IMG/VR virus record: IMGVR_UViG_3300025536_000010
Span: 1 to 64,000 of that record
Direction: 5' to 3' (one strand)
DNA length: 64,000 nt
In this document: one piece after another, positions 1 to 64,000 of the stretch
Position numbering within the stretch: the stretch's first letter is position 1
How the letters are laid out: every line of letters begins with the position of its first letter
The notes under the pieces: model-generated
Seen by the model: the letters and a program-made list of their open reading frames with translations, nothing else
What the model was told of the DNA's origin: nothing
The model's database searches: none
Position numbers and translations under genes: made by a program

Positions 1-1200
1 TTCCCCCCCGACGCTCTGTTCCACATGAAGGAGCCGACGCTCTCCGGTATCATCTGTCGCGGCTGGGGCTTGCCGCGCATCCTCAGCAACTTCCGCCAGA
101 TCTGGTATGTCCAGGTGCTGCGGCGCTTCAACGAAGCTATCGCCCTCGACTACGTTGTGCCCTTCCGCATTCTTACGCCGGCACCGGCGCAAGGCAGCAC
201 GGGTCGGGGCGGCATGAGCATCGACCCGATGAGCATGTTCGCTGGGCACGACTTCCGCGGCCTGGCTCGCAAGATGATCCGTGACCGCCGCCGCGATCCG
301 GCGTCGATCCAGGTTTTCCCGTTCCCGGTCAACTTCCAGATGTTCGGGGCCGACGCGAACCAGCTAGCCCCGCGTGACCTCATGGATCAGGGTCTGGAAA
401 CGTTGCTCAACGACGCCGGCACGCCCATCGAACTGTACAATGGTAGTCTCCAGTTGCAGACGGCCCCTGTGGCCCTGCGTCTGTTTGAGTCGACCTGGCA
501 TCATCTGGTCCACGACGCTAATTCCTTCCTGGCCTGGCTTGTGCGGCAGGTTTCGCAGATCATGTCCTGGGAGGCCGTGGACGCGGAACTCAAGCGGGTC
601 ACCATCGCGGACAACCTCGAAAAGCAGATGATGGCTGCCCAGCTGATGATGTCGCAGCAGCTGTCTGGCTCGACCGTGCTGGGCGACCTGGGCTTCGTCT
701 GGAAGAAGGAGCAGAAGCAGATTGCCGAAGAGGCACGCTACCAGTCCGAACTCCAGTCGCGTGCGCAGGAGGAGATGGACCAGACGGGGTTCGCCCAGCA
801 GATCGCCAAGGGCCAGGCCGCCTCCGGCGGTGGCGATCCGACTGCCCAGGGAGGCGCTGCTGGAGGTGCCGGCGGCCAGGCTGCCGCAGGCGCACCTCCG
901 GGGCCGATGGGCGCAATGGGCGGTCAGGGGCCGGTGTCGGCTTACCTGGGCTCCATGACGCCCAACGTGCCGCAGACGCCAGAGGACATGATGGCAGTGG
1001 CCGACAGCCTGGCCAACGACCTCCTGGGTCTGCCAGAGTCGGTCAAGGACAGCGAGCTGCGCAAGCTCAAGCAGTACAACGAGGCGCTGCACTCGATGGT
1101 GAAGGCCCGCATGCAGCAAAAACGGAGCGACGCCAAGAGTTCGGCGGGGAACGCTGCTGTCGGCCAGATGCAGCAAGGTGGTGGCGCTCCCCCCATGTAA
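1..1200 (+). CDS. Putative phage portal protein, C-terminal part (5' truncated by window edge)
   Basis: Frame is open from base 1 (FPPDALFH-MKEP...). The helical segment GWGLPRILSNFRQIWYVQVLRRFNEAIALDYVVPFR and the Q/G/P-rich tail resemble large-phage portal proteins; recognition by eye. Confidence 0.5.
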   Translation, partial: FPPDALFHMKEPTLSGIICRGWGLPRILSNFRQIWYVQVLRRFNEAIALDYVVPFRILTPAPAQGSTGRGGMSIDPMSMFAGHDFRGLARKMIRDRRRDPASIQVFPFPVNFQMFGADANQLAPRDLMDQGLETLLNDAGTPIELYNGSLQLQTAPVALRLFESTWHHLVHDANSFLAWLVRQVSQIMSWEAVDAELKRVTIADNLEKQMMAAQLMMSQQLSGSTVLGDLGFVWKKEQKQIAEEARYQSELQSRAQEEMDQTGFAQQIAKGQAASGGGDPTAQGGAAGGAGGQAAAGAPPGPMGAMGGQGPVSAYLGSMTPNVPQTPEDMMAVADSLANDLLGLPESVKDSELRKLKQYNEALHSMVKARMQQKRSDAKSSAGNAAVGQMQQGGGAPPM

Positions 1201-1209
1201 GGGAGCACC

Positions 1210-2034
1210 ATGAGCATCGCAATCATCATCCCGACTTACGGACACTTCGAGTACGCCGAACGGGCGCTCCGTTCGGCGTACCAGAAAACGCGCGACGAGG
1301 CGTCTATCATCTTCGTGGATGACGCCAGCCCCGATTGGGACTCACCGCCGCCGGCAAACGTCAAGGGCAGCATGGACGGCCTCTGGCAGGCATACGGCGA
1401 GATCCCGGAGGGCCGCAAGAAATTCTTCCACTTCGCCAAGAACGCTGGGCTGACGTCCGCCTGGAACTTCGGCCTGCACGTTGCCCGCGACATGGGTTGC
1501 ACCTATACCTGTGTCACCAACAGCGACGTAATCTTTTCACAGGACTGGGACAAGCCGATCCTGGCCAACTTGGAAGGCTCTAAGCGCAAGCGCTGGGATC
1601 TTCTTGGTCCGGTCACCAACGGCCCTGGCAGCGAGCAGGATCAGCACGTCCGCGGCCATCACCCGCCGCCCGGTTACGTCCAGTCGGACGCGGAACACGA
1701 GATCGACTACACTAGCCGCATGCTCCAGTGGCATAACGAAGACCACGTCAGTCGCCACGCCATCAACGGCTTCTGCATGGTCGCCAAGACCGAAACATGG
1801 TGGCAGTACGCCTACACCAAAGATGCAGTCTTCAAACCAAAGAACGAGTTCAACTCGAAGATGCAGCGCAACCCGACGCCTGGTATGACGTTGCAGGAGT
1901 ATGAACTCCAGGCTCGTTGGCGCGAGGCGGGCTTGCGTATCGGGTACTGCCCCGGTAGCTTCGTGTTCCATTACCGCTCGGTGACACGCGGCGACCGCTA
2001 TAAAGGTGCCAACTGGTACAGGACAAAGGCATGA
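1210..2034 (+). CDS. Glycosyltransferase family 2 (GT-A)
   Basis: IIIPTYG, FVDDAS, AWNFGL, VTNSDV, FVFHYRS motifs; RBS GGGAG. Confidence 0.85.
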   Translation: MSIAIIIPTYGHFEYAERALRSAYQKTRDEASIIFVDDASPDWDSPPPANVKGSMDGLWQAYGEIPEGRKKFFHFAKNAGLTSAWNFGLHVARDMGCTYTCVTNSDVIFSQDWDKPILANLEGSKRKRWDLLGPVTNGPGSEQDQHVRGHHPPPGYVQSDAEHEIDYTSRMLQWHNEDHVSRHAINGFCMVAKTETWWQYAYTKDAVFKPKNEFNSKMQRNPTPGMTLQEYELQARWREAGLRIGYCPGSFVFHYRSVTRGDRYKGANWYRTKA

Positions 2035-3077
2035 TCTGCATACTCTCTCCTTACGGTCGCGGCGAGGTCACTACCGCCGCGATCCGTCTCGCGGACCTCG
2101 TGCTGTCTATCGGCACCGAGGTCCGTTTTGTGGCGTGCGGACGCATGGAAAAGAACGTCCACCCGTTTTGGGACAGCCGCGTGCTGACCGGGCGCGGCGA
2201 GGGCGTCTACAAGGCAGCGCGTGGTTGTGAGCGGGTCATTCACTTCCTTGTGGACCCCGCGCACGTTGAGCGCGTTAAGCTCGTGGCTGAGAAGGCTGAG
2301 CATATTCTGGTGCCCTCATGGCACGACCTGCGGCCGTGCGACGTGCGCCACTTGGCCTCCTACGGTTTGATCGTTGCTCCTACGCAAATGGCTGCCAGGC
2401 TGCTGCAACAGGAGTGCTTCGGCGGTACGCACCCGTCGTTGACCTGGTGTCGCTGGGACGCTGGACTACCGCCGACACGCCGCGACGGCGTGGTCGCGGA
2501 CAAAGTCATCCGGGCTTGTTTCTACTGCGACGCCTCGGCTATCGACTTCTGCGGCCCGTTGGTGCTGCACGTTGCGCACGAACTGCTGTCCCTGCTCGGG
2601 CGCCTGGAGATCACACTGCTGTCGACTAAATCGTGGTCGAAGCAGGACCGGCAGGAGATGAAACGGTTCATGACCCGCTGGCCTGGCCGCCTAAAACATA
2701 AGCGCGTCGGCAACACCATCGAGCAGGCCAAGGATTTCCACGCCCACGACTGGGTTGTTTTCCCTGGTGTGCGTGGCGATTTTGGCATCAACGTGGTGCG
2801 TGCTTTGGCGTGCGGCGCGCCCTGCGTCGTCTATGACGTGGAGCCGTTCAGCGAGCTTATCTCGGATGACAGGAATGGTGTCCTTGTGCCCTGCGAGGTC
2901 AGGGTTACGGCCATGAAGGCCCCGCTGGCTGTGCCGAGCGCGGATAAGCTGATTGCCGGTTGTGCGCGAGCGTTTGCCGATACGCAACTGCTCATTGCCA
3001 TGCAGCAGCGCGACTGGATGATTAAGGAACACCAAGGGGCGTTCAACGAGGCGTGGCTCAGAGCTATCGGTTATTGA
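2031..3077 (+). CDS. Glycosyltransferase, GT-B (GT4-like)
   Basis: C-terminal VVFPGVRGDFGINVVRALACGAPCVVYDVEPFSELISDDRNGVLVP matches the GT4 E-x7-E region; ATGA overlap with previous gene. Confidence 0.75.
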   Translation: MICILSPYGRGEVTTAAIRLADLVLSIGTEVRFVACGRMEKNVHPFWDSRVLTGRGEGVYKAARGCERVIHFLVDPAHVERVKLVAEKAEHILVPSWHDLRPCDVRHLASYGLIVAPTQMAARLLQQECFGGTHPSLTWCRWDAGLPPTRRDGVVADKVIRACFYCDASAIDFCGPLVLHVAHELLSLLGRLEITLLSTKSWSKQDRQEMKRFMTRWPGRLKHKRVGNTIEQAKDFHAHDWVVFPGVRGDFGINVVRALACGAPCVVYDVEPFSELISDDRNGVLVPCEVRVTAMKAPLAVPSADKLIAGCARAFADTQLLIAMQQRDWMIKEHQGAFNEAWLRAIGY

Positions 3078-3095
3078 CTAAAAGCCAGTTTTGAG
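3078..3095 (+). repeat. Dispersed AAAAGCC-nn-TTTT motif copy
   Basis: CTAAAAGCCAGTTTTGAG, intergenic. Confidence 0.7.
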
Positions 3096-3108
3096 AACCT
3101 GGCCGACT

Positions 3109-3117
3109 TGTTATACT
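3109..3117 (+). promoter_or_regulatory. Extended -10 promoter element upstream of the tubulin operon
   Basis: TG-T-TATACT about 30 nt before the RBS/ATG at 3148. Confidence 0.5.
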
Positions 3118-3147
3118 CTGGGAGTCCGAAAGGCGAAAGGAGTCGCT

Positions 3148-3324
3148 ATGAGGAATCCTGCACTGATCGCGTGGCTGGCCAAACAAGCAGCTGTTACGTC
3201 TCGTTCGCGGGTCGTACCGGCCAAGGACGCCGAGAGCGTCGCCAAGGCCCTCAAAGAGGAGCCACCCACAGCTTCGCAGGCGGCGACGCGCTACGGCCGT
3301 AAACCTTATCTACGGGGACCATGA
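3148..3324 (+). CDS. Small hypothetical protein (58 aa)
   Basis: Strong RBS AAAGGAG; MRNPALIAWLAKQAA...; stop 1 nt before tubulin start. Confidence 0.6.
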   Translation: MRNPALIAWLAKQAAVTSRSRVVPAKDAESVAKALKEEPPTASQAATRYGRKPYLRGP

Positions 3325-3325
3325 C

Positions 3326-4603
3326 ATGGCTGATGACAAAGACCTCAACAAGTCGCTCGAAGCTGCCCAGCAGCGCCCTGTTCGCGCTGGTAAGCTGACG
3401 CCGGCCAAGAAGGAGGCCAGTGCCCCAGCGCCAGGTGCCAAGGGGCCTGGCAACATCGCCGCCCGCCTCAACCCTGCGGCCCACCAGCAGGCCACCAAGC
3501 AGGTCGTAGTCAACGACGACTTCGATTACGACACGGCGATGCACATGGCTTTCATCGGCGCCGGCCAGGGTGGCTCGCGCATCGCCAACAGTTTCTGGAA
3601 GCTGGGTTACCGCCGCGTGGGCATCTTCAATACCACCGAAAGCGACTTCGAGGGCCTGGAGGCTGAGATCCCCAAACTCTCGCTCGATATTGGCGGGGCT
3701 GCCAAGGACATGAAGTTTGCTCGGCAGGCCCTCGACGGCCGCACCGAAGAGATCTGGGATCTCATGATTCGGTCCTGGGGTAACAACCCAGACTGTGCTC
3801 TGGTTTGCGTCGGCCTGGGCGGTGGTTCGGGCTCCGGTTGCGCTCTGCCCATCGTGCAGCTGGCCCGCAAGTACATGGAGGCCAAGAATCGGCCGCCGCG
3901 CGTCGGTGCCATCGTCAGCCTGCCCAGCGTGACAGAGGGCCAAATCGTGGCTCGCAACGCCGTCACGGCCTTTGGTGAGTTGCTCCAGGCCAAGGTGAGC
4001 CCGCTGCTCATCATCGACAACAGCCGCGTCCATAGTCTGTATCGGCCGTCCATGAGTCAGCTGTTGCCCAAGAGCAACGAACTGGTCAGCCAGATGCTGC
4101 ACCTGTTCAACCAGCTGGCGGCCATCCATAGTCCGCACATCACCTTCGACCGTAATGAGTTTGCCCAGCTGCTCGATGGTGGTATCTGCGTCATGGGCTG
4201 CGCCGACATCAACAAGCTGGACAGCCCGGCGGACATCTCGGCCGCGATCCGCGACGAACTGGCCCAGAGCATCCTGGCCGAGGTTGATCTGCGCCGTGGG
4301 CGTAAAGCCGCCTGCCTGTTTGTGGGTCATCAGGACATTCTGGACTCGCTCGACCTGGACTATTTTGATGCTGGGTTCACCACGCTCGACCGCATCGTGG
4401 GCTCGGCGTACCAGGACAAGGACAAAGACCCCACGGTCATTCATCGTGGCCTTTACCCGGGTGTGGACGCTGGGTTACAGTGCTATACGATGATTTCGGA
4501 ACTCGACCCGCCTCGGGGTCGCCTCCAGGAGCTTGCCAAGAAAGGCGGGCTCGCCGTGACGCAAGGGGCGTCGGTGGCGAAACACCTGGGCGTCGGGGAC
4601 TGA
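3326..4603 (+). CDS. Tubulin/FtsZ-family GTPase (PhuZ/TubZ-like)
   Basis: FIGAGQGGSRIA, NTTESD, GLGGGSGSG tubulin signature, LPSVTEG, IIDN, T7-like TFDRNEF. Confidence 0.92.
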   Translation: MADDKDLNKSLEAAQQRPVRAGKLTPAKKEASAPAPGAKGPGNIAARLNPAAHQQATKQVVVNDDFDYDTAMHMAFIGAGQGGSRIANSFWKLGYRRVGIFNTTESDFEGLEAEIPKLSLDIGGAAKDMKFARQALDGRTEEIWDLMIRSWGNNPDCALVCVGLGGGSGSGCALPIVQLARKYMEAKNRPPRVGAIVSLPSVTEGQIVARNAVTAFGELLQAKVSPLLIIDNSRVHSLYRPSMSQLLPKSNELVSQMLHLFNQLAAIHSPHITFDRNEFAQLLDGGICVMGCADINKLDSPADISAAIRDELAQSILAEVDLRRGRKAACLFVGHQDILDSLDLDYFDAGFTTLDRIVGSAYQDKDKDPTVIHRGLYPGVDAGLQCYTMISELDPPRGRLQELAKKGGLAVTQGASVAKHLGVGD

Positions 4604-4633
4604 ACTACATACACGGCGGCCCCAGGTGCCATC

Positions 4634-5014
4634 ATGGACCGAGCTTTCAATGTCGATCCCTATGCGTGCGGGTCGTTGCCGCCGCGACCCGGACGCCTGT
4701 GCAACCCGCGCTACGACGCAGGGACAAGGCAGCACACCTTGTCCTTGCCGCCTTGCCCGCCCGGCGTAAAACGCCGGGCCGTGTTTTTCGAGGTGCGCGG
4801 CCAGGGCACCAGCACGGTGCAGGTTCGTCCCGGCCTCGACACCGTGAGCATCGCCTTGCCGCCCAACGCTTCCGTGGTGGCCTTTGTTATGCACTACGGG
4901 CCACACGGCGAGGCTGTCGCCGGTCCCTTGTCAGCCTTCCGGGCGACGACCAAGGCCCCACCAAGGCCCAAGCGCCCCAAGGTCAATCGTACTGAGGAGA
5001 GGACGCCGGCATGA
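4634..5014 (+). CDS. Hypothetical protein
   Basis: ORF coupled by ATGA overlap to next gene; basic C-terminus. Confidence 0.55.
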   Translation: MDRAFNVDPYACGSLPPRPGRLCNPRYDAGTRQHTLSLPPCPPGVKRRAVFFEVRGQGTSTVQVRPGLDTVSIALPPNASVVAFVMHYGPHGEAVAGPLSAFRATTKAPPRPKRPKVNRTEERTPA

Positions 5015-5319
5015 ACCAACCACCCTGCGACATCTGCCCGCACAGCAACAACGTCCAGCCGTGCGACCAGCCTTGCGTGTTCCTCATGGCGGTACTGCAC
5101 CTACCAGGTGGGACGCCCAAGGTCGTCACCTCGCCGCGCTACACGGTGGAGATGTCTCGCCTGGGCGAACTGGTCGACAAGATCCCCGATTTCGGCAACG
5201 ACATCGCCAACGAACTGCGCAACCAGCTGCAACTTCCGCCTGTCGCCAGTACGCTCTACGGCAAGGTGGAAATGGCCGGAGACACCAATGTCGATCAAAC
5301 CAAGCCTGAGCCAAAATAA
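5011..5319 (+). CDS. Hypothetical protein
   Basis: RBS GAGGAG, N-terminal Cys cluster CDIC..CDQPC. Confidence 0.6.
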   Translation: MNQPPCDICPHSNNVQPCDQPCVFLMAVLHLPGGTPKVVTSPRYTVEMSRLGELVDKIPDFGNDIANELRNQLQLPPVASTLYGKVEMAGDTNVDQTKPEPK

Positions 5320-5908
5320 AGCGAACGTCGTCATCGTGGACGACTTTTTCGAGAACCCCAATGACGTGCGCAACTTCGCCACGGGCATGCCCTACGTCCG
5401 TGAGGACACGCGCTACAAGGTCCAGCGCTCGCAGGAGCGTTACCTCTTCTCCGGCGTCAAGGAACGCTTCGAGGCCCTGCTGGGCAAGAAGATCACGGTC
5501 TGGGAGGCCCACGGTTTCAACGGCGTCTTCCAGCTGTCGGTCAGCGGCGACAAAGTCGTCTACCACAGCGATCATCAGAGCTATGCGGGCGTGGTCTACT
5601 TGACGCCGGACGCGCCGCCACAAAGCGGCACGGTGCTGATCCGCTCGAAGGGTAACAAACTGCGCTGCCCCGAGGAGGCCGTGAAAGCGAACCTCTCGAC
5701 CGAGCTAGCTTCGCGGCAAATGTACGGGGACGGTAACCCGGGCAAGCTGCTCGACCCAACTGCTTGGGAGATCGTCGACGTCATCGGTAACCGCTACAAC
5801 CGCCTGGCCATCTGGAATGCCCGTCTGGCCCATGCGGGCATGAACTACTTCGGCAACAACATCAACGATGGAAGGCTAGTACAAATGTACTTCTTTGACT
5901 GTGGGTGA
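5288..5908 (+). CDS. 2OG-Fe(II) oxygenase (DUF6445-like)
   Basis: VVIVDDFFENP, HSD metal motif (VYHSDHQSYAGVVYLTP), distal His (NRLAIWNARLAH), RLVQMYFFD. Confidence 0.8.
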   Translation: MSIKPSLSQNKANVVIVDDFFENPNDVRNFATGMPYVREDTRYKVQRSQERYLFSGVKERFEALLGKKITVWEAHGFNGVFQLSVSGDKVVYHSDHQSYAGVVYLTPDAPPQSGTVLIRSKGNKLRCPEEAVKANLSTELASRQMYGDGNPGKLLDPTAWEIVDVIGNRYNRLAIWNARLAHAGMNYFGNNINDGRLVQMYFFDCG

Positions 5909-6378
5909 TTTTCATGCTGACTTTGTGGGATACGAAAACGTGTACGACGTGTAAGAAAGAGAAACTGTCGGACCAGTTTCGTGTGGGGAGGCGAGACTGC
6001 GTCGAGTGCTCCAAAGAAAACTGTCGTGATTGGTACGCCAACAACAAGGAGCACGCTCGTCGCTATCACGCAAGCGCCGACCGAAGGGCGCGCTGTAAAA
6101 CCACGCACCTGCTGCGCACCTATGGGCTCTCGTACGAAGACTACGAGGCCCTCGTCACGAAACAAAAAGGTCGCTGCGCTATCTGCCGCAAGAAGTGCGT
6201 TTCCATGTCAGCGTATCGCGGACTCCGTGGTGCGGACGGGTCTTCTTTCCGCGTCGATCATTGCCACAAAACTGGCAGGGTTCGTGGTCTGTTGTGCGTA
6301 GAGTGCAACATTGGACTTGGCAAGTTCAAGGACGACGCCGGTTTACTGAAAAAGGCGTACGAGTATCTGGAAAAGTAA
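5905..6378 (+). CDS. Endonuclease VII-family (HNH-like) nuclease
   Basis: CAIC...VDHCHKTGRVRGLLCVECNIGLGKFKDD...AYEYL. Confidence 0.9.
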   Translation: MIFMLTLWDTKTCTTCKKEKLSDQFRVGRRDCVECSKENCRDWYANNKEHARRYHASADRRARCKTTHLLRTYGLSYEDYEALVTKQKGRCAICRKKCVSMSAYRGLRGADGSSFRVDHCHKTGRVRGLLCVECNIGLGKFKDDAGLLKKAYEYLEK

Positions 6379-6384
6379 AACGAC

Positions 6385-6609
6385 ATGCCTGACGTTATCA
6401 AACTGCACGACCTGGCTGGCAACTTCCTCTGCGAGGCCAAATTGTCTCCCAAGAAGAACAGGTCGTTGCTGCCCCTGATTGCCTGGTTCGATGAGGGCAG
6501 CAAGCGTCGGTATTTCTTGCAGCACCCACTGGCAGTCGAGAACTACCACGAGGTCGACTGCGTCGAAGACATGCTGCCCGTGGAGCCGCAACCATGCCAA
6601 ACACCCTGA
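6385..6609 (+). CDS. Hypothetical protein
   Basis: ORF in operon context. Confidence 0.55.
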   Translation: MPDVIKLHDLAGNFLCEAKLSPKKNRSLLPLIAWFDEGSKRRYFLQHPLAVENYHEVDCVEDMLPVEPQPCQTP

Positions 6610-7166
6610 CCTTTCGGGCGCACTGCTACGAGGAGTCGTGCGACCTGGGCGGTGTCGAGTACACCTGCCCCGCGTGCGGCAAAGACGACACGGACTACGA
6701 CGATCTGTGGTGGAAGCGCGACGAGTATGTACAGCCGGGCGGCTGGATCGACTTCTGTTGTTCCAGTTGCGCGCGGCGTATCGTCGCTTTCTACGAGGAC
6801 GGCGACATGGTCCTTTACGACGCCGTGCAGGTGCGTAAAGACTGGTGGGAGGGCGCAGTGGATAGCGGCGCTGACTTGCGTTACCTGCTCAGAAAGATTC
6901 AAAAGACCACGCCGCCTGGCGCGGAGCTGCGAAAGGACAACATCGTGGAAGTACAACTGATAAGCCGGATTGGTACGCCGCTGGGCACTGCCGAAGTTCT
7001 CAAGGATGCAACCGAAGGCGGTTTGGCCAGGCGCGTCCTTATCGTCGAGAACGTCAAGGGCGAGGTGCATCGCTGTTTCGAGCCCACCGAGGATAAACTG
7101 GTCTACAAGGAAGTCGATTTCGAGGAGATCAAAATCACGCCGCGCGAAGCGCCGAAGAAGGTCTGA
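6594..7166 (+). CDS. Hypothetical protein with N-terminal Zn-ribbon
   Basis: CPAC...CSSC Cys pairs. Confidence 0.6.
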   Translation: MPNTLTFRAHCYEESCDLGGVEYTCPACGKDDTDYDDLWWKRDEYVQPGGWIDFCCSSCARRIVAFYEDGDMVLYDAVQVRKDWWEGAVDSGADLRYLLRKIQKTTPPGAELRKDNIVEVQLISRIGTPLGTAEVLKDATEGGLARRVLIVENVKGEVHRCFEPTEDKLVYKEVDFEEIKITPREAPKKV

Positions 7167-7215
7167 GGTCCGCGCGGTTGCAGGCCGGTCGGCCAGCGCA
7201 AACAAGGAGGTTATC

Positions 7216-7665
7216 ATGTCCGGTCAGAACCTGTACGGGTCGTTCGGCAACACGATCCAGGTCAACCAGGGCGGGTTGTTCGACGAGATCCAGCACACTC
7301 AGGGGGGTCACCCCCACATCATGCAGTACCTGTGGACCAAGTATTGCAAGTACCTCCAGGACCAGGTGCAGGCGCGCCAGGCGAAAGGTTTGCCGTGCCT
7401 GAGCCTGTCCGAAGCGCTCCGCAAGGCCCCGGCGCTTGGCTTCGTTACCTGGGCCGCCGAGTTCTTGAAGGACTGTCGGCCTGTGCAAGCCTTCTTCGTC
7501 GACGAAAATCAGGGGCTGATCCTGGAGAACAATGACTGCGTCTGTATCTCTCCAGGCGTTCCTGTCCAGGGCACCATGCAGGACAGTGGTGCGGTTCAGG
7601 TCACGGAAGGCAGAAGTCGTGAGGGCAGTGAAGGCGTCATTCAGACGCCAGCCCTCAGAATCTAA
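7216..7665 (+). CDS. Hypothetical protein
   Basis: RBS AAGGAGG before ATG 7216. Confidence 0.7.
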   Translation: MSGQNLYGSFGNTIQVNQGGLFDEIQHTQGGHPHIMQYLWTKYCKYLQDQVQARQAKGLPCLSLSEALRKAPALGFVTWAAEFLKDCRPVQAFFVDENQGLILENNDCVCISPGVPVQGTMQDSGAVQVTEGRSREGSEGVIQTPALRI

Positions 7666-7680
7666 AAGCCACTATTTGAG
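7662..7680 (+). repeat. Dispersed AAAAGCC-nn-TTTT motif copy
   Basis: CTAAAAGCCACTATTTGAG overlapping the TAA stop. Confidence 0.65.
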
Positions 7681-7686
7681 GAACAC

Positions 7687-8442
7687 ATGGCAGCCAAGCA
7701 ACCGCAGCAGGAGCTTCACGAAAACCTCGTGGTCCTTCTCCAACACCTGTTCCATCAGAAGTTCTGTCCAGCCGAGGAGATCGACGCGCAGAAACGTGCG
7801 CACATCATGCCAGTCTACTTCTACGGCTGGCTGGATAAGCACATGAACATGATGAACGCCGAAGAGGAGTGCGCCGCTGCCGGCGTCTCGCTCGACACCT
7901 GGCATGTGCTGGAGGAGATCGTCAACTCGGGCGTCGCCGTCGAGCGCACTTTTCAGGTGTGGTACACCGTCGTCCTGGCGCACCGCCCGCAGCCGAAGGT
8001 CGACCTCGAACGCTGCACGGTCACCATGCAGCTGCACTACGCGGACGGTACGATCACGCCGATCCAGGTCATGCTGGACCGGCGCTTGATCGAGGGGCCT
8101 GGGTTCACGGACGGCTTGATTGCGGCCCAGCTGACCAGGCACATGCAAGCCTTCATCAGCGAGATCTTGGAAAGCGGTCTGGACGGTCTGCGCAAGAAGG
8201 GCAAGAACTATCGCGGTGGGACGCCCGAAGACCCCTTCGAGGTCATGATGGGCCTCATGCTCAAGCACATGATCCCCAAACTCCAGCCCGAGTACCGGCA
8301 GCCCGTCGAAGACTATGTGCGCTACGCTCAGGCGATTCTGCGCCCGGTCGTGCCGCCCGAGATGATCGCGCACTTCGAGCGCGAGAAGGCCAAGTCGGAG
8401 CCCCAGCCCGAAGGTCCAGCTCGGGGCGGCTGGGACGTCTAG
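7687..8442 (+). CDS. Hypothetical protein
   Basis: RBS GAGGA; GC3-rich codon pattern. Confidence 0.7.
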   Translation: MAAKQPQQELHENLVVLLQHLFHQKFCPAEEIDAQKRAHIMPVYFYGWLDKHMNMMNAEEECAAAGVSLDTWHVLEEIVNSGVAVERTFQVWYTVVLAHRPQPKVDLERCTVTMQLHYADGTITPIQVMLDRRLIEGPGFTDGLIAAQLTRHMQAFISEILESGLDGLRKKGKNYRGGTPEDPFEVMMGLMLKHMIPKLQPEYRQPVEDYVRYAQAILRPVVPPEMIAHFEREKAKSEPQPEGPARGGWDV

Positions 8443-8504
8443 GGGTAGCGTAAGCCCTGGCGATTGACGATAATACGGGCATGGCTTATTCACGGAGGAA
8501 CGCC

Positions 8505-9056
8505 ATGCCCGTACTGCCTGCGAACTTCTTCACCCGGACGGAACTGCAACGGCTGCTCGTCCGCGCCGATGAATTGCTGCACGCGACCCAGGACGGCGAA
8601 CTGGCCTACTGCTTGCGTCAGCTGCTCACCGGCGCCGCGAACCTCGACGGCGTGCTGGCCGAATTGCCTGTCACGCCGCATCCCGTCAACAAGGCTCTGG
8701 AGAACCCGAACAACTGGGCTTCGGCCTGGGTGGGCGGGTCTTGCTCCGTTCACACGCACAAGGGCCGCTTCCGCATCGAGTACGGTCAGCAAGTCCTCAA
8801 GCGGCCCAATGGCGACGTTATCGGTACGAGTCGCTACCGCATTCGCATTGGCGATGGTGAGGATGCGGAAGAGTACACGTCCTGCGACCGCACCAACCTC
8901 CGCAACGTGGCCTTCTCTTACCTGAGCAAGTTCGAGGACACGCCGGCCGACAACGTCCGTGACGTACTGCTCAGGTTGTTCGGAGCGCACCCGCGCGACG
9001 ACGAGGGCATGGTGGACGCGCTCGCCGAACTACCCAAAACCAAGGAGGGTTCGTAG
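8505..9056 (+). CDS. Hypothetical protein
   Basis: RBS GGAGG before ATG 8505. Confidence 0.7.
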   Translation: MPVLPANFFTRTELQRLLVRADELLHATQDGELAYCLRQLLTGAANLDGVLAELPVTPHPVNKALENPNNWASAWVGGSCSVHTHKGRFRIEYGQQVLKRPNGDVIGTSRYRIRIGDGEDAEEYTSCDRTNLRNVAFSYLSKFEDTPADNVRDVLLRLFGAHPRDDEGMVDALAELPKTKEGS

Positions 9057-9058
9057 CC

Positions 9059-10576
9059 ATGCCGTTCAAGTCTAAGGCCCAGAAGGGCTGGATGTTTGCC
9101 AATCACCCCAAGATGGCTGAGCGCTGGGCTCACCACACGAAGGACATTAGCGCGCTGCCCGAACGTGTTGGCAGCAAGGAGAAGCAGTCGATGGACCAGA
9201 TCGCTGTCCTCGCCCGGCAGGCGGCCGAGTCTCGCTACGTCGAGAAGCTCGCCGCCGACACGGAAGTCACTCCGAGCCTGATTCGGCATTTTGCCGGCCA
9301 GGTCAAGTTGAGCCCGCTGGCCTTCTGCAAGCTGGCTTACGCGAACCCCGACCAGTACGTCACGTTTCTCAAGCTGGCGACCGGCGTCAAATTGACGCCG
9401 CAGCAGGTCAAGCACGCTGCCGGCGCGAACAAGCTGGTGGAGTTGCTGCTCAAGGCCAAAGGCGCTGTCGGCCAGGGTGCCAGCGCTGCTGGCGGTATGG
9501 CCAGTAAGGGCCTGGCCGCAGCTTCGCCCATCGCCAAGTCGACGCCCGGCAAGATCGGTGCGGGCGTGCTGGGCGCGGGTGGTATCGGTGCAGGCGCTTA
9601 TTCGCTGCTGGGCAGCGGTGGTGCGCCTGCTGGTCCCACGGAACAAGCGGCCAACCTGGGCTCGCAAATGTCGCAGCCGGCGGCGGCTCCCAAGGCCATG
9701 CCGCAAGCACCTTCGGGTAGCGCGCAAGGACCGAGCGCGGGCAGCGGTGGTGGCGTCGATCCCAAGCTGCTGGCCCTGGGCGGCGGCGCCGCTGCGCTGG
9801 GTCTGGGCGGTTACGCCCTGGCGCGGCGGCGCAAGCAGGAGAAGATGTCCAGGGACGAACTGGTCCGCGATGTCGTGCGGCGCGTGCTGGTGAAAAGAGC
9901 AGCGGCGACGATCAAGACGGGCGCGGCCAAAATCCTCAGTGCGCACCTGAACGAAGTGGCGGCGCTCATGCCGCTGGAGAAGAGTGCCGCGGTGCGCCAA
10001 CTCCAGAAAGCCGTCGCCGAGGGCAAACCGCTCAGCCAGGCTATCAAGCTGGCGTTCCCGCTGCTGAGCGGTGAACAGCGCGGCATCATGGCGGTGAAGC
10101 TGACCAAGGCAGCGACCGAGTGGTTCACGCGCAAGACTGCCAACGTGAACTGTGGCCCGAGCAGCGGGGCCATGCCGACGCAAACGATGCAGACGTTCAA
10201 CGGTCCCGCGGCCCAGGGCATGGACCAGCTGAGCAAGATGGCCGAAGTCGATCCGATGGCCACCGGGATTGGTGCGGGTGGCGGCGGTTTGCTCGGCGGC
10301 ATGGCCGGCAAAGGTGTGGGCAACTTCATGGCCAACAGCGGCCAGAGTATGCTGCGGCAGGGGATGCGCAGCAATGCGGGCAGCATGATGCGGGCTGGCC
10401 GGGCGCGCGTCAACGGAGCGGGTAAATGGGCTCCGATCCTGGCGTTGCTCGGCGCTGGTTTGGGTGGCGGGATCGGCGCTTCGGCGGGCGGGAAACCGTC
10501 GATTCAGCCGACGCCGCCTGGCATGGTCGGTAAAGGTTTCGGTGGTGCTGCTGGCGCCTTGCAGCAGCAGCCCTAG
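9059..10576 (+). CDS. Gly/Ala-rich putative virion (internal/ejected) protein
   Basis: N-terminal MPFKSKAQ..MFANHP..A..WA module seen in phage proteins; several glycine-zipper hydrophobic segments; many K-x-A motifs. Confidence 0.6.
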   Translation: MPFKSKAQKGWMFANHPKMAERWAHHTKDISALPERVGSKEKQSMDQIAVLARQAAESRYVEKLAADTEVTPSLIRHFAGQVKLSPLAFCKLAYANPDQYVTFLKLATGVKLTPQQVKHAAGANKLVELLLKAKGAVGQGASAAGGMASKGLAAASPIAKSTPGKIGAGVLGAGGIGAGAYSLLGSGGAPAGPTEQAANLGSQMSQPAAAPKAMPQAPSGSAQGPSAGSGGGVDPKLLALGGGAAALGLGGYALARRRKQEKMSRDELVRDVVRRVLVKRAAATIKTGAAKILSAHLNEVAALMPLEKSAAVRQLQKAVAEGKPLSQAIKLAFPLLSGEQRGIMAVKLTKAATEWFTRKTANVNCGPSSGAMPTQTMQTFNGPAAQGMDQLSKMAEVDPMATGIGAGGGGLLGGMAGKGVGNFMANSGQSMLRQGMRSNAGSMMRAGRARVNGAGKWAPILALLGAGLGGGIGASAGGKPSIQPTPPGMVGKGFGGAAGALQQQP

Positions 10577-10598
10577 ACGTCTTCCGTTTTGTCCCCCA

Positions 10599-10647
10599 AA
10601 CGGGTAAGGTCGTGACCGCGACCAAATCAGTCACGACCTTACCCGTT
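10599..10647. repeat. Perfect 18-bp inverted repeat (13-nt loop)
   Basis: AACGGGTAAGGTCGTGAC (10599-10616) / GTCACGACCTTACCCGTT (10630-10647). Confidence 0.9.
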
Positions 10648-10670
10648 CAGCCCAGCAAAGGAGAATCACC

Positions 10671-11288
10671 ATGATGAACCGTCGTGAAGCCTTGAAAGCC
10701 GGCCTGGCGAGTTTGCTGACGGCGCTGAGTCCGTTCAAGGCCGCTGCCGATCCTGTTGTGGAAGCGTATGTCGCCAATGGTTTCGTGAACGAGGAACGGG
10801 TAGGCGACGATCTGATCGAGACGTACGCTTTCACCCGTGGTGTGCTCTTGGTCGGCGACATGACTCCTGGCTTGCTGGTCGCCGATGGTTCGTTCAGCGT
10901 GACTGTGCGCAAGGTGCAGCCCCGTTGTGATGTCAGCGGCTTGTTCACGCATCTCCTGGGTCCGTATCCCATCATGCAGGCCACGCATGACATCTTTGGC
11001 GACTGGGAGCGCTCGAAGACGAGCTTCTGGCGTCTGGGCCTGCTCAAGACGGACAAGACCTCGGTGTGGTTCAAGATCTCAAAACCACTTTTTACCCAGA
11101 TCGGCGTGAGCGTGGTGGCCCGGGTCAACAAACCGGGACAAACAGACAACCGGGGCGACGAGTTCGTGCCCCAATTCCCTGGCGACGATGGCACGATGAT
11201 GGTGACGGAGTGGGCGAACTTCATGAGTTGCGAAGAACCCAAACTCTGTCCAGCACCCAAGGATTATCAAATCCCGGGAGCACGCTAA
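10671..11288 (+). CDS. Hypothetical exported protein with twin-arginine (Tat)-like signal
   Basis: MMNRREALKAGLASLLTALSPFKAAA; RBS AAAGGAG. Confidence 0.65.
   Translation: MMNRREALKAGLASLLTALSPFKAAADPVVEAYVANGFVNEERVGDDLIETYAFTRGVLLVGDMTPGLLVADGSFSVTVRKVQPRCDVSGLFTHLLGPYPIMQATHDIFGDWERSKTSFWRLGLLKTDKTSVWFKISKPLFTQIGVSVVARVNKPGQTDNRGDEFVPQFPGDDGTMMVTEWANFMSCEEPKLCPAPKDYQIPGAR
11078..11096 (+). repeat. Dispersed motif, weaker copy inside CDS
   Basis: CTCAAAACCACTTTTTACC. Confidence 0.4.
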
Positions 11289-11342
11289 CGTCGCAGCCGG
11301 TGCAAGAGCGCCCGCTAACTCAAGAAAGTCACGGAGGACGCT

Positions 11343-14300
11343 ATGAACCCAGCAGCCGCTCCAGGCCCCGTTATCAACAACATCAACGGCGGTATGGCCC
11401 AGCAGGGTCGGTTCTCGGGCATGTTCGGCATGCACCCGGGTTTCAACTTCATGGCGGCGACGCAGCACGCCCAGCGGAACCCAAATGCAGCGGCTCACCC
11501 GACGATTCCGCAGCAGGGTATGGCCACAGCGGGTGGAGTGCAGCAGGCCCTGCAAAAGGCGAGTTTCGCGGCGCGGGGAGATTACCTGGACGACGTGCTT
11601 TTCGAGCTTTGGGAGGGGCAGAAGCGGGCGGAAGCACAGACAGCGGGGTCGATGGCGGCCGGAGCGAGCGCAACTGCGCCTGCGGGTGGCCAAAATGGTG
11701 GGCAGCAGCCGAACAGGTCGACGCGGGGCATGATGGGTGGCGGTTATCGCGGTGCGCGCGGTGGTGGCGGGCAAAACCACGGAGTCGTGGGACAAACCAG
11801 CGGGCCGCAACCGCTCGTGGGGAACGTGAACCCACTCGGGCAAATGGGCAATCCGATGGCTACCGCCGCCCGACAAGGCATGGCGAGCCTCGCCCCCCGC
11901 CCCTTTGGGGGGACAATGGCCCCACAGCCGCTAAAAATGGCGATGATGGTGCCCGGTCCTGGCGGCATGGCTCCGAACCCAGGCGCCACGGCCCCCATGC
12001 CGCCGCCTCCGGGGCCTCCGGGCATGGCTGCGCCTGGTGGCGGTGGGCCGCTGCCGCCGCCTCCTCCGAATGGCGGCGCACCGATCCCCGGACAGCCTCC
12101 GGTCGACCCCATGACAGGCCAACCGATGGACCCTGCTGCGATGGGCGGCGGTGCGCCTCCGGGGCCTATCGACCCCATGACGGGACAACCTGTGCAGGCT
12201 CCAATGGCCTCGCCGCCGGCTCCGCCGTTGCCTGCTAACCCGCGGCCTGCGCAAGCCTCGCCCAAGGACAGCCAACAGGCCCAGCGGGAGGCAAACATGC
12301 TGCGCATGCTGGAGCAAAAACAGCAGTCGGAGGCATCTGCGACCCCGCAGGACGCCAACGATGACATCCAGGCGCAGAGCATGGCTTTGGCCAAGACGGC
12401 TGAGTCGCCTGGTATGCGGATGATGCGTGAGAACCACAACCGCATCACGCTGGGCGTGCTGGGCGAAGACCTCCGCCGCAAGTACGGTATGGGGCCGTTC
12501 TCCAAGCGTGCCTCCGAGAGTGATTCGTTCTCCGACATGAACGAGGACGATACGTTGGGCAGCCCCAAGGCCATGAGCAAAGGCTGGCAGTGGCGCTACA
12601 TGAACAAGGACGTCGACGAGGGCCTCAGTCAGTGGTTGCCCAGGCTGTTCAAGAGCCAGCACACGCCTGTCAGTGAACTGCTGGCCTCGCCGGGCAAGCA
12701 GGGGCTGCTCGGCGGCCTGGGCGGGCTCGCGTTGGGTGGCGCCGGCGGTGCGCTGGGCGCCCAACATCTCGGTGCAAACCCGGTGCTCGGTGGTTTAGGT
12801 GGCGCCGGGCTTGGGGCGATCCTGGGCGGCCTCAGCGGCTATGGCTCGCGCCGCAAGAAGAATGACAAGCTGATCGACGCCATGCGTTTCATGCCGCCGG
12901 GAGCCACACTGGGCGAGATGGACCAGCTGGAGGCAGCCAAGAAAGCACCCAAGCCAGACCCCATCGCCGGCTCGGCGGTCCAAAAACTGGCTTTTGAGAA
13001 ATTCGCCCAGGCGCTCAAGCAGAGCATGGAGGTCGAGCAGGCTGTCCCGCTCGGTCTGGCGGGCGTGGGCGCTGGTGTTGGTATGTTCGCTGGCGGTGCC
13101 CAGGGACGCGACCTGGCCCAACGGAACATGCAGGCCCAACTGCCCGGTCAGATCGAGGCCGCACGGCTCCAGCACCGCAACTCGATGAACCAGGGCCTCG
13201 ACAAGATGTACGGCCGTGGCCTCGACAACTGGGCGAAGCGGCGGGCGGGTATCCTCCAGGAACGCATGGCCATCGGCCCGGACGGCAATTTCAAGGTGCC
13301 GCGTCCGGCGGGGAATGAGGGCTGGGAGCGGATGCGCGATCAGCATGGGCAACTCGCGGCTTCGGGGCCACAGCTGCGCCAGGGTTTCAATCCGCAGCAG
13401 GCCGCAGCCGCCAAGCAGAAGTTCCTGGCTTCGGGGCAGGCTCAGCAGTTCATCCAGCAGCAACGTGGGGCCTGGCAGAACCAGCTGGGACGCATGCAGA
13501 GTCAGGCACCTGGACAGGTTGCCGCGGCCGGGCGTCGGGGCATGCTGCGCGGTGGTTTGGCGGGCGGTTTGGGCGGCCTGGCTGTGGCGAGCGCCCCCAT
13601 GCTCATGGGCATGTTCGGTGGTAAGCAGGCCGAGGATGGCAGCATCTATCTGGAGAAGCAGGCCAAGGAGGTCACCTACACGGACCCCAAAACGGGCAAG
13701 CAGGTGACGACGGACCATGAGGCCCTTGGTAAGAAATGCGCGGAGATGCTCTACAAGACCGTCGACGACGGGGACACGCAGCTTATCCACGCCGCCATGC
13801 TCGATCACCTGCTGCGTCTCAATAAGCGCTCGGCTGATGCCGAGCGTGACACAAACTGCCCGCTCTGCGGCATGCTGCACGAGTTCGGGCTGGCGTGCAG
13901 CACCAAAAAGGCCGAGCAAGAGGATACCAGTCTCAAGTCGCCCAACCGCAGCGCCTCGGGCGAGAGCAAGGGCCTGACCTTCGCGCACCGTGCGGACGAT
14001 CACGCCACGGGTCCAGCGGCCTGGCAGAGCATCGACCGTTTCCTCTCGAAAGACGTCACCGTGAAGACGGACCCCTACAAGGGCAAGCACGGCGGCACCA
14101 AGAAGGACACGGTCAACTACAAGCTCGCCGCCCTCAGTGGTGTCGAGTCGGGCTTGCTGGGCCTCAAGGGGCGCCTGATGCAGCCAGGCGGTTGGCTGGA
14201 TGAACTCATGGATGCCCAACGCAGCCCCGTTCAAGCGGGCGGTTCGACCTTTGGTACGCTGCCCAAACTCAAGCCACCCGATCTCAAGGGTTTGCTGGGC

Positions 14301-16139
14301 AAGCTCACGGGTGCTGCTCCCGCTGCGCCCACGGACGCGCCTGCGGATGCGCACCTGGCGCCGTTGCCGGTCGCGCTAGCCGGTGCGGGTATTGGTTTGG
14401 GCGGTGCCGGTCTGGGCTATGGCCTGGGCAAGCTGATGGGTAAGAAAAAGGAGGAACCCGAGAAGAGTGGGGCGGACGCTTTGCGGGAACTATCGCTGAG
14501 CCCGGCAGCCGTGGGCTTCTTCGACTACTGCGACCGTTTGGGCCTCGACGCGACCCAGGTCAAACAGGCTGTCGACGTGGCGTGTGCCAAGTTCCCCGAA
14601 GCGGAAGGAGAACTGCGTCATGGCCTCGCCAAGCGAGCCCAGGCGCAGGTGCCCTTTTGCCTGGAGAAACAGGCGAACAAGTTGCGTGGGATGCTGAACG
14701 CCGGCAAGAGCGCCTGGGGCTGGATGCGCGGGGCCAAGCCCGTCATGGCGCAGGGCCTCCAGACCGCTCCGGTGACCAGGGCGACAGCTTCACCATTGGT
14801 GCAGCAGGCGGCGCAACTGCGGCAGGCGACGCCTGGCCTGGGCGTACAGCAGGCGATGGCGCAGGCGCGCTCGCAGCAGCCTGGCATGCAGGGCGTCTTC
14901 AATAACTACATGCGCGGTGCCACGCCCTACTCGGTGGCTTCGTCGGTCGGCCAAACGGCGATGGGTGGCCTCGGCGGTGCTTTCGCTGGCGAAGAACTGG
15001 GCCTACCTGGCGGTGGTTGGACTGGGGCCGCAGCTGGTGCGTTGGCCATGAACCCGATGGCCCGGCGCTTCATGGCCAGGAACCCCAGGAGCCTGGCTCA
15101 GCCCTTCATGCGGGGCGGGCAAGGAGCCATCGGCGGCGGTTTCGCCGGCAGCGCGATCGACCAGACAGCGGGTGCTCTGGGTTACGACACCAACGGGCGT
15201 TTCGCTCAGGCCGGTGCCGGGTTCGGTTTGCTTGCTGGCGGCGGACGCGGCCTCGCAGCCATGCGTGTCGCTCGCCACGGTGCGTTCTTGCCGGGCGTGA
15301 TGGCGCAGGCGTCCAAGATGTCGGGACCAGCGCGTGCGGACTTCTTGGCCAAGAACATGAGCATGGCGGGCCAGGTCAACTCGCTGGGCGCCAAGGCTAC
15401 GCAGGGCCTGGAGCAGTTCGCGCGTGGTTCAATGGCTCCCCTCACGGGCGTCGGCAAGACGGGCTGGAACCTGATGACGGGGGCCAAGAACCCGTTCAGC
15501 AGTGCCTGGAAGGGTGCGGTTCCGGGCACTCGTCTGGGACGCATTGGCGCTACCGTGGGCGGCGTTGGCATGGGCGCCACGGCGCTGGGCATGGGCTCGG
15601 AGTACCTCCATAACCGATTCAGCAACGCGGTCGATGAAAAGCTGGGCGACGTCTACAACCAGGCCATGCCGCAATTCCAGGATGATGCGGCGGGCTTCCT
15701 CGACCAGTACATGCAGAGTCGGGGTCTGATGAACGAGCAGGGCCAGTTCGATCCCATGCAGACGGTCAACCGCAACGGCGGCATCATGGGCAGCATGATG
15801 CAGGGCAGCGACAAGATCTTCCAGGGCCTGGGCATGGACCCGAGTCGCATGAGCCCCATGCAGAAGATGATGATTATGGGCGGCGCACTCGGCCTGGGCG
15901 GCGGGGCAATGGGCGGTTCGCCGGGCGTGGCAGGCGCAGGCGGCCTTGCCATGATGGGCGGGCTTCTGCCTACACTGATGCAGGGTCAGGGGCAGGGCGG
16001 ACAACGCTATTCGGGCTACAACCCGATGCAGCAGCAGTCGGCCCCTGGTTACGAAGGCCAGGCGCCTGGACAGAACCCGAACTCCCCACAGGCCCGCAAC
16101 GAATGGCTGCACCAGCAACAACTCCAGCAGGGAGGTTAA
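11343..16139 (+). CDS. Giant (1598 aa) Gly/Pro/Met/Gln-rich putative virion/ejection polyprotein
   Basis: RBS GGAGG; Pro-rich region with DPMTGQP x2; repeated glycine-zipper segments; K-x-A motifs between blocks. Confidence 0.65.
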   Translation: MNPAAAPGPVINNINGGMAQQGRFSGMFGMHPGFNFMAATQHAQRNPNAAAHPTIPQQGMATAGGVQQALQKASFAARGDYLDDVLFELWEGQKRAEAQTAGSMAAGASATAPAGGQNGGQQPNRSTRGMMGGGYRGARGGGGQNHGVVGQTSGPQPLVGNVNPLGQMGNPMATAARQGMASLAPRPFGGTMAPQPLKMAMMVPGPGGMAPNPGATAPMPPPPGPPGMAAPGGGGPLPPPPPNGGAPIPGQPPVDPMTGQPMDPAAMGGGAPPGPIDPMTGQPVQAPMASPPAPPLPANPRPAQASPKDSQQAQREANMLRMLEQKQQSEASATPQDANDDIQAQSMALAKTAESPGMRMMRENHNRITLGVLGEDLRRKYGMGPFSKRASESDSFSDMNEDDTLGSPKAMSKGWQWRYMNKDVDEGLSQWLPRLFKSQHTPVSELLASPGKQGLLGGLGGLALGGAGGALGAQHLGANPVLGGLGGAGLGAILGGLSGYGSRRKKNDKLIDAMRFMPPGATLGEMDQLEAAKKAPKPDPIAGSAVQKLAFEKFAQALKQSMEVEQAVPLGLAGVGAGVGMFAGGAQGRDLAQRNMQAQLPGQIEAARLQHRNSMNQGLDKMYGRGLDNWAKRRAGILQERMAIGPDGNFKVPRPAGNEGWERMRDQHGQLAASGPQLRQGFNPQQAAAAKQKFLASGQAQQFIQQQRGAWQNQLGRMQSQAPGQVAAAGRRGMLRGGLAGGLGGLAVASAPMLMGMFGGKQAEDGSIYLEKQAKEVTYTDPKTGKQVTTDHEALGKKCAEMLYKTVDDGDTQLIHAAMLDHLLRLNKRSADAERDTNCPLCGMLHEFGLACSTKKAEQEDTSLKSPNRSASGESKGLTFAHRADDHATGPAAWQSIDRFLSKDVTVKTDPYKGKHGGTKKDTVNYKLAALSGVESGLLGLKGRLMQPGGWLDELMDAQRSPVQAGGSTFGTLPKLKPPDLKGLLGKLTGAAPAAPTDAPADAHLAPLPVALAGAGIGLGGAGLGYGLGKLMGKKKEEPEKSGADALRELSLSPAAVGFFDYCDRLGLDATQVKQAVDVACAKFPEAEGELRHGLAKRAQAQVPFCLEKQANKLRGMLNAGKSAWGWMRGAKPVMAQGLQTAPVTRATASPLVQQAAQLRQATPGLGVQQAMAQARSQQPGMQGVFNNYMRGATPYSVASSVGQTAMGGLGGAFAGEELGLPGGGWTGAAAGALAMNPMARRFMARNPRSLAQPFMRGGQGAIGGGFAGSAIDQTAGALGYDTNGRFAQAGAGFGLLAGGGRGLAAMRVARHGAFLPGVMAQASKMSGPARADFLAKNMSMAGQVNSLGAKATQGLEQFARGSMAPLTGVGKTGWNLMTGAKNPFSSAWKGAVPGTRLGRIGATVGGVGMGATALGMGSEYLHNRFSNAVDEKLGDVYNQAMPQFQDDAAGFLDQYMQSRGLMNEQGQFDPMQTVNRNGGIMGSMMQGSDKIFQGLGMDPSRMSPMQKMMIMGGALGLGGGAMGGSPGVAGAGGLAMMGGLLPTLMQGQGQGGQRYSGYNPMQQQSAPGYEGQAPGQNPNSPQARNEWLHQQQLQQGG
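12980..12998 (-). repeat. Dispersed motif copy inside CDS (reverse orientation)
   Basis: Reverse complement CTCAAAAGCCAGTTTTTGG. Confidence 0.6.
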
Positions 16140-16140
16140 G

Positions 16141-16299
16141 ATGGCAAGCACTGGCGATCTGGCGCGTCGACTCTTCCGCCTGCGCACCAAGCGGGCCAGG
16201 CTCGAATGCCAGATCAGCCAGTTGGCTGCCCGCATAGCCAAGAAGCGTCAGCCGGGCGAACCGCGTCCGCGCTGGGGGAACTGTGCCAAGGCGAAATAG
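16141..16299 (+). CDS. Small basic hypothetical protein (52 aa)
   Basis: RBS GGAGG; MASTGDLARRLFRLRTKRARLECQ...; below ORF-track cutoff, translated by hand. Confidence 0.5.
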   Translation: MASTGDLARRLFRLRTKRARLECQISQLAARIAKKRQPGEPRPRWGNCAKAK

Positions 16300-16300
16300 C

Positions 16301-16498
16301 ATGGCCGCTTTCTACCTGGCTTGTGTCCTGGCCTGTGCCGACGAACGCGAAGGGGTTCGGCACCAGGCCAGCTATTGCCTCCAGCGAGGCGGATGGCATA
16401 GTCTGGGCCTTGTATTGTGGGGCACGCAGCACCCGGACCCGGAGGTTCGGCAACGCTGCCACGCGATCCTCGATCCGTATCTCTCACCGAAGAAGTAA
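16301..16498 (+). CDS. Small hypothetical protein (HEAT-like)
   Basis: HPDPEVRQRCHAIL resembles a HEAT repeat. Confidence 0.45.
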   Translation: MAAFYLACVLACADEREGVRHQASYCLQRGGWHSLGLVLWGTQHPDPEVRQRCHAILDPYLSPKK

Positions 16499-16508
16499 GG
16501 AGACACCG

Positions 16509-17015
16509 ATGCGCAACCCGACCTGGATCGTCACTCTCACCTTCGCCCTGGTCATCGCGGGTTATCTGGGCCTGGTCATCCTCGCGGAGGACGCGGCCAA
16601 AGGGGTCTATGCGGCCGGCATCGACAAGACAGCGGTGCAGGAGCCCGAGAAGATCGGCCCGCCCAAGGCGTATCAGCCCGAGCCAGGCTACTACATCTGC
16701 ACGGGCGGTCAGGAGCACAAGCTCTACGAGATGGTGCTGACGATCAAAGAGAGCCCGGCCAAGCGTGGTGTCTACATCGTGCAGTGGTCGAACACCTACA
16801 CGGGCGTCGGCCGCATGGAGGGAGACACGTTCATCGTGGGCTGGAGCGGCAACGGTTGTACCGGCTTTACCACCTACAAGGGCGTCTGGGATACCGAAAC
16901 CAAGAGGCACCGCTGGGAGGGCAAGCAGCTGTTCATCCCCTCGGATGGTGAACTCTACCCGGAGAAGTTGGAGTACCTACGGCCCTTCAAGGTCTTGAAG
17001 AAGGAGCGGGAATAG
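16509..17015 (+). CDS. Membrane-anchored/secreted hypothetical protein
   Basis: RBS AAGGAG; N-terminal hydrophobic helix WIVTLTFALVIAGYLGLVILA. Confidence 0.7.
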   Translation: MRNPTWIVTLTFALVIAGYLGLVILAEDAAKGVYAAGIDKTAVQEPEKIGPPKAYQPEPGYYICTGGQEHKLYEMVLTIKESPAKRGVYIVQWSNTYTGVGRMEGDTFIVGWSGNGCTGFTTYKGVWDTETKRHRWEGKQLFIPSDGELYPEKLEYLRPFKVLKKERE

Positions 17016-17060
17016 GCCACCGCCTGGGTAGACTGCTGCTGTGGCGATCCCTACGAGTTC

Positions 17061-17279
17061 GTGGACCGCGACCCCTATACGCAGTGCCTGGTCGTCAAGC
17101 ATAACCTGAGCCGCGTGGCCTGGCTGCCGGCTAAGCTGAGCACGGTCGGCCAGGCCCTGCGGTTCAAGCGGGACGACGGCAGCTGGGATGATGGCTGGAA
17201 GGTACTGGCCGCTTACCAGACGCTGCCTGAGTATCAGATCCCAGAGGGCCGGTTGACCAAGGCATGCAAGCGGAGATGA
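17061..17279 (+). CDS. Hypothetical protein
   Basis: QCLVVK..VAWLP..W..GWKV pattern; GTG start. Confidence 0.55.
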   Translation: MDRDPYTQCLVVKHNLSRVAWLPAKLSTVGQALRFKRDDGSWDDGWKVLAAYQTLPEYQIPEGRLTKACKRR

Positions 17280-18361
17280 CCATGCAGAACGACAACCGCA
17301 ACCCGTACATCACAGGGCCACGCTACCGCTGCATGCACGACACGCCCGCCCCCAGGCGCTCTCGCTTTTTCCACCCCGAGGCGGATGGTACGCCGCGCTG
17401 TTTCCCCTGGCGCTGGCTACTCTGGGCGCTGCTGGCCCTGCTCGTCGTCGTGCTGCTGAGCCTGGGCAAGGCGCACGGTCAGGAGCCGCCGGCCGATCCC
17501 GACGTACCGAAGATCAAGATCGCCCAAGAACACCGCGTCGCCAACCGCACGGACCACGGCATCTGCTGGTTCTGCTCGGCGGAGATGCTGGGCAAGCACC
17601 TGGGCATCATGCCGCTGCATACGCTCACCGAGCGGGTCGTGCAGACAGGCGTGGGCCTGCGTGGTGGGGCTACCGTGGAAGCGGTCGATCACTGGGTCAA
17701 GACCCTGGGCGTCAAGCCGCGCGTCAACCCGCACGGACGTAGCCAGGAAGGCGTGCGCTGGTTGCAAGCACAGCTGGATGCGGGCTTGCCCGTGGTTGTG
17801 AGCTACTACGATGGTCGCTACAAGGACGGCAGTCGAGCGACTCATGCCGTGCTGCTGACGCACATCACGCGCCAAAAAGTGGCTTTTGGAACTGGCCAGG
17901 ACTACTCGGTCCATTACGTCGATCCCAACGGCATGAAAGACCAGCGCTACAACTGGGCCTGGTTCTGGGACGCCTGGACGGGCAGGGCCTACACCTTCGA
18001 CCCCCGCGAGCAGCCGCCGCAGTTCGTGCAGGCTCCGCCTATGGGCGATCCGCGGCGACCTCTGGTGGCCACGCATTGCGTCAAGAAGATCGTCCACCCC
18101 GACGTGCAAGCGCGTATTCAGCGCTACGTCAATCCGCCTCTGGAGATCCGCCAGCAGCAGGTGCCAGGCACGCCGACGCACCAGCTGCCCTACAAGACGG
18201 ACCAGTACGTCAACGCGGTATTCAACGTCAAGCTGGCGAGCAACCAGGACATCAAGGACGGCGTTATGCGGCCTGACGATCAGTTCCGCTTTGGCTGCTA
18301 CACCTACCACGGGCACGACTACTTCTCCGAGTACAGGCAGGCGACTGGAGCGAAGAAGTAA
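17276..18361 (+). CDS. Membrane-anchored papain-fold cysteine peptidase (C39-like)
   Basis: TM helix, then GICWFCSAEML (Cys), THAVLL (His), YVDPN (Asp). Confidence 0.65.
   Translation: MTMQNDNRNPYITGPRYRCMHDTPAPRRSRFFHPEADGTPRCFPWRWLLWALLALLVVVLLSLGKAHGQEPPADPDVPKIKIAQEHRVANRTDHGICWFCSAEMLGKHLGIMPLHTLTERVVQTGVGLRGGATVEAVDHWVKTLGVKPRVNPHGRSQEGVRWLQAQLDAGLPVVVSYYDGRYKDGSRATHAVLLTHITRQKVAFGTGQDYSVHYVDPNGMKDQRYNWAWFWDAWTGRAYTFDPREQPPQFVQAPPMGDPRRPLVATHCVKKIVHPDVQARIQRYVNPPLEIRQQQVPGTPTHQLPYKTDQYVNAVFNVKLASNQDIKDGVMRPDDQFRFGCYTYHGHDYFSEYRQATGAKK
17872..17889 (-). repeat. Dispersed motif copy inside CDS (reverse orientation)
   Basis: Reverse complement CCAAAAGCCACTTTTTGG. Confidence 0.6.
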
Positions 18362-18492
18362 TGGACCAGCTGCTAATGACCCTCGGTATCGTTCTCTACG
18401 GGGCGCCGGCTGCGACCTTGTGGGCTGCTGTGCTGGCCTTCGTGCTGCTACCACCCGGCCTGGGTTGGCTGCTTGCAAAGGTGTTGCCATGA
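18361..18492 (+). CDS. Small hydrophobic membrane peptide (43 aa)
   Basis: MDQLLMTLGIVLYGAPAATLWAAVLAFVLLPPGLGWLLAKVLP; overlaps both neighbours. Confidence 0.45.
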   Translation: MDQLLMTLGIVLYGAPAATLWAAVLAFVLLPPGLGWLLAKVLP

Positions 18493-18578
18493 AGCGTTGG
18501 TTACTCGGCCTGGCGATCCGGGCGACGTTGCTGTACCGTTTTGTTCTGGAGGCGATCAAGGGTTGGTTCGGGAGGTGA
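18489..18578 (+). CDS. Small amphipathic peptide (29 aa)
   Basis: MKRWLLGLAIRATLLYRFVLEAIKGWFGR; ATGA overlap. Confidence 0.35.
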   Translation: MKRWLLGLAIRATLLYRFVLEAIKGWFGR

Positions 18579-18581
18579 GCC

Positions 18582-19169
18582 GTGGCAGAGACAAACGGGC
18601 ATCTGAATGGGCACCAGAACAACGGTTTCCCCGCTCGGCCAGTGCCGACCGAGGAACTGAACTTCACGGCTTTCCCGAAAGATCATCGTCGGCTTATCCC
18701 TGGCGAGCACCTGGAGGCTGGTGACCTGGTGCGCGACTGCACCAAGCGGAAGACGCCCTGGCGCCCTGTCGGGGCGCATCGGCTCGGCCGCGAGGTCACC
18801 TACACCCGTTTCACCTACGCCCGCCCACTGACCGGCTCGAAGCCGCCCATGTGGCTGATCCACAACTACATGTTCGGCCTGGTGGCCTTCGTGATTGAGG
18901 AGTCGTGGTTGGTCGAGTCGCTGGCCACGGACCAGTTCACCCGCAAGCGTTGCCAGGCGTGCGGCGGCAGGGGCACGATCAACGAGCAAGTCCTCGCCGA
19001 CATGGAAGAGGACGGTGTCGAGATCGTTAAGCCGCCACGCGACTATGTCCACTGCGAGGACTGCCCGGTCCAGGCGTTCTCGTGTTCGCTGATGATGTTC
19101 GAGGATGCGTTCGACACTTACCTGCGGACCTACGGGGTCAAGTTCCACGAGGAGCCGCAGAGCACCTGA
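18582..19169 (+). CDS. Hypothetical protein with Zn-finger
   Basis: RBS GGAGG, GTG start; CQACGGRG...HCEDC. Confidence 0.65.
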   Translation: MAETNGHLNGHQNNGFPARPVPTEELNFTAFPKDHRRLIPGEHLEAGDLVRDCTKRKTPWRPVGAHRLGREVTYTRFTYARPLTGSKPPMWLIHNYMFGLVAFVIEESWLVESLATDQFTRKRCQACGGRGTINEQVLADMEEDGVEIVKPPRDYVHCEDCPVQAFSCSLMMFEDAFDTYLRTYGVKFHEEPQST

Positions 19170-19188
19170 TCCGCGAAGGGAGTTACCC

Positions 19189-19911
19189 ATGCTTATCAAT
19201 CGTCGTGAGAGCCTGGTCGGCATGCTAGCCGGCATCGTGGGCCTGCTCTTTGGTAAGGTGGCACAGGCCACCGTGGGGCGCTGGCGGGAGCGGGAGTCCG
19301 GCGGCTTCGTTAGCGCCAGCGGCTGGGGTATCAACTACAATCAGCGCTTCTTCGACCGTCAGGTTGGTACCCAGAAGGAGTACAAGAGCGACTGGCCGGT
19401 CCTCAGCGTCTGCCACGACGGCTTCCTCTGGGGTCAGTGGTCTACGGATCATTTCCCGGTGAAGACGTGGTACGACTTCAACCAGGGCAAGTACGACAGC
19501 CCGCTCGTGCGCAAGCTGGCCGACCAGGTGGGCTACTGCCTGGCCCTGGACAAGGAGTTCATTTTCAACAGGCCGCGCCGGAAGTACCTGCGGCACATGT
19601 ACAACACCGACCCGTTCGCCCGCATGGTCCTGGAGGCCGCTGCTGCGCATGACGAGGCATTCGCCGTGTGGCACGATATGACCCCGCAGGAGATGATGGA
19701 GCGCGCCGAGGCCGTTGCTTGGGAGATCATTCGCCTGCCGGCCGAAGCCCGCGAGCAGGCTATGCTGGCGCTCAAGCACCAGGTTTCCCCCGAGATGGTC
19801 TGCCTGGTGAAGTACAAGATGCGGAAGCTGTGGTACGACTCCGCGCTGTTCCGCTACCAGGAAGCCCTGACTCACGACTACCTCGTCCCGTTCAAAGTTA
19901 TCTCGGCCTGA
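19189..19911 (+). CDS. Hypothetical protein with Tat-like signal
   Basis: MLINRRESLVGMLAGIVGLLFGKVAQA; RBS AAGGGAG. Confidence 0.65.
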   Translation: MLINRRESLVGMLAGIVGLLFGKVAQATVGRWRERESGGFVSASGWGINYNQRFFDRQVGTQKEYKSDWPVLSVCHDGFLWGQWSTDHFPVKTWYDFNQGKYDSPLVRKLADQVGYCLALDKEFIFNRPRRKYLRHMYNTDPFARMVLEAAAAHDEAFAVWHDMTPQEMMERAEAVAWEIIRLPAEAREQAMLALKHQVSPEMVCLVKYKMRKLWYDSALFRYQEALTHDYLVPFKVISA

Positions 19912-19942
19912 CGGAGCGCTCGCTTCTGTGAGGATGGGCATC

Positions 19943-20305
19943 ATGAAAGTGCTGTGCGTGTGCGAGCGGGGCAACAGTCGCTCCGTGTGCATGACCTGGC
20001 TGCTCAAGGATCACTACGGCGTGGAGGCGCTCGCCTGCGGTATCACGGCCATCACCGCGGACACCTGGCGATTGCTGTACAGTTGGGCGGACAAGGTCAT
20101 CCTCATGCACGCTCCGCTCCGCAGGCACATTCCAGGCGGCGACCCGGAGTTGAAAATGGTCGTCTGCGATGTCGGGGCCGACGTGTACTGGGAGCCGCCG
20201 CACGCCGATCTAACCGATCAGTGTCGAAGTTTCATTGAGAGCCGCCTGGGCCTGGCCCGCGGCCGGTTTCTGGGGGGTAAAGCGCCGTGTGGCAGAACTT
20301 CCTGA
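19943..20305 (+). CDS. Low-molecular-weight protein tyrosine phosphatase-like protein
   Basis: KVLCVCERGNSRS (C-x5-R P-loop), WADKVILM. Confidence 0.75.
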   Translation: MKVLCVCERGNSRSVCMTWLLKDHYGVEALACGITAITADTWRLLYSWADKVILMHAPLRRHIPGGDPELKMVVCDVGADVYWEPPHADLTDQCRSFIESRLGLARGRFLGGKAPCGRTS

Positions 20306-20859
20306 ACAACCTGTGGGCCTGGTTGGGCGCTGGCAAACCTGCACCGCCGCCGCCCAGGCCGCCAACCACGCCGGAACCGCCACCGCTCAATCCTGGCCAG
20401 GGCTTCGACGTGGAATTGCTGGACGCGCACAACCAGGCACGCAAGACCGCTGGGTTGCAGGCCCTGACTCTGCATGTGCAGCTGGACGCCGCCGCCCAGG
20501 CCCACGCGGACTGGATGGCCCGCAACCGCGACATGGATCACAATGAGACGCCGGGCACGCCGAGCTACTACGGCGTCGAGTTCGACGACCGCATTCGCAA
20601 AGCGGGCTACAACCCGCGCTCGGGCGGCGAGAACATTGCAGCCGGGCAACGCTCCGCGCAGCAGGTGTTCACCGCCTGGATGAACTCCTCGGGGCACCGC
20701 CGGAACATCCTCAACACGGTGTACTGGCACTGCGGCTTCGGGGCAGCCCGGGACCAGTACGGGAATCTCTACTGGTGCGCTGTTTTTGCCTCGCCTGTGC
20801 ATCGTGCCAGGGTGCAAGCAACCTACCACCTGCCGCGGGCGTTGGTCCGGCGGGGGTAA
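20287..20859 (+). CDS. CAP/SCP domain protein
   Basis: LLDAHNQAR..AGL, AAAQAHA, GENIAAGQ, AWMNSSGHRRNILN, YWCAVFA. Confidence 0.9.
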   Translation: MWQNFLNNLWAWLGAGKPAPPPPRPPTTPEPPPLNPGQGFDVELLDAHNQARKTAGLQALTLHVQLDAAAQAHADWMARNRDMDHNETPGTPSYYGVEFDDRIRKAGYNPRSGGENIAAGQRSAQQVFTAWMNSSGHRRNILNTVYWHCGFGAARDQYGNLYWCAVFASPVHRARVQATYHLPRALVRRG

Positions 20860-21008
20860 GCGGGAGGACGCGCCGATGCGTCTACCAAGCCACGGAGGGC
20901 AGAGCCCGGTACGAGGCCGGTGCTCATGTGGTACGGAGATCGTCAACCTGGGCAGCAGGCGGGGCTGGTGTCCCACCTGCTGCCGGGTCCATACAGGGGA
21001 TGGAACCC

Positions 21009-21461
21009 ATGACTCGCGTGATGACACCGATAGTGAAGGAGAAGTTGTGGGGGGTGACGAGGCCGGTTGACATCAGCCCCACGCACGAACTGCACCATGC
21101 CACGATCAAGGCGGGCGGGTTCAGCAGCCAGCACTGTCACCACCGGAAGTTTAACGGCTTCTATGTCGTTTCCGGCACGTTGCTGGTACACTTCTATCGA
21201 CGTAAGGGCGACGCAACCCCTTACGACACTGGACGGGCAGAAGCTGGCAGCAGCGTCATTGCCGTCTGGGACGAATGGCACCGCTTCGAGGCGGTGACCG
21301 ACGTAGAGTTGATTGAGTGGTATTTCAACGACCACGTCGACCCCACCGACATCGAGCGTTACGACGAGGGGGGTCTGACGCCGCCCTCAGAGGACGCAAC
21401 ACAGCCATGTCCAACCTCTTCGACGTCACCGAGCAAACCAAGCAAATCGCCGAGTTCGTGA
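21009..21461 (+). CDS. Cupin-domain protein (sugar isomerase-like)
   Basis: KLWG, SSQHCHHRKFNGFYVVSGTL, EWHRFEA. Confidence 0.7.
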   Translation: MTRVMTPIVKEKLWGVTRPVDISPTHELHHATIKAGGFSSQHCHHRKFNGFYVVSGTLLVHFYRRKGDATPYDTGRAEAGSSVIAVWDEWHRFEAVTDVELIEWYFNDHVDPTDIERYDEGGLTPPSEDATQPCPTSSTSPSKPSKSPSS

Positions 21462-22027
21462 AGGCGTTGCCGCCCAGGCTGCTCACGCACGATCCCAAGA
21501 GCAGGCCCGTGCATGTGCCGCAGGCCGTGGCCTACTACGTCAAACCCACGGACGAGGTCCGGGCCATCCCTTGCCCGCCGTGGTTGGAGGAGATGGCCGC
21601 GGCCATCCGACGTAACGACGTGGAGGTCGCCGCTGCCCTGGTGCCGCTGACCAAGCCGGTGTTCAGCCGGCTCGCCGCGCACGTCATGGGTGATAACCCA
21701 CCCGGCGAGTTCCATGAGTCTACCGACTTGCTCGCTCACATCCGGTCGGTCAACCCGAAGTTGCGTATCAGTCCCGTCAGCGGCGTGAAGCTCGACATCG
21801 ACAAGGACGAAATGGACGGGCACGCTCTGGGCATGTTTTTCCTGCCGATCTTACGGCTGGCCCAGACCCTCGACAGGACAGCCCGCGACGTGGCCGACAA
21901 GGCAGCTAAAGCCGGCGGCAAGGGCCGCTACAAGATGTACTACTCGGGCATCGAATACTTCGTGACCCGCGAGGCGTTCCTGGTGACCGCCTATCCCTGG
22001 ACGCATATTGTCGGTTGGGGGGAATAA
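21407..22027 (+). CDS. Hypothetical protein
   Basis: RBS GAGGA; GC3-rich. Confidence 0.65.
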   Translation: MSNLFDVTEQTKQIAEFVKALPPRLLTHDPKSRPVHVPQAVAYYVKPTDEVRAIPCPPWLEEMAAAIRRNDVEVAAALVPLTKPVFSRLAAHVMGDNPPGEFHESTDLLAHIRSVNPKLRISPVSGVKLDIDKDEMDGHALGMFFLPILRLAQTLDRTARDVADKAAKAGGKGRYKMYYSGIEYFVTREAFLVTAYPWTHIVGWGE

Positions 22028-22449
22028 TGGCCGAGCACCTGCCAGCCACGTTGCAGGAAGCCTTTCAAAGCACGAAGGATCGTATCGCCGACCGCATCAA
22101 GTCCTCGTTTGTGGAGTTGATGCCAGACGAACTCTGGAAGTCGATGGTGCAGAAAGAACTCCAGTGGTTCACCACGGAGCCACCGCGCAACTACTACGAC
22201 AAGGAAACGGTGGCACCGCTGCGGGGCATGATCCGCGAGGCCATCCGCGCCAAGATCAAAGAGGACATCGTCGCGGAGATCGGCAAGCCTGAGTACGAGG
22301 CCATTTTCGGGGGGACTGCGCTGCGCCCCGGCGAGGCCGTGCGGGACATCATCAAGGAGTTGTTGCCGGAGATGGTGGTGGCCATGTTCCAGGGCGTCGT
22401 CCACGCATCCGTCGACAAGCTGCGGCAGGAACTGACCAGGCACGACTAA
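22027..22449 (+). CDS. Hypothetical phage protein
   Basis: TAATG coupling to previous gene. Confidence 0.65.
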   Translation: MAEHLPATLQEAFQSTKDRIADRIKSSFVELMPDELWKSMVQKELQWFTTEPPRNYYDKETVAPLRGMIREAIRAKIKEDIVAEIGKPEYEAIFGGTALRPGEAVRDIIKELLPEMVVAMFQGVVHASVDKLRQELTRHD

Positions 22450-22476
22450 GTATCGCCTCAACGCGGAGGGACCACC

Positions 22477-22821
22477 ATGACGGTCACGCAACCCAGAAAG
22501 AAGTACATCGGCTACGCGGTACTGTACCGCAACGCGCCCAGGCACAAGGGCATCGACATCTTCCTGCGGGTGATGAACGAACGCGAGGGCCTGGCCGAGC
22601 AGCGCACGGCCAACTTGTGGGAGGCTACTACGTTCTCCGAGGAGGAGGCCGCACGCTGGTTGGAGAGGTATCCGCGTGCCAGCGACGCGCACCTGCCTGG
22701 CGAGATCGTGCCGGTCTTCGAGGAGACGACCAGGACGCTTACGCCGCCGGATGGTCCGAAGCGCCCAATTGCCATGCAAGTGGATACTGTGTTCGCGGCG
22801 TCGGGAAAGAAAGCGAGTTGA
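22477..22821 (+). CDS. Hypothetical protein
   Basis: RBS GGAGGG. Confidence 0.65.
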   Translation: MTVTQPRKKYIGYAVLYRNAPRHKGIDIFLRVMNEREGLAEQRTANLWEATTFSEEEAARWLERYPRASDAHLPGEIVPVFEETTRTLTPPDGPKRPIAMQVDTVFAASGKKAS

Positions 22822-22854
22822 CCGAACGGCCGGGCAGAGCCCACGGAGGGGCCA

Positions 22855-23505
22855 ATGATCCGGGACGTTGTGGAGAAAGTGAGCGAGCTTCGAGACAAGC
22901 CGTGGTTGATCCTGGGCAAAGGTCCAAGCCTGGATCTCCGCGGCTGTTTCGACCTCGACGATTACCATGTCTTCACGCTCAATCACGCCTGCAAGGTCCA
23001 CCGGGCTACAGCAGCCCATTTCACGGACCTGGAGGCCCTCCACGATTGCTGGGACGACTTGATCGTGGTGCAGGGAGTGTCGCTTCCCTATGTACCGAGC
23101 CTGGTGATGCCGTGGGTGCCACACCGGGACATGGGACCAGGACACTTCAACCTTTCGGAACTTATCCAGGAAGGGGTGGAACCACGCCTGCGGTTGCTCT
23201 CGGATATTGATCGGCTGTGGTCGTATAACTCGACCCGGGTGCCCACTAGCCGGTGGCATAAGAGCCTGACGCCGGTGCGGGTCCGCTACTTTTCGGCGGT
23301 GGCAGCTTTCAATATCCTGGGCCTGGCTGGCTGTAAGCGCGTGTACAGCTTGGGCGTCGACGGCGGCGTCAAGTACGCCAAGGGTTTCGACCCGCGCCAC
23401 TGTCTGGCGAACGGACGGACGAGCTTCGACATACAGTTCAAAGAGATCACGGCGACGCTGGAGCGCCATCGCATGACTTGGACCAACCTGGCTGACAAAG
23501 TGTGA
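22855..23505 (+). CDS. MptE-like / GT42-GT29-like Rossmann transferase
   Basis: WLILGKGPSL, FTLNHA, AGCKRVYSLGVDG. Confidence 0.7.
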   Translation: MIRDVVEKVSELRDKPWLILGKGPSLDLRGCFDLDDYHVFTLNHACKVHRATAAHFTDLEALHDCWDDLIVVQGVSLPYVPSLVMPWVPHRDMGPGHFNLSELIQEGVEPRLRLLSDIDRLWSYNSTRVPTSRWHKSLTPVRVRYFSAVAAFNILGLAGCKRVYSLGVDGGVKYAKGFDPRHCLANGRTSFDIQFKEITATLERHRMTWTNLADKV

Positions 23506-23513
23506 GGTGCTGT

Positions 23514-23738
23514 ATGAAGCTGCGTGCGAATGTCACCGTGGCTAACGGTAACACGATTACGACCGACTCTGTGGAGTCGGTGAGCGACCTGGCGGAGAAA
23601 CTGCGAGGCCAACCTGCCGAGGACGTGACGCTGGTGCTCACGTTCGATAAACTGAGCGAGGCCCTGGTCCTAGCCCGCGAACTGGCGAGCGGTTTGCCGG
23701 TGATCGCGGAGTGTTTTGCGCATAAACCGCCCGAATAA
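23514..23738 (+). CDS. Small hypothetical protein, paralog A
   Basis: MKLRANVTVANGNTITT..S..LAEKLRG..VTL...LPVIAECF. Confidence 0.65.
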   Translation: MKLRANVTVANGNTITTDSVESVSDLAEKLRGQPAEDVTLVLTFDKLSEALVLARELASGLPVIAECFAHKPPE

Positions 23739-23755
23739 CGAGGAGGCGTTCAAGG

Positions 23756-23968
23756 ATGAACATTCGCGCTGCTATAACCTTGCCCAACGGCAATGTCGTG
23801 CAGACTGGCAACTGCCAGTCCTGTGCGACCCTGGCGGAGCGCCTGCGCGGCTACGCAGCCGTCAAGGTCACGCTCCAGGTCGAGTTCGAGAGCCAGGAAG
23901 ACACTAAACAACTCCAGCACGCTATGCCCGTGCTGGCTGACTGTTTCGGCCCGCCCAAGGATCGCTAA
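23756..23968 (+). CDS. Small hypothetical protein, paralog B
   Basis: MNIRAAITLPNGNVVQT..S..LAERLRG..VTL...MPVLADCF. Confidence 0.65.
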   Translation: MNIRAAITLPNGNVVQTGNCQSCATLAERLRGYAAVKVTLQVEFESQEDTKQLQHAMPVLADCFGPPKDR

Positions 23969-23969
23969 C

Positions 23970-24263
23970 ATGCCACTGGAGATGATCCCGCGCACCGTGG
24001 AATACTACTACCTGCTACGGCACTTGGTCGCAGGCAGCGTGGTCAAAGCCAGGGATCGGCTCTGGACTGTCGAGCGCTTCGACTGGTCCAAGGGCCGGTT
24101 CTCTGCGCCTGTCTGGGTGGCCGGCTACACGCCACAGGGTAAGCTGGAACGCTTGGTCGTCCGCCTGCCGGAGATCACCGATGTCATGGTGCCGGTCGAC
24201 CACCAGATCCCCGGCGGCCAGATTGACCCCTGCTTTATTGACCAGGTGCCTCCGCATGGCTAA
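23970..24263 (+). CDS. Hypothetical protein
   Basis: Starts 1 nt after previous stop. Confidence 0.55.
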   Translation: MPLEMIPRTVEYYYLLRHLVAGSVVKARDRLWTVERFDWSKGRFSAPVWVAGYTPQGKLERLVVRLPEITDVMVPVDHQIPGGQIDPCFIDQVPPHG

Positions 24264-24306
24264 GATCGCCCGGCGATGTTACCATAGCGATATGGAGGCA
24301 AGGACC

Positions 24307-24744
24307 ATGACTGAGCAAGAACAAGAGATCGCGCGACTGCGGCAGTGGGTGGCCGATTTGCAGAGCGGCATGTACGTCAACTGCGTCTATTGTGGGCACA
24401 ACTACGGCCCCAAGGACAAGGTGCCCTGCACGATGGCGGATGCGCTCAAGCAGCACGTCGAGCAGTGCCCCGAACACCCCCTGAGCAAGCTGCGGGCGGC
24501 GACCATGCAGGTGCTGCGCGACGTGGGCGGCTTCATTGCAGCAGCTGATAAGCTCTACCTGTGGGACAAGAAGTTCCCGCGCGGCTTGATGTTGCAGATG
24601 GGGGAGTCCGGGCGCAAGTGCCGTGAGTTCTTGGGTCCGCACCACCTGGCGGACCTGACCAACGACCCGACCGTAGCCGCGGTTATCCGCAAGGCCCTGG
24701 CCCCGGTCGACAACGCTGCCGAGATCGAGGAACTGCTGCGGTAG
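24307..24744 (+). CDS. Phage protein with Cys/His Zn-binding motif
   Basis: LQSGMYVNCVYCGHNYGP...HVEQCPEHP; RBS GGAGG; upstream TG-T-TACCAT at 24277-24285. Confidence 0.7.
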   Translation: MTEQEQEIARLRQWVADLQSGMYVNCVYCGHNYGPKDKVPCTMADALKQHVEQCPEHPLSKLRAATMQVLRDVGGFIAAADKLYLWDKKFPRGLMLQMGESGRKCREFLGPHHLADLTNDPTVAAVIRKALAPVDNAAEIEELLR

Positions 24745-24745
24745 C

Positions 24746-24763
24746 CTAAAAGCCACTTTTGAG
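24746..24763 (+). repeat. Dispersed AAAAGCC-nn-TTTT motif copy
   Basis: CTAAAAGCCACTTTTGAG, intergenic. Confidence 0.7.
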
Positions 24764-24782
24764 AAGCTCCAGGGAGGGAACG

Positions 24783-25652
24783 ATGGCTGTACGGAACACC
24801 GCCGAGAAGATCAGGGTTTTCATCGGCACGGAGCCCAAGACCGAGATCGCTCGCCGGGTGCTGGAGTGCAGCATCATCCGCCGCACGGAGATGAAGGTGG
24901 ACTTCGTCCCCATGATCGGCAAGGACTGGGAGTACAGCACTCAGGGCATCCAGGTAGGGACCGGGTTTAGTCTGCGGCGCTGGATGATTCCGGCCTACTG
25001 CAACTGGACTGGCCGGGCGATCTACCTGGATGCCGACCAACTGGTGTTCGGGGACATCTGGGACTTGTGGACCAAACCAGAACAACTGGGCAAGCCGCAC
25101 CAGTCGACGTACTGCACCTACCAACCCGACAAGTTCAGCAAGGAGCCGTGGCCCCAGACGTCGGTCATGGTTATCAACTGTGACGCGGCCAAGCAGGAGT
25201 GGGGCTGGCAGCTTACCCAGGTGCTGGACTACCTGCGGAAGTCGCCCAGCCGGGAGGTCTACACCAACTTCATGCACTTGATCGCCGACAAGAAGTGGTG
25301 GACGACGCAACCGCCTGGGCAGATCGAGACGCCGTGGAATCATCTGTGCGCCTTCCAGCCCGGTAAGACGAAGCTCCTGCACTACACCAAGGAACCCGAA
25401 CAGCCCTGGTACAAACCCGACCATCCGCTGGCCGCTCAATGGAAACTCGAACTCTCTGTCGCCATCAGTGCTGGGTACGTCACGGAAGACATGCTCAATG
25501 CCGCCCTGGCCAGGTGGGACGTCAAGGAAGACTGGCGACCGACCAACGGCTTGCACCCCGACTACGACCGCTTCCGCCCCAGCGTCAGCGCAAGCAAGAA
25601 CGGTAACATCCTGGCCAAACGTAAGAAGCCAGCAACTCAGGAGAAAGCATGA
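24783..25652 (+). CDS. Glycosyltransferase, GT-A (GT8-like)
   Basis: RVFIG..SI, TGFSLRRWMIP, AIYLDADQL (DxD), TSVMVINC, LLHYT. Confidence 0.8.
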   Translation: MAVRNTAEKIRVFIGTEPKTEIARRVLECSIIRRTEMKVDFVPMIGKDWEYSTQGIQVGTGFSLRRWMIPAYCNWTGRAIYLDADQLVFGDIWDLWTKPEQLGKPHQSTYCTYQPDKFSKEPWPQTSVMVINCDAAKQEWGWQLTQVLDYLRKSPSREVYTNFMHLIADKKWWTTQPPGQIETPWNHLCAFQPGKTKLLHYTKEPEQPWYKPDHPLAAQWKLELSVAISAGYVTEDMLNAALARWDVKEDWRPTNGLHPDYDRFRPSVSASKNGNILAKRKKPATQEKA

Positions 25653-26101
25653 GCAACAAGGACGACATCATCAGTCCGGTAACGGTTGGCGCGCCGGGCA
25701 TGACACCAGCCGAGATCCAGGAGGCCATGCGGCAGGCGATGGCTGGACCCGCAGACCAGGTTTGCTGTGTCATCGAACCCGGGCGCCTCGGGGCTGAGGG
25801 CAGCGACGGCAAGCCGCTCGAACGCCCTGGCCTGATGCTGGACGACCGGGCGTACGTCACGCCCATCGACCAGTCCAAGGGTGCGTACCTTGACGGCCGC
25901 TATCACCCGGAGCCGCAGTTCCTGCACACGGCACCGGCCACGTCGGCCATGACCAGGCTGGTCCGCCAGGCTCAGGTCGGCCTGTTCTTGGCACACCTGA
26001 AACTCGCGCGCTCGCACAGCAAGGCAGCCGTCGTCGAGTTGTGGCGGGCGGCGTGCAATACTGTGACCTTGTGGAAACTCTGGTTCAAAGGCCGACCATG
26101 A
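25649..26101 (+). CDS. Hypothetical protein
   Basis: ATGA overlap, RBS AGGAG. Confidence 0.6.
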   Translation: MSNKDDIISPVTVGAPGMTPAEIQEAMRQAMAGPADQVCCVIEPGRLGAEGSDGKPLERPGLMLDDRAYVTPIDQSKGAYLDGRYHPEPQFLHTAPATSAMTRLVRQAQVGLFLAHLKLARSHSKAAVVELWRAACNTVTLWKLWFKGRP

Positions 26102-26619
26102 TTATCTGCCCCCAAGAACATCACCTGCATGGCCCCGACACCCACTGCGGGGAGATCGGCTGCACCTGCACCTGCCTGCTGTGTGTCCGCCGCCGGGCCT
26201 TCTGGGACGAGGCGGCCAAAGACCACTACAAGGTCGTCGGTGGACCGTGCGACGGCGTCCACACCTGGAAGTCCACGTTCCCTGGCCTCCAGGAGGGTGG
26301 TGTGGTCTGCTGTACCGTGCCTGGGTCCAGCACCAAGCGCCCGGGGCGCTATCGCCGCGAGGGGAACAAGCTGATCTACGTCGGCTCCGAGAACGTGGTG
26401 CTGTTCGAGGGTGGGCCGCTGCATGGCAGCAACTACCCGGTCAAGCACCTGACGATCCCGGAGAACGGCTTGCTGCTGGTGCCGGCTGACCGGGGTACGG
26501 TGATGCGTTACCGTCTGGAGGCTGGCAAGCTGCACTACGTCGACACCGTGCCGGAGGCCGTGACGACTGAGCCGGAGATGCCTTTCCTGGGCGAGGGGCC
26601 TGGCCTGGAGATCCGCTAA
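26098..26619 (+). CDS. Hypothetical Cys-rich protein
   Basis: ATGA overlap; internal repeat VVGGPCDG / FEGGPLHG. Confidence 0.6.
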   Translation: MIICPQEHHLHGPDTHCGEIGCTCTCLLCVRRRAFWDEAAKDHYKVVGGPCDGVHTWKSTFPGLQEGGVVCCTVPGSSTKRPGRYRREGNKLIYVGSENVVLFEGGPLHGSNYPVKHLTIPENGLLLVPADRGTVMRYRLEAGKLHYVDTVPEAVTTEPEMPFLGEGPGLEIR

Positions 26620-26630
26620 GGAGGCGCACG

Positions 26631-27665
26631 GTGAAGGTCGGCATATTCAACACGAAAGAGACGCCGCGTGCCCGCTATATCATGGACTGCCTAGCCGAGG
26701 GTATGCGGGCCAACGGGGACGAGTGCGTCTGGATCGAGAACCGCAAACACCTGGGGACGCTCCAGCACGTCGACGTCACCGCCCAGATGTGCATGGTCAA
26801 CCAGCACCGCAGCGGCGACCCTATCAACCTCTTCCGCGTGGAGGCATGGCAGGAGGCTCGGCGTTTGGGTCTGCGGACCCTAGTGCTGGATACCGGCTTC
26901 GTCAGCAACCAGTACGACTACATCGCCAAGCAGAAACGCAACCCGGTCGTGCCGCGCTTTGACCTGGGCGACGTCAAGACATTCTCGGTGGCCGAGCGCA
27001 CCGTCTACTACGAGATAGCGTACGACGGTATCAAGGGTTTCGGCGATCACTGCACGGCTGGGGCTTTGCCGCTCGACCGCTGGAAGCTGCTCAACCGTAG
27101 CGTCAAACCCTGGCGGTTACGCGGTAGTAAGATCCTGTTTATGACGCAGCCTCTGCATGGCCAATCGAGCCAGGGTACGGACGTCTTCGCCTGGTACGGC
27201 AAGAAGTTCCGCGAGATCCGCGCGTTCACCCAGATGCCGGTCGTGGTACGCATCCACCCGCGCGTCGACAAGTTCCAGACCTCGAAGCGGCACACCGACA
27301 AGTACCGTGCGCGTATCAAAGAAGTCATCAACCATAAGGACGTGCGCTGGTCTGAAAAAATCTGTCTGGAGGAAGACCTGCTCGTCGCCCGTTTCGCTGT
27401 GGCCTACTCGACCAGCGCCGCCGTGGCTGCCGTGCTGGAGGGTGTGCCCGTTTGCGTCGGCAGCCCGGGCTGCATGGCCTGGCCGATGGCTCAGCCAGAC
27501 CTGAAAACGGCGTCCACCAGGCTCTGCACGATCCAGCGCAGCCCGTGGTTGGCTGCCCTGGCGTACAGCCAGTGGAACTGTGCGGAACTGCGGAACGGAT
27601 CGGCGTGGTCCCACTACCGCAGTCACGCGACATCCCCAAGGAAGGAGAGCGTTCATGTCGTCTGA
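26631..27665 (+). CDS. GT-B capsule-synthesis (KpsS/KpsC-like) glycosyltransferase, paralog 1
   Basis: VVRIHP, AVAYSTSAAVAAVLEGVPV, WLAALAYSQWNCAELRNG. Confidence 0.65.
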   Translation: MKVGIFNTKETPRARYIMDCLAEGMRANGDECVWIENRKHLGTLQHVDVTAQMCMVNQHRSGDPINLFRVEAWQEARRLGLRTLVLDTGFVSNQYDYIAKQKRNPVVPRFDLGDVKTFSVAERTVYYEIAYDGIKGFGDHCTAGALPLDRWKLLNRSVKPWRLRGSKILFMTQPLHGQSSQGTDVFAWYGKKFREIRAFTQMPVVVRIHPRVDKFQTSKRHTDKYRARIKEVINHKDVRWSEKICLEEDLLVARFAVAYSTSAAVAAVLEGVPVCVGSPGCMAWPMAQPDLKTASTRLCTIQRSPWLAALAYSQWNCAELRNGSAWSHYRSHATSPRKESVHVV

Positions 27666-28473
27666 GATCCTGTTCGTGACGTCCTACACCAAGGAACTGT
27701 ACGCGGCCTCGGGTCGCCGGCTCCTGGAGTCGTTCCGCGTGGTCAAGCAGCCCGGCGCCATGCTGGCTTGCACCGAGGGCTTTAAGCGCCCTGAGAAAGC
27801 GTTCGAGGGCAAGCCCTACATCTACCACAACCTGGACGACGATCCCTTTTTGGGTCGCTGGCTGATGGAAAACAAGGACGTCATCCCCGATCACCTGGGC
27901 GGCGACACGAAAATGTGCGACTGCCCGGGGGCCAACGAGCGGCACGGCCGCGAGCACAAGACGGGCTGCCACTGGCACTGGATGAACCGTAACGCCAGCC
28001 GCTGGTTTCGCAAAGTGGCCTCGCTGCGCCAGGGTGTGAGGGTGGCCGACGCCCTGGGCACGCCTTGGATGGTCTGGCTGGACGCCGACGACCACTTCAT
28101 CCGGCCGCTGCCTCTGGACTATCTCAAGGAGAAGCTCAGGGACGTGGCCCTGTTCCACTTCCGCGGCCACCGCGAGGCCACCGAGTCTGGCATCCTGGGC
28201 ATCCAGCTGGCTCAGGGCGGTCGGGAGTTCGTCGCGGCTCTGTGCGAGCGCTACACCAGCAAGGACTACCGCAAATACGAGCGCTGGGACGACGGCTACC
28301 AGATCAGCCGCCTGGTGCTGGAAGGCAAGGTCAAGGCCCGCGACCTAGTCCACCCCACGAAGTACAAGAGCGGCGACCTCCGCACGGAGGACGTCATCCC
28401 GACCACGGACATCAAGAAGTTCCTGGTTCACGACAAAGGTCGCCACGGTCAGTACCTGGGTCTGATGAAGTAA
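27655..28473 (+). CDS. Nucleotide-diphospho-sugar transferase (GT-A)
   Basis: FVTSY, RWFRKVASL, VWLDAD (DxD), ESGILG, HDKG. Confidence 0.7.
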   Translation: MSSEILFVTSYTKELYAASGRRLLESFRVVKQPGAMLACTEGFKRPEKAFEGKPYIYHNLDDDPFLGRWLMENKDVIPDHLGGDTKMCDCPGANERHGREHKTGCHWHWMNRNASRWFRKVASLRQGVRVADALGTPWMVWLDADDHFIRPLPLDYLKEKLRDVALFHFRGHREATESGILGIQLAQGGREFVAALCERYTSKDYRKYERWDDGYQISRLVLEGKVKARDLVHPTKYKSGDLRTEDVIPTTDIKKFLVHDKGRHGQYLGLMK

Positions 28474-28486
28474 CAAGGAGGTTTCA

Positions 28487-29707
28487 ATGCAGCAGCTGCA
28501 AACGCTCAAGGACGGCGACCGTAAGGCCCTCGTCCCGCTCAACGACAAACACTTTGGCGGCAAGGACAAGAAGGGTCGACCGCTCTGGAAGGACTATCAG
28601 TACGACCGGCTGGTGGCCGCTTACCACCACATCACCGACTACTCGGTGGCCGTAGACGTGGGCGCCCACGTCGGCCTGATCTCGCAGCGCCTGGCCGAGC
28701 GCTTCGGCACCGTCTACGCTTTTGAGCCCGACCCGCAGAACTTCTTGTGTCTGTGGCACAACACCCGGTTTCTAACGCCGGTGCTGCGCGTGCCGATGGC
28801 CCTGGGCGACAAGACGGCAACCGGCGGCATCGACCGCGGCAAGGGCGAGAACAGCGGCGACGTGTGTATCGACCCCAAAGGCACCGGCGTCGACATCATG
28901 GCCCTGGACGATTACGACCTGCCAGACCTGGGCCTGCTCAAGATCGACGTGCAGGGCTACGAACACCTGGTCCTGGAAGGTGCCCGTAAGCTCATCCAGG
29001 CGTTCGCCCCGGTGGTCATCGTGGAGTGCGAGGAGCCTGGCAAGCTGCGCCGGGACTACTCCAAAGGCAAAGACCTGGTCGGGGCTTTCTTCGCCCAGGA
29101 GCACTGGGATTACCGCCTGGTTGCCAAGGTCGGCCACGACCGCATCTACGCCCCCGGCCCTAACGGTGCGCGGCCCTACACCAAGTACGCCATCCGGGGC
29201 GACTACCACTGGCAGCAGAACATCCCTGGCAAGGTGATGGGGAAGTGCATCAAAGAAGTCACCGACTACATCAACGCCCAAAAGCACGAGGCCGTGCTGG
29301 ACGTCGGCTGCGGTGACGGGCACTGCACCAGCATGCTCAAAAACGCTTTCGGCACCGACGACAACGGCACGGCCCTGGCCCTGGCCCGTCGTCATGGTAT
29401 CCCTTGTGCGCAGCTGTCGGCGTACCGCTTGCAGTATCTGGGTCGCCAGTTCGGCGGCGTCTGCATGCTCGACGTCCTCGAACACCTGCCGCGGCAGGAG
29501 CAAGCCCTGCGGATCGCCGCCCAGGTCGGCGACAACCTCTACATTCTGAACCCGGACCCGGTCGGCACGCACTGGCACGCCAGCGAGTTTACCGACGAGG
29601 CCCTGCTCAAGTTCGTCACCGCCAACGGCTGGCAGGTGAAGTACCACAAGCGCTACGAGATGTCCGACGACAACAAAAAGACCTTCGTTCATCTGGTCAA
29701 GCCATGA
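28487..29707 (+). CDS. Tandem methyltransferase: FkbM-family plus class I SAM domain
   Basis: VDVGAHVG..AFEPDP..LKIDVQGYE (FkbM); second domain LDVGCGDG..DVLEHL. Confidence 0.85.
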   Translation: MQQLQTLKDGDRKALVPLNDKHFGGKDKKGRPLWKDYQYDRLVAAYHHITDYSVAVDVGAHVGLISQRLAERFGTVYAFEPDPQNFLCLWHNTRFLTPVLRVPMALGDKTATGGIDRGKGENSGDVCIDPKGTGVDIMALDDYDLPDLGLLKIDVQGYEHLVLEGARKLIQAFAPVVIVECEEPGKLRRDYSKGKDLVGAFFAQEHWDYRLVAKVGHDRIYAPGPNGARPYTKYAIRGDYHWQQNIPGKVMGKCIKEVTDYINAQKHEAVLDVGCGDGHCTSMLKNAFGTDDNGTALALARRHGIPCAQLSAYRLQYLGRQFGGVCMLDVLEHLPRQEQALRIAAQVGDNLYILNPDPVGTHWHASEFTDEALLKFVTANGWQVKYHKRYEMSDDNKKTFVHLVKP

Positions 29708-30615
29708 AACTGCGTGTTGCTTTCTACGCCCTCACGGGGCACAGGTTCGACAAGGGCATCTCCGGGGCGTTTGCCTCGGGGGTGCTGGCTTGCGGGGACG
29801 ACTACATCCAGCCTCGGCTGGAGGAGTACACAGGCACGCCCGACCCGAACGTGGACGTCGCGGTGTTCCTGGGCGTCAAGAACAACACCAGGGACGTGTT
29901 TCGCAGTTACCTGGCGGCGGGTAAGGCGGCAGTGATCTGGGACAAGGGTTACACCCGCATCCGTGGCGGGCCGCTCAAGACGCTCTACTGGCGGGTGTCG
30001 GTCAACGCCTTCCAGCCGCACCACTACCTGTTCAACACGCCGCACGACTCGGAGCGCTGGGAGCGCCTGGGCTTGAAAATCAAGCCGATGAAGCCCGAGC
30101 GGAAGACGGGCCAGGGGCGCATCCTCTACTGCGGCGGCTCGCAGAAGTATTGCGACTGGCACGATCTGGGAGACGCCACCAAGTACGCCGAGTGGGTGCT
30201 GCGTAAGGCTCGCAAGTACACAACGCGGCCTTTGGCCTACCGCCCCAAGCCAGGCTGGGAGGAGGCCACGCCGATCCCCGGTGTCACCTACGCCACTGGC
30301 TTGTTCGGCACTTTCGGCAAGGAGCTACCTGGCACCTACCAGGTGGTCGTCTTCGGCTCGAACGCCGCGTTCGAGGCGCTCATCAACGGCGTACCCGCTA
30401 CGGTGCTTGGTGACGGTATCGCCCGCTCGTTGGCCAACACCAGTCTGCGCGACCTGGAACGGCCGCGGCTGCCAAGCCAAGACGAGGTTTACAAGCTGGC
30501 CAGCGCGGCGGCATACTGTCAGTGGACGATGGAGGAGATGGCCTCGGGGGTTGCCTGGGAGCACGTCAGGACGACGGTGCTACAGCACAAGGAGGGAGCG
30601 TATGGGCCAGGTTAA
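29704..30615 (+). CDS. GT-B capsule-synthesis-like glycosyltransferase, paralog 2
   Basis: LAYRPKP, VVVFGSNAAFEALINGVP, AAYCQWTMEEMASG; similar to the 26631 protein. Confidence 0.65.
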   Translation: MKLRVAFYALTGHRFDKGISGAFASGVLACGDDYIQPRLEEYTGTPDPNVDVAVFLGVKNNTRDVFRSYLAAGKAAVIWDKGYTRIRGGPLKTLYWRVSVNAFQPHHYLFNTPHDSERWERLGLKIKPMKPERKTGQGRILYCGGSQKYCDWHDLGDATKYAEWVLRKARKYTTRPLAYRPKPGWEEATPIPGVTYATGLFGTFGKELPGTYQVVVFGSNAAFEALINGVPATVLGDGIARSLANTSLRDLERPRLPSQDEVYKLASAAAYCQWTMEEMASGVAWEHVRTTVLQHKEGAYGPG

Positions 30616-31156
30616 ACGGTTTTTGTTCGTGGCCGCTGGTCCGACGGCGCAGGAGGCCAAACGCTTCCTGCGCTATGGCCCGCTGGTCACCATGAACTGG
30701 GCGCTGGAGTTGTTCGACAAGGTCGACATCGCCTGTTTCGGCTCGCCGAATAAGGCACGCACGACCCGCGAGCACTGGCACCGAGCCAAGCTGCTCGTAC
30801 CGCTGTTCCCCCAAGGCAAAGCCGACAAACTCGGCATGCCGGCCGAGAAAACAACCTGCTTCCATATTCCCGAGCCGCCGCGGGAACCGGAGAAGAACTT
30901 CCGTTTTCTCCGCGAGTACATTCGGGCCGGTAACGTCCTGGGCCGCGCGACCAAGGTGCTGCACTTCATGAGGAAGGCTGGCTACGGCGAGGTCTGGTTG
31001 TTCGGCCACGACGGCGGCACGTTCTACCACCCGGCGTTAGGCCAGGAGCGCCTGACGCGCCGGCACGACAAAGACCGTTTTGTCGTCGAAGAGACGCTCA
31101 AGCATCTGGGGTTCGCTTACAAGTTCTGGCCCTCGATACCTGACGGCTGGCTCTAG
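30602..31156 (+). CDS. MptE-like / GT42-like transferase, paralog 2
   Basis: LFVAAGPT, VTMNWA, GYGEVWLFGHDG. Confidence 0.55.
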   Translation: MGQVKRFLFVAAGPTAQEAKRFLRYGPLVTMNWALELFDKVDIACFGSPNKARTTREHWHRAKLLVPLFPQGKADKLGMPAEKTTCFHIPEPPREPEKNFRFLREYIRAGNVLGRATKVLHFMRKAGYGEVWLFGHDGGTFYHPALGQERLTRRHDKDRFVVEETLKHLGFAYKFWPSIPDGWL

Positions 31157-31168
31157 CACGGAGGACAA

Positions 31169-31864
31169 ATGAGCAACCGCATCTTTATCGGGTGGGACAG
31201 CCGGTTCCCCGAGCCGGCTTTGGTGCTGGAGTACAGCCTGCGGCGGCGCTCCAGCATACCGCTCGACATCCGCTTCTTGGATGCCCGGCACTTGGCGGAC
31301 TGCCACGGCTTCCGCCTGCCGGCGGACAAGTTAGCCAGCACCGAGTTCACCTACAGCCGCTTCCTGGTGCCCTGGCTGTGCGGTTATGAGGGCAAGGCCC
31401 TGTTCCTGGACAACGACATGGTCTGCCTGGGCGACGTCGCCGAGTTGTTCGCCCTGCCCATGACCGTGCCGGATGGTGTCAGTTCGCGGCTGCTGGCCCT
31501 CCGCGTGGTCAAGCACGACCACCAGCCGGTCGACGGTTCGGTGAAGATGTACGGGGCCGTGCAGACGGCCTACCCGCGCAAAAACTGGTCCAGTCTGATG
31601 CTCATGGACTGCGACCAGCTGCGCTGCTGGACCAAGGAGGTTGTCGAGGCTGGCAACGGCGCCCGGCTGCACCGCTTTGCCGACCTGGCTGACTCCCAGA
31701 TCGGCGACGTCCACCCGTCCTGGAACTCCCTGGACACGCTGGACGCCGGCACCAAACTCATCCACTGGACCAGCGGCGGCCCCTGGTACGAGCAGTATCG
31801 GGACTGCCCGCACGCTGACCTCTGGTTCAAGACCCGCGAGCTTATGCAACGAGAGCGTCGATGA
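31169..31864 (+). CDS. Glycosyltransferase, GT-A (GT8-like, phage type)
   Basis: RIFIGWDSR, STEFTYSRFLVP, ALFLDNDM, YPRKNWSSLML, LIHWTSGGPW. Confidence 0.85.
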   Translation: MSNRIFIGWDSRFPEPALVLEYSLRRRSSIPLDIRFLDARHLADCHGFRLPADKLASTEFTYSRFLVPWLCGYEGKALFLDNDMVCLGDVAELFALPMTVPDGVSSRLLALRVVKHDHQPVDGSVKMYGAVQTAYPRKNWSSLMLMDCDQLRCWTKEVVEAGNGARLHRFADLADSQIGDVHPSWNSLDTLDAGTKLIHWTSGGPWYEQYRDCPHADLWFKTRELMQRERR

Positions 31865-32502
31865 AGCGCTTCATCAACCTGTTCCACGCCCTGGACAAGC
31901 TCGGCGGTCAGGGCGGCACGCACCTGGGCCTCCTGGAAGTCGGCACTGGCGAGGGCGTCCGGGCAGCCCAGCTGCTGAACTACTGGCTGGCTGCTGGTCA
32001 GCGTTCGGCCAGCTACCGTGGTTTCGATCTCTGGGAACAGCTGACGCCGGACGTAGCCAGGGAAGACGGTGTCAAGATGCCGGAGCGGTTGCCGCAGCGC
32101 CAGGAAGTCCTGCGGCGACTGTCGCGCACTGGAGCAGGCGTGACCCTCTACCAAGGCAACACCCGCGAAACCCTGCCGGCTTTCGCGGCCGAGTGCCAGA
32201 AGTCTGGCATGCTGTTCAACCTGATCTTCATCGACGGCGGCGCCAGCTTTGACACTATCACCTCGGACTGGAAAGCAGTCAGCAAACTGGTGCGCCCCGA
32301 CACCATCGTTCTCTTCGACGGCTACTACGACAACCGGGACGACCTTGGCTGCTGGTCGGTGATCCAGTACCTTGCCCTGGGTAAGGCGTTCCGCGTATTC
32401 AAGCTGGACCCGGTCGACTACATCCACGACTCGGGTTTGGAGGTCCGCATGGTCTGGGTGGAGAGGGCGGCCCATGCGCTTCTGGAAACCAAAAACCGTT
32501 GA
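31861..32502 (+). CDS. Class I SAM-dependent methyltransferase
   Basis: LEVGTGEG, GFDLWE, LIFIDGG, VLFDGY. Confidence 0.8.
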   Translation: MKRFINLFHALDKLGGQGGTHLGLLEVGTGEGVRAAQLLNYWLAAGQRSASYRGFDLWEQLTPDVAREDGVKMPERLPQRQEVLRRLSRTGAGVTLYQGNTRETLPAFAAECQKSGMLFNLIFIDGGASFDTITSDWKAVSKLVRPDTIVLFDGYYDNRDDLGCWSVIQYLALGKAFRVFKLDPVDYIHDSGLEVRMVWVERAAHALLETKNR

Positions 32503-33103
32503 AGGTGCCCCGCGCGTCGGTATCGGCGTGGCTTCGTTCCTGAACGGGGACACCCGCCGCCAGGCGGCTTTGCGCTCGCTGGTGGCGTCCTTCCAGGCCC
32601 AGACCTGGGACAACTGGAAGATGCTCATTTACCACGATGGACCGCTCGACCGGAACATCCGCCTGGAGTGGGACCAGCAGGTCAAAGACAACCGCGTCGA
32701 CCTGATCGAGACGGCCGAGCGCAAACAGAAGTTTGGCCACCCCCACCGGCAGAAAGCCGTCGATACCCTCTGCGCGACCTGCCAGTGGGTCATGCTCACC
32801 AACGACGACAACTGGTACGCCCCGGTCTTCCTGGAGTGGTTACTGGCCGCCGGCACCAAGAAGGGCGCCAAGTTCGTCTACTGCGACATGGTTCACTCGC
32901 ACAAGCTGTGGAAATACCTGCCGACGCAGCCGCGCTACCGGCATCTGGACCTGGGTGGTTTCCTGGTCCATTCCTCTCTTGCGAAAAAGCACCCCTTCGA
33001 CAAAACTGCTTTCAACGCGGACGGCGACTGGATCAACCGTTTAGCGGTTGCTGCCGGCAGCCGTATCGAGAAGGTGCCACATGTGCTTTTCGTTCACAAC
33101 TAG
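32474..33103 (+). CDS. Glycosyltransferase family 2
   Basis: QAQTWDNWKMLIYHDG, LTNDDNWY (DxD-like), FVYCD, DGDW. Confidence 0.8.
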   Translation: MRFWKPKTVEGAPRVGIGVASFLNGDTRRQAALRSLVASFQAQTWDNWKMLIYHDGPLDRNIRLEWDQQVKDNRVDLIETAERKQKFGHPHRQKAVDTLCATCQWVMLTNDDNWYAPVFLEWLLAAGTKKGAKFVYCDMVHSHKLWKYLPTQPRYRHLDLGGFLVHSSLAKKHPFDKTAFNADGDWINRLAVAAGSRIEKVPHVLFVHN

Positions 33104-33111
33104 GAGCTACC

Positions 33112-33834
33112 ATGCGTGAAGTGACCCTGCACCGCTGCGGCGCTGGCATTGACGAACTGTTGAGCGTCGGGGCCAGTGAAGAGAACACCAATCACTACGT
33201 CATCGGCGTCAACCTCCGACCTTTGGGCACCATTCAGGAGATGCCGCAGACCTGGCTCTTGCGGTTCCAACAAGGCCCGCTGGGCGACGATAAGACCAAC
33301 GTCAACGGCCTCACCCTGGAGGCGGTCATCGCGGTCTGCATCGACCGGCTCACTCGTTTGAACGGCGAAGTACCTTGCCCGGAGAACATCGTTGCCCTGT
33401 GTCGTCTGGAAGACGCCATGCGGGCACTGCACGCACGCACCCGCGCCCGTAACAACCAAGGAGTTGAAGGCACCATGAGCAAGCACGCGAGCGGAGCCCC
33501 CAGTGAAGTCGGCGCGAAGGCGACACCGGGCGACACCGGCCCCCAGGGCCACCAAGGGGAACAGGGCGAGCCTGGCCTGCGGGTCAGCGTTCGGCGCAGT
33601 ACCACGGCAACCCAGCTGGTCCTGCGGCATAAGGACAGCGAGCGCGTCCTGGGCGTCGACTACGTCAAAGACAACTGGAAAGCCTGGGGCGAGATCGAGA
33701 GCGTCGTGCGGCACTATCACCCACGGCTCACCAGCGACGAGTGGGCGGTGCTGGAGGGTCTGGCGACAAAGGTGCCGTCGAAGAACGGCCTGGCCGAACT
33801 CAAGTCGGCCCTGTTGCAGGCCGGCAAGCTCTAA
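33112..33834 (+). CDS. tad1: Tad1-like anti-defence signal sponge with collagen-like linker and C-terminal extension
   Basis: FQQGP...VNGLTLEAVIAVCIDRL...CPENIVALCRLEDAMRALHARTRARNNQGVEGT matches the Tad1 family pattern; followed by G-X-Y run GDTGPQGHQGEQGEPG. Confidence 0.75.
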   Translation: MREVTLHRCGAGIDELLSVGASEENTNHYVIGVNLRPLGTIQEMPQTWLLRFQQGPLGDDKTNVNGLTLEAVIAVCIDRLTRLNGEVPCPENIVALCRLEDAMRALHARTRARNNQGVEGTMSKHASGAPSEVGAKATPGDTGPQGHQGEQGEPGLRVSVRRSTTATQLVLRHKDSERVLGVDYVKDNWKAWGEIESVVRHYHPRLTSDEWAVLEGLATKVPSKNGLAELKSALLQAGKL

Positions 33835-33835
33835 C

Positions 33836-33853
33836 CCAAAAACCAGTTTTTGC
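33836..33853 (+). repeat. Dispersed motif copy
   Basis: CCAAAAACCAGTTTTTGC, intergenic. Confidence 0.55.
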
Positions 33854-33868
33854 AGCCCGGAGGCAGTC

Positions 33869-34807
33869 ATGTGGGAAACCGTCAAGAAGAAGTGGTGGAT
33901 CGCCCTCGCGGCCGTCTTCGTGATCCCGTACTTCGCGTACCAGAACATGAACGAGCGGCTGGGCGAGCAGACCGTGATCCTGGACGACAAAATCCCGGAT
34001 CTCCAGCTGACGGTGAACGTCAACGGCGCCTGGGTGATCTACCAGGACGGCAAGAAGCTGCCGGCTGAGGGCCTCGGCCTGGTGACCGTGACGCTCGAAG
34101 ACCACAAGACGAATCCCGACAAGCTCAAGCGCCAGGGCCTGGATCTCAAGGAGGCAGACTTCCCGGTCGTGGTCTTCTTCAACCAGTCTGGTTTCGATGC
34201 CACGGGCGACCCCGTGCTTGTGCGGCGCGCCAGGGACGGCGAACTCTTGTTTTCCGTCAAGACGACGGTGCCACGCCTGACGCTCCTCCAGGCCGTGCGT
34301 TCAGGCGGGTTCCGGGCATGGACGCCCGGCGACAAGGGTAAAGCCAGAACGATCACCGACGACGAGTTCTACAAGGATTACATGGGAGTCGAGCCGCCGC
34401 AGCAGCTGCCGCCGGCTGACCAACTCGACAAGATGTCGGACGAGGAACTCAAGAAGCTGGGCGTCACCCGCCGACCTAACGCCGAGCAGTCTAAGACCGG
34501 CATCCGCGGTAGCGTCTTCAAGGTCGGCGGTAACCCGGCGGTCGCGCCGCTCAAGGTGCCCGTCCATGCCTACAAGGGGAAGATTAAACCCTTCGAGAAG
34601 TTCGACGACAAGGACGACCGCCGCGCTCTTTCGGGCATGAGCGAGCCAGACGGCTACTTCTCTTTGGCGCTGCCGCCAGGCGTCTATACCATCGTTGTCG
34701 AGGTCGACGGTAAATGTCGTGGCAACGCCCTCAGCAGTACGGACTGGCCCACCGTCGAGGTCAAAGATCAATGGCTCGATTACGAGTTTCGCGTGCCGGC
34801 GAGGTGA
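33869..34807 (+). CDS. Membrane-anchored protein with C-terminal carboxypeptidase-regulatory-like domain
   Basis: N-terminal TM; DGYFSLALPPGVYTIVVE. Confidence 0.65.
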   Translation: MWETVKKKWWIALAAVFVIPYFAYQNMNERLGEQTVILDDKIPDLQLTVNVNGAWVIYQDGKKLPAEGLGLVTVTLEDHKTNPDKLKRQGLDLKEADFPVVVFFNQSGFDATGDPVLVRRARDGELLFSVKTTVPRLTLLQAVRSGGFRAWTPGDKGKARTITDDEFYKDYMGVEPPQQLPPADQLDKMSDEELKKLGVTRRPNAEQSKTGIRGSVFKVGGNPAVAPLKVPVHAYKGKIKPFEKFDDKDDRRALSGMSEPDGYFSLALPPGVYTIVVEVDGKCRGNALSSTDWPTVEVKDQWLDYEFRVPAR

Positions 34808-35064
34808 TGATGCGTCGTAGCGCTGCTTCGGGTTTGATGTTGGAAGCGAACTGTTTCCCCTATAAAGGGCGCCTGCTGCTGCCTGTCGTTCACCCGGAAT
34901 CGGCCGAGACGTTGCGTGCGCGGTTCGAGCGCATGATCGAAGATCTGCCCGACGCAATCAAAGCAGAAGCCAGGGTCGAACTAGAGCGGCGGTTGCCGTG
35001 CTACCTTGCCGAGGGTGAGGCTGCCCTGGATAGGCAGATCGCGGACGTTTACTGGGACGAATAG
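34807..35064 (+). CDS. Hypothetical protein
   Basis: TGATG coupling. Confidence 0.5.
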   Translation: MMRRSAASGLMLEANCFPYKGRLLLPVVHPESAETLRARFERMIEDLPDAIKAEARVELERRLPCYLAEGEAALDRQIADVYWDE

Positions 35065-35074
35065 GGGACACGAG

Positions 35075-35416
35075 ATGGACAAATGGCTCGACGCTTACGG
35101 CACCTGGCCGGCGAACTATCAGATGACCTTCTCGATCATCTTCATGATTCTCGGGCTGATCTGGTTCTTCCTGCTGGGGCTTTGGCTCCTCCAGATGTCG
35201 GGCCACGCCAGCGTCTGGTTCCGCGGTTGGCCGACGCAGCGGGTAGAGAGCGCTGCTAAGCCGCCGCTCAACTGCCCGATCCCTGGCATACTCGACTGGC
35301 GTGCCGAGCGGATGAAGGTTCAGGAAGAGATGGAGTACCAGGCCAAGCTCCAGCGTGAAACAGAAACCGGCCAGCTGGCGATGACGCCAGAAAAACCACC
35401 TGAAAAAGTTGCCTAA
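35075..35416 (+). CDS. Membrane protein
   Basis: TM segment FSIIFMILGLIWFFLLGLWLL. Confidence 0.6.
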   Translation: MDKWLDAYGTWPANYQMTFSIIFMILGLIWFFLLGLWLLQMSGHASVWFRGWPTQRVESAAKPPLNCPIPGILDWRAERMKVQEEMEYQAKLQRETETGQLAMTPEKPPEKVA

Positions 35417-35535
35417 ACGCGGCACAATAAGTGACGTCTACGGACATACCTATGAGGGGCCTGGTGCTCGCACCAAGGCTCCTCGTGGCGTATAATAGGC
35501 ACTATGTAACCGTCGCACCCCAAAGGAGCCGCACC

Positions 35536-36576
35536 ATGCCAAAGATTCGCTACCGGACCTTCAAGTTCAAGCCGGAGACGCTGGAACGCATCGACAAGGT
35601 CAACCAGATCGTCCAGCAGTACGCTGCCCAGGGCATCTATCTAACCCTGCGTGGTATCTACTACCAGTTCGTCAGCCGTGACTGGTTCCCCGAGTCCTGG
35701 AAAGACCCCAAGACTGGCAGCACTAACAACGAAAAGTCGTACGACAAGCTGGGCAACATCATTGCCGATGGACGCCTGGCGGGCCTGATCGACTGGGACG
35801 GCGTCGTCGACCGCACCAGGCAGGTCCGGGAGTTGAACAGCTGGCGTAACCCGCAGACCATCGTCAAGGCTTGCTCCGAGCAGTTTCGCCTGGACAAGTG
35901 GGCCAACCAGGACCACTACATCGAAGTCTGGGTCGAGAAGGATGCTGCTTTGGGCAGCATCGAGACGGTCTGTAACGAGAACTTCGTGCCCTACATGTCG
36001 TGCCGCGGGTATGCGTCGGCTTCCGAGATTTGGACGGCCGGGCATAACCGTTTCAAGCCGCGCGTCCACAAGAAGAAGTGCCACGTTCTCTACCTGGGCG
36101 ACCACGACCCCTCCGGGTTGGACATGCCACGCGACCTCCAGGAGCGCCTGGACATGTTCACCCGCGCCCCGGGCGGCGTCAGCCTGGAACGCCTGGCCCT
36201 TAACATGGACCAGGTCGACCAGTACAACCCGCCGCCCAATCCCACGAAGATGACGGACAGCCGCGCGGCCAAGTACGTCGAGGAGTACGGGGAGACGTGC
36301 TGGGAACTGGACGCGCTGGACCCGGTTGTCATCCGCGATTTGATTCAGAATGCCATCGACCAGTATAAGGACGTGGACCGCTGGCAGGAGGCGCTAGACG
36401 AAGAGAAGGAGGCCCGAGGCCACCTTGCAAGCATTGCCAGGAACTGGGAAGATGTCGTCGACAACTTGCCCGTCGAGACACCGGACGACGATGACGTCGA
36501 GGAGCCCCAAGAAGAGGCGGAAACGGATGCCGCCGAGAAACCCAAGGACGACGAGGAAGAAGACTATTTTGCTTAG
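35536..36576 (+). CDS. Topoisomerase VI subunit A / Spo11-like winged-helix plus TOPRIM protein
   Basis: TLRGIYYQ (candidate catalytic Tyr), VWVEKD, LYLGDHDPSG, ELDAL; acidic tail; TATAAT at 35491; RBS AAAGGAG. Confidence 0.8.
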   Translation: MPKIRYRTFKFKPETLERIDKVNQIVQQYAAQGIYLTLRGIYYQFVSRDWFPESWKDPKTGSTNNEKSYDKLGNIIADGRLAGLIDWDGVVDRTRQVRELNSWRNPQTIVKACSEQFRLDKWANQDHYIEVWVEKDAALGSIETVCNENFVPYMSCRGYASASEIWTAGHNRFKPRVHKKKCHVLYLGDHDPSGLDMPRDLQERLDMFTRAPGGVSLERLALNMDQVDQYNPPPNPTKMTDSRAAKYVEEYGETCWELDALDPVVIRDLIQNAIDQYKDVDRWQEALDEEKEARGHLASIARNWEDVVDNLPVETPDDDDVEEPQEEAETDAAEKPKDDEEEDYFA

Positions 36577-36584
36577 GAGTATCC

Positions 36585-37124
36585 ATGCACCCAATGAGCG
36601 AAGACCGCGAGCCCGATCTGTTCGACAGCGCCGTGAGCCGTATCGTCAGGGCCGCTCAGAAGTTCAAAGAAGTGGCTGGCGACGACGTCGACAAATTCAT
36701 GGCCGAGGAGAATAACACCTTCATCCGTATTCCCCTCAGCGGTTTCTGCCTCCAGCTGGCGCACCAAGTTTGGCTGGAGGCCCTCGCACAGCAGCGCTAC
36801 GCCGAAGAGTTGCGGCGGCAGCCGGCAGGGCCGGCGATGGGCTATGTCCCGTTCGGCATGCTGGGCGCCAGCATGCTGCATCCCGGCATGATGGCAGCGC
36901 AGCAGCAATACGTCCCGCCGGACGGCGGCGGCCCGCCCGGTTACATGCCGCACCCCAAAGCACAACCGAGTAGCGAGCCGCCGCTGAGCCGGCGCCGCCG
37001 GGCACCACAGAACGAGAATTCTTCGGTCGACCAGCTGGTCAACCTGGCCGCCCAGCACATGACGCCCGAACAACGCTTGGAGGTCATCCGCGGCCTTCAA
37101 GCAGTCGATGCGGAGAAGCAGTAA
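36585..37124 (+). CDS. Hypothetical protein
   Basis: RBS AGGAG. Confidence 0.65.
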   Translation: MHPMSEDREPDLFDSAVSRIVRAAQKFKEVAGDDVDKFMAEENNTFIRIPLSGFCLQLAHQVWLEALAQQRYAEELRRQPAGPAMGYVPFGMLGASMLHPGMMAAQQQYVPPDGGGPPGYMPHPKAQPSSEPPLSRRRRAPQNENSSVDQLVNLAAQHMTPEQRLEVIRGLQAVDAEKQ

Positions 37125-37360
37125 TGCCGGACGACACCACCTGGATTGTGAGCAAGGAACAAAAGGAAGAAGCCGACCGGAGGACTGCGGAGTTCAACGA
37201 CCTGACCAACGCGATCTTCGCGGACCTGGCGGACCAGGAGCGCAGTAAGAAAGCCGTAGAAGCCGTAAACGAGTACACGCGCTCCCTCGTACAGCAAGAA
37301 GATCCTGAGCGGGTAAGTGGTGTCGGCCGTGAGGTAGGCCAGCCAGGGCCTGACAAGTAG
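37124..37360 (+). CDS. Hypothetical protein
   Basis: TAATG coupling. Confidence 0.6.
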   Translation: MPDDTTWIVSKEQKEEADRRTAEFNDLTNAIFADLADQERSKKAVEAVNEYTRSLVQQEDPERVSGVGREVGQPGPDK

Positions 37361-37373
37361 CTGACACGTTCCA

Positions 37374-37625
37374 CGGTCGCCGGAGAGCATACGGAGACCG
37401 CGGGTGCCGCCAGACGAAAGTGCCTCACACTCGGCACCCGGGCAACGGGAGGGGCGGATAAACGCGGTTCCTGCGGTCTGGGCTCCTTCTGCCGTGCCGC
37501 ATCCAGAACCAACCCCGCTCCCGGACAGAGGACAGGAAGTCCGGTGAAGGGTCACGGAGGACGAGAGTCACCTACACCAAACCGGGTGAACCATGCACCC
37601 GGGGGCGGCTCAGAGCCTTGGTGCT
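37374..37625 (+). ncRNA. Candidate structured RNA rich in GGA motifs (CsrB/RsmZ-like sponge?)
   Basis: Nine GGA in 37382-37561; stems GGGTGCCG/CGGCACCC, CCGGAC/GTCCGG (loop AGAGGACAGGAA), GTC-ACGGAG-GAC, CCGGGTG/CACCCGG. Confidence 0.45.
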
Positions 37626-37626
37626 G

Positions 37627-37655
37627 TTGCCTAGCCCGCTTCAATACAGTATCGT
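37627..37655 (+). promoter_or_regulatory. Sigma70-like promoter upstream of groES
   Basis: TTGCCT-N17-TATCGT. Confidence 0.5.
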
Positions 37656-37678
37656 TCGCCCATGACGATCTACTTACC

Positions 37679-37710
37679 TTCGGTGAACCCGTACAACCGG
37701 GTTCACCGAA
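37679..37710. promoter_or_regulatory. Perfect 13-bp inverted repeat in groES leader
   Basis: TTCGGTGAACCCG-TACAAC-CGGGTTCACCGAA. Confidence 0.7.
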
Positions 37711-37739
37711 TTCATCCACACACCCTGGAGGCGATGCAC

Positions 37740-38141
37740 ATGGCGAAGACGGCTACGACCACGAAAAAGACCGAGGCCCCAACCAAGGCTCCCAAGAATG
37801 CCAAGGCCCTGGCCGAGGCCCTCAACAGCGAACACCCGCTGGCCCGCTGCCACCCGCGCGGCGACCGCGTGGTCATCCGCCGCGACCTGCCCAAGAAGCA
37901 GACCGAAGGCGGCATCCTGCTGCCGGACACAGTCGCCAACGCCAAACAGCAGACCGGCCTGGTCGTCCGCGTCGGCCCCGGCCCGCTAGTCAACGGCGCG
38001 CGTGTGCCGTTGGACTTGGAACCCGGCGACCGCGTCATCATCACCGGCTACGCCGGCCTGGAACTGCGTGACCAGAACACCCGCGAAGGCGACGAGTTCT
38101 GCATGCTCCGCGAAGAGGACGTGCTGGCCAAGCTGTCCTGA
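37740..38141 (+). CDS. groES: Co-chaperonin GroES with N-terminal extension
   Basis: HPRGDRVVI, TEGGILLPD, VVRVGPG, GDRVIITGYAG, LREEDVLAKL. Confidence 0.93.
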   Translation: MAKTATTTKKTEAPTKAPKNAKALAEALNSEHPLARCHPRGDRVVIRRDLPKKQTEGGILLPDTVANAKQQTGLVVRVGPGPLVNGARVPLDLEPGDRVIITGYAGLELRDQNTREGDEFCMLREEDVLAKLS

Positions 38142-38176
38142 TTTTCGGTTCGCCCATTTCACCACGGACTCGCAAC

Positions 38177-38521
38177 ATGGACGAAGTCATTCCTATCCGC
38201 GTGCGCGCCACCAAGCAGATCGACTACTGGTGCGGTGGCCAGTGGCACAGCAGCGGGGTCATGATCCCCGAACATACCATCGGCACGCTCCTCGGTAACT
38301 CCGGGAGTCACCCGTCTACCGGCACGCCGCTCATGGCCGTCCGCTGGGACTACGCCCTGGTGAACGGCGAGCCGAAAAACGGGCACGTCGAGCGCTGTGC
38401 GACTAACGAGATCGCTATCGCTAACGACGCCTCCCCTTTTCTCATCATCGAACAGCGGAAGACGAACGCGCTATTGGAGCGCCTCGTCAATGCTATCGAA
38501 GGATACACGAGCCAACGATGA
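38177..38521 (+). CDS. Hypothetical protein
   Basis: ORF in operon context. Confidence 0.6.
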   Translation: MDEVIPIRVRATKQIDYWCGGQWHSSGVMIPEHTIGTLLGNSGSHPSTGTPLMAVRWDYALVNGEPKNGHVERCATNEIAIANDASPFLIIEQRKTNALLERLVNAIEGYTSQR

Positions 38522-39396
38522 CCATACCAATCGACACGAAACCACGCCCGCCGGACCTGGAGAAGGATCGGTTCCTGCTCGTCCAGGGCGGCGCGCTACC
38601 AGGCCCGGTCAGCCCCTGTCGGCTTGTCTGGCCGTTTATGAACAACGCGATCATCGTTCACACGCTCAGTGTGAGCGGGCTAGCGAAACTCCAGGAAGCC
38701 AAAACGGAAGGGCAGCCGCTCTACCCCAGGGGCAGCATGTTCCGGGTCATGGGCGACATCAACGTCGGCACCATCGACGAGTTGTGCGCCAAGTACCGAA
38801 CGGGTTTAACGAACGCGCTGCGCCAAAGTCTGCTGATCGACGCCGACCCGCAGTACGAGGAGCTTCGCCAGCAGGCTTGGGCAGGCCACCAGCGCTGGCA
38901 GCAGATGTTCGCGGACGCTGGCATCCTGGCCGAGGACGGCAAAAAACCGCGGAACACGGTTCTGGGCAGCGACCTGGTCATGTGCTACGGCACGCCGGAG
39001 TACAACGAGAAATTCGGCGATCTGCGCCGCGAGATGGAGAAAGACAACCCTTGCCCGCTATCCGACGCCCACCGCGATCTGGTCGAGGGTCTGGTGCTGC
39101 TTGGCCTGGGCCGTGAGGGCACCAACGGCATGGACGCCCGCCAAGTCGGGGAGATGTTCATCAAGTACGCCGACTGGAAAGAGGGCTTTAGCCGCGACTA
39201 TTTGTGCGAGCGCGTCAAAGCGTTTTACCGGCAGCACAACCGCGAGCCGACGCGCGTGTACCTTACCGAGAAACAGACGGATCTGGTGCTCAGCTGGTGC
39301 CCCAGACAGGAGGGCGACGAGAAACCGGCGCGAAACGGCTTGACGGTTTTAGGCATCCCGATCACGCCCGACGCGCCCGCTTTCAAACTGGAGTAA
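38518..39396 (+). CDS. Hypothetical protein
   Basis: ATGA overlap; GC3-rich. Confidence 0.7.
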   Translation: MTIPIDTKPRPPDLEKDRFLLVQGGALPGPVSPCRLVWPFMNNAIIVHTLSVSGLAKLQEAKTEGQPLYPRGSMFRVMGDINVGTIDELCAKYRTGLTNALRQSLLIDADPQYEELRQQAWAGHQRWQQMFADAGILAEDGKKPRNTVLGSDLVMCYGTPEYNEKFGDLRREMEKDNPCPLSDAHRDLVEGLVLLGLGREGTNGMDARQVGEMFIKYADWKEGFSRDYLCERVKAFYRQHNREPTRVYLTEKQTDLVLSWCPRQEGDEKPARNGLTVLGIPITPDAPAFKLE

Positions 39397-39400
39397 TACC

Positions 39401-39970
39401 TTGATCGAAGACCTGCTCAAGACCTACGCCTACAAGACGGGCGAGTTCACCCTCGCTTCGGGACAGACGTCCGACGAGTACCTGGACGTCAAGGAAGCCA
39501 TGCACCACCCCTACGCCGCGCGCCGGCTGGTACAGTGCGTGCTGGATGAGTTCGTCGGCACCGAGATCGCCCTGGCCGGCGTGGCGGACGGCAGCATCGC
39601 CATCGCCGCCGTTGCCGTCTACGTTCGCAACTTGTACTCGCCGCAATCGTGTCACCTGCTGACAATCCTCAAGGAGCGCAAGCAACACGGCACCAAACAG
39701 CAGATCGTGGGCCTGGACAACCTCAAGGATTTCAAGAACGACTACAGGTTCGTTGGGATCATTGAGGATGTCTGGACCACGGGCGAGTCGACGGCCAAGG
39801 CGATCCGCGCAGCTCAGGCGGAAGGATTGAACGTACGCCAGTGCGTGGCCGTCGTCGACCGCGAGGCGGGCGCTGTGGCGCGGCTGACGAAAGAGTTCCC
39901 CAAGATTGTCTTCTCCGGCGTTACGACGCTCAAGGCCGTCCGCGACGGCAAGCGCTGGCATGAGGGCTAA
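39401..39970 (+). CDS. pyrE: Orotate phosphoribosyltransferase
   Basis: GEFTLASGQTSDEYLD, RKQHGTKQ, PRPP-binding IEDVWTTGES, AVVDRE; TTG start. Confidence 0.88.
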   Translation: MIEDLLKTYAYKTGEFTLASGQTSDEYLDVKEAMHHPYAARRLVQCVLDEFVGTEIALAGVADGSIAIAAVAVYVRNLYSPQSCHLLTILKERKQHGTKQQIVGLDNLKDFKNDYRFVGIIEDVWTTGESTAKAIRAAQAEGLNVRQCVAVVDREAGAVARLTKEFPKIVFSGVTTLKAVRDGKRWHEG

Positions 39971-39984
39971 AAGCCGTTTTTGAG
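39967..39984 (+). repeat. Dispersed AAAAGCC-nn-TTTT motif copy
   Basis: CTAAAAGCCGTTTTTGAG overlapping the pyrE stop. Confidence 0.7.
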
Positions 39985-39999
39985 AACACCGCTTCACAG

Positions 40000-40035
40000 A
40001 AAACCACCCTCCCTACGGAGAGGCGTGGTTTTTTT
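40000..40035 (+). terminator. Intrinsic terminator
   Basis: AAAACCAC..CTCC-CTAC-GGAG..GTGGTTTT followed by a T run. Confidence 0.7.
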
Positions 40036-40097
40036 CTTAGCTATTAGGTAGACTCGCATTTGATTCAGAGATGTCTCAAAGGCCAGGGAGGGCTACC

Positions 40098-40895
40098 ATG
40101 CCACGGCAGGCACTGTGCGTCGGCGTCAACTACGCCAACACCGAGTTCGAGCTGCGCGGCTGCGTCAACGACGCGAACGACTGGGCGCAGTTTTTCGACA
40201 AGCGCGGCTTCTCCACGTCCGTCCTGACCGAGAACCAGGCGACCCGCCAGAACATGCTCGCGGCGATGGAGAGCCTGGTGCGGCAACTGCAACCGGGTGA
40301 GATCGGGGCGATCCAGTTCAGCGGCCACGGCACCTGGCTGCCCGACCGAGACGGGGACGAACCGGATGGCCGAGACGAGGCCCTGGTGCCGCACGACGTC
40401 ACCGACGACGGCCGCGGCCTCATCATCGACGACGAGTTGCGTGTTATCTTCGGCCGGCTCCGCGAGGGCGCACGGCTCCTGTGGATCTCGGACTGCTGCC
40501 ACTCGGGTACGGCTTTCCGCTTCTTCGGCAACGGTGCCTCCAAACGCCGCGTACGCTTCTTGCCGCCGTCTCACTTCCTGGTCGATACCGGCCTGGTGCG
40601 TCGCATGGAGCGGGCCTACGGTCAACCGCCCAAGCGGACCAACGCAGCTCTACCTGGCGTTCTCCACCTTTCGGGCTGCCGCGATCACGAGTACAGCGCC
40701 GACGCCGAGATCGACGGCCGGTTCAGCGGGGCGTTATCCTACTACGCTTTGCTGGCGTTCAAGCAGGTAGTCCAGCAGAAGGGCACCTACCAGGACGTCC
40801 ACAAACTCGTCCGCCAGTACCTGCCCAGTTGGGACTTCCAGCAGACCCCGCAGCTGAATGGCGCGACGGCCTTGAAACGGACGCCGCTGTTCTAG
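40098..40895 (+). CDS. Metacaspase (peptidase C14)
   Basis: ALCVGVNY, LRGCVNDA, FSGHG (His), DGRDEALVP, SDCCHSG (Cys). Confidence 0.92.
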   Translation: MPRQALCVGVNYANTEFELRGCVNDANDWAQFFDKRGFSTSVLTENQATRQNMLAAMESLVRQLQPGEIGAIQFSGHGTWLPDRDGDEPDGRDEALVPHDVTDDGRGLIIDDELRVIFGRLREGARLLWISDCCHSGTAFRFFGNGASKRRVRFLPPSHFLVDTGLVRRMERAYGQPPKRTNAALPGVLHLSGCRDHEYSADAEIDGRFSGALSYYALLAFKQVVQQKGTYQDVHKLVRQYLPSWDFQQTPQLNGATALKRTPLF

Positions 40896-40928
40896 TACAC
40901 TCAGACCGTCTTGCCTCCTCTGTTCCAG

Positions 40929-40969
40929 CCTCGTCAGTGGGTCCGCCCCGCTGGCGAGGTTTTTCTTTG
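40929..40969 (+). terminator. Intrinsic terminator
   Basis: 13-bp stem CCTCGTCAGTGGG/CCCGCTGGCGAGG followed by TTTTTTCTTT. Confidence 0.8.
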
Positions 40970-41047
40970 CGCCGGGCTAAATAAGCGGTAGGGTTGTGTC
41001 ACAATAAATGATGGGAATCCCTACCCTTTTATCCTGGAGAGCGCTAC

Positions 41048-41296
41048 ATGCCCGGCATCCTACTCTTCGTGGCCAGCAACGATGCCCCCAAGCCTAACAG
41101 GCGCTGCAAGCGCTGCTGCTGTCAGATCGACAAGGGGCTGTTCCTGTGCCTGTCTTGTGAGGAGGTCGTGGCCTACTGGAGTCAGCTGGGCGAGTGTCCT
41201 AACTGCACAGGTCACATCAACCAGGCACGCAAAAGTAAGTTTTGCCCGCACTGCGGCGTGCCTCTGCGTAACCCCAAACCGCGGAAGAAGCAGTAA
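41048..41296 (+). CDS. Zn-ribbon protein
   Basis: Multiple CxxC pairs. Confidence 0.6.
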   Translation: MPGILLFVASNDAPKPNRRCKRCCCQIDKGLFLCLSCEEVVAYWSQLGECPNCTGHINQARKSKFCPHCGVPLRNPKPRKKQ

Positions 41297-41332
41297 CTTT
41301 TCCCTGTTCCGTGTTCCCGAAAGGAGCGGTCG

Positions 41333-42340
41333 ATGTTTGACAACATGAGGCGCGTTCTGTGCGCGACCCACGACGGCATCTTCCACGCAGATGACGTTGT
41401 GTCTTTTGCCTTGTTGACGCTGCTGCACAGGTTTCTGCCGGGCTTCCCCACGCCGCAGCTAACCCGCACCCGCGACCCGAAAGTGCTGGGCGAGCAGCAC
41501 ATCGTTTTCGACGTCGGCGGGGAATATGAAGTCGTCCGCGCGCACAACGTCTACCGTCTCGATCATCATCAGCGCGGCGGCGCCGGGTTGCGGCCTAACG
41601 GCGTACCCTACGCCGCAGCGGGGCTGATGTGGAAGACGTTCGGCCTCGAACTCTGTGGGGCAATGGCTGCGGAGCACGCCCTGTCCGTGCTGCACGACAA
41701 CGCCGTGTTCGAGAAGTTCGATCAGCAGTTCATTCAGCCGATTGACGCGAACGACTGCGGCTTCGAGATGGCCAGGGACTGGGAAGTACCGACGCTGCGC
41801 CCGCTTACGCTCAGCAGCATCATCTCTGGGTTCAACCCACGTTGGGATGAGGACATGTCGGCCGCCGAATCGCTGCGCAGGTTTGGCGCGGCAGCACAGG
41901 TGGCGCGTACGAGCATCGAACACGCGCTGGGCGGCATGCTGGCGGCGAAGAAGGCTGCGGACATCGTCCGCGACAGCGACCGCGTTTTCGCTGACAAGGT
42001 ACTGGCGCTTGGGCGTTTTTGTCCGTGGACCGAAGCCGTCCTGGAGAACGTAACCATGACCGACATCTTGTACGTCGTCTACAAACAGCCGGGCGAGGGG
42101 CAGCCGACCTGGATGGTTCAGTGCGTGCCGTGCTCGCTGGGCTCGTTCAGCAAGCGGAAGGCCCTGCCCGAGCCGTGGGCTGGGCTCCGCAGCAAGGAGG
42201 AGACGAAGGGCGACGGCCCGACCATCGAGGCCGTCAGCGGTGTCGCGGACGCCGTTTTCTGTCATCCAGGCCGCTTTATCTGCGGTGCGAAGTCCAAGGC
42301 CGGCGCTCTCAAGCTCGCTGAGATCGCGGTTATGACGTAA
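41333..42340 (+). CDS. MYG1-family (DHH-like) exonuclease
   Basis: THDGIFHADD, FDVGG, DHHQ, AAGLMWK, IDANDCG, FCHPGRF. Confidence 0.9.
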   Translation: MFDNMRRVLCATHDGIFHADDVVSFALLTLLHRFLPGFPTPQLTRTRDPKVLGEQHIVFDVGGEYEVVRAHNVYRLDHHQRGGAGLRPNGVPYAAAGLMWKTFGLELCGAMAAEHALSVLHDNAVFEKFDQQFIQPIDANDCGFEMARDWEVPTLRPLTLSSIISGFNPRWDEDMSAAESLRRFGAAAQVARTSIEHALGGMLAAKKAADIVRDSDRVFADKVLALGRFCPWTEAVLENVTMTDILYVVYKQPGEGQPTWMVQCVPCSLGSFSKRKALPEPWAGLRSKEETKGDGPTIEAVSGVADAVFCHPGRFICGAKSKAGALKLAEIAVMT

Positions 42341-42379
42341 CCTGCACGAGCCACCCCACCTGCTACGGGGACCGGCTCG

Positions 42380-42434
42380 GCAGGCAGACAACGAGGCGCT
42401 TCATGCGCCCTTAGTTGTCTGCCTGCTTTTCTTT
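42380..42434 (+). terminator. Intrinsic terminator
   Basis: GCAGGCAGACAAC/GTTGTCTGCCTGC perfect 13 bp plus inner stem, followed by TTTTCTTT. Confidence 0.8.
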
Positions 42435-42497
42435 ACCCATCACCCGGATTTGAGTACCATCGAAGTAGTGACCACCCCACTTCCTATGGAGATCCCG

Positions 42498-43124
42498 ATG
42501 GTCATGGAACGACCGCTACGGGAGTTTTTGGCGGCAGTCGACAGTCGGAAGCCATTCGCACTGAGCCGCTGGGGGGAGCACGAATGGCACTGCATCTTCG
42601 GCGAGCGAAACGGCTTCATTCCGCCAGACGGGCACGGGTATTTCCCGGCCCTCTGCCGCGACCTGACGGCCGTGCTGCATAGTCGACCAGATTACCGCCT
42701 GGGTATCCCTGCCGAAGCCTACAGCGACCGGGTGCGCAGCTATATCGACGGCTGCGCTCTGGACGATCTGGATTGGCAAGTCGACGTCCTCAAACTCACA
42801 CACGTCGATCAACTGTTAGGGCTGGTCGGGGCCGTATCGCGCGTGCCCCTGTTGGTGGTCGGCCCGCCGCGCCTGCGTAAGTCAAAAGCGCTCCTGCGCT
42901 GGCGGGCCTTCGTAGACGTGCCGCCGCGGAACTCGTACTTGTGCCGCGACGACATAGTTCGTAACGTGTTGGCTGCTTTGGAGGACTTCAAGGTGCCCGC
43001 TCTGGTATCGGTATCGGCCGGTGTCACGGCACCGCTAATCATCAACGACCTCGCCCGTCGTCCCGGAGGCTGCCGGCATCAGCTGGTCGACTTCGGCTCG
43101 CTCTGGGAGTCCTTCGGCGGCTAA
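42498..43124 (+). CDS. GT-D fold (DUF1792-like) glycosyltransferase-like protein
   Basis: KPFALSRWGEHE, LLVVGP, VSAG..A..II, LVDFGS. Confidence 0.55.
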   Translation: MVMERPLREFLAAVDSRKPFALSRWGEHEWHCIFGERNGFIPPDGHGYFPALCRDLTAVLHSRPDYRLGIPAEAYSDRVRSYIDGCALDDLDWQVDVLKLTHVDQLLGLVGAVSRVPLLVVGPPRLRKSKALLRWRAFVDVPPRNSYLCRDDIVRNVLAALEDFKVPALVSVSAGVTAPLIINDLARRPGGCRHQLVDFGSLWESFGG

Positions 43125-43141
43125 GCAAGGAGGTGTGCGTA

Positions 43142-43324
43142 ATGACCGATCAAGTCCCGCTGGCGGACGTGATTAACCTACTCTGGCGACAGGGACAGAA
43201 ACGGGTCGAGAACAACCAAGCGAAGACCAAGGACGGGGCGGCCGAGCCGACGTGGCCCACGCCCGCCGACCCACCAACCGTTATCACCCGGCCGGAGCAT
43301 CGCCCAAAGGTGCAAGGCACATGA
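43142..43324 (+). CDS. Small hypothetical protein
   Basis: RBS AAGGAGG. Confidence 0.55.
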   Translation: MTDQVPLADVINLLWRQGQKRVENNQAKTKDGAAEPTWPTPADPPTVITRPEHRPKVQGT

Positions 43325-43632
43325 ACGACAGGAAGTTCAAAAAGTCGCTGGCCAACCCGAACTCTTACGGGAACCGGAAGGCCGCGAAGAAGGCCGCCAA
43401 GCAGGACGCGAAACGGGAGAAGAAGGAGCTTCGCAAAACCTACCCCGGGTGGTTCAAGGTAACCGGCCAGGCCATCTGCGGGTGTTGCGAGGCCGTCCTC
43501 TACTACGAAACCCGCGCTCGGGCCGAGGCCGCGTGCAAGAAAGTCACCAACAAGCACGCGCTCATGGTAGACGACGCCGGGAACGAAGAGATGGTGGACG
43601 GCTTTTACGGTTTCACAGTGGAGCAAGTATGA
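43321..43632 (+). CDS. Basic hypothetical protein
   Basis: ATGA overlap; Lys-rich; CGCC motif. Confidence 0.6.
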   Translation: MNDRKFKKSLANPNSYGNRKAAKKAAKQDAKREKKELRKTYPGWFKVTGQAICGCCEAVLYYETRARAEAACKKVTNKHALMVDDAGNEEMVDGFYGFTVEQV

Positions 43633-44279
43633 GCAAGATTATCGTCGCCCTGGACGGCATGACCTGGAGCAAGAGCCTGCACATGGCCATGCAACTCAAG
43701 GAGTGCGTCTGGGGGTTCAAGCTGAACGACCTCCTGCTGGAGTATGGCGTCAGCGCCGTCCGGGAGTTCAAAAAAGTCGGGCCGGTCATGGCCGACCCCA
43801 AACTCCACGATATTCCCAACACGGTCGGTAACGGCGTCCGCCGGCTGCACGCGGCCGGTGCCGACCTCATCACGGTCCATGCCTCCGGCGGCCTGGACAT
43901 GCTCACCAACGCGGTTGCCCTGGCCGGCGAGGCGAAGATCCTGGCGGTCACCGTACTGACCAGCCTGAACGACCACGGCTGCGAGTACAGCTACGGCGGC
44001 AACGTCCGCAACACGGTTCGCCGGTTTATGGACCTGGCCAACCGCGCCGGCGTCGCAGGCGTAGTCTGCTCGCCGCAGGAGGAAGACCTGGCCGCCGAGG
44101 TGCCGAATCTCATCAAGGTAGTCCCCGGCATCCGCCTACCCGATCAGCGCGTCGACGACCAGGCACGCACCGGGCTGCCGAAGTGGGCCAACTACGTCGT
44201 GGTTGGTCGACCCATCACGCAGGCCGCGGACCCCATCGCCGCGGCGCACGAGATCAACAAGGCCCTGGAGGCAGCATGA
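43629..44279 (+). CDS. pyrF: Orotidine-5'-phosphate decarboxylase
   Basis: IVALD, DPKLHDIPNT signature, TVHASGG, AVTVLTS, VVCS, VPGIR, VVGRPIT. Confidence 0.95.
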   Translation: MSKIIVALDGMTWSKSLHMAMQLKECVWGFKLNDLLLEYGVSAVREFKKVGPVMADPKLHDIPNTVGNGVRRLHAAGADLITVHASGGLDMLTNAVALAGEAKILAVTVLTSLNDHGCEYSYGGNVRNTVRRFMDLANRAGVAGVVCSPQEEDLAAEVPNLIKVVPGIRLPDQRVDDQARTGLPKWANYVVVGRPITQAADPIAAAHEINKALEAA

Positions 44280-45460
44280 AGAAGCTCGACCCAGACACCC
44301 TGCCGGAGACGTTCGAGATCCCGGCCATGTTCGATGCCCACGTTCACTTCCGCGAACGCGAGGCGCTTTACGTCCTGGTCCCGCAAACCGCCCGGGTGTG
44401 CGACCGCGCGCTGGTGATGCCCAACACCAGCACGCCCATTACCGATGGCAGGCTCGCCAAGACCTACCGCGAGTGCATCGTGCAGGTTGCCGAGGAGGCC
44501 GGCTTCCCGGACTTCAACCCGCTGATGACGCTCTACCTGGAACCGGACACGCCTTACCGAACGATCCAGGAGGCCGTCCGGCTGTGCGGTAAGCACCTGG
44601 CCGGCGTGAAAATCTACCCCAAGGGCGGCACGACCAACAGCGACAAGGGCATCCCTATCGACTGGCTGTACAAGCCTGGCGTGCAGGACCACGTCAACTC
44701 GATGCCGCCCTGGCTCCGCGATACCTTGAAAGCCATCGCGGGCGAGGGCCTGGTACTCAACGTCCACGGCGAAGACCCCGAACAGGAACTGCTCGAACGC
44801 GAAGGTAAGTTCATGTGGTCGGGGTTCGCCGAGTGGTATCTGGAGACGCACAAGGGAGCCCGCCTGGTCCTGGAGCATGTATCAACCGACTCGGGCTTGG
44901 ACCTGGTTGACCGTCTGGCCAAGAAAGGGCACCAGATCGCGGCGTCTCTAACGCTGCACCACTGCTACGACACTGTCGACAACGCTTATCGACAGTGCCA
45001 CAACTGCTGCTGGCCGCCGCCGAACTACCGCCGACATCGGGACGCGGTGCGGGCCAAGGCCCAGTGCGCCTTTACGGTCAACCCCACAGACGCGCTCGTG
45101 TTCCTGGGGAGCGATACGGCCGCGCACACGGTCGCGTCCAAAGAGCGAGCCGTTTGTGCCTGCGGCGACTATACGGCGCCGCTGCTGGCCGAGAAGTTGG
45201 CTGAGATGTTCGCCGAGCCGTCGTGGATCGACATGGGCCGGACGCTGCCGTCGCATGAGCGGCGGATGACCGTGTTCACCAGCACCAATGCCGCGGCGTT
45301 CTACAACGTCGAGGGCTCAGGACGGAAAATCCACCTGGTCAAGCGCCCGTGGACCGTACCACAACGGATGCACGGCGTCGTGCCGTGGCAAGCAGGCAAG
45401 GAAGTGCTGTATCGCGTGGAAGGAGAACCGCGATGGCTCAAGACGGGGGACTGGTTATGA
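44276..45460 (+). CDS. pyrC: Dihydroorotase (type II)
   Basis: DAHVHFR, VMPN, VKIYPKGGTTNS, VHGE, EHVST, GSDTAAH. Confidence 0.92.
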   Translation: MKKLDPDTLPETFEIPAMFDAHVHFREREALYVLVPQTARVCDRALVMPNTSTPITDGRLAKTYRECIVQVAEEAGFPDFNPLMTLYLEPDTPYRTIQEAVRLCGKHLAGVKIYPKGGTTNSDKGIPIDWLYKPGVQDHVNSMPPWLRDTLKAIAGEGLVLNVHGEDPEQELLEREGKFMWSGFAEWYLETHKGARLVLEHVSTDSGLDLVDRLAKKGHQIAASLTLHHCYDTVDNAYRQCHNCCWPPPNYRRHRDAVRAKAQCAFTVNPTDALVFLGSDTAAHTVASKERAVCACGDYTAPLLAEKLAEMFAEPSWIDMGRTLPSHERRMTVFTSTNAAAFYNVEGSGRKIHLVKRPWTVPQRMHGVVPWQAGKEVLYRVEGEPRWLKTGDWL

Positions 45461-45804
45461 AAGCCGTCCAGGACGAACTCGACAAGGGCATGGCGCGTCT
45501 GTTGAGTGATGCCGGCATCGACCCGGAAGACCGCGACATGGTCAGTGAGGCCGCTGCGGCTTTGCGGGAGTACGAGCGGCGGGAGGCGTACTGGGGGCAG
45601 TTCGCTGGGCGGGCGCAGCCAATGCCGGACATCACCAAGCTAACGACGGACATAAAACAGCTGTGCCAGCGCCTGTCTGCGGTGCTCGGTGTCACCCTAC
45701 CGCGGAACCCGTTTTTCGACACGCAACTGGGCGAGTCCCACGTTCCAAAAAACGGCTTTGAGGAGTGCGATACCCCCGTTGTTGTGACCGTGGAAAAATC
45801 TTGA
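45457..45804 (+). CDS. Hypothetical protein
   Basis: ATGA overlap. Confidence 0.6.
   Translation: MKAVQDELDKGMARLLSDAGIDPEDRDMVSEAAAALREYERREAYWGQFAGRAQPMPDITKLTTDIKQLCQRLSAVLGVTLPRNPFFDTQLGESHVPKNGFEECDTPVVVTVEKS
45745..45762 (-). repeat. Dispersed motif copy inside CDS (reverse orientation)
   Basis: Reverse complement CTCAAAGCCGTTTTTTGG. Confidence 0.5.
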
Positions 45805-45823
45805 AAATCTTTGAACCCGGTGC

Positions 45824-45852
45824 TTGACAGGGGTCAAACCCTGGCATAACCT
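45824..45852 (+). promoter_or_regulatory. Sigma70 promoter
   Basis: TTGACA-N17-TAACCT with AT-rich upstream tract. Confidence 0.75.
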
Positions 45853-45891
45853 ATCATCTGGTGCGACTGACTGGGCGACGGTTGCGCCGGA

Positions 45892-46050
45892 CAGGCCGGC
45901 AGCGACTGGCACCGGGAAAGATAGCTCAACCTGACGGTAGCGGCCACCGTGCCGTGGGGCGACCTCAAAAATCGAACCACGAACGCGGAGGACGCCGCCG
46001 GTAGGCTGGGCCTTCTGGAACGGTGTCCGTCGCTGCCGGCCTGCTCTTTT
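45892..46050 (+). ncRNA. Candidate rod-shaped RNA (6S-like architecture)
   Basis: Perfect 15-bp closing stem 45892-45906/46029-46043, extended by nested imperfect stems to an apical loop near 45960-45972; followed by CTCTTTT. Confidence 0.5.
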
Positions 46051-46065
46051 GCGCCCGGAGCAAAC

Positions 46066-46992
46066 ATGGAAGACTTCCTCAAGCATCTCGCCTGGGTTGG
46101 ACCCCTGGCGGTCATGGCCCTTGTGGGCCTCCTGGCGGCTCTACGCCGCGTCATTGAGCGGAAGAAGGCCCAGAAGCCTACCTTGCCGCCCGAGAGGCTT
46201 AGGCAGCCTCCCAGAGCCATTTCCAAGCAGCCTGTCGATTACGACGCCCCGCCTTTCCCGCCGGCCGAACTGAGGACCGAGGAACGGCCCGGGGAGCGCC
46301 GCCGCCTGACCAAGGAAGAGGCTGCGATCCACGACGCCATGACAGTAGCAACCAAGGCCGCTGACGCTGGCGAGCCGGCTGAGCGCTTTATGGTTCCGAT
46401 CACCGGCCCCCAGGCCGGCAGCGTCGTCCAGCTGGGCAAGACCGAGTACATCGAGAAGCCTGTGGAGGGTGAGCGAGACGCCAGGGCAGACGTGCAGATG
46501 CCTGGCGATCTCGAACAGAAGCCCATCGACGACGGCAGCAGTTCGGCGATGCGGTACGCTCGCCGTCAGGGGCGCATCGGTGAGGACGGCAGTGTCGACC
46601 ACGGTGGCGGCGTCACGTCACACCCGCTGCGGCCTGGCGAGGTGACGGAGCGCATCGACGGCTACCAGCAGTACCTGGCCAAGCTGAACACCAAGGCCGA
46701 TGCAGCCTTCGCGGAAGAGTTGGTCATGATTAAACGGGACGCCGAGTGCCTGGCCCGCCACAAGTTCCTGACGCCCGAACGCAAAGCGCAGCTGCTTGCC
46801 CAGGAGCGGATCGAAGCGCCAGAGGAACACCGCGACCCCAGGCCCGACGACGAGGTTATCGAAGCGTTCGTGGCTCACTGTGTCCAGGCAGCCGTCGACC
46901 AGGCCAAAGGCATCTATGCTTCGCCCAACCCCGACCTCTTGAAGAAAGTCACGCCTGAGCGGATCAGGTCTGGGCAGTTTTTCTCGCACTGA
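46066..46992 (+). CDS. Membrane-anchored hypothetical protein
   Basis: RBS GGAG; TM helix LAWVGPLAVMALVGLLAAL followed by basic residues. Confidence 0.7.
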   Translation: MEDFLKHLAWVGPLAVMALVGLLAALRRVIERKKAQKPTLPPERLRQPPRAISKQPVDYDAPPFPPAELRTEERPGERRRLTKEEAAIHDAMTVATKAADAGEPAERFMVPITGPQAGSVVQLGKTEYIEKPVEGERDARADVQMPGDLEQKPIDDGSSSAMRYARRQGRIGEDGSVDHGGGVTSHPLRPGEVTERIDGYQQYLAKLNTKADAAFAEELVMIKRDAECLARHKFLTPERKAQLLAQERIEAPEEHRDPRPDDEVIEAFVAHCVQAAVDQAKGIYASPNPDLLKKVTPERIRSGQFFSH

Positions 46993-46998
46993 TCTCCC

Positions 46999-47042
46999 AA
47001 GCCGTCGACCCGGTATGCTGGGCGGCGGCTTACTCATTTCTT
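46999..47042 (+). terminator. Probable terminator hairpin
   Basis: AAGCCGTCG/CGGCGGCTT stem followed by ACTCATTTCTT. Confidence 0.45.
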
Positions 47043-47057
47043 CGCAATCGGGTTTGC

Positions 47058-47284
47058 GTTTTGTCCCCCATTCGAGTATATTTGGCCGCAGTCCAATATC
47101 TCGACACACGCGGTACGGAAGCCTCGGTCGAGCCGCATGGCAATGAGGCTGTGCGTCGGTTGGAGCCGCTAACGAAGTCCTTTTCGGACTCAGGCCCGTT
47201 CCCGACGCTCTCTACTTCCAATGCTGCGCCTACACGGTCGCCGTGCAGGCTTTGCTCGGCTTCCGCCGCATGGGAGGACAAAGC
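47058..47284 (+). promoter_or_regulatory. Multi-stem structured leader that pairs with the RBS of the downstream GT2 gene
   Basis: GTTTTGTCCCCCA (47058-70) pairs with TGGGAGGACAAAGC (47271-84); inner stems CGGAAGCC/GGCTTCCG and GCGTCGG/CCGACGC. Confidence 0.5.
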
Positions 47285-47285
47285 A

Positions 47286-48353
47286 ATGGCTGACGGGCAG
47301 CGTATCGCTGGTACAGCGCGCATCCCCGTTGCAGAGATGGCCAAAGACAATCTGCAACACATTTTCCCCCACCTTACGCCCGAACAGATCGAGGCGATGA
47401 AAGCCGGCAAGCCGGTCCCGCCGTCGCCGGATTGGCAAGGCAGTACGACAGCGCCAGTCTCCAGCGGTGCAGCGTGCGAGATCCCGCGTCGGCAAGAGCC
47501 AGAAGCCGCTCAGGTCGACCTGACGGGCTTGCCGGCTCCGGTTATCGCGGAGAACGAGCACCTGCCGCTGGTGACCTGCATTCTCGTTTTTGGCATCCGC
47601 GAGCGGTTGCGGATGGCGCGCAAGGCGGTCAACCAGTTCGTCCGTCAGCATTACCCGCGCAAGCAGTTGGTGATCGTCAACACCACCGACCTCGACGTCA
47701 CCAACCGGCCGCACCCGGCGATCAAGGAGCGCAAGGTCTTCACCGGGCAAAAGCTGCCGACCGGACAGATGCGCAACCAGGGCATGGACCTGGCGGACGG
47801 CGACTGGATCGTGCCTTGCTGGGACGATGACGACTACTACGATCCCTGGCGGCTCGTCTACCAGATGTGTCTCCGGCGTCCCGGGCACGCGGTCCTGCTG
47901 ACGAACCAGATCCGCGTCCACATCGACAGCACTACGGCGTTCATGCACCACCAGGCCGAGGGCATCCCGAACACGATGCTCGTCCCGAACCTGCCCGAGA
48001 CGCGCTTCGACGAGGAGGCGCAGATCGGCGAAGACCTGGCGTTCTGGATGAAGCACTACGGCGTCAAAACGGTCATCGCCAACAACGTCGAGTTCCCGCT
48101 CAATCATCTCTCGATGGCCGCCTACCACGGCCACAACATTACGCCGGTCGGCGAGTTCATGCGCGGCTATCACGGACCCGAGCACCAGGGGCACATTTAT
48201 CTGCCCCCGGAAGAGATCGACAACCTGCGCACTATCCTCAGCGACTTTGGCGTGCAACTGTCTACGACGCCTCCGGGGGAGGCGTCTGGCGACCAAGGTC
48301 CGGCAGGCTCGCCAGAGCCCGCTGAGACGAGCGAGGTCGCCATTCTCTCCTAG
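47286..48353 (+). CDS. Glycosyltransferase family 2 with N-terminal extension
   Basis: PLVTCIL, QHYPRKQLVIVN, RNQG..LADGDWI..WDDDDY. Confidence 0.8.
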   Translation: MADGQRIAGTARIPVAEMAKDNLQHIFPHLTPEQIEAMKAGKPVPPSPDWQGSTTAPVSSGAACEIPRRQEPEAAQVDLTGLPAPVIAENEHLPLVTCILVFGIRERLRMARKAVNQFVRQHYPRKQLVIVNTTDLDVTNRPHPAIKERKVFTGQKLPTGQMRNQGMDLADGDWIVPCWDDDDYYDPWRLVYQMCLRRPGHAVLLTNQIRVHIDSTTAFMHHQAEGIPNTMLVPNLPETRFDEEAQIGEDLAFWMKHYGVKTVIANNVEFPLNHLSMAAYHGHNITPVGEFMRGYHGPEHQGHIYLPPEEIDNLRTILSDFGVQLSTTPPGEASGDQGPAGSPEPAETSEVAILS

Positions 48354-48380
48354 TCCGTCCCAGTGGCAGAAAGGGCAGGT

Positions 48381-49178
48381 ATGAGCATCGTGGCGCAAAG
48401 CCAGGGCGTCCTGAACTTCGTCGTTACGGGTGAGATCAGGAGCGGCGCCTCCGTCGTGCAATCGAGTATCGACGGACGAGCCGACTGTGTCTGCCATGCA
48501 GACCTGTTCCACCCGGACGACGCCGTGCGGCGAGAAGCCCATGAGGGCTACTTCGGCCCCAGCAAAGACCCGGAACGGATGCCCGAGTGGTTCAAGGATG
48601 GCGAGACGGTGCCTTTCCAGTACATCAACCACGCGGTACTGGACAACCCCATGCAAGGAGAATGCGCAGTCGGTTTCAAAGTTTTGTACCCGGCTGTGCG
48701 CAGGTGGGAACTGTTTGAGTTGTTTGAAGAACGGTGCCGAGAAGGTGATTTCTGTTTGGTGCATGTCGCTCGAAACCCGGTGGCCTGTTTCGTAAGTCTC
48801 AAGCAGGCCGAGCAGTCTGGTGTGTGGGCGCGGGGCTGGAACAGCTTGCGGCAAACAAGCTGCCCCAGCGCCGTCACCGTGGATGCAGGCGAGTTGATAG
48901 CGTTCTGTCGCAACCACGCCTCTCTCTACGGCAAAATCCGTGCCGCATGTAAGGACTCCTTGGAAATCTCCTACCGGGACGTACTGCTCGACTACCAGGA
49001 CACCATGCGGAAGGTGTTTAAGTTCCTGGAACTCCCCGAGTCCGACGAGCCAGCCGTGCCCGGCTGCCGCCGGCTCAAGAACCGGGACATATTGGCAAGG
49101 ATCGCTAACCTGAACCGGCTGCGCAGCGAGGTGCCTTCGGACATCCGCGCGCTGCTGGACGACGAGGAGTTACTCTGA
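48381..49178 (+). CDS. Sulfotransferase (Stf0-like)
   Basis: FVVTGEIRSGAS (5'-PSB loop), VGFKVLY, HVARNPVACFVS (3'-PB), ISYRD. Confidence 0.75.
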   Translation: MSIVAQSQGVLNFVVTGEIRSGASVVQSSIDGRADCVCHADLFHPDDAVRREAHEGYFGPSKDPERMPEWFKDGETVPFQYINHAVLDNPMQGECAVGFKVLYPAVRRWELFELFEERCREGDFCLVHVARNPVACFVSLKQAEQSGVWARGWNSLRQTSCPSAVTVDAGELIAFCRNHASLYGKIRAACKDSLEISYRDVLLDYQDTMRKVFKFLELPESDEPAVPGCRRLKNRDILARIANLNRLRSEVPSDIRALLDDEELL

Positions 49179-49705
49179 TGCGCCGCAACCGCGCGCTGTG
49201 GTGGTCTATCGTTTCCCTGGTCGCCGGCATCGCCACCAGCATTGCGCTAGTGGCGGTGGTGACGCACCCGGAACCCAGACCACCGGCCGCGGCGCAGCGC
49301 AGCGAACTGCCGCACGTCGAACAGGGCACAGAACCGGCCGCAGCCGGTCCCCGGCGTATGCCGGTGGCCGGGGCGCCGGGATACTGGGTCGTGGTCAACA
49401 CGGACGGTTCGAGCTATCTGGAAGGACCGGACGGTCAGCGCACAGCGCTGGCCGCTGCCGGCCCTTCGGTCCCGGAGCAGCGCGTCGCCGACGCCATCGC
49501 TAAACGACTTGCCAAGACCCCCGAGAAACGTAAGGGCCTGGGCCAGTTGGTGGTGTGCGATAGTGGCGTGGTGGATGTGCCGAAAGACGCCATCATCACG
49601 TTCGTCGGTGTCGACAAAGTCGTCACCCTCGATCCGAACGATGGTTCTTCGACGGCCCACTACGTCGATGGTCGCGTGCAGCGCCGGGAGCGTGTGGAGC
49701 GTTAG
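49178..49705 (+). CDS. Membrane-anchored hypothetical protein
   Basis: N-terminal TM helix; TGATG coupling. Confidence 0.65.
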   Translation: MRRNRALWWSIVSLVAGIATSIALVAVVTHPEPRPPAAAQRSELPHVEQGTEPAAAGPRRMPVAGAPGYWVVVNTDGSSYLEGPDGQRTALAAAGPSVPEQRVADAIAKRLAKTPEKRKGLGQLVVCDSGVVDVPKDAIITFVGVDKVVTLDPNDGSSTAHYVDGRVQRRERVER

Positions 49706-49762
49706 GTCACGGTGGCCTAATGCTGCGCGATGCAAGGAATATCCCTGGAAGGAGTGCTCTCC

Positions 49763-50317
49763 ATGTCCCTTAGCACGGTTGCTGCGATCATCGTCCAGAC
49801 CCCGAAGGTGTTCAGCTGGCTGGGTCACATGCCCGTCATGACCTGGTCCCTCAACCAACTGCTCGAAGTCCGCGGCGTCGACCGGATCGTCTGCGTCGCG
49901 GTCCCCGATCTTGCTGCCCGCGCCGGGCGGATACTGGTCAAGGACGAGATCGAGGTGACCACCATCCCCGACAACGTGAAAGACCAGACCACGCTGCACA
50001 AATGGTTGTGCGCTGCCAACGGTCCCGCGGCCACGGCTGACGTCCTGGTTGCCATCAAGCCGACCGCGCCGTTTTTGCCCTCCGCCAAGATCGAGGCGTG
50101 CCTGCACAAGGTCAAGCGCTGCAAGAACTGCGATCATTGCACGCTGCACCGCTACGCCACTGTTGACAGCCTCCAAGTCTTTAAGGTACAGGCAGTGATC
50201 GAATCCGTGGCGCTCCAGCGGGCCGCGGTGCCGGTGAGTCTGATCGAGTCGCTCGACGTCACCGACCCCGAAGGGCTCCGCGTGGCCACCGCCCTGGTCG
50301 TTAGCGGCACGGCTTGA
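49763..50317 (+). CDS. Cytidylyltransferase-like (NeuA/KdsB fold), degenerate
   Basis: LGHMPVMTWS, VDRIV, KPTAPFL..IEAC, ESLDVTDPEG; the canonical N-terminal ARxGSK loop is absent. Confidence 0.6.
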   Translation: MSLSTVAAIIVQTPKVFSWLGHMPVMTWSLNQLLEVRGVDRIVCVAVPDLAARAGRILVKDEIEVTTIPDNVKDQTTLHKWLCAANGPAATADVLVAIKPTAPFLPSAKIEACLHKVKRCKNCDHCTLHRYATVDSLQVFKVQAVIESVALQRAAVPVSLIESLDVTDPEGLRVATALVVSGTA

Positions 50318-50356
50318 CCGTTTCCCCGGAAGCCAGCATTCAGGAAGGATAGCTCA

Positions 50357-51277
50357 ATGGCCGAACTACCGCTCGTCTCTTGCCTGTGCGCCAGCAGCCC
50401 CAAACGGTGGGCGCAGTTGCAGCGGGCCATCCTGGACTTCACCAGGCAGACCTACCCGAACAAGGAACTCATCATCGGCGTTGACCTGCGCACAGACTTC
50501 GCCGGCATGATCGAATTGTTCGTGGAAGACGCGCTGGCCAGCGTGCCGCCGACGCGCGTGCATGATGGCGAGCGGATCATCCGCGACCTGCCCTACCGGA
50601 TCAAAGTGTTCGGCCGCCCCAACAGTAACTCGCCGATGGACTGCCTGATCCAGGCGCTCTGTCACGCCCGCGGCGACATCGTTGCCCTTTGGGACGACGA
50701 TAACCTCAACCTGCCGAGCCGCTTGACGGATCAGGTGGTTCGGCAGCAACGGCACCAGGATACACTCACGGCGCTCTCGGAATGCCTGTACTACTTCCAC
50801 GAGAGCAAAGAGTTGTTCGTGGTGAACCACGAAAACCCGGAGGCCGAGGTCAGCGAGCGCATCGCTATCTCGTCGCTCATGAGCCCGCGCGACGCGCTGC
50901 CAGCGTTGGAGCCGCACTATCGAACCAACCCAGCGTTGCACTTGGTCAACGGCCTCCAGGCGCGCAACCGCAAACTGCTGGGCATCACCGGCAAGCCGTT
51001 TCACCACCTAGTCGGCGTGTCGGGCGACAACCTGCGCGGCTACAGCGACCATCGTAAAATCGCGCAGGGTCACTCGCGTTCGGCGGACTGGATCAATGAG
51101 CGCGCGGATGCGCTTGTTGAAGCGCTGAACCAGTATTACTGGGACGCGGACAAAGTGAACGTCGTGGGCGCGGATGCCCTGGCGTTTGAGTACACCCCCA
51201 AGCTACGACATTCCAAAGACCTCTACGAAATCGCTATCAAGGACGCCGAAGCCGAAGAGGTCGTCAGAGAGGATTGA
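50357..51277 (+). CDS. Glycosyltransferase family 2
   Basis: PLVSCL, QTYPNKELII, ARGDIVALWDDD...RL..Q. Confidence 0.8.
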   Translation: MAELPLVSCLCASSPKRWAQLQRAILDFTRQTYPNKELIIGVDLRTDFAGMIELFVEDALASVPPTRVHDGERIIRDLPYRIKVFGRPNSNSPMDCLIQALCHARGDIVALWDDDNLNLPSRLTDQVVRQQRHQDTLTALSECLYYFHESKELFVVNHENPEAEVSERIAISSLMSPRDALPALEPHYRTNPALHLVNGLQARNRKLLGITGKPFHHLVGVSGDNLRGYSDHRKIAQGHSRSADWINERADALVEALNQYYWDADKVNVVGADALAFEYTPKLRHSKDLYEIAIKDAEAEEVVRED

Positions 51278-51312
51278 CCATGCCAATGATCGCTGTCCAA
51301 GGAGGGACACGA

Positions 51313-51525
51313 ATGAGCGCTCCCACCAATCTGAGCGAGCGCGAGCGGGACGTCCTGCACGGTATCGTGGAGGACAAAACCTACCGAGAGATCGCGGCCG
51401 GCATGGGCGTCTCTACCGAGACGGTGAAAACCTATGCCAACCGCCTCCGGCGCAAGCTCGGCATCAACAGCAAGACGGGGCTGGCTTTGTGGGCCGCCTC
51501 ACACCTAGACGCCTATGGGTTTTGA
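51313..51525 (+). CDS. Stand-alone LuxR-type HTH regulator
   Basis: LSERERDVL..TYREIA..MGVSTETVKTY..RLRRKLG. Confidence 0.9.
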   Translation: MSAPTNLSERERDVLHGIVEDKTYREIAAGMGVSTETVKTYANRLRRKLGINSKTGLALWAASHLDAYGF

Positions 51526-51528
51526 ACC

Positions 51529-52026
51529 ATGTGGACCATTTTGAAAAATATCACGGACTGGACGCAGTACCAGGGGACCGCTGCTCGGCAGCTGCATCTG
51601 GTCGGCGTGCAGATCGAGTGGGGCAAAGGTCCGAAAGAGTTCCCCTGCCTGGTCACCACTTATTGCCCCGACCCGGCCCCTGGTAAGCAGCCGACTCTCA
51701 TCTCCGCGTACGTCTATCAGTCGGACGCAGAGGCCCTGCTCAAGGCCGCTGGCGTGACCACGGCACCGCCCAGCACAGAGCGTGCAGCACTCCCGCCCGG
51801 CGTCGTCGACGCCAAGCAGGCTCAGTTCAACCGCTGGGTGTCGGCCCACCTGCTGGCGCTGGTGCAGCAGCTGGTCGACCGTAAAGAAGTGTTCAGCCGC
51901 AAGGACTATGAAGAGAGCCTGGATGAGGGGCTCGACGCCGTGCGGCACTGGGGTAACGCGGCGGCGCGCAAGATCCTCTCCGAAGACCAACGTACTCTGC
52001 TGGATCGGCTCGAACCGCCTGGGTAA
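51529..52026 (+). CDS. Hypothetical protein
   Basis: ORF in operon context. Confidence 0.65.
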   Translation: MWTILKNITDWTQYQGTAARQLHLVGVQIEWGKGPKEFPCLVTTYCPDPAPGKQPTLISAYVYQSDAEALLKAAGVTTAPPSTERAALPPGVVDAKQAQFNRWVSAHLLALVQQLVDRKEVFSRKDYEESLDEGLDAVRHWGNAAARKILSEDQRTLLDRLEPPG

Positions 52027-52050
52027 AATACCTTCAACACAGAGCCCGTC

Positions 52051-52069
52051 CTAAAAGCCGGTTTTTGGA
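52051..52069 (+). repeat. Dispersed AAAAGCC-nn-TTTT motif copy
   Basis: CTAAAAGCCGGTTTTTGGA, intergenic. Confidence 0.7.
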
Positions 52070-52080
52070 GGCTGAGCGCA

Positions 52081-53985
52081 ATGCGGGACGGTTTCTGGAG
52101 GAGGTTACTCATGCCCTGGCAATCGGAAGCGGACTTCGTCAAAACTGCTGGGCAGTCTGGCCACGCCGGGCTGCCCAACAAACACATCCACGTCGACACG
52201 GCCAAACAGCCCTCCGTCTCCGAACAGACGGAGGGTCAGCTGTACTCCGACATCGTCGCCAAGTTAATCGACGTCGAGCCGCGCATGTGCTGCCCTAACT
52301 GCGGCGCACGCGCACACGACATCAAAGACGGTGGCCAGGTTTACACCCGCGACATCTTGGAGTCGGGCGGGAAAACACACAAGGGCGACATCCCCAAGTG
52401 TCCGATCCCCGGCCTGGACATCCCGACGATGGCATACACGGTTAGTCCGTGCGGCTGCCGCGTAAGCGTGGAATGGGCCGGGGCGTTCGCGGCCGAACTC
52501 CAGAGCCGCCTGGGTGGCAGTAAACCGGCCCCCATCATCGGCGTCACGCCCAAACAGCGTGAGTTCAAACTGAACAAGCTGGAGGCGGACCTGGCGAGGC
52601 TCTACGCTCTCCAAGACAAAGCAACCGGCGCGCAGAAAGAGGCCGTCGACTACTGGATCGTGGTCGTCGCTGACCAGATCCAGCGGCTCTGTCCCGGCAA
52701 ACACAACCAGCAACCGTTGCCGAAGAAACTGGAGCCCGAAGTGATCCAGTGGGCCGTCAAAAACGCGCACAGTCAGCCGACCGCGCAGGTCACGACGACG
52801 CCCTACTACCCGTTGTTGGCAAGCCAGGGCGGTGCGCTACCGGCGGGTACGCCGCTTTACCAGAGCGCGAGCGGAGCCATGAGCACCGTACCTGTTTACA
52901 GCGGACAAAAACCAGCCGGACACTACGCAGTGCCCGGCCACCCGAACCCTACGGAGCAAACCGACGAGCATCCGAACTGGTCGGCTTGGGGTTACCCGCC
53001 AGGCTACAAGATGCCCAAGAACCTTGGGGTCGCCGCGCGCGTGGCGCAGGACAAGCTGGCAAACACCACGGCGAATCAGGCGGACGCACTGGCCCTGGCG
53101 ATACAGATGACGCAAGCTGGCATAATGAGTGCCACCAGCGTCGGCAAACTGGTCGGCGTCGACCTCGGCAAGGAGAAAACACAGTTCGTGAAGGGTAACG
53201 TCGGCAAAGTCCACAGCGTCAACGTCTACGTTATCCACGGTGAGTACGTCGTGCGGATCGAGACGGAGGCGTTCGAGCCCGTCGAGCGCAAGTTTGGCTC
53301 CCTGGCTGCGTGCATTGCCTACGCCAAACAGCTGAACGACAACCGACACACCAATCCTATCCTGGGTGCGGTGGCTGAGTTGCTATCGCGGCGTTTGAGC
53401 GAGATCCAAAACGCCCAGAAGGCGGCCAACCTGACGAACACGTCGGGTGTACCGCCGTTCAAGACGACCAAATTCACGCCGTCGCCGAACAAGGTCGTCC
53501 TGCACGGAGCCAACGCCGAAGAAACGTCGGTCTATGCGAAAGCAGCGTCGTCGCTGGACGAGATGCTCGGTGCGCTGGGCGTCCCGACCATCGTGCCGGG
53601 ACAGCCGGCGGCGACTCAATACACACCGGCCGACGTCAAGAAGATCCTGAGCTACTTCACCACGCACCAGGGCACCATCTACGGCGTCGTTAGTCAGTAC
53701 CTGCTACCGGCCGGCAGCGCTACGCCGACACTCACGTTGCTGGAGACGGTCGACGAGATCGCTAACAACTTGCGGCAGCACACCGAGAAAGGTATGTCCC
53801 TATCGGCGCTGTCCAAGCAGTTCCTTACGGCCTGGCGGCAGGCAATCGAGATCGGGAAGAAACTCCTCCCCGACGTCCAGGAGGTTGATGCGCCCGCGCC
53901 TACCACAACGCCGGCCCCGCAGCGGGTCGACGTCCGCGGGAAGCGGAAGCGGCGGACTATCCGCCAGATCGAGGATAACGAATGA
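52081..53985 (+). CDS. Large hypothetical protein with N-terminal Cys cluster
   Basis: RBS GGAGG; CCPNC..SPCGC. Confidence 0.7.
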   Translation: MRDGFWRRLLMPWQSEADFVKTAGQSGHAGLPNKHIHVDTAKQPSVSEQTEGQLYSDIVAKLIDVEPRMCCPNCGARAHDIKDGGQVYTRDILESGGKTHKGDIPKCPIPGLDIPTMAYTVSPCGCRVSVEWAGAFAAELQSRLGGSKPAPIIGVTPKQREFKLNKLEADLARLYALQDKATGAQKEAVDYWIVVVADQIQRLCPGKHNQQPLPKKLEPEVIQWAVKNAHSQPTAQVTTTPYYPLLASQGGALPAGTPLYQSASGAMSTVPVYSGQKPAGHYAVPGHPNPTEQTDEHPNWSAWGYPPGYKMPKNLGVAARVAQDKLANTTANQADALALAIQMTQAGIMSATSVGKLVGVDLGKEKTQFVKGNVGKVHSVNVYVIHGEYVVRIETEAFEPVERKFGSLAACIAYAKQLNDNRHTNPILGAVAELLSRRLSEIQNAQKAANLTNTSGVPPFKTTKFTPSPNKVVLHGANAEETSVYAKAASSLDEMLGALGVPTIVPGQPAATQYTPADVKKILSYFTTHQGTIYGVVSQYLLPAGSATPTLTLLETVDEIANNLRQHTEKGMSLSALSKQFLTAWRQAIEIGKKLLPDVQEVDAPAPTTTPAPQRVDVRGKRKRRTIRQIEDNE

Positions 53986-54854
53986 TCGAGAAACTCATTA
54001 TCGGAGCCCCGTTCGGGAACTATCTGCACTTCGCCTACACCACGCCGACCCTGGGCACTTACACCAGTTACTACCGGGGCGGCTTCTGGAAGCGCGTGTG
54101 GCGCGTGCTGACGACGGTGCGCTACTATCCAGGCATCCAAGCCTGGAAAAACAAACTGGGCCTGCCTAACCCCAGCATCCGGCGGCTGACCGAACTGTGT
54201 GGGCCGCCGGCGCACAGCCATATCAGGGCGACCACGCCGCCCAAGCTGATCGTCAAGGACAAGATCGTTTCGGTCACCGGACACAACGACGTACAGTGGG
54301 AGACAGTGATCGTCACGGCGGCTGACGCCAAACCAGCCATGATTGAGATGAACGTGGGCTGCCCCAACTGCCCAGGCGACGACGCTACGCAGGATTATCC
54401 CAAGGTGTTCGCCTGGGCGTCGGAATACTGTTTTCGCAAACAGGTGCCGCTCTGTCTCAAACTGCCGCCGGTCAGCTTCATGCGGATCGTCCGGCAGGCC
54501 GTCGACGGCGGCATTTGCCGCTTCCACTGCTGCAACACGTTACCCACGCCTGGCGGTGGGATGTCGGGCAAGCCGCTCAAGCCCCTGGCCCTCCAGGCGA
54601 GCGAGTATGTACGGAACTACTGCTACGCCCGCAGCTACGCCCTGGACATGCTGATTGGCGGCGGCGGGGTCACACACGCCCAGGACGCGCAGGACTTCCT
54701 CGGCGTGGGCTGTACCAACGTGGCCGTGGCCTCCGTTTTGTTCAACCCGCTCAACTGGCCGCGGGTCCGCCGGATCGCTCACGACCTCTACCTGCGAGAC
54801 GCCCCGCCGCCGCAACCGGCACCGGCGGTCAAGGACGTCGAGCAGCTGCTTTGA
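53982..54854 (+). CDS. pyrD: Dihydroorotate dehydrogenase (class 1-like)
   Basis: NKLGLPNP, EMNVGCPN (catalytic Cys loop), LKLPP, NTL, GGMSG, IGGGGV. Confidence 0.85.
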   Translation: MIEKLIIGAPFGNYLHFAYTTPTLGTYTSYYRGGFWKRVWRVLTTVRYYPGIQAWKNKLGLPNPSIRRLTELCGPPAHSHIRATTPPKLIVKDKIVSVTGHNDVQWETVIVTAADAKPAMIEMNVGCPNCPGDDATQDYPKVFAWASEYCFRKQVPLCLKLPPVSFMRIVRQAVDGGICRFHCCNTLPTPGGGMSGKPLKPLALQASEYVRNYCYARSYALDMLIGGGGVTHAQDAQDFLGVGCTNVAVASVLFNPLNWPRVRRIAHDLYLRDAPPPQPAPAVKDVEQLL

Positions 54855-54889
54855 CTTTGTGAATCTTTCAGGAAACACTCGACGGCGGC

Positions 54890-54918
54890 TAGGCAAAGCC
54901 GCGTTGCGGTGCTACAGT
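54890..54918 (+). promoter_or_regulatory. Extended -10 promoter
   Basis: TAGGCA-N17-TACAGT with TG at the extended position. Confidence 0.5.
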
Positions 54919-54935
54919 GTTAGTAGACCACCGCG

Positions 54936-55005
54936 CATCCTCCGGGGATGGAGGAGCACCGTCGAGGCCGGGCTGCACCAGGACGCAGCCCGGCTTCGTT
55001 CTTTT
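54936..55005 (+). promoter_or_regulatory. Leader/sRNA with two GGA-loop hairpins; the second is terminator-like
   Basis: TCCTCC-GGGGAT-GGAGGA; GAGGCCGGGCTGC-ACCAGGAC-GCAGCCCGGCTTC then GTTCTTTT. Confidence 0.55.
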
Positions 55006-55014
55006 GAGGGGGCC

Positions 55015-55284
55015 ATGCCGCCACTACGAAAACGGAAGTCGAAGATCACAGCCCCGGCAGTGGTCTACTTCACCCAGGCCAAGAACGAGGCGGGCAAGAA
55101 ACAGCTATGCTGCTTCGCTGAGTGCGTCTACGGCGGCACCCGCGTCGGCCCCATCTGGTCCCACACCTCTGCTTCTGTGCGCCGTGCCCTGGCCACGCTC
55201 ACACAGCGCTGCGACTGCGGGCGCAAGTTTCACAAGCACCGTTTCACAGAAGGTCGGCGCGTATTGCGCGACGACGGTTCGTGA
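55015..55284 (+). CDS. Basic Cys/His hypothetical protein
   Basis: RBS GAGGGG; CDCGRKFHKH. Confidence 0.65.
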   Translation: MPPLRKRKSKITAPAVVYFTQAKNEAGKKQLCCFAECVYGGTRVGPIWSHTSASVRRALATLTQRCDCGRKFHKHRFTEGRRVLRDDGS

Positions 55285-55290
55285 TCCGTA

Positions 55291-55320
55291 TAGACCCCCA
55301 GTTCGTAGCCCAGGTACAAT
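55291..55320 (+). promoter_or_regulatory. Sigma70-like promoter directly before structured RNA
   Basis: TAGACC-N18-TACAAT. Confidence 0.45.
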
Positions 55321-55326
55321 GCCGCT

Positions 55327-55549
55327 GTTGACTAACCGGGGCCTGCCGCTGGCGTCGGCCGGTAACGGACAGCAGCTGTTGGTCGCAAGATGTGACTGGC
55401 AGCTGGGAACGGCCCCGTGGCGAAAAGCCGGGGGCCAGGAGGAAATACCAGGCGGCACGCCACCTAGCCGCCCGGTGCCCAAACCCGCAACGGGAGAGGA
55501 TCGGTGCCCCGGCACAATGGGGAAGCTGGGGAGGCCGCGGTTAGTCGAC
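55327..55549 (+). ncRNA. Candidate multibranch structured ncRNA (about 223 nt)
   Basis: 17-nt closing stem 55327-43/55533-49; 14-bp hairpin 55373-86/55392-405 with several G-U pairs; GGCCCC/GGGGCC; GGCGGC/GCCGCC. Confidence 0.65.
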
Positions 55550-55574
55550 CCTTTCAACCACCACGGAGGGTGTC

Positions 55575-55898
55575 ATGCCTGCAATCCTCATCGACCGCTT
55601 CATTCGGCACCTGGGCTACGTCCCGAAATCTGAGATGGACGACGCCCTGGTCGGCCGAGACAAGATCGAGCGAGAACTGCGCCACAGCAAGCGCGACCTC
55701 CAAAACCAACTGTACCTGCGGGACCGACTGGAAAAAGAGGTCGGGTTCTTGCGCGAACTCGAACTGGCCAGGGTGCGCAACAACACGGCGACCCAGCAGG
55801 CCGTGGCGCGCTTGGACGCGGCGACGGACAAACTCGAAGAACTGATGGAGAATACCTGGCCGGCGGCGAACCTCGCCGCGCTTCCCGAACTCGGGTGA
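55575..55898 (+). CDS. Coiled-coil hypothetical protein
   Basis: RBS GGAGGG. Confidence 0.65.
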   Translation: MPAILIDRFIRHLGYVPKSEMDDALVGRDKIERELRHSKRDLQNQLYLRDRLEKEVGFLRELELARVRNNTATQQAVARLDAATDKLEELMENTWPAANLAALPELG

Positions 55899-55944
55899 TC
55901 GCCCGCGTCGAACGAACAACCATCGACGGCTCACGGAGGAGCGC

Positions 55945-56397
55945 ATGACGACCAAGAAAGGGGAGTCCCCTGAAAATCTGCTCATGATTGTCGGGCAACT
56001 GCTGGAGGCCACCAAAGCAGCATCGGACGGCTTGAAAAGTCTTAGCCTTGAAGTGCGCAACAACGCCAGCGCTATCATCAGCGCCGCAAAGACTTTGGAG
56101 TTTGTCGAAAAGACGATCAGCGAACTGAACGCCGTGGTGCGGGCTAACGCGGATTCGTTGGTGTCCCAAACGGCCGAGAACGCTGCGGCTATCGAGGACT
56201 TGCAGACGGGTAAAGCGGAACTCGACAAGGCGGTTGACGAGCTACAACAGATGGTCGACACCTTGGGCGTCGACCGCGTAAAAGCGGACCACTCCCGCGA
56301 CCTCGTCTGGAAGATCATCTACGGCGCCGCCTGGGCCATCACCACCGGCATTGCCGTCTACGCCGCCCTGGGACAGTGGGCGGCCATCAAGCCGTGA
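55945..56397 (+). CDS. Coiled-coil protein with C-terminal TM helix
   Basis: Heptad pattern followed by IIYGAAWAITTGIAVYAALG. Confidence 0.7.
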   Translation: MTTKKGESPENLLMIVGQLLEATKAASDGLKSLSLEVRNNASAIISAAKTLEFVEKTISELNAVVRANADSLVSQTAENAAAIEDLQTGKAELDKAVDELQQMVDTLGVDRVKADHSRDLVWKIIYGAAWAITTGIAVYAALGQWAAIKP

Positions 56398-56404
56398 GGT
56401 AATC

Positions 56405-56959
56405 ATGTCGATCCTGGCCACACACGATGGCCCTCCCCCGTGGGCGAGGGCCATGTTCACCTTGGGGCAAGAGAAAGCCGCGGCAGTCGCGGACCCGCCC
56501 CAGGTGTCTTACGACCTTGCCGGCCAGTTGTTCCTGGCGGCCAACGGTTGGCTGCTCCTGTCCGTGCCGAACGCTTTCGTTCACGGCCTCTATGCTACCA
56601 TCGACGAGCGCGGCGTAGAGTTACCGCCAGGCAAAGACGGCGGGCCGATGAACGCGCACATCAGTGTGATGAAACCGAAAGAGATTGAGCTACTCGGCGG
56701 GGCCGACAAGATCAGCGAGCGCGGCAAGCAGTTCCACTATACGATCAGCCGCCTGTACACAGTCGAGCCGTCAGGCTGGCCGGAGATGAGCAAAGTCTGG
56801 TTTGTGCGCGTTCACTCGCCAGAGTTGCAGGAGTTGCGGAGGAGTTACGGGTTGTCGTCCCTACCCAACGACGGGAAGCATGACTTCCATATTAGCGTCG
56901 CCGTCAGAAGGAGGGGCGTCTTGGGTAGGAACGACAACCGTAAAGGCGAGGCAGCTTAG
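56405..56959 (+). CDS. 2H phosphoesterase-family protein
   Basis: Two HxS motifs (AHISV, FHISV) about 76 aa apart. Confidence 0.7.
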   Translation: MSILATHDGPPPWARAMFTLGQEKAAAVADPPQVSYDLAGQLFLAANGWLLLSVPNAFVHGLYATIDERGVELPPGKDGGPMNAHISVMKPKEIELLGGADKISERGKQFHYTISRLYTVEPSGWPEMSKVWFVRVHSPELQELRRSYGLSSLPNDGKHDFHISVAVRRRGVLGRNDNRKGEAA

Positions 56960-57159
56960 GTTAGTTGTGCAGCAGGGGTGGTTGGCGCGGTTGGTTGGTT
57001 CGCCTGGAGCTTCGCCAGGACTTCCTCCCGGTGAACGGGCACCTTCCGGGGGGCTTCGATGCCGAGGCGGACTTTGCCGCCGTCGATGTCGACAACCGTG
57101 AGGGTGATGTCGTCTCCGATGACGATCTTTTCACCTAACTTGCGAGAGAGTACCAACAT
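56956..57159 (-). CDS. csrA: Carbon storage regulator CsrA/RsmA
   Basis: MLVLSRKLGEKIVIGDDITLTVVDIDGGKVRLGIEAPRKVPVHREE; RBS AAAGGAG on minus strand. Confidence 0.96.
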   Translation of the reverse strand: MLVLSRKLGEKIVIGDDITLTVVDIDGGKVRLGIEAPRKVPVHREEVLAKLQANQPTAPTTPAAQLT

Positions 57160-57210
57160 GTTAGACTCCTTTCACGTCGAAGTGAGCCCTCCAATGACCA
57201 GCAACGCATA

Positions 57211-57226
57211 AGGGTAAGGATACCCT
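57211..57226 (+). promoter_or_regulatory. AGGA-loop hairpin (CsrA-site-like) in leader of the 57260 gene
   Basis: AGGGTA-AGGA-TACCCT, then SD AAGGAG at 57244. Confidence 0.6.
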
Positions 57227-57259
57227 CTTTTGGGGGACAAAGCAAGGAGATTTAGAAAC

Positions 57260-58453
57260 ATGCTAGACTTCGCTGTCCCCACCCTGACCCGCTACGACAC
57301 CATCGTCGCAGCGCTAGCCGGGCTTGAGAAGCTGGCGCTCACCGCCTCACAGCTTACCCGCGAAGCCGCCAAAGTCGACCCCAATCCGACTGACGCCCAG
57401 AAGGAGAGCGGCAACTACCGCAAAGGCCACGTCGCCTGGAAGGGTCTGAACATCACTATCGAGACGGCGGCTGGTCAGGTCCGCCGCGGGGTGGGCAAGG
57501 ATGGCAAGCCGTGGCAGACCAAGATGAGGGACCACTATGGCTATGTTAAAGGTACTGTCTCCGACGCAGACGGAGATCATGTCGACGTGTTCATTAGTTG
57601 CGACCAGCAGCCCGATACCAGGGGGCCGCAGCGAGCCCAACCGGGGTGGGGATGGCTTCGCTCGGAACTCGTCCACGTTATCAACCAGGTCGACCCCGAT
57701 ACCGGCAAGTTCGACGAGCACAAGGTTGTGCTGGGCTGCCTGGATGAAGAGTCTGCGCGCCAATCTTACCTGCGCAACTATGAACCGGGGTGGCAAGGAC
57801 TTGGGTCGGTCACTGCCCTCACCCTGCCGCAGTTCAAATGGTGGCTCGACCGCGCCGACACGTCTAAGGAAATCAAAGAAGGGTTTTTTGCAGCACCGGC
57901 GAATCGTAAGAAATCAGCGACCGACCTGATCCAAAAAACGGCTTTTGACGCCACTGCCACACACATCCTGGTCGTCAAGCGCGCCGAGGACCGCGAAACG
58001 CCTTTCACCGTCGCTGTTGATCTGGACGGCACCCTGGCCGAAAAAGAGGAACCGTTCGACCCAACCTCTATCGGTACGCCGCGCCAGAAAGCCATTGACT
58101 ACGTTCGTCTCTTCCGCGAAGCGGGGGCACGGATTATCATCTTCACGGTTCGCGGCGACAAAGAGTTGGTGGAGGCGTGGCTGGAGGAACACGACGTTCC
58201 CTACGATTACGTCAACGAGAACCCGGACCAGCCCGAAGACGCTTCGGGTAAGGTCATCGCCGACGCTTACTGGGACGACAAGGCGTTCAACGCCGAAGAC
58301 CCGGATGAGTTCGGACCCACGATCCTGCGGAAGGTCATGGGAGGCAAGGACGAGGCGCACGCTGCGCCTGCGCTCCACATCACAGTGGTCAAGAACACGA
58401 CGTTCGTGTTCTCGGCCCCGGAGTTACTGGATGCCATGAAGGAGGCCGCATGA
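57260..58453 (+). CDS. Phage inorganic-pyrophosphatase-like (InPase) domain fused to HAD phosphatase
   Basis: PTDAQKESGNYRKGH..HYGY..DGDHVDVF..FDEHKVVLG; then VDLDGTLA, IFTVR, KVIADAYWDDKA. Confidence 0.8.
   Translation: MLDFAVPTLTRYDTIVAALAGLEKLALTASQLTREAAKVDPNPTDAQKESGNYRKGHVAWKGLNITIETAAGQVRRGVGKDGKPWQTKMRDHYGYVKGTVSDADGDHVDVFISCDQQPDTRGPQRAQPGWGWLRSELVHVINQVDPDTGKFDEHKVVLGCLDEESARQSYLRNYEPGWQGLGSVTALTLPQFKWWLDRADTSKEIKEGFFAAPANRKKSATDLIQKTAFDATATHILVVKRAEDRETPFTVAVDLDGTLAEKEEPFDPTSIGTPRQKAIDYVRLFREAGARIIIFTVRGDKELVEAWLEEHDVPYDYVNENPDQPEDASGKVIADAYWDDKAFNAEDPDEFGPTILRKVMGGKDEAHAAPALHITVVKNTTFVFSAPELLDAMKEAA
57931..57949 (-). repeat. Dispersed motif copy inside CDS (reverse orientation)
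   Basis: Reverse complement GTCAAAAGCCGTTTTTTGG. Confidence 0.6.
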
Positions 58454-58878
58454 GCGACAAAAACGAACTGGTGCCGGCCGTGGTCGAGGAGGGCGGTGGT
58501 CGGCTGGTCAAGTTCCTCGACAAGCTCAACGAGAAAGATCTTACGGCGCTGCGGGAGACGATCCAGGCGACGGAGAACAAACTCAAGGGCATGCGGATGT
58601 TGGAGAAGGTCGTGGCGGCCACGCTCGGCAAGGGCGAGATCAAGGAGAAAAAGTACAAGCCCAAAGCCAAGGAGCCGGTCGACCTCGAAATCACGCTCAA
58701 GGAGAAACGGAAAATCGTCGTGCAGTTTCTAGCGTCGGGCGCCAAGAACGGCCGCGACATCATTACCGAGTGCCGCGTCCAACCAGCCCAGCTGGCGACG
58801 ATTATGAACTGCGACTATTTCCGGCATGACGGCAACATGTACCACATTACAACGGCGGCTCGGAGAGAGTTTCTCTAA
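58450..58878 (+). CDS. Hypothetical protein, possible C-terminal winged helix
   Basis: ATGA overlap, RBS GGAGG. Confidence 0.65.
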   Translation: MSDKNELVPAVVEEGGGRLVKFLDKLNEKDLTALRETIQATENKLKGMRMLEKVVAATLGKGEIKEKKYKPKAKEPVDLEITLKEKRKIVVQFLASGAKNGRDIITECRVQPAQLATIMNCDYFRHDGNMYHITTAARREFL

Positions 58879-58898
58879 CGGGCAAGGACGTGGCAAGG

Positions 58899-59363
58899 AT
58901 GGCACTGGAAGTTCATACGATCCAGGAGCCTCTGTGGATCAGAGCCCTGGTTGAGGAGGTCGTCAAGGAGGCGATGTGGCCGTTGGGCTTCATTGGGCCG
59001 CTCGGTTTTCGTTACTGGGAGCCCGAGGCCCCAACCAATACGTTCGCGGGTTGGCAGGTGGTGGTCTACCCCACCCTGAACGAGGCGGCTGGTCCTCACA
59101 AGCACGACGGCAACAAGTTCGTGAGTGGGTTTCGCCTGAACGTGGGCCACATCGTCACGGCGATGGGTGGCTCGGTGGAGAGTATAGTTTGGAACTCTCC
59201 AGTAGGTTATAATGGAGACTTGGATGGCCCGGAGATCAGCGTGCAGGGACACTTTTGCGGAAAGCACGTCTGGCTTCGTGTCTTCCACTTACCGCCGCCA
59301 GATGAGCCGGTGGCGTGCTACGTTGACCTGCAAACAGGTCGCGCGTGGGCGCACTCGGCTTAA
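58899..59363 (+). CDS. Hypothetical protein
   Basis: GPLGFRY, WQVVVYPT, DG..GF.L pattern. Confidence 0.65.
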   Translation: MALEVHTIQEPLWIRALVEEVVKEAMWPLGFIGPLGFRYWEPEAPTNTFAGWQVVVYPTLNEAAGPHKHDGNKFVSGFRLNVGHIVTAMGGSVESIVWNSPVGYNGDLDGPEISVQGHFCGKHVWLRVFHLPPPDEPVACYVDLQTGRAWAHSA

Positions 59364-59444
59364 TGATGCTGGTGGTCCTGTAACCGCGGGGCATGGTCGC
59401 ATCCGCGGCGTTAGACGGTGTTCTACATCCCAATGGAGGTTGCC

Positions 59445-61811
59445 ATGCAAGATGGCGCTTCGACGGTAACTGCTGCGCGCGCAGCGAATCAGACGTTCTC
59501 TCGTAACGGCTCCAAGCCGTACACACCCGAGGAGTTGTCGGGCGAGTGGACGTGCAAGAAGAGGGACGGCAAGGTCGTCCCGTTCGACCCCAGGAAGATC
59601 CGCCAAGCACTGCGGAAGTGCTTTGCGTCCCTGGGTGAGGCGGTCGAACAGCACACTGACAAGCACGACGAAGTCATCGAGAAGATTACGACGTCGGTCT
59701 GTAACATCCTCGCGGCCCAGAAGAAAAACTGCCCCGATGTCGAGGCAGTGCAGCAGCTGGTGATTCAGCAGCTGTGGGTCGAGGGCATGTTCCAGTACGC
59801 CGAGCATTATCAGAACTACCGCGAGGAGCGGCGCAAGGCTCGGCTGCACAAGCCCATCCCGGAAGAAGTCGTCCAGCGCGTGCTGGCCGACCAGAAGCAT
59901 TTCCCCACCGACCTCCAGTATTACCAGTTCATGGGGAAGTTCTCGCGTTGGCGCGAGGCCGAAAAGCGCCGCGAGACGTGGCACGAGACGGTTCACGAGC
60001 GCGTCATGCCCTGGTTCCAGCGGCTGCCGCTGGTGCAGGGTAAGCTGACCGCAGCCGAGTGGGCCGAACTCACAGACGCCATGTATAAGCTGGAGGCGTC
60101 GCCCGCGATGCGGGTGGTGCAGATGGCCGGGCCGGCGCTGGACCGCTGTCATGTCGGGGTCTACAACTGCGCCTACCAGCCGATTGAAGACCTTTTCTCT
60201 TTCCCGGAACTGCTCTACATCCTCATGCAGGGCACCGGGGCTGGCTTCTCGGTCGAGTCCGACTATGTCGGCGAACTACCGCGCATCAAAAAGCAGCGCG
60301 GCAAACCGGCGGAAACCATCGTCGTACCCGACAGCACCGAGGGCTGGTGCAACTCCTACTTCAAAGGCATCGAACGCTGGTGGGACGGCTACGACGTCCA
60401 CTACGATGTCAGCGGTGTGCGCAGGCAGGGTAGCCGGCTCAAAACCAAAGGCGGGCGTGCCAGCGGACCAGGGCCGTTTCTGGAACTGATGGCGTTCACA
60501 CGCAACATCGTCATGGCACGCCAGGGACGCTACCTGGAAGACACGGACGCGCACCGTCTGGCCTGTTTCACCGGCCGCATTGTTCAGGTTGGCGGCGTGC
60601 GGCGGGCCGCTACCATCTCCATCTCCGACCTGCTGTCGCTGGGCATGCGCCACATCAAAGGCGGCAACTGGTACAACGACACGACCTACTGGACGGACGG
60701 CAAGTACCTCACGATGGCCAACAACTCGGCCTGCTACGAGGCACGCCCGCCCATCGACGTGTTCATGCGCGAGTTCCTGGCCCTGGTCGAATCCAAATCG
60801 GGCGAGCGCGGCATCTTCAACCGACAGGCCATCATCGAGACGCGACCGGCGCGGCGGAAGAAAGCCAAGTTCGGCATGAACCCGTGCGCCGAGATCGTGT
60901 TGCGGCCGTACGAGTTCTGCAACTTGACCATCGTCATCGCCCGCGCGGACGACACGGTCGAGAGCTTGAAGCGGAAGGTGCGCATCGCCACGATCTTCGG
61001 CCTCATGCAGTCGACCTGCACCGACTTCAAATACATCCGCCCGAAATGGAAGGAGAACTGCGAGGACGAGCGGCTGCTCGGCGTCGACATTACCGGCCAC
61101 GCCGACTGCCCGCTGCTGCGCTACGGCGCGGCAGGGCGAGCCGACCTGTTGCGCTTGCTCAAGAAAGTCGTCCACGACACGAAAGCCGAGTACGCCCCAC
61201 GGTTCGGGATCAACCTGTCGGCGGCTGACACCTGCGTCAAGCCTGGCGGCGACTCGGGCGTGTTTTTCGACTGCGCCTCGGGTATCAGCGCACGGTTCTC
61301 GGACTTCCAGCTGCGCTGGGTGCGCGAGTCTAAGGACAGCCCGATCGCGCATTTCCTAATGGACTCGGGCGTGCCTTGGGCACCGGCGCCGGAAGCCCCG
61401 AACGAACTGCTCGTTTTCGGTTTCCCCAAGAAGTCGCCGTTCGGGTCGACAACGCGGAACCAGCTGAACGCCATCGAGCAGCTGGAGAACTGGTTTGAGT
61501 GGAAGCGCGAGTGGGCTGAGCACTCGGTCAGCTGCACCATTTACGTCGAGGACCATGAGTGGCTCCAGGTCGGGGCCTGGTTGTACGACATCGAGCACTG
61601 GAAGTACCTCAGCGGCCTCAGTTTCCTGCCCAAGGACAATGGCGTGTACACTTACGCGCCCAACGAGGAGTTGACCAGCGAGCGGTACGAGGAGGCCAAG
61701 GCGGCCTTTCCCGAATTGAACTGGTCAAAACTCCAGCACTACGAAGAGGAGGACAACACAGGGGCGGCGCAGACATTTGCCTGCACCGGCGATCTGTGTG
61801 AGCGTGTCTGA
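59445..61811 (+). CDS. nrdJ: Class II ribonucleotide reductase with N-terminal ATP-cone
   Basis: KKRDGKVVPFD..KI (ATP-cone), YNCAY, VGGVRRAA, NPCAE catalytic motif, FCNL, TCVKP, C-terminal CTGDLC. Confidence 0.92.
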   Translation: MQDGASTVTAARAANQTFSRNGSKPYTPEELSGEWTCKKRDGKVVPFDPRKIRQALRKCFASLGEAVEQHTDKHDEVIEKITTSVCNILAAQKKNCPDVEAVQQLVIQQLWVEGMFQYAEHYQNYREERRKARLHKPIPEEVVQRVLADQKHFPTDLQYYQFMGKFSRWREAEKRRETWHETVHERVMPWFQRLPLVQGKLTAAEWAELTDAMYKLEASPAMRVVQMAGPALDRCHVGVYNCAYQPIEDLFSFPELLYILMQGTGAGFSVESDYVGELPRIKKQRGKPAETIVVPDSTEGWCNSYFKGIERWWDGYDVHYDVSGVRRQGSRLKTKGGRASGPGPFLELMAFTRNIVMARQGRYLEDTDAHRLACFTGRIVQVGGVRRAATISISDLLSLGMRHIKGGNWYNDTTYWTDGKYLTMANNSACYEARPPIDVFMREFLALVESKSGERGIFNRQAIIETRPARRKKAKFGMNPCAEIVLRPYEFCNLTIVIARADDTVESLKRKVRIATIFGLMQSTCTDFKYIRPKWKENCEDERLLGVDITGHADCPLLRYGAAGRADLLRLLKKVVHDTKAEYAPRFGINLSAADTCVKPGGDSGVFFDCASGISARFSDFQLRWVRESKDSPIAHFLMDSGVPWAPAPEAPNELLVFGFPKKSPFGSTTRNQLNAIEQLENWFEWKREWAEHSVSCTIYVEDHEWLQVGAWLYDIEHWKYLSGLSFLPKDNGVYTYAPNEELTSERYEEAKAAFPELNWSKLQHYEEEDNTGAAQTFACTGDLCERV

Positions 61812-61856
61812 CGGCATCAAGGAGGGGCCGGGCGAACAGCCTGGCCCCGCCTCGTT

Positions 61857-62342
61857 ATGAGCGATTTCCTTGAGGACGACATGAACGAGATCACGGACGA
61901 GTTGCGTGCGGCGTACGGACGCCGACCGCGGGTGCAACGGTGGCAACTCCAGGGTGCCTCGGAGGAACTGCTGGAGTTTCTGGCCCACGTTTTCGACGAG
62001 GCGACGTTGCGCCTGATGGTGTTTTGTGAATCTCCCGCCACGGGGACGCAATATCTGATCCCCGCCGACCGTTGGGGCGGCAAGACGCCGAAGTTCAACC
62101 TCAACGTCGACAGTACCTGGTGGGACTGCAAACCGCAGCCAGGCACAACCTGGCAGCACTACAAAGGCGGGCGTTACCGCGTCGTGCAGAACGCCCACCA
62201 CGTCCTGACAGGCCGGCACTTCGTCATCTACCGTTCCGAGACGGATGGGACGCGCTGGGCCAGGGACGCGGAGTCGTGGTTCAGCCTGGTCAATAACGGC
62301 CAGGACAGGAAAACCTACCGCTTCAACCCGGCCAACAAGTAG
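61857..62342 (+). CDS. DUF1653-domain protein
   Basis: WQHYKGGRYRV...VIYRS...WARD..W. Confidence 0.75.
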   Translation: MSDFLEDDMNEITDELRAAYGRRPRVQRWQLQGASEELLEFLAHVFDEATLRLMVFCESPATGTQYLIPADRWGGKTPKFNLNVDSTWWDCKPQPGTTWQHYKGGRYRVVQNAHHVLTGRHFVIYRSETDGTRWARDAESWFSLVNNGQDRKTYRFNPANK

Positions 62343-62368
62343 CTCGGGGAGCGGCGGCAAGGTATACT
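62340..62368 (+). promoter_or_regulatory. Sigma70-like promoter
   Basis: TAGCTC-N17-TATACT. Confidence 0.45.
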
Positions 62369-62383
62369 CTGTACGGAGGCACT

Positions 62384-62983
62384 ATGGTTGCCGCGAAAAG
62401 GCGAACGGCAAAGAGCGACGATCTGCGTAAGAAGAAATACGGCAAGCTGAGAGTTCTCTCGCTGCTCCGCACCGAGTCGAACGTAGGTCGAATCTGGCAG
62501 TGTCGCTGCAAGTGTGGCAAATTGACAGAGGCGTCCACCGGCAAGCTCGTTTGCGGGCACAAAACCAGTTGCGGCTGTGGACGCAAAGCGAGGGCGGCGG
62601 CGCTCGTTCGGAAGGGTACGCGGCACCCGAAGTGGAAAGGTTACGAGGGGATTACCGGATCGCTGTGGCACCGAATCCGAGCCAGTGCCGCAGCGAGAGG
62701 TATCTCGTTCGAGATCACGATTGAGGAAGCCTGGGAACTGTACCAGGCGCAGGAAGGCCGCTGTAAGTTGTCCGGCGTGCCGCTTTATATGGTCAAGAAC
62801 TCGTTCGCGCTGGCCAACGGCGCAAACACGGCATCGCTCGACCGTATCGACAACGAGAAAGGTTACGTTGTCGGGAACGTGCAGTGGGTGCATACGGTCA
62901 TCAATTACATGAAAGGCACGTTACCGCAGCTTGAGTTTCTTAGTTGGTGCCGTATGGTCGCGGAACGCGACCTACCACAGTAG
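62384..62983 (+). CDS. Free-standing HNH-type homing endonuclease-like protein
   Basis: YGKLRVL..WQCRCKCG..GHKTSCGC; ASLDRIDNEKGYVVGNVQWVH..IN.MK. Confidence 0.8.
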   Translation: MVAAKRRTAKSDDLRKKKYGKLRVLSLLRTESNVGRIWQCRCKCGKLTEASTGKLVCGHKTSCGCGRKARAAALVRKGTRHPKWKGYEGITGSLWHRIRASAAARGISFEITIEEAWELYQAQEGRCKLSGVPLYMVKNSFALANGANTASLDRIDNEKGYVVGNVQWVHTVINYMKGTLPQLEFLSWCRMVAERDLPQ

Positions 62984-63000
62984 CTCGTTAGGAGGCAAGG

Positions 63001-64000
63001 ATGCGCTGGGAAGAGATCCCGCTGGTCACGGATGACTGGGCCGTCAAAGTCGCTGCCCCGGCGTACGACATCCGTTGTGCCGTGGCCGGTGTCTACACGG
63101 CAGTTCCTATCGGTGTCTACTACCACCCGGGCCTGGAAAAAGCCGCGCTGTTCCCGCAAGGGACCGACGCTGCCGACCAGGCCCGGGTGCTCGCTGCGAC
63201 TGAGCGCGCGGTTGGACCCTCCGGGGTCCGACCGCTTTTTCTTACCTATCAGGAGGTGGGGGCTCCCGAAACCCAGTGGGTCAAGGTCGCCTACTCGCCC
63301 ACGCTGCGACGTCTCGGCGAGGCCACAAACTTCTTCCCCGGGCAGTACCCAGGCGGGCTGCCCAACCACCCGTCGCCGGTCGCGGCCATGCTGACGTCCG
63401 GCCTGGTCGGGGCGGGCCTCGGCTGGGGCGGCGGCAAGCTCCTCAACAAGTTGCTGCCCGAGCGCTTCGGGGACAACCTGGGGCGGACGGGCCTGATCCT
63501 CGGCGGCTTGCTGGGGGCTGCCCCCGGCGCCGCGTGGGGCGGTGTCAACACGCTGACCGGCAACCGCTTTAACGACTCCTCCCTCACGCAGGGCGACCCA
63601 CTCCAGGCAGACCTGCTGTTTCCGCGAGCGATGGACGGCTCCAACGCCGTACCGCCGGCGCAGGGGGCCGCGCCGCTTGAAGGGATCAAGGACTTCGTCA
63701 CCACGCAGCGCAGCGTGAACCCCAAGAAGCTGCTCAAATTCTCCGAGGATCTGGAGGCCGTACCGTTGGGCAAACGCTACCAGGCGGCCGTCGACCTGGT
63801 CAAAGAAGCCTTCGGGGACTCTTTCGGCGCGGAACCGGACGACCTGGGACCGACGCCGCTGGACGTCAACGTGAACAGCCTGGGGCAGACGCTTTGGCAG
63901 GCTGGAGCTACGCCGCGTCTGGCAGCCTCCACGATGGGCGCCATGTTCGCCGCTCAGCAGTTCCCCGACGCGCGGGCGCAGCCTGGTCTAGTGACGGCTC
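63001..64000 (+). CDS. Putative virion protein, 3' truncated by window edge
   Basis: RBS AGGAGG; hand translation MRWEEIPLVTDDWAVKVAA... is open to base 64000; glycine-zipper segments and K-x-A motifs. Absent from the ORF track because it has no stop. Confidence 0.75.
   Translation, partial: MRWEEIPLVTDDWAVKVAAPAYDIRCAVAGVYTAVPIGVYYHPGLEKAALFPQGTDAADQARVLAATERAVGPSGVRPLFLTYQEVGAPETQWVKVAYSPTLRRLGEATNFFPGQYPGGLPNHPSPVAAMLTSGLVGAGLGWGGGKLLNKLLPERFGDNLGRTGLILGGLLGAAPGAAWGGVNTLTGNRFNDSSLTQGDPLQADLLFPRAMDGSNAVPPAQGAAPLEGIKDFVTTQRSVNPKKLLKFSEDLEAVPLGKRYQAAVDLVKEAFGDSFGAEPDDLGPTPLDVNVNSLGQTLWQAGATPRLAASTMGAMFAAQQFPDARAQPGLVTA

What the first reader, a model, noticed from the sequence alone, without database searches (positions are those of the whole stretch)
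39401..54854. Four consecutive steps of de novo UMP synthesis (pyrC, pyrD, pyrE, pyrF) in a phage-like genome
Seen: catalytic motifs intact in all four genes, which sit in three separate places (pyrE; pyrF-pyrC; pyrD) among orphans rather than in a bacterial pyr operon. carAB and pyrB are not in this window. Established: these enzymes convert carbamoyl-aspartate to UMP, whereas phage nucleotide genes usually cover salvage and reduction. Inference: a near-complete auxiliary pathway feeding NrdJ and possibly the UDP/CMP-sugar demand of the glycan island.
Basis: partly seen in the sequence, partly recalled or inferred. Interest (0 to 1): 0.7.

Follow-up and report, generated by a model that had tools for sequence, protein, structure and literature searches.

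The report
Jumbo phage encodes four UMP-synthesis enzymes
A complete 235-kb phage genome from a subsurface metagenome carries intact genes for four consecutive steps of de novo UMP synthesis (PyrC, PyrD, PyrE, PyrF), a set shared with related huge phages and far fuller than the single pyrE known from cyanophages.

Summary
pyrE (39401-39970), pyrF (43629-44279), pyrC (44276-45460) and pyrD (53982-54854) are all there, uninterrupted, on the + strand. Each has the catalytic motifs of its family.

The genome is viral and complete. It is a 234.8-kb assembly that closes on itself and was recovered identically by independent assemblers. It has a large terminase, tail fibres, split multisubunit RNA polymerase genes and a PhuZ-like tubulin, and no tRNA genes were found.

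Six-frame searches of the whole genome find no pyrB, carB, pyrH, pyrG, ndk, tmk, prs or pyrK. The phage therefore covers carbamoyl-aspartate to UMP and relies on the host before and after.

A syntenic 239-kb relative has all four genes. Three other relatives have subsets, and the published SR-VP_PHAGE_62_16 has pyrE plus pyrD.

PyrD belongs to a compact, divergent DHOD clade. It occurs in 78 IMG/VR contigs, including huge phages and giant-virus MAGs, and otherwise only in a few Phycisphaerae.

Most likely role: raising pyrimidine supply for phage RNA and DNA synthesis, upstream of the phage's class II RNR, dCTP deaminase and ThyX. The link to glycosyltransferases is conserved in gene order but untested. 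This is a fuller variant of a known kind of auxiliary metabolism.

The parts
39401..39970 (+). pyrE, orotate phosphoribosyltransferase, 189 aa, TTG start behind GGAG
   Evidence: TIGR00336 5.1e-27 (94.7 bits, cut-off 106.8). PDB OPRTs 2yzk, 2wns and 5hkf at 1e-8 to 1e-11. Motifs: FTLASG 16-21, SDEYLD 24-29, loop KERKQHG 91-97, PRPP motif IIEDVWTTGES 120-130, VVDRE 151-155.
43629..44279 (+). pyrF, OMP decarboxylase, 216 aa
   Evidence: PF00215 2.5e-38. TIGR01740 120.5 bits, above its cut-off. PDB OMPDCs 1.6e-24. Residues D9, K31, D56-x-K58-x-x-D61 and GRP 193-195.
44276..45460 (+). pyrC, type II (homodimeric-type) dihydroorotase, 394 aa; its ATG overlaps the pyrF stop (ATGA)
   Evidence: TIGR00856 4e-51 (174 bits, cut-off 293). 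PDB 4lfy 5.8e-34. H22, H24, R26, N50, K112, T119-T120, H164, H201, D280 and H284 are invariant in the seven-member phage clade.
52081..53985 (+). 634-aa orphan whose stop overlaps the pyrD start (ATGA). Its N-terminal part (residues 36-205) is 37% identical to the 377-aa protein at the same place in relative L018
   Evidence: No Pfam, NCBIfam or PHROG match, and a poor Atlas model. Homology. It is not conserved in L027, so it is probably not an obligate PyrD partner.
53982..54854 (+). pyrD, compact class-1-like dihydroorotate dehydrogenase, 290 aa
   Evidence: PF01180 9.3e-14. AlphaFold model pLDDT 92.5. All of the 50 listed best PDB matches are DHODs (TM 0.60-0.67). N57, N124, C127, N129, K160 and N185 are invariant in 43 homologues.
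40927..40961 (+). Terminator-like hairpin (15-bp stem plus T run) closing the pyrE and caspase-like gene pair
   Evidence: A consensus match only.
54963..54998 (+). Terminator-like hairpin (14-bp stem, 11 GC, T run) 110 nt after pyrD
   Evidence: A consensus match only.
47286..51277 (+). Context. GT2-like, sulfotransferase-like and GT2 genes lie between pyrC and pyrD. Relatives L018, L027 and L112 keep GT2 or sulfotransferase-like genes next to pyr genes
   Evidence: PF00535 and PF13469 (weak or faint). Synteny.
59445..61811 (+). Context. Class II (B12-dependent) ribonucleotide reductase with ATP-cone, RTPR-like, a likely downstream consumer
   Evidence: PF03477 and PF02867. TIGR02505 2.7e-57, below its cut-off.

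Best explanation
A complete jumbo phage genome of about 234.8 kb encodes four soluble, stand-alone enzymes for the third to sixth steps of de novo UMP synthesis.

1. Host CarAB and PyrB make carbamoyl-aspartate.
2. Phage PyrC, a type II zinc dihydroorotase, closes the ring.
3. Phage PyrD, a compact FMN enzyme with a cysteine base and no PyrK partner, oxidises dihydroorotate to orotate. Its electron acceptor is unknown.
4. Phage PyrE adds host-made PRPP.
5. Phage PyrF decarboxylates OMP to UMP.
6. Host PyrH, Ndk and PyrG then make UTP and CTP.
7. Those nucleotides serve the phage RNA polymerases, the phage class II reductase, the dCTP-deaminase-like protein and ThyX, and possibly UDP-sugar-using glycosyltransferases.

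The likely benefit is more flux through steps that the host expresses at low, tightly repressed levels. The host's feedback-controlled entry enzymes would open by themselves as UTP and CTP fall during infection.

Shown: gene presence, intact catalytic residues, viral and complete genome, conservation in relatives. Inferred: activity, acceptor, flux benefit.
For: **Enzyme identity and intact residues:**

**Viral and complete genome**
- Large terminase is 27% identical to Salmonella phage Arash gp1, E 4e-42.
- Tail fibres and RNA polymerase beta/beta' genes.
- Tubulin.
- No tRNA genes in genome positions 62001-234886, and no Rfam family match in the window.
- The ends overlap by 131 bp, and an independent contig bridges them.
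- ENA, JGI and Logan assemblies are 100% identical over the region at even depth.

**Conservation**
- L018 (a 239-kb contig) is syntenic and has all four: F 50%, E 39%, C 42%, D 48% identity.
- L111 has E, F and the start of C. L112 has F-C overlapping. L027 has C and D.

**PyrD is a real DHOD**
- It is the only DHO_dh homologue found in a 4.1-Mb Phycisphaerae MAG, where it lies among housekeeping genes.
- It is adjacent to pyrC in the unrelated element L019.

**Downstream phage genes:** RNR; DCD and ThyX.

**Composition:** the genes match the genome.
Against: - No expression or activity data exist. No RNA run holding the phage was listed.
- Three of the four proteins score below NCBIfam's curated equivalog cut-offs.
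- PyrD lacks the short stretch that carries the conserved beta-2 lysine of canonical class 1 DHODs. The role of that lysine in FMN binding is from my memory of L. lactis DHODA work.
- PyrD has no recognisable electron-transfer partner.
- The pathway depends on host enzymes at both ends, because no pyrB, carB, prs, pyrH, ndk or pyrG was found. The net gain in flux is therefore an inference.
- The published relative SR-VP_PHAGE_62_16 seems to manage with pyrE and pyrD only.
Confidence: 0.72

Rival explanations
1. Same enzymes, different selective reason. The set insulates the phage from host nucleotide-starvation responses, meaning shut-off of pyr operons or pyrimidine depletion by defence systems. 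It acts as a counter-defence rather than a simple booster.
For: Lactococcus represses its pyr operons 2- to 36-fold within 15 minutes of sk1 infection, which the authors interpret as starving the phage (PMC10986495). The phage brings its own RNA polymerases, so its pyr genes escape host transcriptional control. It also carries an Acb2/Tad1-hairpin protein, a known anti-defence fold.
Against: pyrB and carAB, the most strongly repressed genes in that study, are not supplied by the phage. The host of this phage is unknown. This reading is not exclusive of the main explanation.
Confidence: 0.3
2. The module mainly supplies UTP for UDP-sugars used by the glycosyltransferases with which it is interleaved, for a glycan on the virion, the host surface or DNA.
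For: GT2 and sulfotransferase-like genes lie between pyrC and pyrD here, and GT2 or sulfotransferase-like genes lie beside pyr genes in L018, L027 and L112. More GT and methyltransferase genes lie at 1210-3077 and around 28-33 kb. A PfkB kinase and a cytidylyltransferase-like protein lie elsewhere in the genome.
Against: Gene order alone is weak evidence. The donor sugars of the GTs are unknown. No UDP-sugar pyrophosphorylase or epimerase turned up among the family matches listed for the genes scanned, which was not a complete annotation. Nucleic-acid synthesis in a 235-kb phage is a far larger pyrimidine sink.
Confidence: 0.15
3. The divergent PyrC, PyrD and PyrE act on a non-canonical substrate and build a modified pyrimidine nucleotide for phage DNA or RNA.
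For: PyrC, PyrD and PyrE fall below the curated equivalog scores and form their own clades. PyrD has deletions near the flavin site. The RNA polymerase's distant relatives include PBS1 and YerA41; from my own knowledge, those phages carry unusual DNA bases.
Against: All substrate- and metal-binding residues of the canonical enzymes are kept. PyrF is an ordinary bacterial-type OMPDC, about 50% identical to cellular ones. The phage has ThyX and a UDG-superfamily protein, which fits normal thymine DNA. The same PyrD type is the sole DHOD homologue found in a bacterium.
Confidence: 0.06
4. The pyr genes are cellular DNA: a chimeric contig, a mis-binned bacterial fragment, or decaying passengers.
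For: The record is labelled linear by IMG/VR, and all data are metagenomic.
Against: Three assemblers give identical sequence across the region at even depth. The ends overlap and are bridged. Flanking genes are phage genes shared with relatives that carry the same pyr genes. Reading frames and catalytic residues are intact. GC3 matches the genome.
Confidence: 0.02

Closest known systems
pyrE (orotate phosphoribosyltransferase) as an auxiliary metabolic gene of marine cyanomyophages (PMC9983427, PMC4022391)
   Same: A phage-encoded enzyme of de novo UMP synthesis, interpreted as boosting nucleotide supply for replication.
   Different: That case is one step only. Here there are four consecutive steps, in a high-GC subsurface jumbo phage, with a divergent OPRT: only 3 representative clusters reach E <= 1e-30 among 1.84 billion.
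Huge phages of Al-Shayeb et al. 2020 (PMC7162821), in particular SR-VP_PHAGE_62_16 (231,505 bp, vernal-pool mud)
   Same: The paper states that many huge phages carry de novo purine and pyrimidine genes. SR-VP_PHAGE_62_16 has about the same size and GC. It has the same local order: GroES, then OPRT; a GerE-like HTH, two orphans, then compact DHOD; then CsrA. Its DHOD has the same N-terminal motif.
   Different: Only OPRT and DHOD are annotated there, with an adenine phosphoribosyltransferase between them. No pyrF or pyrC motif was found in the stored part of the file. The module is not discussed in the text.
Giant-virus pyrimidine genes (Fadolivirus DHOD 1A plus OMP decarboxylase, PMC8490762; GVMAG contigs in IMG/VR)
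   Same: Virus-encoded DHOD, sometimes with OMPDC or dihydroorotase nearby. The GVMAG DHODs belong to the same compact type: full-length matches starting at residues 2-7.
   Different: These are viruses of eukaryotes with 24-36% GC and 25-32% identity. One or two steps are seen within 10 kb, never four.
Bacterial pyr enzymes: E. coli-type homodimeric dihydroorotase, Lactococcus class 1A/1B DHOD, OPRT, OMPDC
   Same: The folds and catalytic residues match. The predicted chemistry is the standard route from carbamoyl-aspartate to UMP.
   Different: There is no pyrB, carAB or pyrK, and no operon. PyrD is 20-40 residues shorter: it lacks the beta-2 lysine stretch and about 17 residues after the NT(L) motif, and it has an 8-residue insert. 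PyrC is in a seven-member clade on a long stem.
phiKZ-like (nucleus-forming) jumbo phages
   Same: A tubulin/PhuZ-like gene and split multisubunit RNA polymerase genes.
   Different: No chimallin-like match was found (which is a weak test). The nearest cultured relatives by RNA polymerase and terminase are Salmonella phage Arash and Vibrio phages, at only 27-31% identity. None of those carries pyrC.

Membership tests
Dihydroorotase, type II / homodimeric (PyrC; TIGR00856) | Binuclear-metal ligands: HxH, carboxylated Lys, His, His, Asp. Substrate residues: Arg, Asn, His, and the Thr-Thr loop. | tested here: met
   H22/H24, K112, H164, H201, D280, R26, N50, H284 and T119-T120 align with PDB 4lfy and are invariant in alignment A4. 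The residue roles are from my knowledge of E. coli DHOase.
Dihydroorotase, type II / homodimeric (PyrC; TIGR00856) | Score above NCBIfam's curated equivalog cut-off | tested here: not met
   174 bits against a cut-off of 292.95. There is no Pfam Amidohydro hit at E <= 0.01. It is a divergent member, filed as homologous with function inferred.
Dihydroorotate dehydrogenase (PF01180), class 1 | FMN-binding TIM-barrel fold of DHODs | tested here: met
   The model has pLDDT 92.5. All 50 listed best PDB matches are DHODs, E 3e-13 to 2e-10, TM 0.60-0.67. Pfam score is 51.7, above the cut-off of 27.
Dihydroorotate dehydrogenase (PF01180), class 1 | Cysteine catalytic base in the N-x-x-C-P-N motif, four substrate-binding Asn, and Lys on beta-5 | tested here: met
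   N57, N124, C127, N129, K160 and N185 are invariant in 43 homologues.
Dihydroorotate dehydrogenase (PF01180), class 1 | Conserved Lys on beta-2 that contacts FMN (Lys43 of L. lactis DHODA, from memory) | tested here: not met
   The compact clade has a 5-residue gap where canonical sequences carry V/T-K. An invariant R32 lies close by, but whether it substitutes is unknown.
DHOD class 1B | PyrK iron-sulfur flavoprotein partner | tested here: not met
   No PF10418 match in six frames of the genome. The upstream coupled orphan is not conserved in relatives.
DHOD class 2 | Serine base and an N-terminal membrane/quinone domain | tested here: not met
   The base is Cys127. The protein starts directly at the first barrel strand.
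Orotate phosphoribosyltransferase (TIGR00336) | PRPP-binding acidic motif, flexible Lys-rich loop ending in HG, and the SG..S..Y.D and DR motifs | tested here: met
   IIEDVWTTGES 120-130, KERKQHG 91-97, FTLASG/SDEYLD 16-29 and VVDRE 151-155 align with OPRT structures.
Orotate phosphoribosyltransferase (TIGR00336) | Score above the curated cut-off | tested here: not met
   94.7 bits against 106.8. Pfam Pribosyltran scores 24.3 against 26.3. All of the best specific matches are OPRTs. Adenine and hypoxanthine PRT models reach only E about 0.015.
OMP decarboxylase (PF00215, TIGR01740) | The Asp, Lys and D-x-K-x-x-D catalytic array, the phosphate-binding GR, and the curated cut-offs | tested here: met
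   D9, K31, D56/K58/D61 and GRP 193-195. TIGR01740 scores 120.5, above 92.3; PF00215 scores 132.7, above 27.
Phage auxiliary metabolic gene set | Encoded on a bona fide, contiguous viral genome and kept in related viruses | tested here: met
   Terminase, tail fibres, RNA polymerase genes, closed assembly and independent contigs. Relatives L018, L027, L111 and L112.
Phage auxiliary metabolic gene set | Enzymes are expressed and active during infection | not testable with these tools
   No RNA run was listed. There is no isolate.

The most novel reading that the evidence does not exclude
The compact DHOD that lacks the beta-2 lysine is a virus-adapted enzyme. It is found in huge phages, giant-virus MAGs and only a few Phycisphaerae. 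It would use an electron acceptor other than PyrK or quinone. In this phage clade it is the core of a four-enzyme bypass. That bypass would keep UMP synthesis running independently of host pyr-gene repression and of the respiratory chain, making it a metabolic counter-measure to nucleotide-starvation defences.
Probability: 0.25. Interest if true: 0.7.

Novelty: new variant of a known kind. Interest (0 to 1): 0.55.

Why it matters
Phage nucleotide genes are usually thought of as salvage, reduction and thymidylate synthesis. The best-known de novo pyrimidine example is a lone pyrE in cyanophages. Here a complete phage genome carries two thirds of the UMP pathway, and relatives keep it.

The pattern of what is kept and what is left out points to where flux control may lie in an infected cell. 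Soluble stand-alone enzymes for steps 3-6 are kept. The allosterically regulated entry enzymes and all the kinases are left out.

The work also brings out a compact DHOD clade that is common in large viruses of both bacteria and eukaryotes yet nearly absent from cellular genomes. Its acceptor and flavin binding can be tested directly with recombinant protein. All four genes can be tested by complementing standard E. coli pyr auxotrophs.

Tried and rejected
- **GenBank phages.** Nucleotide search of pyrF-pyrC gave no match. The protein search gave four weak hits, all under 34% identity, that look like bacterial-type genes.
- **IMG/VR with PyrC.** PyrC alone found nothing. The clade alignment found 3 distant loci.
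- **PHROGs.** Nothing for PyrC, PyrF, the tubulin, the 642-aa junction protein or the neighbouring orphans. Most large structural candidates also gave nothing. Pfam Terminase_6N was not found; the terminase was identified through Salmonella phage Arash instead.
- **Cluster look-up for organism names** returned none.
- **The 634-aa protein coupled to pyrD** was considered as a hidden PyrB, PyrK or partner. It has no family match and a poor Atlas model. There is no counterpart in L027, and L018's counterpart shares only the N-terminal third.
- **Common donor for the four genes in Phycisphaerae.** Rejected. Seven Phycisphaerae genomes have no match to the phage's PyrC, and PyrF is about equally similar to many bacterial phyla.
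- **Host assignment.** This remains only a hint towards Planctomycetota. The cellular members of the PyrD clade are Phycisphaerae. In SR-VP_PHAGE_62_16 the best matches of DHOD and CsrA are Phycisphaera and Pirellula. The published taxonomic profile is 86% unknown.
- **RNA evidence.** None was listed.
- **Whole records of L018, L019, L025 and L027** are not held, so their pyrB status could not be checked.
- **Uracil-DNA idea** (from the distant PBS1 and YerA41 RNA polymerase hits). Set aside because ThyX and a UDG-family gene are present.

Full report
**What the window is.** The window is the first 64 kb of a 234,886-base IMG/VR virus record that CheckV rates as complete. GC is 62%, and about 210 of roughly 236 crude gene calls lie on the + strand.

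The last 131 bases repeat the first 131 with one mismatch at base 5. An independently assembled JGI contig from another data set runs across that junction. The genome therefore closes on itself at about 234,755 bp.

An ENA contig of 234,608 bp, two JGI contigs and a Logan contig of 94 kb are identical to it over the whole pyr region. Depth is flat at 24.6. The only listed DNA run is a subsurface metagenome.

**Is it a virus?** Yes, on several counts:
- A 796-aa protein at 169999-172389 (minus strand) is 27% identical over 561 residues to the annotated large terminase of Salmonella phage Arash, E 4e-42. Two Arash structural proteins also match.
- There are collagen-like tail-fibre proteins.
- Split multisubunit RNA polymerase beta and beta' genes lie at 66967-70113 and 72027-73787.
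- A tubulin/PhuZ-like gene lies at 3326-4603.
- No tRNA genes were found in genome positions 62001-234886, and no Rfam family matched in the window.
- Cultured relatives are remote: about 30% identity in the RNA polymerase to Arash and some Vibrio phages.

**The four genes.**

| Gene | Coordinates | Length | Best family evidence | Key residues |
|---|---|---|---|---|
| pyrE | 39401-39970 | 189 aa | TIGR00336 5e-27, just under cut-off; best solved relatives are OPRTs | PRPP motif, lysine-rich catalytic loop, orotate-site motifs |
| pyrF | 43629-44279 | 216 aa | Passes Pfam and TIGR01740 thresholds | D9, K31, D56-x-K58-x-x-D61, GR |
| pyrC | 44276-45460 | 394 aa | TIGR00856 4e-51; E 6e-34 to a solved dihydroorotase; no Pfam hit | All six metal ligands plus substrate residues |
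| pyrD | 53982-54854 | 290 aa | Passes the Pfam DHO_dh threshold | Cys base, four Asn, Lys160 |

pyrC starts on the ATGA that ends pyrF. It is an E. coli-type (homodimeric) dihydroorotase. Its metal and substrate residues are invariant in its clade of seven sequences.

For pyrD, an AlphaFold model built on 43 homologues has pLDDT 92.5, and all 50 listed best PDB matches are DHODs.

Gene starts agree with an independent gene caller. GC3 of the four genes matches the genome.

Terminator-like hairpins follow the pyrE and caspase-like pair (40927-40961) and pyrD (54963-54998).

**What is not there.** Six-frame family searches of the whole genome found none of the following: pyrB, carB, pyrH, pyrG, prs, pyrK, tmk, ndk. 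Positive controls rang in 9 to 14 of 14 reference genomes in each case.

The phage does encode several other nucleotide and DNA enzymes:
- an RTPR-like class II ribonucleotide reductase with an ATP-cone;
- a dCTP-deaminase-like protein, ThyX and NUDIX;
- a UDG-family protein, a family A DNA polymerase and a ligase.

So it covers carbamoyl-aspartate to UMP, and later reduction, deamination and methylation. Every phosphorylation step, PRPP, and the two regulated entry steps are left to the host.

**Relatives.**

| Locus | Source | pyr genes seen (identity to window) |
|---|---|---|
| L018 | 238,853-bp JGI contig, GC 67%, syntenic over 20 kb at 37-59% protein identity | F 50%, E 39%, C 42%, D 48% |
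| L111 | another sequencing run | E, F (61%), start of C |
| L112 | another sequencing run | F overlapping C (50%), followed by sulfotransferase-like and GT2 genes |
| L027 | contigs up to 220 kb | C (a different, longer-branched type) and D (46%), with GT2, GerE-like HTH, 2H-SAK, CsrA and RNR in the same order |
| SR-VP_PHAGE_62_16 | published, 231,505 bp, vernal-pool mud | OPRT and compact DHOD annotated, an adenine PRT between them |
| L019 | unrelated backbone | pyrC-pyrD adjacent |

SR-VP_PHAGE_62_16 shows the order GroES-OPRT and HTH-orphans-DHOD-CsrA. No pyrF or pyrC motif was found in the stored part of its file.

In IMG/VR, 78 contigs carry the compact DHOD. They include phage contigs up to 533 kb and many giant-virus MAGs. 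Within 10 kb of the gene, 70 show D alone, 7 show D plus F, and 1 shows C plus D. The four-gene state is thus rare, and so far specific to this clade.

**The compact DHOD.** A search of 5.8 billion proteins gave 386 homologues at E <= 1e-8. The 120 listed are 218-313 aa long.

On a tree these sequences form one clade, with SH-aLRT support of 99, separated by long branches from canonical class 1 enzymes.

Among 185,579 species genomes, only two loci fall in the clade, and both are Phycisphaerae MAGs. One lies between pheT and dsbD and is the only DHO_dh homologue found in that 4.1-Mb MAG. That argues the family does the pyrD job.

Compared with canonical sequences, the clade differs in four ways:
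- it lacks the five residues that hold the beta-2 lysine;
- it lacks about 17 residues after the NT(L) motif;
- it has an eight-residue insert after RGG;
- it has a shorter C-terminus.

The direction of transfer between Phycisphaerae and viruses cannot be read from an unrooted clade.

The four genes do not share one donor. Seven Phycisphaerae genomes have no match to the phage PyrC. PyrF is an ordinary bacterial-type enzyme, about 50% identical to sequences from several phyla.

**Mechanism.** The best-supported reading is a phage-run middle section of UMP synthesis that raises pyrimidine supply for a 235-kb genome and its own transcription.

All four enzymes are of the soluble, stand-alone kinds. 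PyrC is the type II dihydroorotase that needs no ATCase complex. PyrD is a class-1-like DHOD with no membrane domain and no PyrK. This suits expression from a foreign genome.

Omitting the feedback-regulated CarAB and PyrB makes sense if falling UTP and CTP levels during infection already de-repress those enzymes. That last step is inference from textbook regulation.

A counter-defence reading is compatible with this. It rests on the observation that Lactococcus shuts its pyr operons within minutes of infection (PMC10986495).

The glycosyltransferase link rests only on conserved gene order.

**Novelty.** Cyanophage pyrE is well known. Al-Shayeb et al. 2020 state in general terms that huge phages carry de novo pyrimidine genes, and they deposited a relative. 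Fadolivirus has a DHOD and an OMP decarboxylase.

I found no description of a phage with four consecutive steps, nor of the compact DHOD clade. PHROGs holds no family for this PyrC or PyrF. I rate it a new variant of a known kind, of moderate interest.

Noticed in passing
window 1-131 and genome 234756-234886: The record's ends repeat each other (131 bp, one mismatch at base 5), and an independent contig bridges them. The genome closes on itself although IMG/VR labels it linear. A 642-aa orphan gene spans the junction, so the first gene in the window is only its C-terminal part.
   Followed up: yes
window 3326-4603; genome 66967-70113 and 72027-73787: A tubulin/PhuZ-like gene and split multisubunit RNA polymerase beta/beta' genes are traits of phiKZ-like nucleus-forming phages. 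No chimallin-like protein was recognised, and cultured relatives (Salmonella phage Arash, Vibrio phages) are only about 30% identical.
   Followed up: partly
window 40098-40895: A caspase-like Peptidase_C14 gene (6e-23) lies directly after pyrE and before a strong terminator-like hairpin. The same pairing is seen in relative L111.
   Followed up: partly
window 41333-42340: A MYG1/UPF0160-family protein (6.6e-67), a family better known from cells than from phages.
   Followed up: no
window about 33112-33834: A protein with an Acb2/Tad1-hairpin domain (precomputed Pfam), a fold known from anti-CBASS and anti-Thoeris sponges.
   Followed up: no
window 56405-58453: A 2H-SAK phosphoesterase, a CsrA homologue on the minus strand (56956-57159) and an InPase/HAD-type phosphatase protein. 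The 2H-SAK, CsrA and RNR trio is conserved in L018 and L027. CsrA also follows the DHOD in SR-VP_PHAGE_62_16, where its best match is Pirellula.
   Followed up: partly
window 59445-61811; L018 and L027: The class II reductase is closer to the RTPR model (2.7e-57) than to NrdJ_Z, and it has an N-terminal ATP-cone. The orthologues in two relatives are interrupted by inteins (Intein_splicing, LAGLIDADG).
   Followed up: partly
window 37740-38141: A GroES/Cpn10 homologue lies upstream of pyrE. It is conserved at that place in L018, L111 and SR-VP_PHAGE_62_16.
   Followed up: partly
window 11343-16139: A 1598-aa open reading frame with no family match.
   Followed up: no
window 51313-51525: A small GerE/sigma-70-region-4 type HTH protein is conserved two genes upstream of pyrD in all relatives examined, which makes it a candidate regulator of the block.
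   Followed up: no
L019 (JGI 3300072492), 10001-15346: An unrelated high-GC element carries pyrC-pyrD back to back, next to a eukaryotic-type topoisomerase IB gene and a 1228-aa orphan. What kind of replicon it is remains unknown.
   Followed up: no
L025 (673-kb contig) and L113 (533-kb IMG/VR contig): The compact DHOD also sits in very large contigs full of orphan genes. These are probably megaphages, and no other pyr gene lies within 8 kb (L025) or 10 kb (L113).
   Followed up: partly

What the first reader, a model, noticed from the sequence alone, without database searches (positions are those of the whole stretch)
45824..46050. Promoter-driven rod-shaped RNA, candidate 6S-like RNA polymerase decoy
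Seen: the best sigma70 promoter in the window, followed by about 150 nt folding into one long hairpin. It has a 15-bp perfect stem, a 7-bp extension, a purine-rich asymmetric bubble (GGAAAGATA / CTTCTGGAA), further stems and a short T-tract. Established: 6S RNA is a rod of about 180 nt with a central bubble that sequesters sigma70-RNAP. Inference: a 6S-like or otherwise new early sRNA; alternatively a structured 5' UTR of the 46066 gene.
Basis: partly seen in the sequence, partly recalled or inferred. Interest (0 to 1): 0.6.

Follow-up and report, generated by a model that had tools for sequence, protein, structure and literature searches.

The report
Conserved phage promoter-hairpin-terminator RNA module
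The long hairpin is real, but it is not a 6S-like decoy: it is the overgrown terminator stem of a short promoter-driven RNA whose conserved part is a small 5' hairpin with an invariant loop, a motif absent from Rfam that related jumbo phages and bacterial-looking metagenome contigs share.

Summary
The window is the first 64 kb of a 234,886-bp jumbo phage from a subsurface metagenome.

**Observation.** The promoter-like site, the roughly 150-nt hairpin and the short T-tract are all present. The fold is far beyond chance (z -7.45).

**6S reading.** It fails on three counts:
- No Rfam 6S match.
- The largest internal loop is a symmetric 4x4 GGAA/GGAA, not an open bubble.
- The rod ranges from 26 to 193 nt in relatives.

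**What relatives show.** An exhaustive HMMER search found remote homologues of the downstream "ORFan". Eight syntenic phage loci carry the same module:
- A sigma70-type promoter (TTGAC, 17 nt, TAnnnT).
- At the predicted transcript start, a 10-bp hairpin with an invariant 9-nt loop (A-N-Y-GGGCGA). It has strong covariation and many G.U pairs, so it is a + strand RNA.
- A G+C-rich terminator hairpin of variable length with compensatory changes.
- A short U-tract, then the ribosome binding site and the gene.

**Beyond the phages.** The 5' hairpin also occurs in at least eight unrelated metagenome contigs. There it is the apex of stand-alone promoter-hairpin-U-tract units in differing gene neighbourhoods.

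**Best reading.** It is a small terminated RNA of about 190 nt that acts through the invariant loop. Its leaky terminator also gates the downstream membrane-protein gene. The partner is unknown and no expression data exist.

The parts
45824..45852 (+). Sigma70-type promoter: -35 TTGACA (45824-45829), 17-nt spacer, -10 TAACCT (45847-45852). Inferred transcript start about 45856-45861.
   Evidence: Conserved in 8 loci as TTGAC(n)/TTGnTC, a constant spacer of about 17 nt and TAnnnT, while the spacer sequence varies (A4). The start site is inferred, not mapped.
45857..45891 (+). Hairpin 1: 13 bp in this phage. The conserved 10-bp core is 45860-45869 / 45879-45888. The invariant 9-nt loop ACTGGGCGA is at 45870-45878.
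   Evidence: RNA + strand -19.3 kcal/mol against -6.3 for the - strand. It has 4 G.U pairs. Covariation: 91% of cells paired against 78% shuffled, and score 0.486 against 0.260, 0 of 500 shuffles for each (A8). Single copy in the genome.
45892..46043 (+). Hairpin 2, the 'rod': a 152-nt imperfect hairpin. Lower stem of 15 + 7 bp, then a symmetric GGAA/GGAA loop. The upper part is lineage-specific. It is the terminator stem.
   Evidence: -99.7 kcal/mol. Gapless arms. Lower-stem covariation: 14 of 32 pairs have changes on both sides among 4 sequences (A6). The homologous position holds a canonical 10-bp terminator hairpin in L038-L040.
46044..46051 (+). U-tract CTCTTTTG directly after the stem. 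Inferred 3' end of the short RNA near 46050.
   Evidence: A U-rich tract follows hairpin 2 in all 9 loci. It is comparable with the tails of the genome's canonical terminators, such as TTCTTTTG and TGTCTTTG.
46057..46068 (+). Ribosome binding site GGAG (46057-46060) and start codon ATG (46066-46068) of the downstream gene.
   Evidence: The site stays mostly unpaired in folds.
46066..46992 (+). Gene for a 308-aa protein with an N-terminal membrane anchor and a conserved C-terminal helical domain, function unknown. It is the gene gated by the module.
   Evidence: No Pfam or PHROG match. Only a self hit in the word-index search. Remote homologues were found by exhaustive HMMER (alignment A3). Synteny.
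45828..45845 (.). Left outer arm of a dyad, inside the promoter spacer. It is complementary (16 of 18) to 46090-46107 and in exact register with the rod axis. Specific to this phage.
   Evidence: 0 of 20,000 random centres reach 16/18; the most dyad-symmetric place of the genome, 73/140, z about 6. Not conserved in relatives.
46090..46107 (.). Right outer arm of the dyad, in codons 9-14 of the downstream gene (conserved protein motif AWVGP).

Best explanation
The locus is a small RNA gene fused to the leader of the next gene.

**Transcript.** Host-type sigma70 RNA polymerase starts at about 45857-45861. It transcribes a 5' hairpin whose invariant 9-nt loop (A-C-U-G-G-G-C-G-A, containing a YUNR-like CUGG turn) is the functional recognition element. 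It then meets a very stable G+C-rich hairpin followed by a short U-tract. Most transcripts end there, giving an RNA of about 190 nt.

**The rod.** The 152-nt rod is only the terminator and 3' stabiliser. It has grown long in this lineage.

**Downstream gene.** The fraction of polymerases that reads through, or polymerases arriving from upstream, supplies the mRNA of the membrane-protein gene at 46066. The same element therefore attenuates that gene.

**Partner.** The loop most likely contacts a conserved cellular partner, RNA or protein. The same hairpin exists as a stand-alone terminated RNA in bacterial-looking contigs.

**Shown:** the structure, its conservation, covariation, strand, and its position between a conserved promoter and a terminator.

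**Inferred:** the transcript ends, termination efficiency, action in trans, and the partner.
For: - Fold statistics.
- The promoter is conserved at the -35, the spacing and the three key -10 positions in 8 loci whose spacers differ (A4).
- Hairpin 1 covaries, and many of its cells are G.U (19 of 81 in the nine phage loci, A5), so it folds only as + strand RNA.
- Hairpin 2 keeps its place and pairing through complete sequence turnover. In L038-L040 it is a textbook intrinsic terminator with UUUGCCUUU-type tails.
- Over six rods, G.U mismatches outnumber A.C by 40 to 15.
- The U-tract resembles those of the genome's other terminators.
- A metagenome scan for the hairpin-1 core found at least 8 further distinct contigs (L043, L045, L046, L047, L049/L062, L055, L058, L067). 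There the hairpin is the apex of a longer stem that ends in a U-run and is preceded by TTGnnn-16/17-TAnnnT. The gene contexts differ: upstream of truD twice, convergent with a DUF1552 gene, and beside an HTH_17 gene.
- Stem positions outside the search pattern covary.
- The covariance model separates members (34-51 bits) from pattern-only hits (30 bits or less).
Against: - No RNA data exist. The only public run that holds the sequence is DNA.
- In this phage the U-tract is short and begins with CUC, so termination may be weak.
- In the phage clade the module always sits directly before the same gene, which fits a purely cis-acting leader equally well. Two bacterial copies also precede one gene family (truD).
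- No partner or target was identified.
- The motif was not found in 151 sampled genomes of one phylum, nor convincingly in 401 of another. Its bacterial hosts are unknown.
- One relative (L037) has the gene without the module.
Confidence: 0.5

Rival explanations
1. A purely cis-acting regulated attenuator of the nut/put or RAT type. Hairpin 1 is the docking site for a phage or host factor, or for RNA polymerase itself. That factor makes the polymerase read through hairpin 2 and so times expression of the membrane protein. The short RNA is only a by-product.
For: - The module is always immediately upstream of the same gene in 8 of 9 phage loci. The ribosome binding site is 8-26 nt after the U-tract, with no room for another promoter.
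- The hairpin sits at the very 5' end, next to a terminator, as boxB and put elements do (own knowledge).
- Two bacterial copies lie about 45 nt upstream of truD in the same direction.
Against: - Bacterial copies such as L049/L062 are followed by a convergent gene, so they cannot be leaders.
- In the bacterial form the hairpin is nested inside the terminator stem, which leaves no alternative antiterminator fold.
- No Q-type antiterminator family was found in the genome.
- No conserved mutually exclusive pairing was seen.
Confidence: 0.3
2. A 6S-like RNA that mimics open promoter DNA and sequesters host sigma70 RNA polymerase.
For: - The predicted size of about 190 nt and the overall rod shape fit.
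- The phage encodes its own RNA polymerase beta and beta', so silencing the host enzyme would make sense.
Against: - No Rfam 6S hit at E<=10. The only hit is a sub-threshold plant microRNA-precursor hairpin on both strands.
- The largest internal loop is a symmetric 4x4 GGAA/GGAA.
- Rod length is 26-193 nt among relatives and the upper rod cannot be aligned.
Confidence: 0.03
3. A DNA-level element: a replication origin, cruciform, protein-binding dyad, or a decaying inverted duplication without RNA function.
For: - In this phage the rod arms are gapless, and G.U equals A.C (5 against 5-7).
- The + and - strands fold about equally well (-99.7 against -94.9).
- An outer arm pair shares the same axis, making this the most dyad-symmetric 280 bp of the genome.
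Against: - Hairpin 1 folds only on the + strand.
- Over six rods, G.U exceeds A.C by 40 to 15.
- The outer arms are not conserved.
- No GC-skew turn at 46 kb.
- No copies in other genomes by stem pattern.
- Segments between the arms are at chance complementarity (24%) while the arms are 72-89%. Neutral decay does not give that pattern.
Confidence: 0.05
4. An RNase III processing and mRNA-stability element. The 22-bp lower stem is cut by host RNase III, leaving hairpin-protected ends for the upstream and downstream messages, as at T7 early and lambda N-leader sites.
For: - A 15 + 7 bp near-perfect helix is the right size for RNase III (own knowledge).
- Long rods are kept in four lineages.
Against: - Three relatives have only a 10-bp terminator hairpin, too short for RNase III. 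Processing cannot be the conserved function.
- It could be an added function in lineages with long rods.
Confidence: 0.1

Closest known systems
Lambda 6S RNA (the pR'-tR' transcript)
   Same: A constitutive sigma70 promoter gives a short terminated transcript of about 194 nt. Downstream genes are reached only by reading through its terminator. It has recently been seen as an Hfq-bound small RNA with targets, and it is unrelated to bacterial 6S RNA (bioRxiv 10.1101/2024.10.31.621285). The layout and predicted size are the same here.
   Different: - No sequence or structural similarity.
- No Q-type antiterminator family found in this genome.
- Here one gene, not a late operon, follows, and it has its own terminator and a new promoter after it.
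- The 5' hairpin motif is shared with bacterial contigs.
Bacterial 6S RNA (ssrS; Rfam 6S families)
   Same: Size near 190 nt, mostly double-stranded rod, made from a sigma70 promoter.
   Different: No central open bubble, no Rfam match, and rod length not conserved.
Antitermination RNA sites: lambda nut boxB, HK022 put
   Same: A small hairpin with a sequence-specific loop placed just after an early promoter and before a terminator (own knowledge).
   Different: - No boxA/boxB or put similarity.
- The terminator abuts the hairpin.
- Homologous hairpins in bacterial contigs are stand-alone units. No factor is known.
Antisense and small RNAs with YUNR recognition loops and intrinsic terminators (plasmid and phage control RNAs such as CopA or RNA I types, P1 c4)
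   Same: Own promoter, a stem topped by a conserved loop that contains a YUNR-like turn, and a terminator hairpin as the 3' end (own knowledge). A c4-2 hit at 12.7 bits, E 7, is only on the terminator stem.
   Different: No complementary target found nearby, and no family match in Rfam 15.
Imperfect palindromic repeat elements (ERIC, Correia and other MITE-like elements)
   Same: Imperfect palindrome of 130-150 bp in an intergenic region, transcribed as a hairpin.
   Different: Single copy in the genome. No copies found elsewhere by stem pattern. Homologous by position, not by mobility, in relatives.

Membership tests
Bacterial 6S RNA | Match to Rfam 6S covariance models | tested here: not met
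   No hit at gathering score in 64 kb. None at E<=10 in 45600-46300.
Bacterial 6S RNA | Large central bubble flanked by closing and terminal stems (open-promoter mimic) | tested here: not met
   The largest internal loop is a symmetric 4x4 GGAA/GGAA. The other loops are 1-2 nt.
Bacterial 6S RNA | Conserved rod architecture and length among relatives | tested here: not met
   Hairpin 2 is 26-193 nt in nine loci, and its upper part cannot be aligned.
Bacterial 6S RNA | Binds sigma70 holoenzyme and templates product RNAs | not testable with these tools
   Needs biochemistry.
Promoter-proximal terminated transcript (lambda 6S / pR'-tR' type) | Sigma70 promoter followed within about 200 nt by an intrinsic terminator, with genes directly behind it | tested here: met
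   Promoter conserved. Terminator hairpin plus U-tract in all loci. Ribosome binding site 8-26 nt after the tract.
Promoter-proximal terminated transcript (lambda 6S / pR'-tR' type) | Q-family antiterminator encoded by the phage | tested here: not met
   PF06530 and PF03589 are absent from the 235-kb genome, and the controls rang. Divergent factors are not excluded.
   Window copy scores 48.8 bits, E 8e-10. Pair statistics.
Any Rfam 15 family | Match at the curated threshold in the window or in 16 related loci | tested here: not met
   Only chance-level hits at E<=1-10.
MITE-like repeat | Several copies in a genome or in other genomes | tested here: not met
   Single copy. The pattern hits in species genomes are chance, sharing only the specified 13-mers.

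The most novel reading that the evidence does not exclude
The invariant-loop hairpin is a previously undescribed class of small RNA shared by bacteria and a clade of jumbo phages. The phages captured the host's RNA module and express it early from a host-type promoter, in order to mimic, titrate or hijack the conserved cellular partner of that RNA. On this reading it is an RNA-level host-takeover device, with the downstream envelope-modification genes placed under the same switch.
Probability: 0.25. Interest if true: 0.8.

Novelty: new variant of a known kind. Interest (0 to 1): 0.6.

Why it matters
- Small RNAs of jumbo phages are almost unexplored, and this clade has no cultured member.
- The analysis turns a single odd hairpin into a defined RNA motif with 17 non-identical members, covariation support and a calibrated model (R1). 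The motif is absent from Rfam 15.
- It occurs both in phages that carry their own RNA polymerase and in bacterial-looking contigs.
- An invariant 9-nt loop kept across such distance points to a conserved partner worth finding.
- It also shows that the eye-catching rod is an evolutionarily plastic terminator stem. That is a caution for reading long hairpins as 6S-like RNAs.

Tried and rejected
**Searches that found no relatives**
- Nucleotide and protein searches of the phage collection with the locus and flanking proteins. The only result was a distant dihydroorotase-like match for the upstream 425-aa ORF.
- The search for related loci in viral contigs with both flanking proteins.
- Word-index protein searches with both flanking proteins, which gave self hits only.
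- Two other assemblies of the same phage are identical over the locus, so they carry no comparative information.

**Pattern scans**
- Rod stems in viral contigs gave nothing. In species genomes they gave three chance hits.
- A first hairpin-1 pattern in viral contigs gave 21 hits, all false.

**Expression data**
- The sequencing-run search found one DNA run, probably the source sample. Laying its contig showed no variants, joints or breaks.

**Ideas rejected**
- Origin of replication: no GC-skew feature at 46 kb.
- Conservation of the outer dyad arms: only this phage has them.
- tRNA or tmRNA: none in the window or in the bacterial-type loci.
- Leader peptide: a 1-nt length difference inside the conserved loop excludes a reading frame.
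- Literature search for the core sequence found only unrelated primers.

**Distribution in genomes**
- Nothing in 151 genomes of the phylum of G003.
- In 401 genomes of the phylum of G001 there were 14 pattern hits. Those scored reached 28.5 bits or less, within the range of chance hits.
- The remaining parts of the relatives' contigs could not be searched.
- The unpublished genome G154 was not used for any claim.

**The downstream protein**
- The protein atlas gave nothing for it.

Full report
**Setting**

The window is bases 1-64000 of a 234,886-bp virus record rated complete. It has 62% G+C, and about 256 of 260 predicted genes lie on the + strand. It comes from a subsurface metagenome.

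The phage encodes its own RNA polymerase beta and split beta' (genome 66967-73787). It has no detectable relatives in the phage or viral-contig collections.

The finding lies in the 261-nt intergenic region 45805-46065. Upstream is a 123-aa gene of unknown function, preceded by pyrC-like, pyrF and MYG1-like genes. Downstream is a 308-aa gene at 46066-46992, whose product has an N-terminal membrane anchor.

**The observation**

Present as described:
- TTGACA, 17 nt, TAACCT at 45824-45852.
- A 152-nt imperfect hairpin at 45892-46043.
- CTCTTTTG at 46044-46051.

Supporting numbers:
- The fold of 45855-46065 has z -7.45.
- By an approximate sigma70 matrix the promoter is the best in the window. 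The six best + strand sites of the genome are all intergenic.
- The bare consensus match occurs about as often as chance predicts, and the tool's own scan omits it.

Corrections:
- The supposed asymmetric bubble is a symmetric GGAA/GGAA 4x4 loop.
- Nearly all internal loops are symmetric, because the arms form a gapless inverted repeat.

Two things were missed:
- A separate hairpin at 45857-45891 with four G.U pairs. It folds on the + strand only (-19.3 against -6.3 kcal/mol).
- An outer inverted pair, 45828-45845 / 46090-46107 (16 of 18), on exactly the same axis as the rod. This makes the locus the most dyad-symmetric 280 bp of the genome.

**Is it 6S-like?**

No.
- Rfam gives nothing at curated thresholds in the window.
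- At E<=10 it gives only a sub-threshold plant microRNA-precursor hairpin on both strands.
- There is no central bubble.

**Finding relatives**

Both flanking proteins looked like ORFans in the word-index search. Two other assemblies were identical over the locus.

The exhaustive HMMER search found nine remote homologues of the downstream protein, at 30-41% identity. A profile search added two more.

Their contigs are syntenic. The shared order is:
1. A caspase-like peptidase gene.
2. pyrF and pyrC-like genes.
3. A small ORF.
4. An intergenic region.
5. This gene.
6. Glycosyltransferase and sulfotransferase genes.
7. A small GerE / sigma70 region-4 protein.

Eight distinct loci (L008, L009, L010, L011, L015, L038, L039, L040) carry a homologous intergenic element. 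One locus (L037) has the gene directly after its neighbour, with no element.

**What is conserved**

1. **The promoter.** The -35 is TTGAC in six of eight loci and TTGnTC in two. The spacer is constant at about 17 nt but varies in sequence. The -10 is TAnnnT, with T1, A2 and T6 invariant (A4). This is phylogenetic support for a real sigma70-type promoter. The hairpin starts 6-9 nt after the -10, so it lies at the 5' end of the transcript (inferred).

2. **Hairpin 1.** It has a 9-10 bp stem and a loop A-N-Y-GGGCGA that never varies in its last six bases. In the nine phage loci, 91.4% of cells pair against 81.6% in shuffles. The covariation score is 0.509 against 0.319, with 0 of 500 shuffles reaching it. 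Slid controls pair at 26-51%. Nineteen of 81 cells are G.U, which excludes the - strand and duplex DNA as the selected form (A5).

3. **Hairpin 2.** It is always G+C-rich, it always abuts hairpin 1, and a U-rich tract always follows. Its length varies widely:
   - 26-42 nt in L038-L040, where it is a canonical terminator with a 10-bp GC stem, a 6-nt loop and a UUUGCCUUU-type tail.
   - 50-63 nt in L008 and L015.
   - 141-193 nt in the window, L009, L010 and L011.

   The lower 21-24 bp covary, with 14 of 32 pairs changed on both sides among four sequences (A6). The upper rod cannot be aligned. Over six rods, G.U mismatches outnumber A.C by 40 to 15, again pointing to the + strand RNA. The window's own rod shows no such bias.

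4. **The gene start.** The ribosome binding site and start codon follow 8-26 nt after the tract, which leaves no room for another promoter.

The outer dyad arms are significant only in the window (z -3.25, against about 0 in seven relatives). They remain unexplained.

**Beyond the phages**

I scanned metagenome contigs for the hairpin-1 core, with 18 plain bases specified. Besides the phage itself, this returned 27 loci.

About ten hits lie in coding sequence and look like chance.

At least eight distinct sequences (L043, L045, L046, L047, L049/L062, L055, L058, L067) show one common design:
- TTGnnn, 16-17 nt, TAnnnT.
- After about 7 nt (about 45 nt in L058), a longer stem whose apex is this hairpin.
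- A run of 4-8 U.

Stem positions outside the search pattern covary. With 18 sequences, 91.1% of cells pair against 78.1% in shuffles. Twenty-eight cells have double changes against 11, and the score is 0.486 against 0.260, each with 0 of 500 shuffles reaching it (A8).

The covariance model R1 gives 34-51 bits to the sequences it was built from (self-scoring, so expected) and at most 30 bits to pattern-only hits. The phage genome has one copy.

The gene neighbourhoods differ: upstream of truD twice, convergent with a DUF1552 gene, and next to an HTH_17 gene. None of these loci, nor the phage loci, matches any Rfam 15 family.

The motif was not found in 151 sampled genomes of one phylum, nor convincingly in 401 of another. 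The bacterial carriers are therefore unidentified.

**Interpretation**

The conserved unit is a promoter, a 5' hairpin with an invariant loop, and an intrinsic terminator. That is the anatomy of a small RNA gene.

In this phage clade it is fused to the front of one gene. It must therefore also act as an attenuator of that gene, because nothing else can transcribe the gene from this side except read-through.

The long rod that drew attention is a lineage-specific expansion of the terminator stem. It may have added roles, for example as an RNase III substrate, but it is not the conserved functional part.

I favour a short RNA that acts through its loop on a conserved partner (0.5) over a purely cis-acting, factor-dependent antitermination site (0.3). 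Two points decide this. The bacterial copies are self-contained units in varied contexts. In them the hairpin is nested in the terminator, which leaves no alternative fold.

The closest known layout is lambda's pR'-tR' '6S' transcript. It is about 194 nt, is read through by Q with NusA, and has now been seen as a small RNA with targets. No Q-type protein is found here.

None of the transcript ends, the termination efficiency or the partner has been shown. No RNA data exist for this uncultured phage.

**Verdict**

The 6S-like decoy reading is rejected. The result is a new, covariation-supported RNA motif in a known kind of arrangement.

Noticed in passing
window 3079, 7663, 24747, 39968, 52052 (and genome 76189, 94023, 109671, 154841, 180044, 189500): A motif of about 18 nt, cTAAAAGCCAnTTTTGAG, lies 20-60 nt before start codons. 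It often follows an intrinsic terminator directly. It is a candidate phage-specific promoter, perhaps for the phage's own RNA polymerase (RNAP).
   Followed up: partly
window 47043-47285: After the 308-aa gene come a terminator (47043-47058) and a second sigma70-like promoter (-35 at 47054-47059, -10 at 47077-47082). Its spacer, GTCCCCC-N6-7-G, is conserved in all eight relatives. A long, strongly folded 5' UTR follows, before the glycosyltransferase gene.
   Followed up: partly
window 45828-45845 and 46090-46107: An 18-nt inverted pair (16 of 18) joins the promoter spacer to codons 9-14 of the gene, exactly on the rod's symmetry axis. It is unique in the genome and absent from relatives. In read-through transcripts it would close a three-way junction.
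   Followed up: yes
window 45957-45963: A second copy of GGGCGAC lies near the apex of the rod. The apical regions of the long rods of the window, L009 and L010 share GGGCGR...CGAAC.
   Followed up: no
window 40071-45460: A jumbo phage carrying a caspase-like peptidase C14, a MYG1-family exonuclease, an OMP decarboxylase (pyrF) and a dihydroorotase-like gene in a row. The block is syntenic in relatives.
   Followed up: partly
window 47061-51525: A conserved cluster of glycosyltransferase, sulfotransferase and unknown genes. It ends with a 70-aa protein made only of a GerE / sigma70 region-4 helix-turn-helix (about 51313-51525). That protein could read -35-like DNA.
   Followed up: no
whole record against ENA contig (L003): A second assembly of the same phage (234,608 bp) breaks at a different point and runs in the opposite direction. 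This fits a circular or circularly permuted genome, although the record is classed as linear.
   Followed up: no
genome 93851-94020 (outside the window): Three consecutive long, perfect hairpins (stems of 14-20 bp) form the most stable 170-nt stretch found in the sliding fold. The TAAAAGCC motif follows directly.
   Followed up: no
L055 and L058 (metagenome contigs): In two different bacterial-type contigs the hairpin-motif RNA lies about 45 nt upstream of a truD (tRNA pseudouridine synthase D) gene, on the same strand.
   Followed up: partly

What the first reader, a model, noticed from the sequence alone, without database searches (positions are those of the whole stretch)
55291..55556. Self-contained 223-nt multibranch RNA with its own promoter
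Seen: begins 6 nt after TACAAT and is closed by a 17-nt end-to-end helix, followed by CCTTTC. It has at least four internal hairpins and eight GGA. One 14-bp hairpin has four G-U pairs that only work on the + strand, which is evidence of RNA-level selection. It shares GCAACGGGAG with the 37374 element. It does not fit tRNA, tmRNA, RNase P or SRP by eye. Inference: a previously undescribed phage ncRNA.
Basis: partly seen in the sequence, partly recalled or inferred. Interest (0 to 1): 0.7.

Follow-up and report, generated by a model that had tools for sequence, protein, structure and literature searches.

The report
New structured RNA of jumbo phages
A real, conserved folded RNA of about 220 bases, matching no known RNA family, heads an RNA-end-healing operon beside a phage CsrA gene in a clade of giant phages; it is probably a protein-binding regulatory RNA, but its function is untested.

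Summary
Window 55327-55549 (+) folds into a seven-helix RNA (P1-P7) closed by a 17-bp end-to-end helix, 6 nt after TACAAT. It is a single-copy element of a 235-kb IMG/VR phage. I found 12 further homologues (198-223 nt, 47-77% GC). All have a -10-like hexamer 5-12 nt upstream and the same seven helices. Covariation is strong: 23 of 35 modelled pairs change on both sides and 95.9% of cells pair, against 77.6% in shuffles (0/500). Rfam and ARAGORN give nothing.

No U-tract terminator follows P1, so it is probably the 5' leader of its operon, not a terminated sRNA. That operon always contains a 2H-SAK phosphoesterase and a HAD phosphatase. A small Zn-type protein (p89) usually lies upstream. A convergent csrA follows 2H-SAK in all evaluable lineages but one.

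The P3 apical loop is a canonical CsrA site, A(N)GGA(U), in 12 of 13 copies, but not in the window copy. Other GGA motifs sit in junctions and in the P7 loop.

My best reading (about 0.4) is a CsrA-responsive regulatory RNA. Riboswitch and p89-partner readings remain open. The 10-mer shared with the 37374 element is chance.

The parts
55015..55284 (+). p89: small basic protein with invariant C37, H50, C66, C68, H73. It lies immediately upstream of the RNA in 10 of 13 homologous loci.
   Evidence: The family has only 35 clusters and no Pfam match. AF2 pLDDT is 92.
55291..55320 (+). Promoter-like site: TAGACC (-35-like), 18-nt spacer, TACAAT (-10).
   Evidence: A TAnnnT hexamer (GATAAT in L198) lies 5-12 nt upstream of P1 in all 13 homologues. 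The -35 is not conserved.
55327..55549 (+). The structured RNA, 223 nt, helices P1-P7.
55327..55344 (+). P1 5' strand (12 bp + G + 5 bp). It pairs with 55532-55549.
   Evidence: P1 is 8-22 bp in all 12 full-length homologues, with only 46% mean strand identity. All 5 modelled inner pairs change on both sides.
55345..55363 (+). P2, nearly invariant: GCCGCUGGCGUCGGCCGGU.
   Evidence: Two pairs show G-C / A-U / G-U and C-G / U-A / U-G variants.
55373..55405 (+). P3: 14-bp hairpin with four G-U pairs and apical loop AAGAU (55387-55391). The loop is A(N)GGA(U) in the 12 other homologues.
55411..55436 (+). P4: hairpin with conserved loop UGGCGAAAAGCC and an invariant U-G pair.
   Evidence: 6 of 10 pairs change on both sides; the U-G pair is present in 13/13.
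55437..55447 (+). J4/5: single-stranded AGGAGGAAAUA with two GGA.
   Evidence: GGAGG or GGA is present here in most homologues.
55448..55475 (+). P5: hairpin with conserved loop ACGCC (55457-55461).
   Evidence: 5 of 7 pairs change on both sides.
55484..55494 (+). P6: short variable hairpin that holds the 10-mer shared with 37442. GGAGAGGAU follows it.
55507..55531 (+). P7: 7-bp hairpin with loop ACAAUGGGGAA. GGGGAA is present in 11 of 12.
   Evidence: 5 of 6 pairs change on both sides.
55550..55555 (+). CCUUUC tail. This is not a U-tract terminator.
   Evidence: Pairing with the P4 loop was tested and not supported.
55559..55577 (+). Ribosome-binding site of the 107-aa ORF, held in a hexaloop hairpin (CACC / ACGGAG / GGUG), then ATG at 55575.
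55575..56397 (+). Variable small ORFs p107 (55575-55898) and p150 (55945-56397). p150 has a second ribosome-binding-site hairpin at 55929-55942.
56405..56959 (+). 2H-SAK phosphoesterase. It lies downstream on the same strand in every evaluable homologous locus.
56956..57159 (-). csrA, convergent with 2H-SAK and overlapping its end by 4 nt.
   Evidence: PF02599 E 7e-26. It aligns to RsmE (2JPP) with L4, R6 and R44 kept.
57260..58453 (+). InPase plus HAD (PNKP-like) phosphatase protein.

Best explanation
SHOWN: 55327-55549 (+) encodes a member of a previously uncatalogued family of structured RNAs of about 200-223 nt. The fold is seven helices around a junction closed by a long 5'/3' helix. The family is found in a clade of jumbo phages. 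A conserved -10 box lies just upstream. No terminator follows, so the RNA is made as the 5' end of an operon that always contains a 2H-SAK phosphoesterase. Next to that gene there is always a HAD phosphatase gene, or the HAD is fused to 2H-SAK. INFERRED mechanism: it is a protein-binding regulatory RNA whose main effector is CsrA, either the phage's own (56956-57159) or the host's. CsrA dimers would bind the A(N)GGA(U) loop at the tip of P3 and the unpaired GGA motifs in J4/5, J6/7 and the P7 loop. The RNA would then either titrate CsrA away from the many phage mRNAs whose ribosome-binding site sits in an A(N)GGAG hexaloop, or bridge to the hairpin of the first downstream ORF and set translation of the operon. 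The invariant core (P2, P4 loop, P5 loop) implies a defined 3D fold with a second, unknown partner. The window copy has lost the P3 GGA, so here CsrA binding would rest on the other motifs. The confidence given is for the inferred CsrA mechanism; that this is a real conserved structured RNA I hold at above 0.95.
For: Reality of the RNA:
- 13 homologues in syntenic position.
- A sequence-only alignment gives 40 pairs, 20 of them compensatory, against 8.7 +/- 2 in shuffles.
- A CM-based alignment gives 95.9% paired cells against 77.6%, 23/35 pairs changed on both sides, and covariation 0.59 against 0.23 (0/500); slid controls give 0.10-0.18.
- P1, P3 and P6 form in every homologue despite 46-53% identity.
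- The + strand MFE is lower than the - strand MFE in 9/9.
- No Rfam, tRNA or tmRNA match.

Leader status: there is no U-tract after P1, and the next ATG lies 22-70 nt on.

CsrA link:
- csrA lies within about 1.5 kb in the window, L097, L098, L099, L106, L133, L137, L198 and L200.
- Its RNA-binding residues are kept.
- The P3 loop is UAGGAU, CAGGAU, AAGGAU, ACGGAC, AUGGAA or AGGGAU in 12 of 13, above a covarying stem. From my own knowledge, not checked in a paper here, this is the SELEX and RsmE-hcnA type of site.
- 19 of 187 candidate ribosome-binding sites in this genome sit in exact hexaloop hairpins, against 2-5 in slid controls. Two of them are directly downstream of the RNA. A csrA+ relative has 18 of 137.
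Against: - The window copy lacks the P3 GGA (AAGAU); an independent assembly shows the same.
- One lineage (L100/L101, 180-kb records, 82-84% complete) keeps the RNA and its P3 loop but has no csrA anywhere. There 2H-SAK is fused to the HAD domain.
- That csrA-less phage still has 9 of 137 ribosome-binding-site hairpins.
- Only two of six hairpin loops carry GGA.
- The near-invariant P2, P4 and P5 sequences are not what a CsrA decoy needs.
- Eight other csrA-bearing viral contigs have no such RNA.
- The GGA count is not a genome outlier.
- There are no transcript data.
- The csrA linkage may be one inherited arrangement and not repeated selection.
Confidence: 0.4

Rival explanations
1. Riboswitch-like sensor. 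The junction closed by P1 binds a small molecule, plausibly a nucleotide-derived one such as a 2',3'-cyclic nucleotide or a cyclic immune signal. Binding would control expression of the downstream 2H-SAK / HAD (InPase, NUDIX) enzymes that would degrade it.
For: - A multi-helix junction closed by P1 lies directly after the promoter and 22-70 nt before an ORF.
- Near-invariant nucleotides are concentrated in loops and junction strands.
- The only universal genomic partners are 2H-SAK and the HAD phosphatase, both nucleotide or RNA-end phosphoesterases.
- The RNA persists without csrA and without p89.
- 2H and InPase domains have been proposed to act on conflict-related nucleotides (PMC5512222).
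Against: - I found no expression platform. There is no alternative terminator or anti-terminator, and the downstream ribosome-binding-site hairpin is independent of P1.
- The first downstream gene varies.
- No known riboswitch class matches.
- This reading does not explain the canonical CsrA-type P3 loop.
Confidence: 0.2
2. Partner RNA of p89. The small basic Zn-type protein encoded just upstream binds the folded core. This would form an RNP, or act on the leader as a translational activator or antiterminator. The analogy is to Mu Com-mom or lambda N-nut, recalled from my own knowledge.
For: - p89 abuts the RNA promoter in 10 of 13 loci.
- It is unusually conserved (53-82% identity) and restricted to this clade, with 35 clusters.
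- It has an Arg/Lys-rich N-terminus and invariant Cys/His.
- Its confident model has a beta-beta-beta-alpha-beta core that weakly resembles RNase-H-like nucleic-acid-binding folds.
Against: - The RNA occurs without an adjacent p89 in L099, and no p89 is found in the genome bin (MAG) holding L137.
- The fold matches are weak (E about 0.2, TM 0.35-0.6).
- There is no direct evidence of RNA binding.
Confidence: 0.18
3. RNA-repair-linked RNA: a substrate, decoy or scaffold (Y-RNA-like or tRNA-like) for the 2H-SAK / HAD end-healing enzymes.
For: The RNA is universally linked to a cyclic-phosphodiesterase plus phosphatase pair, which is described as an RNA end-healing set in jumbo phages (PMC7824862). 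The long closing stem formed by the 5' and 3' ends resembles that of Y RNAs (my own knowledge).
Against: - The genome has no Ro60/TROVE and no RtcB.
- There is no tRNA-like module by ARAGORN or Rfam.
- I did not search for an RNA ligase.
Confidence: 0.08
4. Not a functional RNA: a chance GC-rich fold, a DNA-level site or a missed small ORF.
For: High-GC DNA folds well by chance, and the - strand also gives negative z-scores. One gene caller placed a 155-aa ORF on the opposite strand in L096.
Against: - Compensatory changes occur in five modelled helices.
- The seven-helix architecture is conserved from 47% to 77% GC.
- An invariant U-G pair and the lower + strand energies point to RNA on the + strand.
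- Length differences are not multiples of three.
- Gene callers left the gap uncalled in the other data sets.
Confidence: 0.02

Closest known systems
CsrB / RsmY / RsmZ-type CsrA-sequestering sRNAs
   Same: Several GGA motifs in a hairpin loop and in single-stranded linkers. One loop matches the high-affinity A(N)GGA(U) site. A csrA gene is present in the same genome, and there are many candidate CsrA-type ribosome-binding-site hairpins.
   Different: No sequence or CM similarity. Only 2 of 6 loops carry GGA. The core is highly conserved and complex. No terminator follows. It is phage-borne. It persists in a csrA-less lineage, and the window copy lacks the best site.
CsrA-regulated mRNA leaders (glgC, hcnA type)
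   Same: It is promoter-proximal. An upstream GGA hairpin is combined with a GGA-containing hairpin at the ribosome-binding site of the first ORF, which is the geometry used for dual-site bridging by a CsrA dimer.
   Different: Known leaders are short and simple. Here about 200 nt of conserved seven-helix structure lies between the promoter and the ribosome-binding site.
Large junction-type riboswitch aptamers (e.g. FMN, cobalamin, lysine)
   Same: A P1-closed multi-helix junction with invariant loop and junction nucleotides, in 5' UTR position, upstream of enzymes.
   Different: No match to any Rfam class, no recognisable expression platform, and an unknown ligand.
Bacterial Y RNAs (YrlA) in rsr-rtcB RNA-repair operons
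   Same: A stable RNA closed by a 5'/3' stem and encoded next to RNA-repair-type enzymes.
   Different: No Ro60/TROVE, no RtcB and no tRNA-like module. This RNA is twice the size.
Catalogue of candidate structured RNAs from IMG/VR (PMC10690425)
   Same: The source is the same kind (IMG/VR intergenic regions with covariation).
   Different: The catalogued motifs are 29-151 nt, shorter than this RNA. I could not check whether a sub-part is listed.

Membership tests
Csr/Rsm decoy sRNA (CsrB, CsrC, RsmX/Y/Z) | Match to the family covariance models | tested here: not met
   Rfam 15 gives no hit at gathering score in 64 kb. An E-value search of 55100-55750 gives only mir-138 and M23 at E>1.
Csr/Rsm decoy sRNA (CsrB, CsrC, RsmX/Y/Z) | Many GGA motifs, most of them in the loops of successive hairpins | tested here: inconclusive
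   There are 4-10 GGA per homologue, of which 3-9 are unpaired. Only the P3 and P7 loops carry them; the P4, P5 and P6 loops do not. The window copy has none in P3.
Csr/Rsm decoy sRNA (CsrB, CsrC, RsmX/Y/Z) | Independent transcript with its own promoter and terminator | tested here: not met
   The -10 box is conserved, but no U-tract terminator follows P1.
Csr/Rsm decoy sRNA (CsrB, CsrC, RsmX/Y/Z) | Binds and antagonises CsrA | not testable with these tools
   This needs a gel shift or a reporter assay.
Csr/Rsm decoy sRNA (CsrB, CsrC, RsmX/Y/Z) | A cognate CsrA is present | tested here: met
   PF02599 E 7e-26 at 56956-57159. It is absent in the L100/L101 lineage.
Riboswitch | Conserved aptamer in a 5' UTR with covariation-supported helices | tested here: met
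Riboswitch | Expression platform with mutually exclusive structures | tested here: inconclusive
   None was recognised. The P4-loop / tail pairing is not better than shuffles.
Riboswitch | Specific ligand binding | not testable with these tools
   This needs in-line probing or ITC.
Y RNA | Ro60 (TROVE) partner in the genome and a tRNA-like module | tested here: not met
   PF05731 and PF01139 are absent from the 235-kb genome. ARAGORN finds nothing.
tRNA, tmRNA, RNase P, SRP, 6S, known ribozymes | Covariance-model or ARAGORN match | tested here: not met
Paralogue of the 37374 element | Alignable sequence or structure beyond the shared 10-mer | tested here: not met
   A profile nhmmer search finds one copy in the genome. 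The 10-mer lies in the variable P6.

The most novel reading that the evidence does not exclude
A clade of jumbo phages carries its own post-transcriptional control circuit built around this RNA. The folded core senses a signal, either a nucleotide-type molecule produced during infection or defence, or the Zn-type protein p89. The P3 arm and the junction GGA motifs capture CsrA. The RNA thereby couples that signal to translation of an RNA-end-healing or nucleotide-degrading counter-defence operon (2H-SAK + HAD/InPase/NUDIX) and to some 20 phage genes whose ribosome-binding sites sit in CsrA-type hairpins. This would be a new RNA class combining sensor and CsrA-decoy functions in a virus.
Probability: 0.15. 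Interest if true: 0.85.

Novelty: new variant of a known kind. Interest (0 to 1): 0.68.

Why it matters
Complex RNAs with seven helices, an invariant core and strong covariation are rare finds, and they have usually turned out to be riboswitches, ribozymes or RNP scaffolds. This one is phage-specific. It is tied to an RNA-end-healing enzyme pair and, in most lineages, to a phage csrA. csrA genes are known in about 1% of phage genomes with no assigned role and no reported partner RNA (PMC7366521). If the RNA binds CsrA, it gives the first testable model of what phage CsrA does. If it binds a small molecule or p89, it is a new sensor or RNP class controlling likely counter-defence enzymes. In either case there is now an alignment of 13 sequences and a covariance model on which to design experiments.

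Tried and rejected
1. blastn of the region against 50,697 GenBank phages gave no match.
2. The 107-aa downstream ORF is an orphan, with only itself in 5.8 billion proteins.
3. Locus L002 was a spurious match.
4. Eight other csrA-bearing viral contigs (L004-L011) have no RNA homologue by blastn, nhmmer or CM.
5. Homologues of the neighbouring dihydroorotate-dehydrogenase-like gene (DHO_dh, 53982-54854) that lack the 2H-SAK module have no RNA.
6. A gapped pattern scan of genome contigs gave 83 hits. Only L133 and L137 are true.
I therefore showed these helices by folding each homologue separately.
8. A pseudoknot between the P4 loop and the CUUUC tail is not better than shuffled tails, -6.8 against -6.0 kcal/mol.
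9. The Y-RNA idea fails: no TROVE and no RtcB.
10. Fold searches for p89 gave only weak RNase-H-like or integrase-core matches.
11. No RNA-seq run was listed. One DNA run, probably the source sample, holds the locus.
12. My own error: I translated p89 from 55016, which is the wrong frame. The correct ORF is 55015-55284, redone. The wrong-frame 'hits' only reflected nucleotide conservation.
13. I did not run complex prediction. With RNA it gives no verdict, and any GGA hairpin would be expected to dock on CsrA.
14. mafft-xinsi and mafft-qinsi are not installed.

Full report
**1. What is at the coordinates.**
The window is the first 64 kb of a 234,886-bp IMG/VR virus record (62% GC, CheckV 100%) from a subsurface metagenome. 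The finding lies in a 290-nt gap between two + strand ORFs, p89 (55015-55284) and a 107-aa ORF (55575-55898).
- TACAAT is at 55315-55320.
- A 12-bp helix (55327-55338 / 55538-55549) is extended, across a G/G mismatch, by 5 more pairs. That gives a 223-nt RNA followed by CCTTTC.
- There are six internal hairpins and eight GGA.
- There is a 14-bp hairpin with four G-U pairs.

The + strand folds significantly better than shuffles and the - strand does not. Rfam 15 and ARAGORN find nothing.

**2. It is conserved and covaries.**
The 107-aa ORF is an orphan. The neighbouring DHO_dh-like gene, however, has hundreds of relatives, many on contigs over 200 kb. I used those relatives, DNA patterns from the conserved core, and later p89 to find homologues. 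This gave 12 further copies of the RNA: L097, L096, L098, L099, L106 (=L107), L101 (=L100), L133, L137, L198, L199, L200 (=L201), and L016, which is cut by its contig end.

The copies are 198-223 nt long and range from 47 to 77% GC. There is a single copy per genome. Every copy has a TAnnnT hexamer (GATAAT in L198) 5-12 nt before P1.

Covariation was tested two ways:
- On a sequence-only MAFFT alignment, RNAalifold predicts 40 pairs, 20 with compensatory changes. My column shuffles give 8.7 +/- 2.0, with 0 of 500 reaching 20.
- On the alignment made with covariance model R1, 95.9% of cells pair against 77.6% in shuffles. 23 of 35 pairs change on both sides. The covariation score is 0.59, against 0.23 in shuffles (0/500) and 0.10-0.18 for slid partners. 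This alignment is fitted to the model, so it leans towards the structure.

P1 (8-22 bp), P3 (11-16 bp) and P6 vary too much in length for column-wise counting. They nonetheless form in every homologue folded on its own, at 46-53% strand identity. The common seven-helix architecture costs at most 4.5 kcal/mol relative to each MFE. An invariant U-G pair in P4 and lower + strand energies in 9/9 homologues point to RNA on the + strand. The element is therefore a real structured RNA family.

**3. Leader or free sRNA.**
The terminator scan finds a canonical hairpin-plus-U-tract at 54963-54998 but nothing after P1. Across homologues the tail is CUUUC-like in about half and has no U run in L133, L106 and L200. 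The next start codon follows 22-70 nt later on the same strand. In L200 that ORF is 2H-SAK itself. Some loci have a terminator-like hairpin between p89 and the -10 box, which fits a new transcript starting at the RNA. I conclude that the RNA is the promoter-proximal part of an operon transcript. Release by processing is possible but untested, and no RNA-seq run could be listed.

**4. Genomic partners.**
- Downstream on the same strand there is always a 2H-SAK phosphoesterase (PF22547), after 0-3 variable small ORFs.
- Next to 2H-SAK there is always a protein with a PNKP-like HAD phosphatase half, variously joined to InPase, NUDIX, GNAT or SNF2 domains.
- In L101 the 2H-SAK and HAD parts are fused in one frame.
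- A csrA gene (PF02599, E 7e-26) lies convergent between the two in every evaluable lineage except L100/L101. Its residues L4, R6 and R44 align with RsmE. The whole 177-183-kb records of L100/L101 lack csrA.
- p89 is a clade-specific basic protein with invariant Cys/His. It abuts the RNA in 10 of 13 loci but is missing next to L099, and no p89 is found in the genome bin (MAG) that holds L137.
- The genome has no Ro60 and no RtcB.

**5. CsrA signature.**
The apical loop of P3 sits on a covarying stem. It reads UAGGAU, CAGGAU, AAGGAU, ACGGAC, AUGGAA or AGGGAU in 12 of 13 homologues. From my own knowledge, this is the A(N)GGA(U)-in-loop shape of high-affinity CsrA/RsmE sites. The window copy alone reads AAGAU, and an independent assembly shows the same.

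Further GGA motifs recur in J4/5 (GGAGG), in J6/7, in the P7 loop (GGGGAA, 11 of 12) and at the 3' side of P7.

Genome-wide, 19 of 187 A(N)GGAN sites that precede an ATG are closed by at least 4 bp into an exact hexaloop, against 2-5 for slid controls. Two of these sit just downstream of the RNA. A csrA+ relative has 18 of 137 and the csrA-less relative has 9 of 137. These phages thus carry many CsrA-type ribosome-binding-site hairpins. The csrA-less phage shows only about half the excess, not none.

**6. Weighing.**
The CsrA reading explains the P3 loop, the junction GGAs, the csrA neighbour and the ribosome-binding-site hairpins. It does not explain the near-invariant P2, P4 and P5 sequences, the survival of the RNA without csrA, or the loss of the P3 GGA in the window copy. 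Also, eight other csrA-bearing viral contigs lack the RNA.

The invariant core and the universal link to 2H-SAK + HAD favour a sensor-type leader (riboswitch-like) or a p89-binding RNA. For those readings I found no expression platform and no obligatory p89.

I therefore commit to 'CsrA-responsive regulatory RNA at the head of the 2H-SAK operon' at about 0.4. The alternatives are riboswitch-like sensor (0.2), p89 partner (0.18) and repair-linked RNA (0.08). A non-functional element is essentially excluded (0.02).

**7. Comparison and novelty.**
The RNA is not a member of any Rfam family. It fails the CM, terminator and loop-pattern criteria for Csr/Rsm decoys. It may still work like a CsrA-binding RNA. 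csrA alleles were reported in about 1.2% of phage genomes without a known role or partner RNA (PMC7366521). The published IMG/VR catalogue of candidate structured RNAs holds motifs of at most 151 nt (PMC10690425). The 10-mer shared with the 37374 element is a chance match in the variable P6.

Noticed in passing
window 3137, 9042, 22843, 40085, 51299, 55563, 55933 (loop starts); 19 sites in the whole genome: Ribosome-binding sites embedded in exact A(N)GGAG hexaloops closed by 4-8 bp, 2-7 nt before ATG. They are about 5-fold enriched over slid controls. The excess is also seen in a csrA+ relative (18/137) and is weaker in a csrA-less relative (9/137).
   Followed up: partly
window 56956-57159 (-): Phage csrA with intact RNA-binding residues. 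It is convergent with 2H-SAK and overlaps its end by 4 nt, so read-through from the RNA promoter would be antisense to csrA.
   Followed up: partly
window 55015-55284: p89 is a clade-restricted (35 clusters), highly conserved basic protein with invariant C37, H50, C66, C68, H73. Its confident beta-beta-beta-alpha-beta model has no Pfam family and only weak RNase-H-like fold matches.
   Followed up: partly
L101 1408-2540 (-), also L100: In this lineage 2H-SAK is fused in frame to the PNKP-like HAD domain, and csrA is absent from the whole record. This suggests that 2H-SAK and the HAD phosphatase act together as an end-healing pair.
   Followed up: partly
window 37360-37740: A second long GGA-rich intergenic region ends in a 13-bp hairpin (about 37683-37712). 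Its fold z-scores are similar on both strands (-2.3 / -2.0). It is not homologous to the RNA studied here.
   Followed up: partly
window 54963-54998: Canonical intrinsic terminator (14-bp stem, then TTCTTTTG) between the DHO_dh-like gene and p89.
   Followed up: no
window 53982-54854: A divergent dihydroorotate-dehydrogenase-like gene has about 390 relatives, many on contigs over 200 kb. Some are binned with Planctomycetota or Phycisphaerales MAGs, which may hint at hosts of the wider clade.
   Followed up: no
L133 (Nannocystaceae MAG contig) and L137 (Ca. Nanopelagicales MAG contig): The only csrA found in each of these genome bins lies on the phage-like contig that carries the RNA. The phage may therefore bring CsrA into hosts that lack it, if the binning is right.
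   Followed up: no
L200 3714-4000: Two copies of a CCCCACAyCTGTGGGGGTGA hairpin lie in the gap upstream of p89, after a second 87-aa ORF.
   Followed up: no
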